Positions 1-51,688 of a stretch of 51,688 nt of DNA are shown in pieces. The stretch's first letter is position 1. Every line of letters starts with the position of its first letter. Source of the stretch: Perkinsus chesapeaki ATCC PRA-425 (Eukaryota; Protista; Perkinsozoa); NCBI GenBank assembly GCA_013115145.1, contig JAAPAO010000217.1:1-51688 (forward strand), given 5' to 3'. The notes under the pieces are model-generated. The model made no database searches. It had not been told where the DNA came from and saw only the letters and a list, made by a program, of their open reading frames with translations. Both the position numbers and the translations under genes were made by a program.

Positions 1-73
1 CATATTTCCTATCAAACTCCTTTCTATTATATCTCCTCCTCCGTATCACTAGTAACATATTTCCTATCAAACT
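1..73. repeat. 18-nt direct repeat (2 copies) in the upstream ARF1 intron
   Basis: CATATTTCCTATCAAACT at 1-18 and 56-73. Confidence 0.85.
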
Positions 74-112
74 TTCTGTTCACCGAACGCATTTTCCCAG
101 TAGGGTTCTTAA

Positions 113-699
<587 letters not shown>

Positions 700-1384
700 A
701 GTATGAATAACAACAGCAGCAGCATTTTCAGAGGATATCTTTTCAACATTATTTATTGCGTTATAAAGTCTATGATATTATATTATCAACATGGCACAAT
801 AAAGTCCCAAATAGTGCTGCGATTTACCGGTCATATATTATAAACATATATCCGGGACCCGGATTCCGGGTAAATGATACCAGTAATTGAGACCGAATCA
901 CAGAAGTGCCGCACGTCGCCGATTGCATCGTCACTTGAGGTCCACATCACACATTCTTAGCACTCTAGGCTTTGCCGCGACTTTGTCTCATGAGATAACT
1001 TGGCCAGGTTCACTAGAGCAGTACTAAGCATAATAGGCTTTAGTATAACTTATTGGTTCAAGTATCTTGTACGCATGCACACGTGTAATAGTTTACTTCA
1101 CACAGTAGGGGAACCACCGGCAATGTTGTAGTGGAAACGAGAATGTTAGTTGTGTTGATTTGGTAATAAAGCAAAGAGCTCGAGTTCTATAAGAGTTTGA
1201 GGAACCCTCGTGTTGCTGGTGGTTCAACTGGGAATAACAACACAAAACAGAAAAGTGACAAAAGTTGTTAATAACATGATGAGTGCGGCTTTATGGCACG
1301 CACATTTACGTAATAATGAAGGGGAGTTATCATCATCATAATCACTCGGCACCAAGAGTCGTCTGAGTTTGCCGACCAAACCTT

Positions 1385-2080
1385 CTAGAAAAATCGGCAT
1401 ATTCGACCTGGCACGGAATCCTGACGTTAAAGCGCGCAAGATACGAAGTAGGTCGAAAACTGACCTGCCCTTCGTTAGCAGCATGTTCTGTTATCTTATG
1501 ATACATCATACATTTCTCAAAGGCAGCACGAGTAAGGAAGCATTTATCCTCCACTAAGGCACATGAATTAAGAAGCAACACTTAGCGAAGTTGCTCACTT
1601 TGAGAACTGCCCTTCCCCAGGAACATATAATCTTTTCCAGTCTTAACAGATTGAGCCAAGTAATTGGCCACACATTGACCATGTAACTGATAGAGAGATA
1701 AATATTAATTAAATACAAATATCTTACATTCAGTTCCATTTCACATGGTTGAGGTAGCTCTGTCGACATCGTTCGACGAAATGTGCTTCTATCTTGAGGC
1801 CTCTCCCTCATACACCTGAAAGGCACTCATTAAGCAAGCGATAAGAGGTCCTTACTTGGCAAAGTGTTCCCGAGATCCTGAGCATTTGTCATAGTTAGGG
1901 TCACCAGTGCCAGGAAGATACCTGCAAGAGTAGTTGATAATATAATAATATCCAATCCATGAAGTACGGTGTGTGTTCAGTTCTGGCTTCCCTCAAGAAT
2001 GTCTTAACACAGTCGGTATGAGCAGCTAGCTCTTTGTTACAGGTTGGTGTGAATGTAGTAGAGTCGACGACGACACTCAT
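1385..2080 (-). CDS. Small protein (about 160 aa) with four Cx9C motifs (two tandem CHCH domains), probably in the mitochondrial intermembrane space
   Basis: Spliced across 5 short GT-AG introns: MSVVVDSTTFTPT-CNKELAAHTDC-VKTFL...YDK-CSGSREHFAKC-MRER...QP-CEMELNLHGQC-VANYL...EDK-CFLTRAAFEKC-MMYH...DSVPGRICRFF*. Confidence 0.8.
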
Positions 2081-2205
2081 TTTAAGTTGCCCATGCCATC
2101 TCGGATGACCTGAGCACGCGTTGAGGAATAACAAGATTATGTAAGTACGCAAGATTTACTGATATCCAGTCTCTCCTGTTTCCACAAGTAAAAAGTTACA
2201 AAAAA

Positions 2206-3005
2206 ATGAAAATCGGAACCGGGTTTGCTGTTGTTTGCTGTAGTTGGAGTTAATTGTGACTACAAAGAGGAATGGTTCAAGGTAAAATTATAAAAGTAAT
2301 GACTTCAATTTTTGTATCAGATGAACCTCACGGTAGCGCCGCAGGTGGACTCTCCGACTCGGGTGTGTAAAATAGGCGAACTGCGGTAATGGAGAACATG
2401 CTTTTCACAACTCATGGAGATAATGAACCTTACACTTTGGCAACAGGGGCAATTGAATGTGATGATGGTATATGGTATAAAAGGTAAGTATAATTATATC
2501 ATTTATTACATTATTTATCATCCTTTTCTTTAGGAAGGGCAATGAAGGTGTATATGCTACGATAAATGGTAAACATAGTAACATTACGGATGATCCGCTG
2601 CTCCGATATAATATTAAAATACCACAAGCGTGGAGTACTGCGGAAATGAAGAGAATGCATGATTTGGACTGGCCGCTATCTTTTAAGTACGTTGGGAATG
2701 ACAATACATCGACACAGAACTATGACCAAGAAGACACGGGGAACCTTCGCACATATCAAGGTAAAGTAAAGAGAATGTGTCTATCTGCTGTAACACCTCT
2801 GTATAAGAAGCTTGGGTCTATATACGATTCATCCAGGACTGGATACGAAGTATTACACAGTCAACTGTGTAATATTTATAGAGATACTTTTAAAGATGAT
2901 ATTAATAGGATACAAAATGAAAAGCCAACCAGTGATAGAAATCAACCACCGACTATGTCATTGATCGCTCGCCGCGGTAGGACGGTAGAGCCGGTGAAGA
3001 TTTAA
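2206..3005 (+). CDS. Hypothetical protein, possibly secreted, multi-exon
   Basis: Hydrophobic leader (PGLLLFAVVGVNC), GT-AG introns at 2282-2320 and one ending at 2533, and a long last exon in frame with ORF 2646-3005. The ATG at 2206 is one base out of frame with the leader. Confidence 0.5.
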
Positions 3006-3267
3006 GAGCCGTAGTGGGCTCTGGAAAGTTTCACGAAGGATACTGTATGTACGAGAGGCGGAGACTAAAACATTTATATCGCTGTAGTGTGGATGTTTAT
3101 AAAGTTCATTCTTAACATGTCGATGATGTTATAATGGTGTACCAATAAAACAATATAGATTTTTATTTTGTTTGTTAATTCTTCGCACAAGACTTATGTC
3201 AAGACTATACCCCGGTAAAGACAGATGAGGTGAGGAGAGAAGTGTCATGGTTGAGATGGAATTATGA

Positions 3268-3298
3268 ATGATGATGATGATGATGATGACGGTGGTGG

Positions 3299-3339
<41 letters not shown>
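3268..3339. repeat. (ATG/GAT)n microsatellite interrupted by GACGGTGGTGGT
   Basis: Directly visible trinucleotide run in intergenic DNA. Confidence 0.95.
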
Positions 3340-3458
3340 TTAATGGATGAATGCAGTATGGGTATTTATTTGTAGAGCATATGAGACATTATCTAATTCA
3401 TTTTATACCACTTCAATCGCTTTTATTCGTGTTGAGTGGTGTGAGTGATTGCCCTGGA

Positions 3459-4193
3459 AGATTATGTATATCGGGCCATGGCAGGAGCTGGAGTTAGCAA
3501 GGCTTCTTGCACGACATCGATTAACAGTGAATCCAAAACAGCAACAGTCACCGCGACAGGCCACCAAAGGAAGTAGATGGGCAATCGACGATAATAGTGC
3601 GTTGGATATTATAACCTCCTGATTTGGTAAGACTGGCTCAGGTATCAAGAACTCTCCACGAGTGGTGTTGCCTCATCTGCTGTCAAGGAGAGTTATGAAT
3701 CATAAGAAGACGGCTCAGCGTTGCGATGCTTTATCATCATCCTCCTGTGAACCATTAGATTCATCGAGGATTCGGTATGACAGATTACTCGGAGTTGCAG
3801 GTGATGAGTCCATTGGTATTGGGATTGTTTATGTATCTTTCAGACAACTCGATCCAGGTCGAAGGATTCCTGCCCCAGCTTGTCCCGAAAGCGCGGTAAG
3901 TTCTCGTCTCATCGGCGTTATCGCAAATGCTCAGACGATACGCTATGACTTCCAAATCTCGGACGACACCACGACGATCAACGACGGACAAGCGTCGCAT
4001 GCACCTCGAGAAAGTGCGAAGAGTTTACCTCCAGACTTATGGTGAAGAGGAACCAGAGGAGATGTCTTCTTCTAGCAGCAAATCGATTACCGACAATAAC
4101 GAGTTAAATGACCCTCTTGTAGCGTGGAGCGACGGGCTTGATATTAACAAGTTGCTTGAGAGCCCTCAGTTATCAATGGCACCAATTGGTTAA
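3459..4193 (+). CDS. Hypothetical multi-exon protein (boundaries approximate)
   Basis: Exon-like segments IGPWQELELARLL and DKRRMHLEKVRRVYLQTYGEEEPEEM...SMAPIG* flanked by GT/AG sites. Confidence 0.5.
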
Positions 4194-4285
4194 CTACACT
4201 ATGTTGAGTTGAGTGTTTCGATGAACTTCATACGCAACATTCAGAATCTCATACGAACTCTCACAGTCATGCTTTCTCATAACTC

Positions 4286-5400
4286 TCAACCGCCTCGGCA
4301 GCATCCTCGACTAGTCGCAGCGTGCCTTGGTGTGTTGCCAGCTCCGAGTGTGATCGGTGTTGTAGTCGCCCCGGTAGAGTTGCCTGTGATGGCTAATGTC
4401 TGTAAGGGAAGTTTCTGTGCAATTGCTTCGAATAAAGCCACCACGTTTTGACCTAGATAGTTAGAAAACAACATTGGACGGACATAAAGGATTCACCTGT
4501 TTTGGCGCTTGTCTGACAGAAAACCAAACCATGAGTTATAGCATACTCTCGAGCAAGCGCTACGGGGACCCTGATGGGGAGTTACGCAGCCGGAAGGATA
4601 TGCTGCCATCACTCCTGGTCTGCGACGTCCATTTTATTTCCTGCAAGTGCCACAACGATGTTAGGATTGTTGACCATAGACAACTGCTTTATCCTGAACT
4701 CGAGCTGGATGCTGCTGAGCTGTCATATCATCTTACCAGTCCTTCGCTCTCTCAAAACTGGCCATTGACGTTTGATCGTACACCACAATTGCACAGGAAG
4801 CATTTCTATAGTACATCGGAGCGAGCGAGCGAAACCTTTCCTGGCCTGAAATGGGACCGTATACCGGCTGATAATCATATTGTGATCGTGAAATTGGGAA
4901 GAAAGTTTAACTTTGCGTTTAGTGGAGGCACGATACTGTCATAATTGAAGTACTTGTCGTAAAGCACAAATCCGTTAAACTGCGCCGCCCGGGAATCGAA
5001 CCCGGATTTTCCGTTTGGCAGACAGAAGTCGTAACCTTTAGACCAGCGGCGCGGACGAATTCTAGCGTCGTCGGAAAGAGTGGTCATCTAGCGTACCAGC
5101 AGTGTCCCATATCTCAAACTTTATCAGCCTGTTCGAGCCAGGAACTAACAAATCTTGCGTTGAGAATGCTGCGCCAATTGTCGTTTGAACAGTTTCCGCA
5201 AAGGAGTTGTGCACCTGACCAACCGACGCCGGGTTTAGCATGCCCTCGAAGACCTACAAAGCGTTGCACGAGCGAAGTCTTCCCGACCGACGCATCTCTG
5301 AGAGAACAACAAACTTGATAGAGTAAATGAATGGCTTAGCTCACCCAAGCAGGACTAGCTTATAGCCCTGCTTCTTGCTGGGCGATGCATCGACAGTCAT
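4286..5400 (-). CDS. RAB5: Rab5-family small GTPase, 7 exons
   Basis: Spliced translation [32 protein letters not shown]...TTIGAAF...FEIWDTAG|[23 protein letters not shown]...LAGNKMD...[19 protein letters not shown]...GCCRGG*. All G-boxes, the Rab5-type TIGAAF and SLAPMYYR, and a C-terminal CC are present. The paralogue (5A/5B/5C) was not resolved. Confidence 0.93.
4878..4980 (-). ncRNA. Candidate H/ACA-like small RNA immediately 3' of tRNA-Gly
   Basis: Short hairpin, then an ANANNA box (ACAGTA, 4934-4939), then a hairpin closed by TCGTG/CACGA, then ACA (4881-4883). Pocket spacing is longer than canonical, so this is speculative. Confidence 0.25.
4981..5052 (-). tRNA. tRNA-Gly(GCC), inside the Rab5 intron 4846-5096, same strand
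   Basis: 72-nt cloverleaf: perfect acceptor stem GCGCCGC/GCGGCGC, anticodon arm TCTGT-CTGCCAA-ACGGA, T arm CCGGG-TTCGATT-CCCGG. Confidence 0.95.
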
Positions 5401-5499
5401 AGTAGAATCTCAAGAGTGATGGAATGACTTGAACGTAACAGGCCAGCAGTTGAACATCAACATCGTAACATGAGATTAACACGTTTTAAGATATTTTGA

Positions 5500-8446
5500 A
5501 TCCAGAAGGCCATGGGCCCGAATGGTTATAGTTCAGATACCAAGGCTTAAAGTTGCTGCCTTCTCGGCTAGAAGTGTCAGAGAAAATGTGTGATAAAGGA
5601 GCCCTGAAAAGTGGACAAGTGAGAAGATAACCTTCAGAAAATAGGTTACCCCATCGGCGAGGAGATGTTGAGGGAATTCAGATCTCCCAAAGGCGAGTCG
5701 AGACCGTCCGAAACTGAGATGGCTATGGTGCAAACGCCTGCATCCTCGCGTTACCCTGGCCTTGAGGAGAGCTCATTTGAGAATGCGCAGGGGTTGGCAA
5801 GTCGAGCGTGATGATGCGCAGTTTGGGGCGTGTCAATGGAGAGTCCAAATCTTCGACCGACATCAACTAAAAGAGAGACATGAAGATTTCACCATCACAT
5901 CATATGTCAATCACAAAAGTCTAGTTCACCAACTAACCTCCGTGCTCGTGACGCGTGATGCATTTTTGAGCCGGCCAGCCTGAGGATCGTGTGCGGCGGT
6001 CCTACTGCCCAGTACTGCTTGTTGACGTGAAAGTTGGAGGTCGAAACTGAAGGACGCTTTGCATGCCCGGATCCACTTGACGCGAACCTGATGCCTGGCA
6101 GCCGCTTCGGTGATTCCTGTGCATCCTCGTGAGCCGTCTTGTCCAGAGGTCTGAGAAGGACAATGCAGGGAGACAACGAGTCAAAGGTAGCATCACCGAT
6201 CCGGCGATCCCTCTACTTCTCGAGCTCTCTGAGCTCGACTAAGCTGCAAATCCATAACGTGATTACCGATGCCCGCACGGTGAAGATTCGAAAGATACGT
6301 CGTCGTAAGACGGGATAATGACCTGAGCTCGAACACCCAAATACCCCCACAGTATCGCAGTTCGTACATGTCCGGGCTGAGAGATTGAACAACAGTGTCG
6401 AGTCGGTTGCGTTCTCCTCGCACCACACCGCTCCCACGAGAAAGCTGCTGTGAGAAAAGAATGCCCGACTTCGGGTCGGATCTGTTAAACATCGATGTGG
6501 GTCTTTTGGCCTTCGTTCACTTACTGGCCGATTTTTTCCAAATTACATGGCAATGGCTCACCTAGCAAAACCGCTGACTTCCTTTTCGTGAGCAGATCGG
6601 GTTTGGAGAGTTTATCAAAGTCGATAAGATAAGACATGCTGTTGGTCCGCGTGCCTGTGGAGAGGACTTGCTTCCCATGGGAAGGCTTTTCTACTCATTT
6701 TCATGTCCGCGTCGGGCAAGGGGGTGAACTTGCTCTCATGAAACGCTCGAGCAGCCATGCTTGGTCTAGGAAGCATCCTGAGGTTGAGCGTGCAAGATAT
6801 AAAATAGGTCAAGTTTTAGTGTACTTATCAAACAAAGGTATTCTTATTGATCCTAGCCCTCCACCCAGGAGATACGCATCACTCGGCGCGCGGCTCAAGG
6901 GAGACCCCCCAACGCTCTTTTTCTGAGAAATCCATGCAGTCCAACAAAAGTGGATTCGACCAGTGCAAAAGCAATGGGAAGAGGTGCTCCGGAACAGTAA
7001 TGATAGTCACGAAATAATGTAGTGTGATCTGGGATTGTTCTGTCTCCTCAAGAGATTGTCCTTATTCGAACCCCTTATAAAAATAGTCCTATTGAATCTA
7101 TTTAGCAACTTGCCCCTTCCCTTGGGAACCGGCAAGTAGAGTTGTCCCGTCGATGTTTGATGTCCGGGAATTGCTGACCTTATTAGCCTTTCGAAAGTAT
7201 TCCTCTTGCTCAGGTGTCAGTTCATAGTCATCATCACTATCATATATCGTAACATGCTTCCCGCTTCCTCTATTCTTAGTAACCTGGATATTACAGATAT
7301 GTTCGGATTTAAAACACTCCGGGCGGGGCTCGAACCCGCGACCACGGGCTTAAAAGGCACGCGCTCTGCCGACTGAGCTACCGGAGCTATGCAATACCTA
7401 CCGTCCCAATTTTCATGGCCTCCGCTCTATCAGTAATCTTCTTCATCACGGCTCTCTGCCTCTCTTCAATCAGGGCCTCGACTTTATCCCGCCGTGTTTC
7501 CGACGGAATGCGTTCATTGAAGTCGGGTATCTACTCAAGATTTGCCTAGTTGGTGAGTTCCCTCCAACGCACATCAACCGATCGCCATCTCGCATCATAG
7601 TTGGGCTTGTATCGAGTGTAGTCTGGGACTTCTTTATTCAGGATTTCTTTCCTGAGACCAACAGCGTTGAGGAAATGCAAGATTGCAAGATTTAAGACCT
7701 CATCCGTTCTTCTCGACTTAAGGTGAGGAATGCAGCGGATCCTTTCGATTTTGCCGGAACCGACTTGCTCCGTGTCATGACAGGTACTTGCTTTTTACGA
7801 AGCTGTGCTGCTGCTGCTGCAGTTGTTGTTGCAGCCTGTGCATCACGTTGGTGTTTATTTTCTGAAGTAGTATGAGATGTAAGTCTGTCTGGGTCGTGCG
7901 CGACGATAACGAATTCACGGATCGACGTCACACCCCGCCGGGGTGACCCTGGTCAGACATCTATTGCATTCTACCCGCCCCTGCTACGCAAATGGTTATA
8001 ACGAATGTAAAAGGCAAACGATAACCACCTCTGTGGCTGCTAACGTGACCGTATCTGCTCTCCTATCTGCAATTGTGGTATTCGTATAACGGAAGTCTCC
8101 CAGAGGAAGAGGTATACAAACACTAAGGGATTGCTTGGAACTAATATTCCACGACTTCCTCTCACAACCGGCTTGCCCACCTCTGGCGAGTCTGTGTTTC
8201 CGCAATAGATAGTTCATTTGTTCGGTGACCCCCAAATAACGGCGTTTTCGATGTCCTTTTTTCTTCAACTTCGCCACCATCGCCGCGGTATCTCCAAAAT
8301 TGTCCGCCTGAGGGACACCAATCGTTCCTCATCACGGGAACTGCAAGACTCACCGATTTAGCTCTCCTTAGCTGACGCCTTTCCTTTATCATCGTCGAAT
8401 AGTCATACCACGGATCGATACCGACACCTATTACATTTATACTCAT
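5500..8446 (-). CDS. Large hypothetical multi-exon protein, host of tRNA-Lys (ends approximate)
   Basis: Exons join in frame: ...ERMR|KEILNKEVPDYTRYKPNYDARWRS|IPDFNERIPSETRRDKVEALIEERQRAVMKKITDRAEAMKIGT|VTKNRGSGKHVTIYDSDDDYELTPEQEEYFRKANK|... The start candidate is MSINVIGVGIDPWYD at 8446. Confidence 0.6.
7315..7387 (-). tRNA. tRNA-Lys(UUU), inside intron 7284-7401, same strand; one anticodon-stem mismatch
   Basis: 73-nt cloverleaf GCTCCGG TA GCTC AGTCGGCA GAGC G CGTGC CTTTTAA GCCCG TGGTC GCGGG TTCGAGC CCCGC CCGGAGT G, followed by TTTT. U29.C41 is a mismatch. Confidence 0.88.
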
Positions 8447-8738
8447 AAGAACAACGGCACCATGCCCTTAGAGAGTTTAGGAAAACGTGACCGATTCGGA
8501 CAATCCTACAAATGTAAAGTTCCCCTACTCGAACTAATACTGAACTGCCTCTACACTACTACCGCCAAGACAATGCAGTAGACAAGACCAAGGAGAGACT
8601 ACAGAGAACTATAAAGGATGATGCCTAAGATAAATTCTTGCCAATGACTATGTCAAATTATCCCTGCGAATGACTTATACTTTGGTATTTCCAGACACTA
8701 ATGCCCAATTATCGAGATGTCACTGGTATTGAGGGTCC

Positions 8739-9180
8739 CTATGCCTCGACGAGCAAGTCATGAAGCTTACCTAATTGCTTTCGTAATGCATCTAACTCAG
8801 TAGCTGTAGACTTGCCAGCAGCAGACACCTCACCGCCTTCAATAATATAACCATCAGAGGACATGAAGCGAAATCCAAAAACTTTCCCACACCGAATGGA
8901 ACCGGGCAAACGCCGAGCTTTGTACAAATGCCACTGATGATAGTATTAAAAGCCACGATGCTACGCAGGGACATCCGACTTCGCCTTGATCCCGAAGTGA
9001 GATACTTTCGAGGTGATAGACTCCCTCGCCGCCAAGGCTCAACTTGACGAGCAGTAAATTAACAACACAATAATACAGGTCGATAAAAAAGGTATCGAGA
9101 AAGTGTAGCGTTTTTTGTGGCTCTAAACCGAGTCTTCCCGGTGACAACTCTAACACTTCGGGGATGTTTTGGTTACTCAT
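8739..9180 (-). CDS. Hypothetical protein
   Basis: MSNQNIPEVLELSPGRL... start and a last exon ...ELDALRKQLGKLHDLLVEA*, with GT-AG intervals between them. Confidence 0.45.
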
Positions 9181-9374
9181 TAGGAAATGGGAGAAAAAAC
9201 GACTAATGCGAGCACAGATATCAGGCACAGCGCCTACAACTACATGAACTATGAATGATTACAGAACGTTCTTATACACGCAAGCGCCGGAGGGGAAGGG
9301 GTAGACAGCAGGCGCAAAGCCACACACTGTGCGGGGCGCAACGGCCGGCTGCTGCCCCAGACACTGCAAAAGCT

Positions 9375-11107
9375 TTAGAATGAAATAAGATTGTCAAAGT
9401 CACCAACACCATTCAGCATGTCATTTGTTATATCCAATACTAGCATGTGTCCTGGACTATGGGTTATTAATAACTCCGGATGAGCTGAGAGAGCACCAGT
9501 TGCTGAGGTAACACCGCAACACCAGAAGACATATATCTGATAGGCACGGAAAGAATGCAAAGATGTAGTGACTGTGGATCGATGAACCCTTGCCGTCTTA
9601 AACCCTAACATGCATACTCATTAACCGAAGTCACCTTCACTCTGCCCCTCAACGAAGCTTCTCATAACGTTGCTTGAAGAGCTCTTATCTCCAACAGGCA
9701 AAACGGTATAGTGGCATTCAAAATGCCTTTTGATAGCTATTGAAATTGTTCAATTTCGCGACTCTATCAAACCGTGTTGTATGGGACGTTCCCGCTGTTA
9801 CAAAATGGTTCACTTTTCTTACATCATCCTTCTCTAAGGTAATCCTATCACCATAATCTGGCGGCTTAGTTACATCAACTCCGATCATTCGACCATCACC
9901 GATATGCATTGGTCTACCGTGGGCGAGTGGATACTTGCTAGTAACCTCGATGACCCGAGAAATCTACACAGTGCGAAAAGATTCCACGGAATGCTTAGAG
10001 GTTCGCATTCACCTGATTCAACTTGTACGGTCGCATAGACACAACCAAAACACCCCCGAAAGGACCGGCAACCTAAGGATGTATAAATCGATTAAGCGAT
10101 CGATTATGATTAGCTCACCTTATTGGGAATATTCGTGCGGTACATCGCAACATTCTTACCTTCAACCATATGCCTGGGAGGGACACCTACAACAAAAATG
10201 GCAAACATGAAACGCTTCGCTCCGCCTAATTCCTACCAGCTTGAGCAAGCTTATCCTCCCAAGAGAAGCTGCAACCAAAGATGAATCCTGTAAGGCCAGT
10301 GGCAGCAACGTTCTCTGGTAAACTCTGGTCCGCGGCGGCGGCGGCGCTGAGAACTTCTTTACTCTCACCGTTATAATGTATAACATACTTCGGCAAATCT
10401 GTCGAATTGGGATATCTTTACGCACTCGAAGATTTCAACGAGTACATCCATTTAACCGAGACCGTACCGCCGATTTTACCTTGGATGAACTTTTACGCAG
10501 TTTTCTCCCGGGAAATAATGCACATTTCCGAAATATCAAAGGTACGCACTAAAACTGACAGAGACTTCTAAAGCAGCAAACGATGCCAGAAGGGAAGGGA
10601 CAGCGAAGCCAAGTACTCAAGAAGGCGATGAAAAAGAGGGAAAGAAAACTCAATGAATTTCTGAACAAAGAAACTCAGTTTTTCCGGACAAAGGCCACAA
10701 CTGGTAGAAGTTTCAGCACCTATCTGCCACTTTCCGTGGCGAATAGACCCGACAGTTTCGGCCGAGACGGTGTACATATCTTCAACAGTCCCAGTGATAT
10801 GCGGCAACCTACCTGTAAGGATATCCGCTCCAGGAGCCACAACCGTTGAAACAAGCCTTAGTCTTAGATGATGCTGACCATCCACGGTAGAGTCGATTGT
10901 CTCAAGTAGCGGACATGCTTGGGGATTCAACGAGCAGAATGATTGAAAATCGTCCTTATAGTGGGATGGCAATATAACAAGGTTAGCCTGACACATGCAG
11001 GATGCTATCTTTAAAGGATTCAACGACGCTCCCCTTATTTCCGCCGACTCTGTAGAATGATTATTACAAGTATTGCAGTTTGCCCTCCTTTCGAGACCAA
11101 ATGGCAT
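9375..11107 (-). CDS. DUF1445 / UPF0317 putative hydro-lyase (D-glutamate cyclase-like, single domain); start uncertain
   Basis: Family motifs in order across exons: QANLVILPSHYKDDFQSFCSLNPQACPLLE; GADILT|DLPKY; GFIFGCSFSWE; GVPPRHMVEGKNVAMYRTN; GPFGGVLVVSMRPY; YPLAHGRPMHIGD; PDYGD; VFWCCGVTS; ITHSPGHMLVLD. Confidence 0.92.
10208..10227. repeat. Copy 1 of a 20-nt intronic motif, TGAAACGCTTCGCTCCGCCT
   Basis: Lies in the 50-nt intron 10187-10236 of the minus-strand DUF1445 gene; identical to 29545-29564. Confidence 0.85.
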
Positions 11108-11519
11108 CACTGTCGGGTCAAGAAGTCACCGGAAAATTCTAATAAGCGTGTCACTTCATTATCAATAATAACTTGTAGGACACTGCAGGTGAATTCAGCG
11201 GGCGAATTCAAAAAATTAAACCGGGGATAGTTTCATTACCAAATTGGCGTGCAACGTCGCTTCCATTCTCCCCAACAAATTAAGATATTTTTCCTCCTCC
11301 TCCTCCACTACATTCCTCAGCGCTTCATACACACCCAACTCGGTATTAATTCAAAGAAATTTTCATCAAAAACTTTTCAAGCCGAAATCGAAGGCATGCT
11401 TACAAGTGTCGAATGCGCTAAGTGAAAAACAGCTAAAACGAAAACGCGAGGTGAACCGTCTACAAAACAGCTACCCCTACAATTTGATAATCGTTATATT
11501 GCCGGTGATCGAATAACTA

Positions 11520-12331
11520 CTTGAACATGTCCCGGTGCTTTTCCCGAAGTCGGTCCTGTCCACTTTTGAGCTCGACAATCATCTCGAAAAGCTACTGCTT
11601 CAGAGACATCTACTTTGCTTTTCGAAAGCCTAATAATGACAAGCTATTCAAGGGAACCCTTGAACACATCAGTAAAACTAAAAACCTCCTGTGGGTGAAT
11701 CACTGTATGAAATGGCCTGATAATTATGAAAACCCTCGGGGGCTTTCGATAATATTCAGCGGCGTAATATCGCGAAGCAAGTCTTGTCGAAGTCCTAAAA
11801 ACTAGGTATCCATCACTGATGGACCATCAGTCCCACTGATAGAGCTATAGAATGACAAGTGTACGATATTTGGGTTGGTAATTGTGGTGGTTAAAGATAA
11901 CATTTGAAATACTTCTGCTCTATCCTCATTTACTCAACTGGTCTTGAAGCTATTTTCCACACTGAGCCTTGGATGATATTCATGAACATTCGAGAAGGCA
12001 CCAAACCAACTGTAGGATTCCAACCGATGCCACTGACGTTAGTTCCGATGAATTTCGGTTATACTTTTCCCTAGCCCTTCCCCAACAGCTATATTACACC
12101 ATTTGAAAGCAGTATGTTTATCACTCCCGTGCCCCAGAGTCACTACCTATCCCTGAGCTCCTTAACCACATTATTATGCCTTTCAACGGCCTTTTCTAGG
12201 TCTAGTTTGAAAGGGCTGTAGAGCTTGGTATCACCGTATTGCCATTTTTCGGTTTTTCCATCAAAAGTAACATCACATAACGTCCCATCGTATCCAGTTC
12301 TAAACTGCCATGTCTCTAAAGGGGAAGGCAT
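11520..12331 (-). CDS. Hypothetical multi-exon protein (end approximate)
   Basis: First exon MPSPLETWQFRTGYDGTLCDVTFDGKTEKWQYG...VKELRDR ends at a GTAG donor; later exons are tentative. Confidence 0.4.
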
Positions 12332-12684
12332 TCAACCGATGAAGAAATGAACTCAAAAGATTCCAAATAGGTTGACTCGTGGTCTTACAAGGTATCTTTC
12401 AATTCAATCTATGGTTGAATCTACACGAGTAAAGCCCCCCCACTTCAATAATATAAAGAGGATAACTTGACTAAATGATATTGATAGAATAAGAGACTTA
12501 CAATAGAAAAGAAATGGAGTTTATGATCAGTTCCCATAAGTGAGATGGTAAGTAAGGATATGACACCTTTAAAGGTTCAAGATATCCCTGTTGCACGCAT
12601 GCACAAAGTAATATAATGGCGAGCGATATTGTAAATGGTTTTTTGCCCAAACTGTAATTTCCGAGAAGATTCCAAATGGGTTGA

Positions 12685-13510
12685 TTGAAATACCTAAGCG
12701 AGGATACTGTAATCCCTTTATTGAAATTTTGTAGAATGTTAATTAATATTTTATTTATTTTACCGACCGTTACCGTCGCTTCAAATTTTCCTGACACCTC
12801 TAGCTCCATTAGAAAGCTTCGAGAAGCCGTCTCCGAGGTCGCCATCCAACTTGACGTTATCGTCGGAGCACTTGACGAAATTCTCGGGGAGAAGCCGAAA
12901 ACCGTTCCGAGTTCACTCGAAGGGATTCTTACCGAAAAAGAGGGCGTTGTGGTGGACCCGGCATGGCTTAAGAAAGCCATTGAGATAATGTACAATAGTA
13001 AAGATGCCACAGTACCGCACTCTGAAGAATTTGGATACTTCTCGAAGCTAGAAGATATGCGCGGCAGGTTACTAGCGATAAGTGTGGATAGGGTTTTGGT
13101 TTGGGAATGGTCTATGTGGTTTATATTACTATTTATTGATACCTCCTTAACAACAGTTTTAATGATCTATGCAAAAGGAGGAAGGATTGATGTTAATGAT
13201 AGAGTCGCCATGTATGATTGGATATTAAATCAGGTGAGATTAGGGATGTTTAATATTAATAGGAAATAAAGGACTAGGCTACTCTACTAGGGATGTTTAA
13301 TATTACAGAATCGTCCATTCCTTTTTCAGTTATTACTTGGTATTATCATTACAATAATACTTCGAGCTTTATCATTTCTCTTTGCTGGTGATGATAACCT
13401 TCTTGGACATATAATGGATGCAGCTTTGGTGACCTTGAGAGTCTTAGGTGTTATTACCATCCTTATCAATCAAACGGATGGCATTAGCAATGACAAGGTA
13501 ATATATTAAC
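12685..13510 (+). CDS. Hypothetical membrane protein
   Basis: 194-aa ORF with a coiled segment and hydrophobic stretches, followed by a further hydrophobic exon-like segment (LVIITIILRALSFLF...). Confidence 0.4.
13241..13305. repeat. 18-nt direct repeat TAGGGATGTTTAATATTA (13241-13258 and 13288-13305)
   Basis: Directly visible. Confidence 0.85.
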
Positions 13511-13777
13511 AACCTCAATAATATTGTGGAGTGTGCGGTTAATCGGCAAAAGTGTAGTTGACCTAAGTTATAAGTGAATCTCTATCTATAAACTTTACAC
13601 TATATAAAAGCTAACATGGGAAAATATCTAACTTTTTCGTAGTCTTCTATTCGACCACAGTCCTACGGCTATATTCTGTCCAAATGAACGGGTAGTAGTA
13701 CGATAAACCGTTTTACGCCTACTACCAATTTCCTTTATTACCAATTTGCTTTATATTCTCACATCGCTGGTTCTGAC

Positions 13778-14540
13778 AATGTTTCGTCTACTGATAACTC
13801 GTGCCGAATCAAGTGTCACTTTTTGCACTGAACGACGAGAGTTGGTGACATTGAATTTGCCGGCAGATATAGGTTACTATAGTAGAGTGGTACTAAACCT
13901 TCTCAACAGGAGTCGGTTTTTTTCGGTCTACTAGTAACACATTTTCTAGTCTATCTAGCACAATGGTGATGCATTCAGCCGATATGTGTATTTCCATGAG
14001 GGCTATTGCCTGTGTCGTGGGAAGAGCGCTGAGTCTGGAAGCATCAAATCGAAGCAAAGGAAAATTTAGTTTCATTAGTTTTTCCTCAGATAAGATCGTC
14101 TTCGTCGACCTCAAGGAGCAGGTCAGTTACTCCACAGCGGAAAGTGTCTCATTACGCTGGAATAAGAACGCCTGATTTCAGTAATATGCGAAATGTCGTC
14201 ACTGGGGTTCGAACTTGGGTGTCTTTCGCCATGGCTATGGCTGGCTGATTCCCCATGACCCCTTGCCTGTGTTATTAGAGTGTCTCTTGTAATGTACTTC
14301 AAGCATTGGGACGTCATTCTTGGCGCGGTTTACAATTTGCACTAAGGTTGGCGGGTTGAAATGTGGTAGTTCACCGACAGACCTTGCAGCTCGAGCGTTA
14401 TACATGAAAATTGTGTCATAGTCAACTCCATTGGGAGTAATATGATTCTCGCACGATTTGGCGGAAATGTGGTAGTATTTATCCCCTCAGGATCACCCAG
14501 TTTAGAAGGATGTAGGCCTAGAGTCATCAAGGGGGATTAA
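13778..14540 (+). CDS. Hypothetical multi-exon protein (tentative)
   Basis: Exon-like segments between GT/AG sites, e.g. NMRNVVTGVRTW|SVSCNVLQALGRHSWRGLQFALR. Confidence 0.3.
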
Positions 14541-15041
14541 CCTTATTATCTTTTACCAGTGTACCATGCTTACCACACAGGATGTTAAATAATGATGTAG
14601 AGTTGAGTGAAGTTCGATATTCATGCTGCTGGGCTAAAATAAGTTATCCCTCGTCATTGTCTTATTCGCTTACTTTCATTCTTCTAATGCTTCAAGTCTC
14701 CAAATGCAAACTCAAAAAAACCAAGTGCACTTCGTAGATAGTAAGATTGCCAATATCTCTTTGCAGATGGACGTAGTGACTCATCCGCATTTGATAACCT
14801 TTTTGATAGCATGTAGAAGGATGAGTTGTCGAGGCTACTTGCTGTTGAGGAATTCGCGCAGAAACTGATATTATCGTTGGACGTCCTTTCAACAGAACGA
14901 TTATCCTCCTGGGGTTTTTTACATAACATCTCGAATAATCAACCCTAAACCTGGCTGAGTCGACATACGGTGTCATTAAAGACTTGTTGAAGGGTGAACT
15001 TATATCATCGGGTGGGTATATAGTTTTATTATTATATTGTA

Positions 15042-17866
15042 ATGAGCTCTACTAGTCTTCCTGGTGGAAAGACGTCAAAGGTGCGGATGAGCACAAGTAA
15101 GGGAAAAATGGAGGATCTTACTGTTCTCACTTATAATGTGGATACTATGATAAAGGATATGCCACAGCGAACTAAGATACTTGTCGAGGTAAATTGGAAT
15201 CTGCATGCTTCAACCTAAGATTCCTCTCTCAGGTTCTACAGAATCGTGATTATGATGTTGTTTGTCTTCAAGAAGTGTTTAGCAGTGCTGTTAAAGAGGC
15301 CCTTCATAACGGCTTGGAAGATCAATATTATGTAATTACCATTTTTCCATCAGAATTTTCCGCTAGTTTTATCACACAGTAGGTTAGATTACGACCTAAT
15401 TTTCAATGTGTTTTGTGCCTGTTTTCTCGTTTTTTCCATTTCTGCTTTGGATTTCAATGAGTTGTGATACCTTCTGAGAATCGAGGCCGCTGAGCTTACT
15501 CGGGTACCAGAAATGTTGTCGTGAGAAAATCAAATGTAAATATGCCATTTTCGAAATTTCGCCAATATTCAAATTCTTCGGCAGCGTGGTAGTACTTCTG
15601 AATTCTGCCTTATTCTTATTCAGGTATTGTCAGCGGATCACTCAGCTCCATTTTACCCATTTCAATCCTTTCTGCCATCGATGCTTCTCACGATAGTCGC
15701 CAATGCTTTTCCACCGTAATAAGAATAGTGCCCTCCCTGGGAATCGAACCTGCGCCCTCCAAGCCCGTATTGAATTTTCTCCTTTTTTATGATCATTTCC
15801 TATTCGGTAAGTTCTCCACAGTAGAGCCTATCTTGCTCAGATTCATGCGTGCGTTGGCATTCGTTGCAGCCATACTACTTTGTCCGCCAGTTATGAGAGT
15901 GGTTTCGACTTATGTAAGCTAAATTGGCGTCGATGGGATTCGAACCTGCGCGCATCTCCTGCTCTCAGGTTTTCCACTGCCTACAGTACGCTAAATTTCA
16001 TAGCGAGGGTCGTTCGCAGCCGTTTGATTATATGGGATTGACTATACTACTCAATAAGAAAAGGTTCACAAACGCCAAGGTGAGTGTTTTTACATGAATT
16101 ATTTATTCCGACTTTGTGACTTCTTCGCGCACTTTAGGTTGATTGTGCGGAACCGTTCCAAGTTCAAGGCTATACTGCTCCAATAACAGCACTAGGATGG
16201 ATCTGGTTGTGGGTAAGTTATCGTTTGGATCACGAAGTTGTCGGCGGTAGGGATTGAAAGTGTTGCCGCCGTCTCCTATAGAGTTCAAGTATAATGTGAT
16301 TGCAGCTCCAGACTGTAATTTCTAGTTCGCCGCAATTTCTGAGAGAATCAAATCTTCCGTAACGGTTTGAGCTCACGTTAATTTTCAGACATTAGAAATG
16401 ATGCCGTATGGTTTCAGGTCGAATGGACTTTCCTACGCCCAGGATATCTCATCGTATCTGGTGAACTCGGTGGTGCAGCTGGTCAAACATTGACGATTGT
16501 TGATGTTCATTTTATATTGGGAAGAGAACGTGATTGTGTGAACCCGAACAGGAAGGCCCAGGCTGACGAGATTCTTTGGGCTGTTGATCAGTAGGTCGCG
16601 GGTTCGATCCTCGGCGAGTGTATATTTCAAGTCTCACTCATGCGGTAAATTTCAGAGAATTACAATAATCAATGCGAGAGTTCGAAATTCCTATTACAGT
16701 CCCATTGATGTAGGAAAGTCGACCATCAGAGAGATTACGGCACGAAAGCCGCCTACTAGTTTGTTCACGACTGTACGGTGTAACTTTTGAACTTATATTC
16801 AAAACATCAATATCAACTCGAAATATCATATTTTAACCTCGCATTTGTGAAGAGGTAAATTGTAATAATACTTTTTGCACAGTTTATTAGCCACAGTTCG
16901 TGCGAGGTTGGTCTAACAAGAGTCCTTTTCAGAGCCATGGGTGAAATACACAATTCTTATTGCTCAGTTATTCGCCGAAGAACTCTCAAGTGATTCTGTG
17001 CGGCGATTTCAACTGCTCAACATTCAGTCTAGAAGAGGACAAGATGGATCACGTTGAACTTATGGTGCGAAGTGCGCGTGCGTGCAGATTTATTGTGCCA
17101 TTCTGTCCCATTTTTGGTAGATGTTCCATCGTAATGGATATCAAGATTCCCTAAAGGTCTTCAACCCCGAAGCGGGCCGCCTCCCCGATGACCAGATGCG
17201 TAAAGTAATCGCCAAAGCAATCGAAAACAGGCATCATCAATCCACCGAGAAGAGCGTTGAGGAATCACAAGATAACAAGATTTCTAAGCCTTGTGAAGGA
17301 AACAAGGAGAACAAAGACAATGCAGTTTCTGAAGACGAACCCAAGATACAGGAGATTACAGAAGAAGACGAAACGACAACGTTAATGCCAAAAGAGTGCG
17401 GTAGCGTTGAGGAAATGCAAGAGAGCAAGTTGGAGGAGGCAGAAGTGGACGAATCTTTGGAGCGTCTGAAGTTACCAATTACTTGGGATGGGGTATGTTG
17501 GAGGCTTTTCAGGGGAAATTTGGTATAAATAACTTTTCAGGTTAATAACCCGTCAACAAGACTTAGCGATCCTGGCGCCGAGCTAAGGTGTGATTATGTG
17601 TATTTGAAGGATGCCCCAGAACCGGAGCCTAGAACTATCAAATTCGAGGAAAAGGAGGTTGGTTTTATCAGTGTTTTTCATACCGTATTTCTCTCTGATC
17701 AGATGCGTATAGTATTTGATGGTCTGACAAGTCCTGCTGAAGATGTTGGCCCATTGCCTATTGTTTCTGATCATTATGGAGTTCAGGTGAGCGGCAGCAG
17801 TAGCAGCAGCTGCGTTTGTTGAAACTGGATATTTTTCAGGTTACTTTCAGGCTTACTAGAGTTTAA
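15042..17866 (+). CDS. Endonuclease/exonuclease/phosphatase (EEP) superfamily hydrolase, sphingomyelinase-like, with internal hydrophobic segments
   Basis: Spliced motifs LTVLTYNV, YDVVCLQEVF, LTIVDVHF, RKAQADEIL, VILCGDFN, DYVYL and SDHYGV; stop TAA at 17864-17866. Confidence 0.88.
15465..15488 (-). pseudogene. Weak tRNA-3'-end-like relic in EEP intron 15332-15623
   Basis: Reverse complement GGCCTCGATTCTCAGAAGGTATCA resembles the relic at 15729 but is degenerate. Confidence 0.3.
15729..15755 (-). pseudogene. tRNA 3'-end relic (positions about 47-73) in EEP intron 15716-15840
   Basis: Reverse complement GCGCAGG-TTCGATT-CCCAG-GGAGGGC-A has a B box and exact 7+5+7+1 spacing; the T stem only partly pairs. 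Confidence 0.6.
15925..15952 (-). pseudogene. tRNA 3'-end relic (Ser/Leu-like) in the 55-nt EEP intron 15914-15968
   Basis: Reverse complement CGCGCAGG-TTCGAAT-CCCAT-CGACGCC-A has a canonical B box and spacing; the intron is too short to hold a whole tRNA. Confidence 0.7.
16239..16258 (-). pseudogene. tRNA 3'-end relic (positions 54-73) in the EEP intron starting at 16213
   Basis: Reverse complement TTCAATC-CCTAC-CGCCGAC-A; also forms one arm of a hairpin with 16263-16271. Confidence 0.5.
16594..16620 (+). pseudogene. tRNA-Lys-like 3'-half relic at the start of EEP intron 16591-16967
   Basis: GGTCGCGGGTTCGATCCTCGGCGAGTG versus tRNA-Lys GGTCGCGGGTTCGAGCCCCGCCCGGAGTG: the first 14 nt are identical and both end in GAGTG. 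Confidence 0.65.
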
Positions 17867-18399
17867 TTGTAAAGTCGCATTATCTTATTAGCTATTGTAT
17901 AGTTCAACAGCGCATTGAAAAGCGTTGTTTAAAAACACATTGAGTCAATGCACAAGTTTTGAGTTCTTCAGAGTAACCACGAACCGAAGCGCAGCGAGAT
18001 AGTCAATGCCTCTTGAAAAGGCGGAAAGATATACAACACTTGCCCCGCCGTGCCACGTCGAAGAACATATTTCCTACTTCGGGGATGGAGTAGACTCGTG
18101 GTACCAGTTTAAGCATTGAAATAGCTAAAGGAAAATACGATACCGTTGAGTTGATGAAATACACCAGAACGGTATAATTGTTTTACGTAAAGTGTGTACA
18201 TAAGTGTACAGTACAGGCCAGGAGTTACAAGCTGATACATGAACATAATGGGCGTGATCCAATAACTCGAATGGGAAACATGTACCGTAACTATCAAGAA
18301 AAATAAATAGCATATGCCGAACACACTCAAAAGCTTATGATACCTGAAAAATAGTAATGTGCATTGTATGCTAGATTCATCCACTTAGACTTTCAAGGA

Positions 18400-19775
18400 A
18401 AATGATTTTTCGATTATAATCATTCTTCAGCGACTGAACAACACAATTAAGCGGCACGAACACGTAGAAAACATAATTAATTATCATGGAATCAACTTGC
18501 AGAGGCATCAGTCTCGCCATCACTGATATCATCGCCGCGATTCTTGAGAAATACGCGAAGGCTATTCGAAATGGTCTGTGAAGCACTTCTAGACTGGGCG
18601 GATGATTCCCCCTGAGAAGTATCCTGAAAGGAAGCAACCGGCTGGAATCGAGACGATATCACACCACACCTGTTCTTGCGTGGAAGTCGGCGATGAACCT
18701 TTCGGCTCAACTTCAACTTCTGGTGTCGAACTCCTAACAATGTATGTTCGAGAAACTGATGGATGGCCTTACTCCTGGTGAGCAATGCGCGACCAAAGGC
18801 TTTGGCAAATCGCAGCAGCACCGATTCCCGAGGAGACGATTGTGACGCCAATACCACAGGCCCACTGCCCAAGTGACTTGAAATGACTACTAGTGAGAGC
18901 AGCAGCTACCTGTGCGGCTTTCCTGAGTGACTCATTTACAATTGCGAAAGTTCCATCGCCGAGAAGATGAACATGCTCCTCCGAATATACGGACGGTTGG
19001 GTCGATGAAGTGAAGAATGCCGTGGCTAATAGAAAGACGGAATGCTTTAGTTTCACTGGCATTATGGAGGCACGTATACAGGGTAAAATGATCGCAGTAT
19101 GCTTCCGGTGAACTAAGTGATACTTTCAAATTGCGACTCGTCCGTTGCTGGTTTTCAAGATTTCTTATGAAGCTGTACATGGTGAAAGTGTTCAGTGAAC
19201 ACATATGTTTTGAACTCACCGTGAAGTCCTCTCCTCAAAGCGAAGGAGGATGCCTTATTAACAGCTGCATTATGCTCACCATACAGGTCTGGGACCGAAT
19301 CTATTCAAGGTTACAATTCGGTGCATGGATTGATGACACTATTCGCTGCTGTACATTTATGGATAGCTCCTTTTGGATCATAATCATCGTGATTAATGTT
19401 ATCCATTGGTGACTCGCCGTACATAATTCTCTCTCTTAGGGCTTTCAGTGCACAGTCAGCTACATCTAGTTCCTCACAAGGATGAGGATTCAGATGATCG
19501 CTTAAGCCCGGTATATGATGCGCCAAAAACATGAAGTTAAAAGATTCTTCCCGCTCAGTTTCCACACATACACTTGGAAACACACTCGAAGACCGCGGGA
19601 ATAACACCTCAACAACAAGGAGTATGGTCATCGTACCGTGGGAGTTCCCACAGTGGGAGACACGAGATTTGTGGGGAAAGTAGACAGAATCTGGCAAGTG
19701 CCTTTGGTAGGCAGCCTCAGTGGTCAACATATCCCACCGCTCGCCCGTACATAAAAATAGATTACATGGGCGCAA
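18400..19775 (-). CDS. Hypothetical multi-exon protein (boundaries approximate)
   Basis: Successive minus-strand ORF segments (19311-19775, 18769-19062, 18492-18872) separated by GT-AG intervals. Confidence 0.4.
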
Positions 19776-19895
19776 CGAAATAACAGCGCGAAGTTTGGAA
19801 GTTCATTTTGGTTGTACTTGTTCCGGATCGCTGCACCGTCCTCCACACACTTGCTTATTGGTTATTGCTCAGGGTTCCTTTTTAATCCGCTTAAA

Positions 19896-21107
19896 ATGTC
19901 CTCTAATATCGTCAAAAGTGTCGCATCGGCTCTATCATTATCAGCTACTATAGTTGTTGGTTGGAACCAAGATTCTCACACAGCTGGTGCACGGTTAACC
20001 CAATCCTTCATGAATCAAGATGATGTTGACTTACTCCTGGCTAAGCATGGTGACCTCGCAGCTTTCATTGCTTGGCCTGATGCTAACCATAGACCTACTG
20101 AGATTATTGGTCAACCCGACAGATATGGTTGGAGTATGCCCAGTCATTTCGTTAATTTCCCACCTGGGGAATCCTATGATTCCAAGACTTCATTGGCGAC
20201 GAAAGACGCTAATGGCCGTATGGCTCCCAATGCAATCAATTCTATGGTTCACTTTCGAGAGAAGGCTCTCTACTATAAGGATTTTGACAAGATTGACTAC
20301 ATAAGCGATAATATGAAGACATTGGATAAGGCTTTGTATGAGACTTCGCCCCTACTCCCTAACATGGCCGATCCTTTAATGCTTAGACGTCCAGTTGCCG
20401 ATCGATTCAGAAGGGAGTCAGTATTCTCTGTCGCTCATTACTTTCAAGATATCCATAATCCATTCCATTGCGCAGATGCTGCCGATATGGGTGGTTTCAG
20501 ACACACCAAGAAATGTGCATTCTGTAATAATGGCAAACAGTCAAACATTCATACTATTTGGGATGCTGATATGTTTGACTATGACCTGAGGAAGGAATTC
20601 GGTGATGAATACATTGATCAAATGGATGGTTTTGAATTTGGTCGTCAAAAGTTCCAGGACAAGTTCTACTCTATTCTCCAGAATAAGTATAATGCCTTGG
20701 AGAAGGAGGATTCAAAGAAGGTTGAGCAATGGAAACAGGAGTGTAGCGGTGACTTTTTGGAGTGTATCGAACTTGTTGGAAAAGAGACGAGAGAGTTTTA
20801 TCTTCAGAACCAAGGCAGTCTCTATGACGGCGAGAAAGATAGTACTGTAGACGAAACATATCTTGACAAGTACAAAGAAGTCGCTTATGAGCAAGTGATC
20901 AAATCGAGTGTTCGTTTGGCCAGTCTTTTGACAAGGATGGCTGAAGAACTGAGAGGAACCAAGGGAGAGATGCCCAAGAGTGCGCCCATGGACGCAAGTG
21001 AAGCGTCTTCATCCCAGCTGAGGTCACGGTCTAGATCAAGCTCTGGATCAAGATCTGGTTCAAAGTCAAGGTCTAGATCTAGATCAAAGTCTCCTGTTAA
21101 GAAGTAG
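19896..21107 (+). CDS. S1/P1 nuclease family protein, intronless, with N-terminal signal peptide and C-terminal RS-rich tail
   Basis: Signal-like MSSNIVKSVASALSLSATIVVG, then WNQDSH (W1/H6), WPD, SHFVN, HYFQDIHNPFH and NIHTIWD, giving the full set of tri-zinc ligands. Ends RSRSRSSSGSRSGSKSRSRSRSKSPVKK*. Confidence 0.92.
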   Translation: MSSNIVKSVASALSLSATIVVGWNQDSHTAGARLTQSFMNQDDVDLLLAKHGDLAAFIAWPDANHRPTEIIGQPDRYGWSMPSHFVNFPPGESYDSKTSLATKDANGRMAPNAINSMVHFREKALYYKDFDKIDYISDNMKTLDKALYETSPLLPNMADPLMLRRPVADRFRRESVFSVAHYFQDIHNPFHCADAADMGGFRHTKKCAFCNNGKQSNIHTIWDADMFDYDLRKEFGDEYIDQMDGFEFGRQKFQDKFYSILQNKYNALEKEDSKKVEQWKQECSGDFLECIELVGKETREFYLQNQGSLYDGEKDSTVDETYLDKYKEVAYEQVIKSSVRLASLLTRMAEELRGTKGEMPKSAPMDASEASSSQLRSRSRSSSGSRSGSKSRSRSRSKSPVKK

Positions 21108-22446
21108 TATGATAGTAGACGATGGATGAAGTATTCATTTATATCTTTATCAATACAAAACATCATGAAGATATATCTATTAATGCTGACAAGATAATAA
21201 AACGCTGTTGCACACCATTTGACGATGTTTATCAATGCCATACGCTAAGCTGTCTTATCATTCAAACGTTATTCAAAAATGGTAATAATAATATTCTTAT
21301 TAAAGGGTATTACTGTACTCTTTATGATGCTCATGTTATTATGTATATGTATCTTTGTTATATGTTTTATATTTATCAATATAACAATCTTATGATTTGA
21401 GTTATTGCAGTGGACACATTAACAACTAGAAAGTTAAGAGAATGTGTTGTTATTCTGCAGCAGGAGTGTCTGTTAGTGGGCAGCAGCTATACATCAGTCA
21501 TCTCCGGTGTTAACAAACGATACGTATTGGGTGTTTTGACGATATATAGTTTCATAGCTACTCGATTGTCGACTGGGTATACAATGAGCGAGCACCATCT
21601 CGAACTCCTAGAACTCATTTCAGCGAGTCGATTGCGGAACTAGCATACAACTTGAGATGTCAAAGCTGGATCGAACCAACAAGCCTGACGCCCTGACAAT
21701 GGCGTCCTAGAACTGCCTTAATCACTGTCGCTGCAGTGTAATCGCCCTCGGCATAAATAGAATAGTTCACTCATTCACTCGCTCCCAACAATGCACTTCG
21801 TCTCTGATGCATCGCAACCAAAGCAGGATCAAACCAGCGATTGACAGACAGTACGCGAAATCTGATGCCGCGCTTCGACTTGACTGTCCATCTCGAGGCT
21901 CGAACGAAATGAGGAAACCCTAGCACGTAGCTTTCTAATGCACGAACCGCCGATCGAGGGAGTCTTCGCAGGGCACAGCCCATGGCGCTGTCAGCGCGGT
22001 ATTTGTTATGAATCATAACATCTATTCGCGATTACGGCGATACCGCAACTGTCAATAGTGGCACTATCGGAGTGCACTGTTATAGTGCACAAAGAAATTA
22101 TAATTACTGAGATAATGCCACCTTTACATTATGAGTCTAGCTATGACATGTACCATTTTACCATTCATGAAACGAAAAATGGATACGATATGTTCATTGA
22201 AGTGCACTTCGACGGCTGACCACAGTGTGGGACACGTTAACATAGCAATACAGTGTAATGCCAAGTTCAATAGGATGACGATCAGTGATTCAATTGATCG
22301 GGTATGATAAAACCAAACAGCGGTGCATTGATCAAACTAGATTAAAATTCTTACCATCACATACCTACACTCTGTCAAAATATCGCTTCTATCAGCAGCA
22401 TCAACACATTTCAGCGGGCTGCTGACGAGACTGGCATTGGAAGAGT

Positions 22447-24586
22447 TCAAGCTACAACAGGTTCTTCTTCGATCACTTCAGGAGCAGATGCCTTCTTGAA
22501 AACACTCGTTTCAGATGTGCTGAAATGTTTACTTTCACGTCAACCAATAAGCCCAAGCTCACCTATTGCCGGCGGGTATAAGGCAAACAGGAGGTTGTTC
22601 GTAATCACCATCATCCAGTAACTTGCACAGATAACCTTGGAAATCGGTGTAAACACTTCCGGGCATATCAGTGCCGTCGGGCTTCGTCAACAGGGGGCCC
22701 TGAATTACGTCAAATCCTAGCCGAACAGAGATGAGCGAGACCAACGATTTTGATGAGAACTCACCCCAGTAATCGGCATTGAAACCTTGGCGGTGGCGTT
22801 TTTGGCCCCCATAAAGAGTTCTTGATTCATGGTGTAGTTGTAGTGGCAATGCTCTACAGCGCCAAACTTAGCACCCTGACAAGATATACAAATAAATGGA
22901 GAGACGACAGGAGAGTTCCGCAAAGAAACGCGTCCCAGCTTGCGCTGGTAGCAAAAGCGACAAAACCGACAAGATACAAGGTCGTACACAAGCAACAAGA
23001 GCGAAAAACTGTCCTCTTAGGGAGTACCCCTCAAGTTAAACATTTCCTCCTAGTGAAATAGTTCTGGTACAAGGCTGTAGTGAATACTTGAGACTTACAG
23101 TGAATCCAGGGACCACGCCAATGCATCCTGCGGCAACTGCCTCAAGCTTGAATTGAAACTGTAAGACAGACTGACACTTTAACGACTCTGAGTTGTACCC
23201 AAAAAGCCATAACGTCGGTGAAATTAGCAAGACGGTTAGTCATACAGGCGACTGTTGCCAAAGCACTGGCGGCATCCCCATCAAAAGCATCTAACAAATT
23301 GAAATGATCAAGGCAAACGCGAGTACTGACTTACCAACGACACATCTCTGATAAGCGTTAAGAGCGCATTCTGAAGTGCCATGAACACAATAAGCCGCTC
23401 CACCGAAAGAAGTAACCATTTGGCCATAGGGAACCAGAGAGATATTAAGGTTGGCGTATCTGATAGAAAAATAATAAAATGATAGGTCGCCACATTTACC
23501 CATCAAATGCAGTCAGCGCCGGGTTAAGCTGATCGCTGATGAAAGTCGTACTGGCGGGATCCAGCGAGCCATAGTATCTGATGATAGCCACCTAACAAAT
23601 TGGACGCTGCGTGTAGATCTACAAATTGAGGGAAATTGTTGGTCTGCAGACTCGCGGCATGACGAAACTGTTATTCTTCAAATATCCACAAACGTAAGTC
23701 TTGAAATCGGCGTAAGCTTCTGAAAGCTGCTTGCCATCGGCATCCGTGAGCCACGGCACATACTGAAAACAACAAGATGCAACATGACGCTGGAGGGGAG
23801 TTGTCTCACCTCCTTAGGTGGGTCTAAACTGTCCGTGTTGTTCTTCGCAGCATCCTCCAATTTGGCAGACCATTCAGGTGAAGTGTAACACATTTCGACT
23901 TCGGCAAATCTCATTCCCTAAAAACTAACATACGATAAGGAAATGTGTAATAGACACGTACATCAAAAGTAGATCCTTCTTCCATGCAGGTTAAAGCAAA
24001 AGTCTCCATCGGTATCTATAAAATAGCGGATACCTTTATCTAGAGCAATACTACCTACATAATCAACGCCGGTGAAATTATAATTCTTGAAAGCTTTTTC
24101 CATACAGAGAATGACCGGCAAGTACTTGGCGGGATCGTTGTCCATAACATCTGAACATGCGCAACGTCCGACTAGATATATCCGTTAAAATCAGCTTACC
24201 AATGACGCATCTATGATATGCGTTACCGGCACACTCGATGTCACCGTGCTGGCAAGTTCCGTTACGAACGTTCCCATAAGGAACAAGCTGTAAATCCAAA
24301 TTCACAAACCTGATATGATAATTCAAACAAACAACGAAGAGATAGCTCAGCTCACTTAGCGGTTTCAGGGTCATCTACGAATGGAGCCACTTGGTCAACC
24401 ATAAACCTTTGGCAATACGGGCAGAGGGTCTCGTAGTACCTGAATATAATGAATGAAATTAGGCGAACATCGAGCGGCTTACAGTTTAAAATGCATGGTT
24501 GGGGGAGGGGGAGAAGATACGCTTTTGTAAGCTGAGTAACCGGTGAAGGCTGCGACGGCTGCAACGGCGGAAACTATTTTAATCAT
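22447..24586 (-). CDS. GILT (gamma-interferon-inducible lysosomal thiol reductase) family protein with two tandem domains
   Basis: Signal-like MIKIVSAVAAVAAFTGYSA. Domain 1: YYETLCPYC...LVPYGN...CQHGDIECAGNAYHRC...YVPWL. Domain 2: YYGSLDPAS...LVPYGQ...CVHGTSECALNAYQRC. Probable end ...EEEPVVA*. Confidence 0.88.
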
Positions 24587-25080
24587 AGCGACTTGGACTA
24601 GATAACAGCCTGCATGTACTGTTTAATAGATGGAGAGGAATTCGTAAGATTATAAGCATTCACGGCTCTACTGGTGAAAAGCGATGCCGAAGTCTGGCCG
24701 TTTCAAGGAGTTTGCGCACTGCGAAGGATATTTGCGCATGCGTGCAGATTGAATAAACGCGCAATACGGAATGCGATTGCGCAGTCGTACTGTATTGATA
24801 ATTGAAAAGGTCACTTTCGCACTTCATAAGAATCGTACAATATTGCTGATCGTTTGACGAGGAGATTTTCAAGCTGTGGGAGATGTCATAAGTCACACTG
24901 TGGCGATCAATCTATAATCGATCATAGTTTTACCACTGTCTCCTTGGCCTGCGCATGCGTGCAAGCCTTGACATCAATTGCATGATTATTACACAAAACA
25001 ACATCAATTACCATTGAAATACAATGCATTATCTAGACTCATCCGTGCATTCCCAAACAACCTAAGATTCGAGTTAGATT

Positions 25081-25337
25081 TTAAGTAGACTCCCATTTGT
25101 CAATGTCAACTGTGCAATCCATTTCACTGAGCAAGTCGACCAGCTCGTTCCATATCTTACGGGACATGGACCATACTGAGGCCATCCTCCGATCATGTCG
25201 ACGGGCAAAATCAATACAACTTGACAATCTTCAAAATTAACTTTTTCATCAGACGCAGAATACTTTTCGCTCGCCCAAAAATTGATTAAGATGATCTCTT
25301 TGTTGTTGTTTGATGTCCGTTGTAAAAATATCGCCAT
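25081..25337 (-). CDS. Small hypothetical protein (5' end uncertain)
   Basis: MAIFLQRTSNNNKEIILINFWASEK|LSSCIDFARRH...IWNELVDLLSEMDCTVDIDKWEST* across one GT-AG intron. Confidence 0.4.
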
Positions 25338-28300
25338 ATGAGAAAGAGCTAGGATTGGCTATTAACAAATTAAGGAGTCTTACCGCAAAACAAGGTGAGG
25401 AAAGTGTTGCACTTAACAAATGAATAGATCTTTGTAACGGTGTGAACAAGCACTTTAACATGAAAGCCATTTGACTGTGGAGAACTAAACAACTGAGATT
25501 CCTTGTCGAATTTCAAGCCCATAATTGAGCAGTCACTAGGGGTATAATATCATAAAAATAGATCGAATGTTTGTCGTTGTTTGGTTGCTCGGTGATTCGA
25601 ACCATCAACGGGTTGATATTTACGTTTATTATTATTTATCTTATTTTGATACCATCTGATATCCAGTTCGAGCACAAATCGAAATGCGTAATATAAAGAA
25701 ATTGCAAAAACGATACCGATCTTATTAGTTATATTGTGTCATGCCATTGTAATTGGAAGCAAACAATAATGTCACCAATATTGACCAATTTGCTACCATT
25801 AATTTACTCTGCATGTCATAGTTAACCTCCTGGTTGAATCCAGCAAATATTCAAGTGAATTTGAGGTGTCCCAAAAAGCAGTGTAACATGTACCGGAATG
25901 ATAGTATTAATATTCAAATTTGGCTACGGATCCGGTCATTCGCTTTTTCGTTGTTTCAGGGCCGCTCGCTGCTCGTTCAGAGAGTACTATCGCTTTGATG
26001 ACTCGAAATAAAAAGGGTTGTAGAACTATCAAAAGGAAAGTCACTAAATCTGGTAAAGATATTTAAAAATTAATGAGTAGTGGTTTATTTATCTTTGAAG
26101 AAATTTAGAAACTAGTCTCGGAACTCGGAAGCCCATTTCACTTAAATCGCCTCCAGGAGATAGAGAAACGTTGATTCTCACCGTTCCGGTCACCACAAGC
26201 GATCTTTTGGCAAATTATTTTACAGATGGAATAACATAATGGAACAATATAATTAGTTTTATGCATACTTTTAAATCAATAGTTTTTTGTCGAGATAATA
26301 AAGTGTCTGGTCGAACTGTTGGGGTATCTTTTGCCGCTCTAGCTCGAACTTCAATCACCAAACTTTATACTGGATTTGCCGGACTGCCGGAAATTTGGTA
26401 ATGGATAATGTCCCCATTTTTCCTGAAATTTTCCGCGTACCGATTAGTGTTCGGCCGGATTCATTCCCCCCTTCCCCTCAGAAATGCGTTCTTCTCCTGC
26501 TGATCTTGGTGTTAATCGCGTTAATCGTGAAAGGTAATAGTGAGGGAAGATTTACGGTGGAGATGTCCGACAGCTACTGTCATGTTACCGAATCTGAAAT
26601 CCATTCCCAAATTAATTTTTACTCGTCGTTCGCACCGATCGACGAGGCAGAAATCCAATCCAGCGAAGTGTATCAGCTTTGCTGTATTCAGAAGAATGAC
26701 GATCATATTGTGGAAGCAGATGAGAATGAAATTACAGTTCTTACCTGCTTCGCTCGTAGGGGGCGCTATCAATATTACTAATATTCTCCCAAGTTCGAAG
26801 AGTATTGAATCATTATGAATGATATACAACGGTGATAGATATGTAAAGATGTGATTATTCATATTCGATAATATTGAATTTATTAGTATTATAGGACTTG
26901 TTTTTAGGTATGAAGAGCTTTACCGTAATTACAGTAATCCGAGATTTCTGGCATCGGTGCCAATAAAAAAGGTAATCAGCTCGTTACGATATTTTTACAT
27001 ATAGTATTTAGCGGCTGACAAAAGAGAGGCAGGAGGCAGCAACGCCGAAACAACAAGCAAAAAATGAAGGTCATATTTTTGCCGGGCATTCCGATATTTT
27101 TCCGTGAAATTTTCCGGATTTTCTTGTCTGATATGACACAAAAAAGGAGACAATAATCATGCGGGTGAATGATTATAATTTAATTGCTGGGAGTACGGAT
27201 GTTTGGTTCGTAATAAGCCCCGCGCATGCATTAGATTCTCAATCGTAAAATGTGTCGTAATTTCATATGGTCAGCATTCTCGTTGTTAATCTTGTAGTAG
27301 AGGTTCTGGGGATGATGGTACCGAAGAATAGGAAACGTTTGACGAACGCCTAGCTCGTGATTCGACAGATTTGGGAAAAATGGACGGTCGAATATGGATC
27401 CCGTATAGATGTATCCGAGAAAGCGGTCGAAATGGCAAGGAGGAAATACGAAGGGCGGCCTATAAATGGCAAAATGCAGTAATAGTTGGAGGGAAGTGGA
27501 TTTCCGTTGAAGAAATGTTAGGGATTTACGGCCCGATATGTTATTGAATTAATTAAACTTGAACCAATAATGTTTTCACATTGAGGAAGACGTGACTCTT
27601 ATTATCCTCATTATGGGACTATTTGGTCGTTTGGATTTGATCAAATACACTTGATGTCTTCGGTGTTTGAGCGGACTCGATGTTGAGATTGTTTCTGTAG
27701 GCGAAGTGGAGATAATGACCAAGTTGCGAGAAGGAATGTGGAAAGGAGAAATGCAGTAAAAAGGAAAATACGGGAAGGTCATAAAACCGGGCTGTAGATA
27801 CCATAACATAGGGAAATCAGAAAGATATTGGCATTCCTAGAAATGGTCCAAGTTGAGGATGGCCATGAATTTAGAGAAAAAAGAGAAATCTTTTTGTGAT
27901 GGATGGGCCTCTCCAGTCATCTCGCCACGCGAAAGACAAATGGTTTGTTTTTAAAAGTTGAAAAACTCGGCGACCCTTTGGCAAAAATCGGGGGTCGCTT
28001 GTACATTTTAATAATAGTATAAGTTATAATTGTTTGGCGGTGCAAGTGAGCCGAACTTCGGCTGCCGAAGAGTGAGAAATGTGTACAATATATTTCCACG
28101 GGACCGGTCGTGCGGCTGGCTCTTCTCCTTCCAACGGAGCGTTTGGTGTCGGACGTCTGCTGGCTTTCGTGAGCTGCTTCGCCGCATCTAGTTGTTAAAA
28201 TAAGATTTTTTGGTGCAGAGAGCGCCAGGAAATTCTATATAAGAATCTCAGTTGAATTTTGTGTAATGTCAGAATTCCAGATGGTTCATTGTCTTGGAAG

Positions 28301-28449
28301 ATGCCCCCCTCCCGGGAAGTGGATCCTTGAGATTGTTATTTCTGTCAGCACCTTCGTCGGCTAATTTGTCAAGTACACAGAGAATAGCGAATCCATTGGG
28401 CGAAGAGGAGCTCAATGAGTTTCGATCATTGCTGGTGGAATATTTCGGT

Positions 28450-28590
28450 AAAAGGAGGATATTTTTTTGGAAAAAAATATGGAAATTTCGCGGACATTTA
28501 TGAAGATTTAGGTTAAATCTTGTATTTTTCCGGAAAATTGGTGGGAAGTTTGGGAAAATCTTGCGAAATTCGGGTGACGCAGTTTTTTCG
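28450..28590. other. Phased A/T-tract segment (about 10-11 nt period)
   Basis: A/T runs start at about 28450, 28462, 28471, 28483, 28496, 28506, 28513, 28525, 28534, 28546, 28555, 28566 and 28583, separated by GG/CC/CG-rich spacers. Confidence 0.6.
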
Positions 28591-29299
28591 GGACTTCGAG
28601 AGATTCCGCGCAAGTTTCCTAGGTAGCAGTGGTTTAGAATTTCTGTAATCGATTCTACGAATCGATCATCTAATCGATCTTCGCTATGGATCCTTTGCTT
28701 TACTTGCCCACACCAGCGCCCTGGTTGCCTGTGAACGGACGGTCGCCGATTCTTAGGCTCCCGGCGAAAAGCTCTTCTTTTCATCGATGACAACAACTCG
28801 GGCGAAATTTCGAGATCGGAATTCGAAATTGCCATTTCCACACTGATAACACGGAGCAGTCATCCTGGAGGGCTGAGGGCTTTGCAGAGGAAGAGTGTTT
28901 TGCAAGATATGGATGATGAATCAAGTAAGAGTCCTTTGGATTCATCTCATTTCCTTCGGACGCGTACGAGTACCAACGATCCTCGAGAGATTTTCTTGGA
29001 GCGATGGAGCTTTTGCCGCCCGGGCTCTTCTTGCATTCCTATCTTATCCTCGACTGGTTCGGATTCCTATCAAGTTGGATCTAGAAAGAGTAATAGCATA
29101 TACTAAAATGCTGCGAGTAAGCCTTGCTTATGTATACATATTTATAAAATAATGCACCGAACGTCACTTCTTTCAACGGGTAGAAATATAATATACAAAC
29201 TTCAATCCCTATCACTCTCTAATAGATGGTCATATGAGCTACTTTATAATAGTAGTCATCGGGGAGGCTATAGGTGTTCTATACTTTATATCCCTGAAG

Positions 29300-30290
29300 T
29301 GTACGCGCTTACTTATCAAGTGATCTAATACGGATTACGTTGCGGGCTCGGTTTGGGTGTCCAGAAGAATGCCCTCCAAGGCTGTTCGTACTAGTTGGGA
29401 TATCTTAGCTGGAATTCCAGTTTTGAAGTGTGATGTTTTCCGCCAGGTGTTTATGTTCGCTTTGCAGAGTTCCTCAAGCAAGCTGCAAACGGCGCTTATT
29501 ACACCGATCGTTTATTTAAAGTAGAAAAAGAAAACGTATATTCGTGAAACGCTTCGCTCCGCCTGGAATTCGTCAGACTCTTGATGCTGATGGTAGTGGT
29601 TCAATATCAGCCGATGAGCTTCTGCCGTTGCCGCCGCCTGAACCGTTATTTAAGGAGTGGAATCTTTTGAATACAGATGAGAAGTGGAACCGGTGAGTGG
29701 CTGGAGATGAGGCGAGTTGGTGTGGTTGATGGTATTCAATTTCAAGAACATGCAGGGAGATATGCGCCGTGGTTCGTGAGCGTGTAAAGTATGAATGATT
29801 TCTTATGGAATCGGCGACTGATTATCATTATAGTGCTTGCTTATTAACATTGAAAGGATGTCACCGAGGGAGGATTCGGGGGATGCTGCATGAAGTATTA
29901 TACTTTATGTTTCCGGGCTGTGAAATGCTATACGGTGGTACGGTTGGATCATTCAGGTATCTTGGAGAGTCTGTACAGATGCCGGATAGACTTCTTTCGG
30001 GGGACGAAGAGGTCGGCGGATGTAAGGTTGCATTTTGACCTATTGTGTATCTTTCAAGCTTCGAGCTTGGATATTCCGGAGGCCAGTGTTTTTCAGCCCA
30101 CCCTCTCCAGAGCCTACTATCCACCAGACTTCTAGTACATTCGCGAGACCCTCTCTGGGCAGGTGAGAGAGTTGTAATCGTCGTTGACTGTGGCAGACAT
30201 TGCCAGAGAAATTAGGACGAACTTGGTTAAGATATCCGTGGCTATTGATGCTTTACATGGGGCTCTACAAAACTTGAGAAAATAATGCTG
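29300..30290 (+). CDS. EF-hand-containing protein exons (may be the 5' part of the downstream gene)
   Basis: LFK|TLDADGSGSISADEL joined across intron 29521-29576 gives a canonical 12-residue EF-hand loop. Confidence 0.65.
29545..29564. repeat. Copy 2 of the 20-nt intronic motif TGAAACGCTTCGCTCCGCCT
   Basis: Lies in intron 29521-29576 of a plus-strand gene; identical to 10208-10227. Confidence 0.85.
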
Positions 30291-30619
30291 GACAATTTTG
30301 GTAGCGAATGGATCTTGAGTAATTTGGTGAACTACATCTAAATTCGGCACAACTGTAGACAGGCATATGATATATTCTGCTGTGGTTTAGAGGCGGTGGC
30401 TCGAGATAGGGAGAGTCGACTCGGCCGGTTGCTGAAATTGGAAAGAGAAAAGCATTTTATGCGAATGAACAAACCAGCACTGTACAGTTATAGCAAACAA
30501 ACGACGCGAGGGACAGGCGCTGGGTGAGTTGACATTTCGGTAGCAAGAATTCATTAAGGGTCGAGTCTTGGATGCATTAGAACAACAATCTTGTGAAGGA
30601 TCGTACATCTGGGATTTTC

Positions 30620-32475
30620 AGTACTGATAAGAATTGACAATGTGGTTTCGCTGGGCTCAATGGAATCGTGAGAGACTGCATCTGAAATTGACTATAGAGT
30701 TAACAAGGCAATCACTTCGGGATGTACACAATCTCTGTTGAAGTATAAATTGATCCTGTGTGATTCCAGCCTCACTATTGGCGTTGGCGAACTCACACTT
30801 GACTGCAGCTACTCGGCGAAGTGTGGTGGATTATTGTGTTTTAGAGATTACGGCTTTCGTGCGAGGGATGATGTGAAGAAAACGACAAAGTCAATACAAG
30901 TGTATTTGAAAGGTAGCAGCAGAAATTCCGATACCGGGACTCGAACCCGGGTCGCCTGGGTGAAAGCCAGGTATCCTAACCAGCTAGACTATATCGGAAG
31001 GTGTTCGAAAAGTGGATTTGAACTCGGCTTGGATTTCAGACCTGAATCAATCCCGTCGTGATCTTCATAACGCCCGCGTACAACTGGCTGCTCTTTTGAA
31101 AAGATCGTCTAGGAATGCACAGCGTCGCGCTGAGTAAGTCCACATCGATACACAATCTTCTCCATGCAACCAGTTCGTCGGTGTTATATCTGGCGTTCTC
31201 ATTTCAGAGCGGCTGTTGAGAAAGAGAGGGTCAGACTGGAGGAGGAAGCCAGAAGGTAGGAGCTTGTCTGCTACTACGTGATGATATCATCGCGAAAAAT
31301 ATTTTTAATTTTGGTTAATTGTATTACCGATTTGTAGATATTATGTAGGAATTAGATCCTTTTGGAAATTCACTTTCTGGAATATCTACTCGACAAATGA
31401 GAGTTTCGAAGTGGAACTACGAAGAAGCGTTTGCTGGGAAAACCCATCCGTAGCATGACTCTCCAGAGAATTGGAGAAATAGTCCTCATAGGATTTCCAA
31501 AAGTCATTGATAATGAACATGAAGCGTGTTAGCGGTGACTGATAAATTAATGTCTTCACATTACGCTACGTTCGGGGATTTGGGTGAGAGAAAAATTAAT
31601 GGATGTTTACAGTGTTGTTATTTTCAGAGCAGCTGTGGTCCGTCATCGGTCCAACACAGTCCTGTCTTCTATGAGATTCAGCCAAAGTGAATTGGTGAGC
31701 TTTCGGACATTCTCAACAAGCAGGCCACTGACGGCTCGGGTGGTGCAGGTGATTCCGGAGGAAGATGACGAGCTCAGTGAGGAGGAGTCGGTGAACTCTG
31801 TGGAGATTAGAAGGCAGCAAAATATCGAACGGAAGCGATGTAGTGAGGGGTCAGGGAGTCAAAGAGGAACGCTGGCGGTATTAACAGCTTCTGGACTCGA
31901 AAGAGTGATTGCGATAAGGAAGAGCAATATAGAATTATCAACGCTGCAGTGGTATTGTTGAGGGACATCGCGACACAACTGTTGAAAAATCATAACACCG
32001 GCGAATCAGACTGGCGAGGTTAATCAAAATTTTTTGTTAGGAGTGAATTCGTATCGGGAATCTGTAAAATATATTGCTTTGGGGCTCAGTAGGGGACTTA
32101 ATTTCCACGTCATTTCCACGGCTCGCCTTTCAGCCATCATACAGCCTCTGGCGGATGATCTCAAGCATCGATACAGTCGGAGCAGGTCTGACAAACATCC
32201 TTTAGTTCACTTCACCAAAGGGGAATGAGTCAGCTGCTTGGTTTGTAGAATAAACGGTATAATTGGAAACATGGACTGGGACGGTCGCACAGTGTAACAT
32301 TGAATTTGAGATATGGGGAGGGGTTGAGTTGAGGGAAAATCGGTATGAGAGATTCGGACGAGTTTTTGATTCTGAAAATATGGCGGCAAAGGACATCCCA
32401 TCCGACTTGAAAAAACAGATGCAGCGGTCGCTAGTAAAGGTAGTTGAGAAAATACAAGATAGAGCAAGATTGTGA
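30620..32475 (+). CDS. Hypothetical coiled-coil protein, host of tRNA-Glu (boundaries approximate)
   Basis: In-frame joins DYGFRARDDVKKTTKSIQVYLK|DLNQSRRDLHNARVQLAALLKRSSRNAQRRAE|AAVEKERVRLEEEARR, and a probable last exon ...KIQDRARL*. Confidence 0.5.
30926..30998 (-). tRNA. tRNA-Glu(UUC), antisense within intron 30913-31039
   Basis: 73-nt cloverleaf TCCGATA TA GTCT AGCTGGTTA GGAT A CCTGG CTTTCAC CCAGG CGAC CCGGG TTCGAGT CCCGG TATCGGA A; all stems pair. Confidence 0.96.
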
Positions 32476-35345
32476 TGTTGTTGTTAGCACACCGATATGG
32501 TGGGGGATTCTAGTGGAGAAGTAGTTGATATGATAGTGGGGGCAATTGATAAGCATTCCACTCCAGAGGGGGTCAACATGGAGGTAATGAAAATGGAAGG
32601 AAATACGAAAATATAAATTCGGGTTATTAAATATAATCAATAAAACAATATATTTTTTCTCGGGCGGCGGCACCCCTTCCACCAGGCAGGAGTACAGCTG
32701 CGGGCTCAGTCCCTCGTAAAAGGATGAGCAGCCCTATGAAGTCTAGAGGCGGGAATATGCCCCATAGGGATACCGGAGGCCCCAAACAATATATTAATGA
32801 ATATAGATATATGTTTATAATTAATAATATATTAAATTGTCGTTTGGGTTTATATATGTATAGATGGGTGTCGGGAAGCTGTCGGTGTTATGTTATATTC
32901 TGGTAAAGGCGAATGTGATAGAGTAGGCCGCCACTGGGTACTGAATGCGGTCCAGCACGTCGGAGAAGGGATGTCAGATAGAACATGTCTGTCACATAGC
33001 AGATACACTGTGGTACTTCGGGACTGGTATTGTTTAATCTCCTAGTCGGTGGAGTGGCATGAATCTTGAAGCACGAAACGATTTATAGATTTAATGAACC
33101 ACGTTTGCCAATCATCAAGTTGCTCAATACTTGACGGTTAACTTACTTTATTATGAAGTGGAATTTTATCTTGTACTTGTACTGTATGTACAGCTCTATA
33201 TTGAACTCCCGAACAGCGTTGATGAAATTCTCGGGACTGCGCGAGCCTCCTTGAGAGGTCGACAAGCCGCTGGATCTGCGTGGGGATTTGAGTCATCACT
33301 GACCTGCAGTCTGGATGGTATTGAATGTTTTAGGCCGCAAGCAGATTAATTAAAGATTCACTTGATAAGCAGTATGGTCTAACATGGCATTGCGTAATGG
33401 GTAAAGGGTTTAGTTTCGATGTTACAGCTCAGGTGGGTGGAGGGGACTTTGGAAAATACCGGAGTAAAGTAGCAGGAGTGAAACTTGTTGATCGCAGTAT
33501 AGCTCTCTGGAACGACTAGTGTAACTGAGTCACATGCACTGGAGCAGTAGTGTAGGGTCCCACGTGTTTGTAGCCATTAGGACAACTGAGGCGAAGTCTG
33601 AGCGTTAGGATTGGTGCGGAAATCGACGGGTTCGATAAGTGGTTGTAGACGGTGATGCGACTGCTAGGCAATGAAATTATATCATAAAGTACGATAGGAC
33701 TCCCTCGGAGTCACATTAAGTCGCGGAAGGGTTGCAAGGGTTGATTTGGTAGACAATGAACGAACTGATATCCTCTATCAATTTTAAACTGGGTGTACTG
33801 TTGTGACCTTACAGGGCTGATTCAGCTCAGCGCATTCCGAAAACTCTCCAGCTCGCCTGCTGTACCACGGCACTACTACCGAATAGACTACAGCAGGAGC
33901 TGTAGCTGCCTTCCTTTCAGAACGGTTCGATGATGTATTGCTTCTATCAAGGTGACATTGCCATACTTGTATTCAAGTGCTAGGAGAACTACTGCTGCTG
34001 CCGCTGCTGCCATGTGGTGTCGTACTGGATGATCGATTTTCGCTTTGAGTTAAGTTAATCTAAATGTGATGACGGTGCTGCTTTGGTGAGGAGTTATAAA
34101 GTTTAGTGGTCCTAGAGATTCCTATAGGGAATCTTGGGCAAGTAGGATTACCGATGCGAGTTCGATTTAAAACTTACTGCTGCTAAGTTTGTTACTTCAT
34201 CTCACTCACGGAGTGCATAAGTGCGTAGTTAGTTACTTAATTATAAACTTTGGTGCTGATGATCTAGACTTCATGCAGGTTCGCTGAATCCCTTTAGTGC
34301 TTCAGGCAAATGGGGACATTATACATTCGATTTGGGCTAGTAGATCATCGGAAAAGGACATACAGCATTGTGTGAACGGAGCACGGCTTACGACAAGCTT
34401 GATCGTAGTCGATTCTAAGCTTCGTTACCGTCAATGATGCCGCAGCCTGACTTAAGGCAAAAAAAAGCACAGACACCGCCGCAGTTAGACGGCGGAGGCT
34501 TTGGTGACACGAGTAGTGCTCAAGAACACAGTACTCGCGGCCAGGATTCCTTCTTCATTTTCTGGAATCGACGATGAGGCGCTACTCTCCGGTGACCATT
34601 GATATAAGCCCCAATCTCAGAATAGCTATCAAGACAATCCTTTGAGTTGTTTGTCGTTTGAACTGAACTCGGGTTCGGCGCCGCCCACTAGACTCCATGA
34701 CAAGTTGGATGATCGATAAGGTGTCCTCCAAACGGCAAATCGAAGGCTTACTTGGAGAGCACTTGATAGTATTACGTATAGGCATACATCCCAGCCGAGA
34801 ACGGCTTTCTTTAAACGGCGGGTTTTTCAAAGGCCATAAATCTTTCTCCGCCCAGCAAGCCCTACAGGGTAGTATAATGGCGCAGCGCCTCCTTATAAAG
34901 AGGATTGTCGCATAGGCTTGGTGAAGTGAAGAGATCACTGGATACTATAGAACAGAATCGTGGATGACATAGAAGTGGAAAGAAAAGGAATCGCAAGCAT
35001 GAGTTCTTCTCGGATGCTCTGAAAATCTGTCTTTGGCAGCCCTGTTCTCTTCCGCATTCCAAATAACATAAATAACAATAAATAATAATCTCCTCACCAT
35101 CTTGGTGGTAGGGTACTCGGAGGAATCTCCAGAGAGATACAAGATAGATGATAAGCTATCACGGATGTCGGATGGTGTGGCCTATAGATGGTATAAAGAA
35201 GGAGACTACATTCAAGAAGTTTCCCTTAATAATTGCCTCAATAAGGGGGTCTACTGCTACGTGGCAATTGATCCAACACAGTGAGTCGTGTACGTAGCCC
35301 CCACTTTATTTCTTGTTTTGGAAGGTCGTCGTCGGCGTCGTCAAG

Positions 35346-36030
35346 ATGAGCATTCCGTATGAAAGATTACCCTCTAACGTGGAGAAGCTCATAAGAGGAA
35401 AGATGTGAGTGGGTTTCAGAGATCGTTGGAAGCAAGTGTATGAGACTCTTGCTGAAGTTTGGTGTGGAAACAATAATCATCCTATTCAAAATATCACTTC
35501 CGATCAGACTGGACGGTGTTCTGGGGTTCTCTTTTATCCGCCTCTTCCCTTAGGCCTCGTTTCGTGTTTATTTTGTCTCTGTTATGACCTGCTCTCATTG
35601 AGAGCAAGATAATATCATTATTGAGAGCCTCTCAATGATGATATTATTTTAGTTAGGCGCAAGAAGGGCGGGGTGCTTGGCTACATTTCGTATGTAAGTG
35701 AATAGTAACTGCTTTATCCCTGTAAAAGTGTGAATGGCCCTCTTGCGACTGGCGACGCTTCCCATAGCGCTCACAGGTTTACGTGAAGACAGACTATCGC
35801 AAACGTGGAATCGCCAGTGGACTTTTAAATGGCAGCTTCCAGCTGGTAGGCTCGACACCTCCTCCTTGTTAATAATAATAATAGCAATACCTCCTTCTTC
35901 AGCTCGCAGTAGCTATTCCTAACTTCGGAGCTATCTCCCTGCTGGTGGCCAATAACAATGTAGCTGCTGTTGCTTTATACAAAAAATTGGGCTTCGTTGT
36001 TATCATTGGTAAGCTTGGACCACTGATCTG
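35346..36030 (+). CDS. GNAT-family N-acetyltransferase (ends approximate)
   Basis: Motif A VYVKTDYRKRGIASGLL (exon from 35777) and motif B ISLLVANNNVAAVALYKKLGF. Confidence 0.8.
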
Positions 36031-38897
36031 GTATATTCTGGCTCAACCCAGATGATCACTGCCGGGAATTCTAGTACTTCGAATTTAGTGGAGCCCATCT
36101 TTCTTTCAGATGCGGGCCAATACAGTTACTTTGCTCGCTATCCTTCTCGATGAGGAGTGCTTCTTCGCATCGGTGATAGATTTTTTTGTTGAGAGCAGCA
36201 CAGCTTATAGGTCTATGTCAATATCTCTTTCGATCAACAGTTTAGTCCAGGTTAGTGCCGAGCGGTCCTTCTCGCCGCGAGGTATGTCCTTCGTAGAGAC
36301 GCCGACACCGATCATCGCACTGTCTCTGCACTTGATTAACATGAATCGTGTTCGAGTGCCTTCTGCTGCAGCCTTTGAGTGTCGTATGCTCGGGAAGCAC
36401 TGGAGTGATTGCTGTGGCGAACCAGTCTTGTCGGATAGTTGCTGCATCAGCTCGACGCCTTTGGTTGAGTGCCATCAATGAAGATACATAGCCACCCTAA
36501 GGGTAGAGTAATCGAGCCGCGACTGTTAACGTAGCTGTTGAATTTTATTGTAATCGCTGCCACTTGAGCAGCAAGCTGGAATTTCCAGCCCGTCAAGAGA
36601 TAACAGGGTCATTGAGTGCAAGCATGCACTCTGGTGTATTTAGGGTACTCGGCGCTTGGATGTCCTGAAGTTCATAATTCCAATAATTTGGTTGCCGCCC
36701 CCATCGTTCCATAAATGACACAGCTGAGACCACACACGGCGAATATGAACATTTCGTCCAAGTCTCCAGAAGTCAGTGACGCAACAACCAAGAGACCTGA
36801 AACGGCGGCTGCTCAATATCATCCAAGTACGCAGAGCGGTAAAGGCTTCCGAGAAGGTGACCCTGCTCTCCTTCAAGGGCGATGTTACGCGTATACACAT
36901 GGTGCACCTGGTAGGGGGGGTGCTGCTTCACTAGAGATGCCGTATTATGTCGCAGTGGTTATGTGGCGCCGTGAGGAGCCTTGTTACATTTTTGTAATAC
37001 TTTCTCATGTGGAATCCTAACTTGAAGAAATTCTGATAACTGAATATTTGATTTCTCAAGAGCTTATTTTAATTTCTGTTTCCCGGGGTTTTCCGAGGCA
37101 AGATCTCTGCAGAAATTATCTCCCGCACTTCCTTCAGGCCGTGATAAGGGTTCCAACAGGCTGCTTTCGCGTGCTGGGCTGCGGAGCGCGCCTTTGCTGA
37201 CGGAGCTCCCCAGCGAGGTGAGACTACGGCGTAGTCACCATGTTATTCGATTTCAGACGCGCCGGGCAAGAATATCTCCCGCCTGATTTTCGGGCTCTGT
37301 GGGCGTCTCCTATCAGGACATCTTTCAGGCACCAGTCGCAGCGAAAGCACGACCACTGTCGGCTGCATCACATCCTCATCCGCTGGTCTCTGCTAGCAAT
37401 CGAATGATTAGTCAGAGCATGGAGGCACTCTCGCAGTTGGATCACATGAAAGTATGTACACTTGCCTAGCTGGCAAGTAGCCCAGGTCGTCTATTGTTGA
37501 AGGAGACTCGCTAAAATCGTACCTCCACACCGGAGGGAAACCGAAGCTGGGTCTCTGTGGTCTGGCTCAACAGTACTGCGCTTTGCTCCAACTGGAGCCG
37601 GGTGGGCTTTACAGCATTGATTATAGTATTTCGAAACATGAGGCCATGGCATTTCGTGGTTCATCTGGCGACTCTGCTCGTTGGCTCTTCAAAGGTGAAC
37701 CAAGAACTTGTCGTCCGACTTCGAATCACTGAGTGATTATCGTAAGTGCCGGGAAGTTTCCGAAAATTCGTGGAAGGGGAGTGAATTGTTCCAGGCGAGC
37801 AAAAGATGTACTTTCCAACTGTACCATATCGTACCGCTTCGACCTTGTTTAAAACGCACATTCGCTGGTTGGTGATGGCTTACTGGTGACGCGTTGCCAG
37901 GTCCGAAGTGGCGAATCGAGGGCGCGTGAAAGGATAACAGCTGCTGACGGCGACATCTGTATGACGAATGATCTTTATAAGGAGCTTTTGCAGGGGCTGG
38001 CACGACGGAAGAGTAAGGAGGGCCCGTTAGCGCTTTCTATAACGCGAAGACTTTTCATGTTCACACGGTAAACTTTACAGTACAGTATTGAGACTCGAAA
38101 ATCCGGAACCCGAGGATGGATGATGTCAGGATGAAAGCTGCTGACCATGAAATGATAGTGTCCGTGGCGGTCAGAGTGCGTGCACTTTACGTACAGTGCA
38201 GCTTCCATCATACTCTAGGATACTGGTTATAAGATATATCTTATGTCATTGACCAAGGCAACTTCATATCCGTCAACCGGACTCCACATCGTATTAACCA
38301 CAATCACAACTGTGTTACAGTGACCACCATCTCCAGTGGTTCAACTGGAACTAGTGAATAACATAACTGTTGCAATGACGAGCAATAACTTTCACAGCTG
38401 CTTGGCAATCTCCCGAGCACACGCTGATCTGGTATGGCATCCTGTGAATATTTTATTTCATCCAGTGAGGTGGACTCCACTTCTTACTCCAATAGAGCTT
38501 CCGTTGGAGTGTTAGATACCACCACAAGCACACGCGGATCCCTACCAAAGCGATCTACTATCCAAGAGGGTATAAAGTGAGGCTATCGAGCGTTCCGATG
38601 CGAGCTCGCAACAGTCAGCCATCAACCCATTCAGAATGCCCTCGAATCCTCCAAACAAAGTGCTGGGAGCGACCAAGGTATCTCTCACACGGTGAGTAGA
38701 TTTGCTTGCCCGATCTTGCAACAACGAAAATTACAATGAGCCCAGTCGTGAGTTAATGTTAGCACCCTGCGTCATCCTAACGATCGATCGATCGAGATTC
38801 TCGATCGTGTTGATATGTGGTTCAGTGGAGGGAAAAAGTAGTCGACGTTTCGCTCCCATAACTCCCCACCCCACAGGGAGCGAAACTTGACCGAATA

Positions 38898-41800
38898 GTG
38901 CTTCGTGGATTCAGTCGCCGGTCATCCGTCCCGCTTTCCGATGAACAGAAAACCGTACCACGAATTGGAAGTGCATTTAACAGACGGATACTTTCGGAGG
39001 AATACGAAAGAAGTGAGGATTCTATTGCTTCGGTTCGGGAGCTTTTGATTGCACAGCGAAGAATCGTGGACAGATCGCTCGAATGCTCAGATGCGAGTCT
39101 GAATGATACGAAAATTCTCCGAACTTTCACGTTCTTCGATGACTCCCTTTTCCACTCCACGTCAGACATAAATGCAAAGGCCGGTCAAGCGCAGACTAAG
39201 TACATGCGAGCTGTACGCTCGGGACCACGGCTTGGGAATACAGAGGTTGATGAAGAGAAACGTCGATATGATATTTTAACAAAACAACGCAAAAGTGAAG
39301 TGGGATGCTTCCCGTGGTGGTCGACCTTTGAAATGCTTCATTAGATGAAGTTCCGGAAGGGAACACTTGAGCGGTTGGTCCGCAGCCTCTCGAAGGCCAA
39401 AGAGACGAAAGCAGCGGTGCTGGCGAGAGGGGTAGCTTGGAGCAAAAGAGTAGAGTCGATGGCTAACCTGCGGCAGGGGAAGAGGCCAAACGAGTGAGGG
39501 ACGATCACCGTGTGCTTGCGAAGCCTGTACAAACTGGACTGAATTTGCTGAGCAATACGCGTTCTCCGATAAAGCACCTTGCTCTGAGCAAATCTTGCTC
39601 TACTCGGGGAGTAGCTCATCGTTCACCTGAAGTGGAATGAAGGATGAGTCGGCGTTGGCGGCATTATAGAACTCCTATCCTCCAATTGAAAGATTTCTCC
39701 TCCGTAACTTTCTTGACGGTTCCGGAAGTAAATGTAGAGTAACACGTTTGCTTCCAGAGATCTGAGGGAATCATTTGTTATGCGCGACCTTGACAGGAAG
39801 CATTGGATACTCGCTTTAAGTACAGCGGGTATGTGCGCCGAGATATTGAAGATCTTAGTAGGTCGGAGACTCGGCTCCTCCAAAGACTTTGAGGATAACC
39901 GTCATCGTATTCTTGCTTAAGATAAGCCAGCGACGATCAGAGCTGGTAGCCCTAGAAGTTTCCGACTGCGAAATCTCCAAGGCGATCATAGGAGAGAATT
40001 TGCCACATGGAACCGGGAGAGACATAGAGGATGCACTTGGCGAGTGTAGGCCATCTTTTCATGGTAACTGACGGATGCCTCACTTTATAGTGCATCTGAG
40101 AGACCTAGTAGAAGTACTCAACACGGTTACAAAGCTGAGAGACGAGAAGTTAGTTCGCAAAGAGGACTCGCCAGAATTCCCTGCATGGAGGCCGTACAAT
40201 ATCACGGTAATTGCTACGTCGGACGACGGAGGCGGAAAATGTCCAAGCATCAACGCGGCTCGTTGAAGAGTCGTCAACTGTAGAGACGCAAACGGGTTAC
40301 TAATGTCAGTATCGCTTTTGCTGGTTCTACGGCCGGATATTGTGGCTTCCAGTGTAACGTGTATGCAATCCCAACAGCTATTCTGCGCAATAGATTTTGT
40401 ACTGCAAGAACTTTCTAAGGAAAGCTGTGTTGAAGATTGGGTGGCCTTTTCCCAGACAATCTGCGTCCTGTTCTATTGTCGACTCAAGTATAGAGCAAGA
40501 CGCCGAACTAGAGCCGCCGAGGTGATACAGTCCTTCTTCGAAATTGTCAAACCAGGAAGCAGGTAGGGCTCCTTACGTGTGCGAAGTCACTGTTGCTACT
40601 TTATGATCTATCGAACTCCAGTACACTAGGCGAGTCATTTTCTGAACGTGCCATGCGATTATAGGATTGTTAGAAAATTGGATCACCAATCTTCCCAGAG
40701 TACATACTTGCGGCTCGTCATGCTCATGCACCTTCGTATTACTCTTTTCAAGACAACAACTTTCTTTTCGACTCAGAATCCGTGACAGCATACATAAGTT
40801 TTTGAGCTGTGCTCGTCTTCTACAAGATTGGCTAAAGAAGTGGATTACACACAGGTGAAAAGCAACGACAATTTCCATGATACACCCGTGCCTGAACAGA
40901 CGCCAATGTCATTGCGAAATCTCCACAAGATGGTTAAAATTGGAACGCTGTATGATAAAGGAAAGATGGATGGTCGAGCATTCCGAGTGAGTCTCAGATC
41001 ATGGGACGATCACTTGGATGCATCTTCGGCGAGGATGCCTCGCCTCTGCTTACATGGTATGAGATATCACCCGACATGTAGGAAAATCGCCAGAGAAGAA
41101 GCTCGGTTAAGCAAGATGACCATGATTGGGCAGCAAGTTGACCTCATTGAGCTGAGGGAGCTCGACCGGGCCCGAAAGGCGTATGAATCAATTATGAAGC
41201 CAACAAGTGAGATAAGTTCTTCGGCTTTGTACTTTGGACATGTATCGTTCCTAAGTTTATAATACGTATAGACGACCAGCATCAGAGGTTGTTCTAGTTG
41301 ATGTGTCTGTCCCCCTGGTTTTTATACTTTGCTTTGCGGCCTGTGGACTGCATGACTGGTCGAGCTCGTCAGGCAAGAGCCTTTCGAGAATATCGTTCAA
41401 GTGCGGATCTCAACGATCGCTCTGTATTGTCAGGCGACAGCGAGAGGAGAGTGCAAATGCGAGTGATGCAAAAGTAAGGCACCTCCTACTTGCTATCAGC
41501 TTTATTCATGCTTAATGAATATTGTTCGTATGGAGGTACGGTGGAGGTTGCAATTTTTGAACCACCATCTATACATAGCACATGTACGATACAGTACAAT
41601 ATTACATGTACGATACACTACAATATTACATGTATGATACAGTACAATATTACATGTACGCTACAGTACAATATTACATGTATGATACACTACAATATTA
41701 CATGTACGATACAGTACAATATTACATGTACGATACAGTACAATATTACACGTAGGATACAGTACAATCATAGTATAGTACAATACAAATATAATATTAC

Positions 41801-42106
41801 AGTTTGTATCCTACTGCGATACTATATGTATCCTATGAGGAAGTATCCTATCTGAAAGATACAGCTGTTGAAATTCGTTGTCCATTCACAAACCTAATAG
41901 ATAGGAATATTCTTATCAGAGAAATGATACCGCGATGCGTACGGCTCTGTGCTGTGGGCTACATGCAATCCTTCCGAAATAATAAATTGAGGGAAATCAC
42001 GGAGCAGCACGAGAAAGAAGTAATTCAATTCAAACGTGATCTGAAGACTTGGCGAGATGTCGATGAAGCAGTGAAGATGATAAGTCCCGGACAAGGTTTG
42101 TCTTAG
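38898..42106 (+). CDS. Large hypothetical multi-exon protein with an IQ-like motif and coiled segments (may be more than one gene)
   Basis: Series of plus-strand exons with GT-AG junctions; RRRTRAAEVIQSFF near 40500-40540; charged helical C-terminal exon EQHEKEVIQFKRDLKTWR. Confidence 0.45.
41581..41768. repeat. 24-bp minisatellite, 7 full copies plus 1 partial, probably intronic
   Basis: Consensus CATGTACGATACAGTACAATATTA with single-base variants; no spacers. Confidence 0.95.
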
Positions 42107-43731
42107 CCGTATCCTTACTAGAACCTCCGTCCAATTCAGATGGTCGTTTTCCGCCACCAGAATGGCCACCGTTCCCAGATCCCATCGATACTGTTCCTGA
42201 TGGTGTCATCAGGGATGTCATAGCTCGACTTTCTGCAGAGGTAGTTGAGCAACCAATAGCGTGTACTTCATTTACTACCGTGGCGCGAATGCACAGCTGC
42301 ATTTTCGCTCGCCGGGCTGGCGAAGTTATAGTTAATTTATTTCCTATGATATTTCTATAACTTAGCAGCTTCATCTTCACAAGAGTAACAATGCTGTTTG
42401 TATCCGCTACCCATTGGAGCGTAGGCAGCATCCTACTTCCTGTGAGGTTTATGTAACTTGCCTTTTCAAAGAAAGGCAACTATTGTGAGTAGAAAAGTTT
42501 TCTATGTACAAAGACATGAAAATCAAAAGGTTCTTTATGCTACTGACGTTAGATTTGTTCACTTGTGGGCTTGCAATCCTGTGAACAATGTCGGATACAG
42601 TCCGCGAACTAGTTCCAGCAGGAAGAACGCTAACCGACTCAGAACGTTTGTGAATGCGAAATGCGGAAGCGGTTTAGTACGAATTGGTTCTGCACGATTT
42701 TGTTACTTGGAGATTTTTGTCGTTGTGGGTTAGTTGCAGATTCCTATTTCCGGTAGACGCCGCATGAAAGCTTGCCGAGTCTTCTTGTGCAGGTTGGAGG
42801 TTGTGATGTCAGTGGGGAGATGAAAAGGCGAAAACTGCTCGAAGGCATTGTAGATGCCCAAGAACGGTACTGTACTGCTCTGTGATTAGTCGCCCCGGAA
42901 ACCTGCTCAGAAGTGGCGACTGGTTTTGGAAGGATGCAATTCAAAGCCCGTCTGGAAGATATCTTAACTTGCACCCTGCACTTGAGAAGTGATCCATACT
43001 GGCTACGCGCTCGCTCAATAAATGCAGACTCATACGCGTCTGATAGAACATATTATTTGGCTTAACCATGTGAAGTAATCAAACCGTTTTCCAGTACAAT
43101 TTAATTCAGAGTGATCATCGCCATATCAGAGCAAGCAGTAAACAGATCGCCCAACCAGGACTGGCTCAGGAGCTTGCCCACGGTGGCAGGCTCGGATTTT
43201 TAAAGCATGTTGTTCGTAAGGACAAGCACGTGTCTCAGGAAGCGTTGTTTCGTTGGGGACTTGGCTTGTAATCGTTTCTATTACAGTGCGGCGTTCCCTC
43301 TCATTGTGGGCAACGGTACGAGTAGCGCTTCGATATGTGAAACGGCAGCGAACCCGGTAGTCGTGGAAATAACGACTCGCATCAAATGCAAAGCGAACAA
43401 GAGGAGCTCACGCTACACCATCCATCTGACACCGATGTCATACTGTTGTGCCAGTATTGTGCGACTTAAAGCGCCTCTCTTCTTTACCCTCTAACTGGCA
43501 GTCCTGCCAATGCCGCCTGACTAGTCCAGTAGCATGTCAATCGGAATCTTACCTGCAGAGTTGTCCTTCGGAGGGATCGTTCCTTTACGCCAAATGTCAA
43601 TCGTAGAGAATACCGCGGACCTGGTGGCACCGGTTGCTCCTAGTGATTCTGTGCCTGCTAGGGAGTTGAGCACGTAACATCTGCTTTCACCTCGGAGAGA
43701 ATCTCAGTGGGTAGCTACTAGGTTTAAGAAA

Positions 43732-44458
43732 TTGGCTGGCAGTCTGGATGAGGCTTATCACAGCCCGGTGGTGCTTCTCGACTGCTTAGTGGAGCAAGTC
43801 GGTGAGGATATTAAAGGCAAAAGTAAGCAAAGCAACCCCAAAAATAAGAGGATTTTTTCACGGGGATACGTGCCGGAAATGCTACAGTATCCCGCAGGTG
43901 ATGGCTTCTATGAGGCGAAGCAAGTTACTGCTGAGGAATCCGAGAGACTTTCCAGGTGAAGCGAGTTCTGACTGCACCGGGCATTTCATATATTCGTTCA
44001 TTAACTTCTATTGCAGACAATTACACTAGAGAACGTCATTCGAGCCCGGCTTCATTTTCAACACTTATAGTGTACAACTTGGTGAAGTTAACTGTTGGTA
44101 TACCTTGAATTTGATTATCACTTGAGAGTGCCTCATCCGCCATTACCCCAATTTTACAGTGCCTATTCAAGCTAACGAGTGCAGGTATATCGAAAAGCTC
44201 AAGGAGAATTGGGGCATCCCCGAAGAGGAAGAGAAATCGGATACATGTGAATCCGATACCAATCCTTACTGTCATCTGGAAGAGGCAGTTGTGAGCAACG
44301 TCTTCCCAGATTTCCTTGCCTATGGTATCTTTCAGCTTTCCAGCTTGGATGCTGTTGGATGCCGATTCAAAGGCGTGCGTATGTTCGGCCACACCAGTGT
44401 GGCGGGCATAGCCAAAAAAGTATGCAGCCGTGATTCGTATTCTCCTATGTCGTGCTAG
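43732..44458 (+). CDS. Hypothetical protein
   Basis: ORF segments 43732-43959 and 44159-44458 flanked by splice signals. Confidence 0.4.
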
Positions 44459-46369
44459 TGCTATATTTCTTTGTTGAGAGTGAGATTTGGATTTGGGAAT
44501 CCTAAAAGTCGGGATTCCGCAGTGATATTGCCACCTACAAATCTTCATGCCCACAACTCTCAATCTAGCGATTTTAGTTTGAAGCTTAATGAAATTTCCT
44601 CTAAGCAATGCTCTCCGGACATACTGCTCATTTGAGCAGAGTCGGTGAGAGTTTGATTGAATTTATCAGGTCGAGGAGCTCTTCCGTGTTCCTGAATGTC
44701 AACCTGACACCTCAAAAGGCGTTCTGACAGTCAACCAGAGAAGGGCGATGAGAACCAAAATAGTAGGCAACGAATCAAGCTTATTTTCGCGCCAATTTGG
44801 GGAGCCCTTTTTTCTTACTACCGTGTCTAGTGAAGTTATTGTTCTGCCTTCATTCGTTATCTTGCTATTGAATAATGAGATTTATTATACTATAGGATGA
44901 TAGGATGGTAAGACTAGTCAACGTGTTGAACTTCGTCACCGTTCCTTACATTTTACTATGGAGCAAATTAGAAAATAGTCGCTGCTTTATTCCCCATGCG
45001 CTTGCGGCATAATTTCATCGTGCGGAAATCGCCAATACACGGTTTTGGCGGCGTATCCAAGCAATGGTAGATGAAATAGAGGGGAAAGAATCGGAAATAT
45101 CTTGTGAAAACGATAAGAAGAACAGTGTATTAGTTGTTTTATCGGTACAAAGATTGGTTCCGTTTCCCAGAGGGATGGTTTCAGTTCCCGTTCATGCCGA
45201 AGCGCATAAGCCATGCTTCGGTCGAGAGACTCCTCCTCCTCAAGGAATTCGCTCAGCTACTCAGCTCCGTGATGCCGACGAAGGGAAAGAGCGATCCAAA
45301 GGGGAACTGTGAATTGCTGTAAAGTTGCAAGTTTTCGAGACAAGTTCGCGAGCTTGTTACTAGGTCTCTGAGCGACAGACTCGTACATGAAAAGATTCCG
45401 ATGAAGCTTTTGAAACAACGACTTGGTCGTCTTGTATACGGTGGAGGCGCCAGTGAGCCGTTTCTGGCTGTTAAGTACTCGCAACGGTATGATGCAACAC
45501 TCATTGCTGTGTAAGTGACGTACAGGAAATAGTTTAGAGCTTGCACTCGAACGGCTGCTCATTTGTAATGGAAAAAATTAGCGTCCGACGAGATGGCCAT
45601 ATAACTTTCTTTGCTCTATGACGGATTGCTTTCATTATCATCTTGCGTGTGGTCTCCTTTCTCACCTTGAGCATATTGGTAACATGACCAAAGTAATATT
45701 TAAACTGGACACATGTTTACTGAATACAGCTGTATTAATATTATTACCTGCATTATTATACACGGTTAGTGTTATACTTTACAAGTACCACTTGTTCGAT
45801 TGCCTTGCCGCAAAGAGCGTGTGACCTTTTTCAGCTTACCAACTAGTGGGAATAACACCATTTGGAAGATGTCATTCGTTTTGGGTTCACCTCTCACACC
45901 TTCCATGGCTTCCATTGTCGCTTTAAATTCAATGCTTACTGCATAGTCGCCCCGGCGTTCTCTCATAATATTCCTCACTAGTCCGTTTAGTTACTATCCC
46001 ACCCCCCCAGGTAGAATGTGTCAGTATGCCTGGAAGCAACAAGTAGAACTGGGACACCAGGTGAGAGTCCCGGTGCTTAGATACGCTTGTCATTCCTTGG
46101 ATTTCCTGAAGTTGATTAGTCAGATTCATTCCAATAGACTCCTCGACAAGTTGATAGCTCATAGTGTTATCGTAGTTAGTAAATTATAAAGTATAGTATT
46201 ACTTGATTTCTGAGTCGTAATTGCCTCCCGAGTGGAAGGACGCAATCGGTAATTCTCGCCTGTACAAAACTGCCCTATGTTTGTGCAACTAATACGTTAT
46301 GTTCTCATGTATCGTTACATCCAACTCGTTTTCCTTACTCTATGGTAAGCCTTCATTTTACTAGGATAC

Positions 46370-49300
46370 TAAACCTACTGAAGAAAGCGAAACAGCTGGA
46401 GATGGTCAAGGGGAAGCCGAGGCCGATGAGCCAGAAACTGATACGAAAACTGAGGTAAGTTCTTTTCCCGCGCGCCACAAATTCAGAGGCTCTCAGGAAC
46501 CCCGGTATGAAGTCCGGGAGGTATTCGAGAAGTGTTTGGTGCCTTCGGATGGCAGCGTTATTATTTCTAGCAGAATCACTCGTGAGTTTGTTACTAGGCT
46601 TGCTGCTTTGCAATGCCGTTTGTGGCTCAGGCACCGCCCTGTTTGATGAAGCTCCGATTGAAGGTGTAGAGGTGGATGAGGGTGAGTGAGACTTGCTTAT
46701 TTGAATAAATCTTTGAGAACTGGCGTGTGGCGAGTCGTATGAGATTCATAGACTTTCAGCGAGATGCCTTCCTCGAGCGTTCGGAAGTGTTACTCCTGCG
46801 GAGATAGGACGCGAATTCGGTTACAACTTGTAACGGAATTTGCGCCATACGTAACTTATAAGGATGACGTCGAATGGTTATCGAATGCTCTTTCTTGTCA
46901 ATGAGCTTTCACTTGCGTAGATCGAGATCGCTCAGCCTCCCAGTATAGGCTACTCTACAAGGAACCATTTTATTATTCCAGGGGCTTATCAACCTGATAA
47001 GAGCCAGAACGCATTATACAGTAAATGAATCGTATTGAATAATCAAAAAAGGGGACCGCGAGTACTCGAGAAAATATTCTCTTGAACCCGTTCTATTTCA
47101 CGCTTCGCACTTGGCTACCTCAGCAAGTGTGCAGTATGGATTAAGCTATGGGTATAAGCAAGATACTCTGCGTAAAGTATTCAACAGACTTTAGGGAAAG
47201 CTAGTCTAATGTATTACGAGAGAATTGTTATATATAAAATTCTCACAATGCTGCATGTTTGGAATGGTTCATACAGCTTTACTGTATGAGAGTCTTATTG
47301 ACAGGTGCAGATGAGGTGAAGGGTAAAGAAGAAAGCGAGGAGCCTGTTAAGGAGAATGATGGTTTGGAGGAGGCCACCAGGGAAGAGCAGCAATTTCGGA
47401 GGTCTCATTGCTGCACGTTAGTTTAGAGAGGTGTGGTTCAGGCAGCTCGTTTATAGCAGACGAGTGAGCAAGGCTTTTGTGAAGGGATGCACGTTAACTG
47501 CAAACAGGTCGCAGATCTCATGCCTATACGAGGTGACTCAAAAGTTCGTTTGCCTGGAAGCAATTTTTTACCGATGAAGAGAATCTCCCAGTCATGGAGT
47601 CTTCGATAGCCTTGGTGGGCTTGTTTCCTCAGGATGGCTCGCGTGTGTCTGTGGATGCATGTGATGACGGGCAGTTCACCGTTTCATTCTCACCCACTTT
47701 GGCGACTAATGTGAAGCTTCTCCCGGACTGCAGTAAGAGAGAAACATTTTTACAAGAATCGAAACTAATATACAGGGTGTTCCATTGAGTGACATTCGGT
47801 AATTTGCATGTCGAATCGGAACACCCTGCAAAGATGATCCCGCAACAACGTTATTGAAATCCCTTCAAGCCGGGTTTGAATCCCCGAGTCTTGTATCAAC
47901 GATGCTTCTATTCTAAGTAATGTGAAGGCAGAGCTGAGTAAGGTATTTTGCTCAAACTGCGGCAGGCCGTACAGGTCATTAGAAGAGATCTGAACTTCTC
48001 TCTTGTGAACTGGTCTTGTGACACTAATATTCCCCCCGTACTGTCGGAAACTCGCGTATACATGAGCGATAATTGTTCGGATAGATCGGCTCGATGGTGG
48101 GCTTCTTCAGGCGTGAACTTAGAGCCCGCTAGGCCGCCTGGCTATGGTGTACCGACAATGCCCAATGCAAGATGTGGTGATATGACGTGAGAAGAATACG
48201 ATATGTGGACCGGATATCGACACCTAGATTCGACCCTGAGTTGAGGCGACGAATTTTCCCGAAAAGTGGAGTTGTTCTACGAGTATTGGCAAGTGGACGG
48301 AAGGAGGTCATGTATCCGGACGGTGAGTTATAGCGGCAGTGGCCGTGTATATTAAGCTCAGTGTGTGTATCTAGACTTCGAATAGGGATACGTCAATGCT
48401 CGCAATGCGAGGCTAAGCTCAATCGGCCGCGCTATGTCTGCCGGAGTGAGGTCCCGAGTTGGTGCCAATCTGAGGATACGTGTGGCTCTCTATGATCATT
48501 CAGAGTACTTTATTCTTGCAATAATAAGCGCATACTGGCGACCTAAATAGTTCGACCACAAGCAATCTTGGGAATGATGGCTTCGGCAGCGGTTTAACCT
48601 AAAATGCACCAAAAATACACATGCTTGCGGTGCAAAAATTTCTCTGGACTTTGCGAAATTTCTCCTTCTGTCTGTCATCCGCAGTACATATCTGACGCTA
48701 AATCGCACATGTTCTAGCAGTGATTCTAAGAGCTTCACGGAAGGTACATTCAGCTATCGCGACCCGCTTCCCGAAGAGCTGGCTTTCGGTATGAGACTGC
48801 CGGTAGGGTCTCGACCAGGCGAATGGATTGTTGTTAAAGCAAGAACAGGAGCTGTGTCAGATACTGTCTCGAGTAGCGGGGTTCTTGAAGGTTTGCTATT
48901 TCCAGGTACAGGAGATGGAAACGTCCGGTACGACCGCAGGAGAGTACAGTTGATGCGACGAAGGCGGATGTGGATGAAAATGAAGGGGCGGAGGGAAATA
49001 TTGACGAGCATCTGATAAATGAAGAAATGAGAAAGTGAGAAGTGCTCGACGTGTTTCATTATCTCCCCGCCGCCGATTACTACTACTTGATGAGTGTGCT
49101 TAGATAGTTATTAAACCTTATTATACCTTAGATAGTTATTAAACCTTATTATACCTTAGATAGTTATCAAACCTTACTGAACCTTGAATTTTCGTTCTTT
49201 CCTGGAATTCACGGATGTGCTGCGCCTCTGTTTTACAAGTATGCGATGAGGTTACAATCCAGGAACTGGCATCTTCACCGTTCTTCTTGAGATAAATGGA

Positions 49301-49600
49301 GTTCAGAACTTGAAAAGAACAATTGATTCAGAATCGTCATGAGTCGAAACCTTCTCACGCGCCGTTATGCGACAACGGTGGTTTTACCTTTCCGATGTTG
49401 GCATCCATAAATAGATACGAGGATGAGATGCGACACTTGGTCGAGGGAGGCATGTGCGAAGAGAAGCTTGAAACGGTTGAAGGTGAGCAGGATAACCATA
49501 CCGTGTATTTCTCGCTGCTTTCTAATTTTGTCGATCAATTAGTGGCAGAGTTTGCGCTTCTCAGTCCCAACAGCTATACAGACCGATTCAGAGACGGGTT
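46370..49600 (+). CDS. Hypothetical multi-exon protein(s) with acidic low-complexity exons (very approximate)
   Basis: Exons DTKPTEESETAGDGQGEAEADEPETDTKTE, TALFDEAPIEGVEVDE and GADEVKGKEESEEPVKEND bounded by AG/GT. Confidence 0.35.
49099..49176. repeat. 28-bp tandem repeat, about 2.8 copies
   Basis: Unit CTTAGATAGTTATTAAACCTTATTATAC. Confidence 0.92.
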
Positions 49601-50454
49601 CTGAGATAATCACAAACGAGCATGGTTTGATGATTATATCAGCACATGATGGACTGACGAGAACGGTGAGATGCCATTACCGAACATGCAGGAGGGACAG
49701 GCTTCTAGCACAAAGAACATCGGTTGTTGCACAAGGGCTTTTACTTGCGATTCCTCTGGTTCACCCTCGTACACGAATTATTCTCCTAGAGCTGCATTTT
49801 GAGACCGGAGACGGGCTCTCCCTTCGTGAAGGATGTTTTTTTTCTTTTGGATATCTGAGAGCGATTTAGGTGATATTCCCCGACCACACGCGCTTCATCA
49901 CTAGGAAGAATGGTGGGCGTGAAGATATTTCGATTTCAAAGCTTGGATGGCCGTTATGTACCATGACTAATGATAAGGTGAGACGCCTAATCATTGTTTG
50001 GTAATCAACTGGACGTTTCCCTTCTAGCTCCGTGATCAGCGTTAGACTCTTGCTTGGGTAAAAATTTTAATATGGAAGGCTCTATAAGCACCTTCCGCTG
50101 TGTTTTCTTCTTCTTCATTTGTACTTTATCGAAGTATCGTGAGGAGGTATCAATACACGGTGTAACTTACACCCGACCTCGGAAATGATAGCAGAAGAAG
50201 GGGCCTACTAGAATACCGCTCCCTGTTTTCCACATGTTGATCACATGCAGAGCTTCCGTAGTAGCTTACGTTGGTGACCTGCAGCACGGACCGTGAAGTA
50301 GATTACATTCTCGTAAGATTTGGATGGAGTCTTTTCATTCGTAATTAGATTAAACCTGTACTATTAAGCTATTAAATAAATGGTGATATTAATAATAAAC
50401 GGTAGATTCGGAATGAGAATGCAAACTCGAGCGCATTAGTCAAAGAACAAGATA

Positions 50455-51054
50455 ATGCTGCCTCAGTTAACACTCGAGCTCGAGGATGGATCGAAAGTGA
50501 TGTCTCAATACGCAAGTAGCGGCTGTGAAATGCTCCTAGAGAAGGCGACAGATGGGCCTTCAGTGAAGGTAGATGCCAAGACAGGTGAGATGCCTGCTAT
50601 AAACTTGAGATACCCTTGGCTTACGTATATGGCTGAAAATATCTGCTTTTTGACTCAGGTCATTTCACGCTTATTGGCACTCCCTACATAGGAGAATTCA
50701 GAATAACTAAATTTGGAAGTTCCTTCGTTCTGTCTTGTCACGACGCTGAAGGGAATGCATTTGAGATCGACGGAAGGACCAATCGCTGTGAGCGAAGTCG
50801 GTCTCAGTTGAATGCGAACGGTTGCCGGCATAGGTTCCGTGAAATTGGCAACTTGTTTGGATGAAACGAAAGCAATGGAGTCCCCTCGTCCTGGTTTGAC
50901 CGGCGCTGAGAGCTTGCCTAACATGACGGCAATGTACCATCCTGATAAAGATGTAAGACGACTTTACGTCTTTCTTTGTTTGTTATCTCTCGTTGTCAAG
51001 TTATTCGAATCTAGTGTGGAATATGTGGTTATTGCTTCTCATCGGTTATTATAG
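50455..51054 (+). CDS. Hypothetical protein exons
   Basis: ORF segments 50455-50691 and 50812-51054 with internal donor sites. Confidence 0.35.
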
Positions 51055-51688
51055 GTTATTTACTAGGCGTATGCTCTTTTTCATTATTAGGATTAGCTTT
51101 GGTAATGGATAGCGATTGGTTTAGTTCATTACTAATGCATTATATTAATTATGCTTCATAATGCGTATAGAACTAATTTGCTAACGACTGTACCGCGCCA
51201 CTCCGCGACCAGCTGTTTCTACTTTACTACTAATTGTTTTCGTTCGCTTGTATACGGATACTCTCTTCGTCCTCGAAATTTACTGTTCGCTACCTACTTG
51301 TTAAGAAGGAAGCTTCCAGAAGAATGTTGAACACTTCTCAGTTGAACTAAGCTAGTTCTTATCTGGAATAATTAAACCGAAATAAAAATTAAAATTACTA
51401 AAAATAGGCTATTCTCGGTTTTCTGGTAAGCAGTCGATATTATCCCTCAGTTCCTTCCATCGGTGAACGGTCTTGTGTCTCATCCTCCAAGGTTAATTGT
51501 TGTGTACGGTAATGGTCGGAACGAAGCTGAAGTAAGTGGTAGGTATAATTCTCATCGCAACTACAGGTGCTGGTGAGTCAACACTCTAGATTCCGACTCG
51601 CATTTCGGATTTTCAATTAAGTGAGGTTTACGAAGTAGACAAGTTTAGTTGTGGTCGTCAATAAGCGGCACGCGTGCACGGACAGCAC

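Follow-up and report, generated by a model that had tools for sequence, protein, structure and literature searches.

The three tRNA genes found in a contig of Perkinsus chesapeaki are best read as ordinary nuclear tRNA genes that happen to sit in spliceosomal introns already present in genes transcribed by polymerase II, a reading to which we give a probability of about 0.7. The window analysed here is the whole contig (51,688 nt), and both ARAGORN and Rfam recognise exactly three tRNA genes in it, with the anticodons Gly-GCC, Lys-UUU, and Glu-UUC; no fourth tRNA match appears in the window in the Rfam search, even at E ≤ 10. The claim, previously made from the sequence alone, that every full-length tRNA of the window lies in an intron holds for tRNA-Gly and tRNA-Lys, where profile continuity, the NCBI model, and exons conserved in Perkinsus olseni attest to it, while for tRNA-Glu it is only probable. 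The features concerned are as follows.

4286-5400, minus strand: Rab5 gene FOL47_003701, 214 aa, 7 exons (spliced model and NCBI protein).
4846-5096, minus strand: Rab5 intron 3, GT-AG, 251 nt, phase 1, splitting WDTAG/QERF and holding tRNA-Gly (Pfam continuity, NCBI model, orthologs).
4981-5052, minus strand: tRNA-Gly (GCC), intact, on the strand of its host Rab5 (ARAGORN; Rfam, 57.2 bits).
5486-8864, minus strand: host gene of tRNA-Lys, an annotated 595-aa protein without Pfam domain, between Rab5 and D-glutamate cyclase (annotation table).
7284-7401, minus strand: GT-AG intron of 118 nt, made of 14 nt, then tRNA-Lys, then 31 nt (annotated gene; exon conservation in P. olseni).
7315-7387, minus strand: tRNA-Lys (UUU), on the strand of its host (ARAGORN; Rfam, 61.8 bits).
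29369-33983, plus strand: annotated 427-aa gene model spanning tRNA-Glu, its end coordinate deduced from the last LC8 exon.
30913-31039, plus strand: putative GT-AG intron of 127 nt holding tRNA-Glu (in-frame junction ...VYLK/DLNQ...; within the annotated gene span).
30925-30999, minus strand: tRNA-Glu (UUC), intact, antisense to its putative host (ARAGORN; Rfam, 67.3 bits at 30926-30998).

Against a gathering score of 29 bits for the Rfam tRNA family (RF00005), the three genes span 57-67 bits. The sequence-only reading had correctly described the Lys copy as mismatched: it carries a single U29-C41 mismatch in the anticodon stem, and nevertheless reaches the score given above.

The intronic position of tRNA-Gly in Rab5 is directly visible. 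The Pfam Ras profile continues across the intron: the exon upstream covers its positions 21-56 and the exon downstream its positions 58-93. The spliced model built in this analysis is identical to the NCBI protein FOL47_003701. The remaining five Rab5 introns measure 42-47 nt. Full-length Perkinsus Rab5 proteins were retrieved with a two-sequence alignment (an unrelated 250-aa protein and one Rab5 exon). The site and phase of intron 3 recur in P. olseni, where it measures 434 and about 418 nt, in P. marinus (106 nt), and in the chromerid Vitrella (100 nt); the intron is therefore older than the tRNA-Gly that it now contains. A decayed tRNA-Gly occupies the matching place of the orthologous Rab5 intron in two P. 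olseni assemblies, with local alignment scores of 16 and 20 as compared to a null of 8 ± 1.2 that reached such values in none of 1000 shuffles. When the whole Rab5 introns of P. chesapeaki and P. olseni are compared, the best local match is exactly the tRNA part, alignment being lost over the rest of intron 3. In the relic-bearing introns, Rfam finds an 11-nt T-loop motif only and no tRNA, and local alignment gives no significant similarity to tRNA-Gly in the P. marinus Rab5 intron. The presence of an intact gene in P. chesapeaki and of a remnant in P. olseni, within the same ancient intron, indicates that the nesting predates the split of these two species, a claim about gain versus loss that is confined to their common ancestor, as Rab5 identities gave no root for the three Perkinsus species. 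The pair also shows one fate of such nested copies, namely decay in place, which is what the sequence-only reading had anticipated in proposing that intact copies turn into relics.

The position of tRNA-Lys is equally plain. Thirteen exon segments of its host are colinear with the corresponding P. olseni locus, at 36-82% identity, including the two exons that flank the tRNA-bearing intron (7402-7530 and 7179-7283). The P. olseni counterpart of this intron is present, with a length of 108 nt, and shows no significant similarity to tRNA-Lys, whether as a gene or as a relic. For an 82-aa open frame at 7549-7794, a search of a representative library returned chance matches only, and the comparison with P. 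olseni places most of it in an intron. The introns hosting tRNA-Gly and tRNA-Lys were thus in place as ordinary introns, as had been proposed. The related claim that removal of the tRNA leaves an intron of usual size, namely 45 nt for Lys and 54 nt for Glu, is exact in the first case, the second value being 52 nt. For annotation purposes, the tRNA-bearing intervals are to be treated as true introns, firmly so for Gly and Lys and probably so for Glu.

How tRNA copies would arrive in introns is a matter that we can only infer. Introns may represent a large share of the harmless DNA on which new tRNA copies can land, because P. chesapeaki has a compact genome with many tRNA genes and abundant introns. 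Single copies would be dispensable within multi-copy families, so that one lineage may keep a given copy intact while another lets it decay where it lies, which would leave an enlarged intron containing a remnant. P. chesapeaki is a parasite of shellfish, and for the related P. marinus a tRNA gene complement exceeding 500 copies in five types, unusually large among parasites, has been reported (Kojima and Jurka, 2013, PMC3706591). In that member of the same genus, tRNA genes are targets of Dada transposons; that study, however, describes transposons in tRNA genes and not tRNA genes in introns (PMC3706591), and no Dada-like element was seen in the window.

Nested tRNA genes of this kind are familiar from nematodes, and the earlier statement that intronic tRNAs are only sporadic in other eukaryotes was wrong: in Caenorhabditis elegans, 44-47% of the 609 tRNA genes are intronic, about as intron content predicts (Sagi et al., 2016, PMC4999229). 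In both cases, tRNA genes lie inside introns of protein-coding genes, but Perkinsus introns are tiny (about 45 nt), and the tRNA consequently accounts for at least 60% of the length of the Lys intron and of the Glu intron. Moreover, whereas 32-52% of host-tRNA pairs are conserved between Caenorhabditis species (PMC4999229), neither of the two P. chesapeaki pairs that could be checked in P. olseni (Gly and Lys) is intact there, one being represented by a decayed relic. The comparison of orthologous introns across species, which the sequence-only reading had recommended, uncovered the Gly relic and no intact pair.

Whether introns are a preferred or even dominant home for tRNA genes in perkinsids, through targeted insertion or through selection (for instance open chromatin acting as a shelter, or coupling to host expression), is a separate matter, and this stronger reading is a tentative one that we consider rather improbable. 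In its favour, all three tRNAs are intronic (if the probable Glu case is counted) and none is intergenic, despite an intergenic share of roughly 41% of the DNA; in addition, an intact tRNA-Gly was retained in P. chesapeaki while the surrounding intron diverged from that of P. olseni. In the annotated 29 kb, introns amount to about 38% of non-CDS DNA, and the probability that three of three tRNAs placed at random in non-CDS DNA are all intronic is therefore about 0.05, a value that comes from three genes, one of which is only probably intronic. This is a mild excess, which could hint at a real preference and is not clearly beyond chance. Against such a preference stand the small sample, the lack of an intact P. 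olseni counterpart for either host-tRNA pair that could be compared, and the existence of B-box relics outside annotated genes (at 14205, 21667, and 25593). Neither the syntenic 21 kb of P. olseni nor the P. marinus locus contains an intact tRNA. The proposal that this lineage keeps much of its tRNA set in introns thus finds no support in these data: a sample of three is too small to establish introns as the dominant home, and the window is a clean example of nesting rather than a rule. If a genome-wide excess were true, Perkinsus would be a system in which the turnover of small-RNA genes visibly shapes introns, and would make it possible to examine how splicing of a 120-nt intron is compatible with a polymerase III gene that occupies most of it. 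An extended version of this idea is doubtful: in Perkinsus, tRNA genes would settle above chance in tiny introns that already exist, their decay in place would be a main source of intron length and sequence, with the core of the polymerase III promoter outliving the remainder of the gene, and some terminator-less sense copies, tRNA-Gly in Rab5 for example, would mature from the host transcript.

The case of tRNA-Glu is only probable because the annotated model around it looks fused and the assignment relies on frame logic and annotation, that is, on an in-frame GT-AG interval inside an annotated gene span. The 427-aa model probably joins two genes, an EF-hand/coiled-coil gene at 29.4-32.3 kb and one for an LC8-type dynein light chain at about 33.2-33.98 kb, the Pfam Dynein_light match falling at 33334-33516, and it should probably be divided accordingly. 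Conceivably, then, tRNA-Glu occupies an untranslated region or the space separating two genes, which the annotation would have combined in error. Several features fit this unlikely alternative: coding sequence takes up 1.28 kb of the model's extent of about 4.6 kb, the LC8 gene at its end looks separate, codon bias is weak, with the exons flanking the putative intron at the 56th to 97th percentile of coding potential (91 and 97 among the values), and neither an ortholog nor a transcript of the host was found in searches that included P. olseni. However, the open frame immediately downstream of tRNA-Glu lacks an ATG and hence cannot start a protein, the GT-AG interval joins both frames exactly, and the boundary between the genes probably falls around 32.6-33.2 kb, at a good distance downstream of the tRNA. 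Two other approaches to this host were discarded. A nuclease gene was tried as an anchor, and none of the genes next to its P. olseni match (50% identity) corresponds to a gene of the window; exon chaining halted after 70 codons because codon bias was too weak, and was rejected as evidence.

Regarding expression, the intact cloverleaves and the internal A and B boxes make it most likely that each tRNA is transcribed on its own by RNA polymerase III. The B boxes of all three genes fit GGTTCGANYCC exactly, that of tRNA-Gly being GGTTCGATTCC, and A-box regions are discernible in all three, the weakest being that of Gly. Terminators are more varied. A TTTT directly follows the 3' end of tRNA-Lys (+1), while tRNA-Glu has only a TTT at +1 and its first T4 at +44; for tRNA-Gly, the nearest run of at least four T lies 224 nt downstream, within the next exon, and there is none inside the intron. 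Such late T4 runs for Gly (224 nt) and Glu (44 nt) are odd for polymerase III genes and count against this mode of transcription. No RNA support came from the two tiny runs listed, the word share being 0.00 in each.

An alternative for expression is that RNase P and RNase Z cut the sense copies, Gly and Lys, out of the host pre-mRNA or the excised intron, in a polymerase II-dependent manner. Intron-hosted snoRNAs and mirtrons are examples of such a pathway: they have no promoter of their own, are invariably encoded on the host strand, and are released from the intron by cleavage. The Perkinsus tRNAs resemble them as small structured RNA genes inside introns of polymerase II genes, and Gly and Lys are both on the host strand, tRNA-Gly moreover without a T4 run in its own intron. 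Unlike snoRNAs and mirtrons, however, they possess internal A and B boxes, intact in all three, and one of them, tRNA-Glu, is antisense to its putative host and must for this reason be transcribed independently. Together with the canonical TTTT right after tRNA-Lys, and with the C. elegans precedent, where only 56% of intronic tRNAs are on the host strand (PMC4999229), these features make maturation from the host transcript very unlikely. The mixed orientation of the three genes, two sense and one antisense, is what would be expected of independent genes.

Least probable of all is that tRNA-bearing sequences made the introns, by inserting into coding sequence in an introner-like manner and bringing or creating their own splice sites: the large share of the Lys and Glu introns taken up by the tRNA and the B-box-like motifs at the start or end of other introns in the same genes would fit, but the Rab5 site and phase are common to Vitrella and P. 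marinus, both without the tRNA, the Lys-host intron of P. olseni has no tRNA similarity, and there is no target-site duplication at Gly or Lys, so that this origin is largely refuted in these two cases. These host introns predate or outlive their tRNAs and so were not created by them. Introners, or invasive intronic elements, such as those of Amoebophrya (PMC7789003), share with the present case repeated sequence families in short introns and an alveolate parasite lineage; such elements nevertheless give rise to introns when they insert, and have repeats or duplications at their ends (PMC7789003), whereas the Perkinsus host introns predate their tRNAs and have no such ends. No direct repeats of at least 6 nt flank tRNA-Gly or tRNA-Lys, and the flanks of the three copies have no sequence in common. 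tRNA-Glu is flanked by a 7-nt repeat, for which the chance rate is 30 in 500.

Exactly three tRNA genes were found in the window, ARAGORN and Rfam at its gathering threshold being concordant. These genes, and the annotated hosts of two of them, are:

4981-5052, minus strand, tRNA-Gly-GCC (ARAGORN; Rfam 57.2 bits)
7315-7387, minus strand, tRNA-Lys-UUU (ARAGORN; Rfam 61.8 bits)
30925-30999, minus strand, tRNA-Glu-UUC (ARAGORN; Rfam 67.3 bits)
5486-8864, minus strand, host gene of tRNA-Lys, annotated with 595 aa and no Pfam domain
29369-33983, plus strand, annotated host of tRNA-Glu, a 427-aa model

With Rfam run permissively (E up to 10), no fourth tRNA match appeared in the window, which is therefore without an intergenic tRNA gene, as the sequence-only reading had held. 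The further claim of that reading, that every full-length tRNA gene here is nested in a spliceosomal intron, proves right for tRNA-Gly and tRNA-Lys and probable for tRNA-Glu; public annotation tables covered positions 1 to 31.1 kb. A boxes are readable in all three genes, and their B boxes all match GGTTCGANYCC. The acceptor, anticodon and T stems of tRNA-Gly and tRNA-Glu are free of mismatches; tRNA-Lys, which had been described as a mismatched copy, indeed carries one U-C pair in its anticodon stem.

The host of tRNA-Gly is the minus-strand Rab5 gene. Pfam Ras positions 21-56 fall on the exon that ends at 5097 and positions 58-93 on the one that begins at 4845, so that removal of 4846-5096 restores the switch II motif WDTAG/QERF. 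The spliced model has seven exons, encodes 214 aa (introns of 47, 43, 251, 43, 42, and 44 nt) and is identical to the NCBI protein FOL47_003701. At this site, and in the same phase, P. olseni, P. marinus and the chromerid Vitrella brassicaformis also have an intron, which measures 434 nt in one P. olseni assembly and about 418 nt in a second, 106 nt in P. marinus and 100 nt in Vitrella; Rab5C of Toxoplasma is intronless. The shared site and phase indicate that the Rab5 intron is old and that tRNA-Gly is its later occupant, which directly supports the proposed insertion of tRNAs into ordinary introns.

When the whole Rab5 introns of P. chesapeaki and P. olseni are compared, the best local alignment is exactly the tRNA part. 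For tRNA-Gly positions 16-72, the alignment scores 16 in one P. olseni assembly and 20 in the other, as against 8 ± 1.2 for dinucleotide shuffles, 0/1000 of which reached either score. The anticodon loop of this relic is mutated in both assemblies, and its B box is kept in one (GGTTCGACCCC) and lost in the other. Local alignment revealed no significant tRNA-Gly trace in the P. marinus intron. Since the relic lies at the matching place, a tRNA-Gly was already in the Rab5 intron before P. chesapeaki and P. olseni diverged, and it stayed intact in the former and decayed in the latter. This finding lends direct support to the suggested series leading from intact copies (Gly, Glu) through a mismatched one (Lys) to 3'-end relics in the EEP gene. 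The remainder of the intron is no longer alignable between the two species, and the preservation of intact tRNA-Gly is thus most likely due to selection or to conversion templated by other copies.

For tRNA-Lys, the evidence comes from synteny, window positions 1 to 13.5 kb being colinear with a 21-kb P. olseni locus (L004). Thirteen open-frame segments of the host gene match this locus in order. The exon just upstream of tRNA-Lys (7402-7530) shows 58% identity over 45 aa, the one just downstream (7179-7283) reaches a BLOSUM62 local score of 42 (shuffles 25.7 ± 4.4; 7/2000 reached 42), and the following exon is 82% identical. Because the flanking exons are conserved and splice phases are concordant between the species, 7284-7401 is a true intron, its 118 nt being laid out as 14 nt, tRNA-Lys and 31 nt. 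No similarity to tRNA-Lys was found in the orthologous 108-nt P. olseni intron.

Two other introns of this gene, both on the minus strand, deserve mention. The next one after the tRNA-Lys intron (6923-7178, 256 nt) contains GGGGTTCGAATAA and GGTCGAATCC, and its 79-nt P. olseni counterpart (L004, about 8282-8360) contains GGGTCGAATCC; the 10-mer common to both is matched in 56/1000 shuffles and is not significant alone. The 47-nt intron 7652-7698 and its 49-nt P. olseni counterpart (L004 7788-7836) are nearly identical over a long stretch (AATCTTGCAATCTTGC and more), whereas alignment is poor or absent for the part of Rab5 intron 3 that lies outside the tRNA and for the two introns adjoining tRNA-Lys. 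This stretch, which tBLASTn takes for a conserved peptide, may represent an alternative exon or a conserved element of the intron.

tRNA-Glu is antisense to the plus-strand gene annotated from 29369. The interval 30913-31039 has GT-AG ends and its removal joins ...VYLK in frame to DLNQ...; the open frame downstream contains no ATG and, if coding, must therefore be spliced to something upstream. The flanking exons rank at the 91st and 97th percentiles of all open frames, a suggestive figure only, the codon bias of the genome being weak. Against this stands the host model, which spans about 4.6 kb, of which 1.28 kb is coding, and has its Dynein_light domain at 33334-33516. It thus probably combines two genes, one of EF-hand/coiled-coil type and, beyond an AT-rich gap (32.6-33.2 kb), one for an LC8-type dynein light chain with exons at about 33.2-33.98 kb. 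Judged on these sequence features, the putative intron, and with it the intronic position of tRNA-Glu, is quite probable. A 7-nt direct repeat, TTCAAAT, flanks the tRNA (30904-30910, 14 nt after its 3' end, and 31016-31022, 16 nt before its 5' end). It arose in 30/500 shuffles and is a possible, unproven candidate for an insertion duplication.

Each of the three would most likely be a polymerase III gene in its own right, lying within an intron of a polymerase II gene, because the internal promoters are intact, orientation to the host varies (two copies are sense, one is antisense) and a canonical TTTT terminator follows tRNA-Lys. The first T4 run comes late after tRNA-Gly (+224) and tRNA-Glu (+44), which leaves some room for weak termination of both and, for tRNA-Gly, for maturation from the host transcript.

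Intronic tRNA genes are already known elsewhere, and the Perkinsus case adds to a known kind. In C. elegans, 44-47% of tRNA genes are intronic, no different from chance, with 56% on the host strand; between species, 32-52% of the pairings of host and tRNA are conserved (PMC4999229). For P. marinus, Kojima and Jurka reported over 500 copies belonging to five tRNA types (PMC3706591). Full-text literature searches turned up no account of nuclear tRNA genes within introns in Perkinsus. The annotated 1-29,368 bp consist of coding sequence (33%), introns (25%) and intergenic DNA (41%). As introns account for 38% of non-coding DNA, random placement would put three of three tRNAs in introns with p about 0.05, a rough figure because the annotation errs both ways. 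A system-level claim cannot be based on the window alone. No intact tRNA occurs in a combined 74 kb from three P. olseni loci, the syntenic one among them, and a single P. marinus locus, which is compatible with chance given the densities.

B-box-like motifs also occur in other introns of the tRNA host genes and in introns of the EEP gene; Rfam no longer recognises them as tRNA, and they fit the same decay picture. With up to one mismatch, GGTTCGANYCC occurs 13 times in the window as against 4.3 expected, a count that no shuffle reached. Besides the three tRNAs, matches include:

15740, 15936 and 16600, in the EEP gene
12015, in the D-glutamate cyclase gene
14205, 21667 and 25593, outside annotated genes
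47873, beyond the annotated stretch examined

The 65-nt EEP intron 16592-16656 (plus strand) starts with GTAGGTC, directly followed by a sense-strand T-arm and acceptor-like stretch (GCGGGTTCGATCCTCGGCGAGTG), its splice donor thus adjoining a tRNA 3'-end relic.

Elsewhere in the window, the S1/P1 nuclease gene (19896-21107, plus strand) is matched best in P. olseni, at 50% identity, by a contig (L002) with no neighbouring genes in common with the window, in contrast to the 13.5 kb of colinearity on the Rab5 side. A 194-aa open frame (12685-13266, plus strand), in a stretch where the P. chesapeaki annotation calls no gene, shows 41% identity to the syntenic P. olseni locus L004 (206 aa aligned, E = 3e-37) and is likely a gene missed by annotation.
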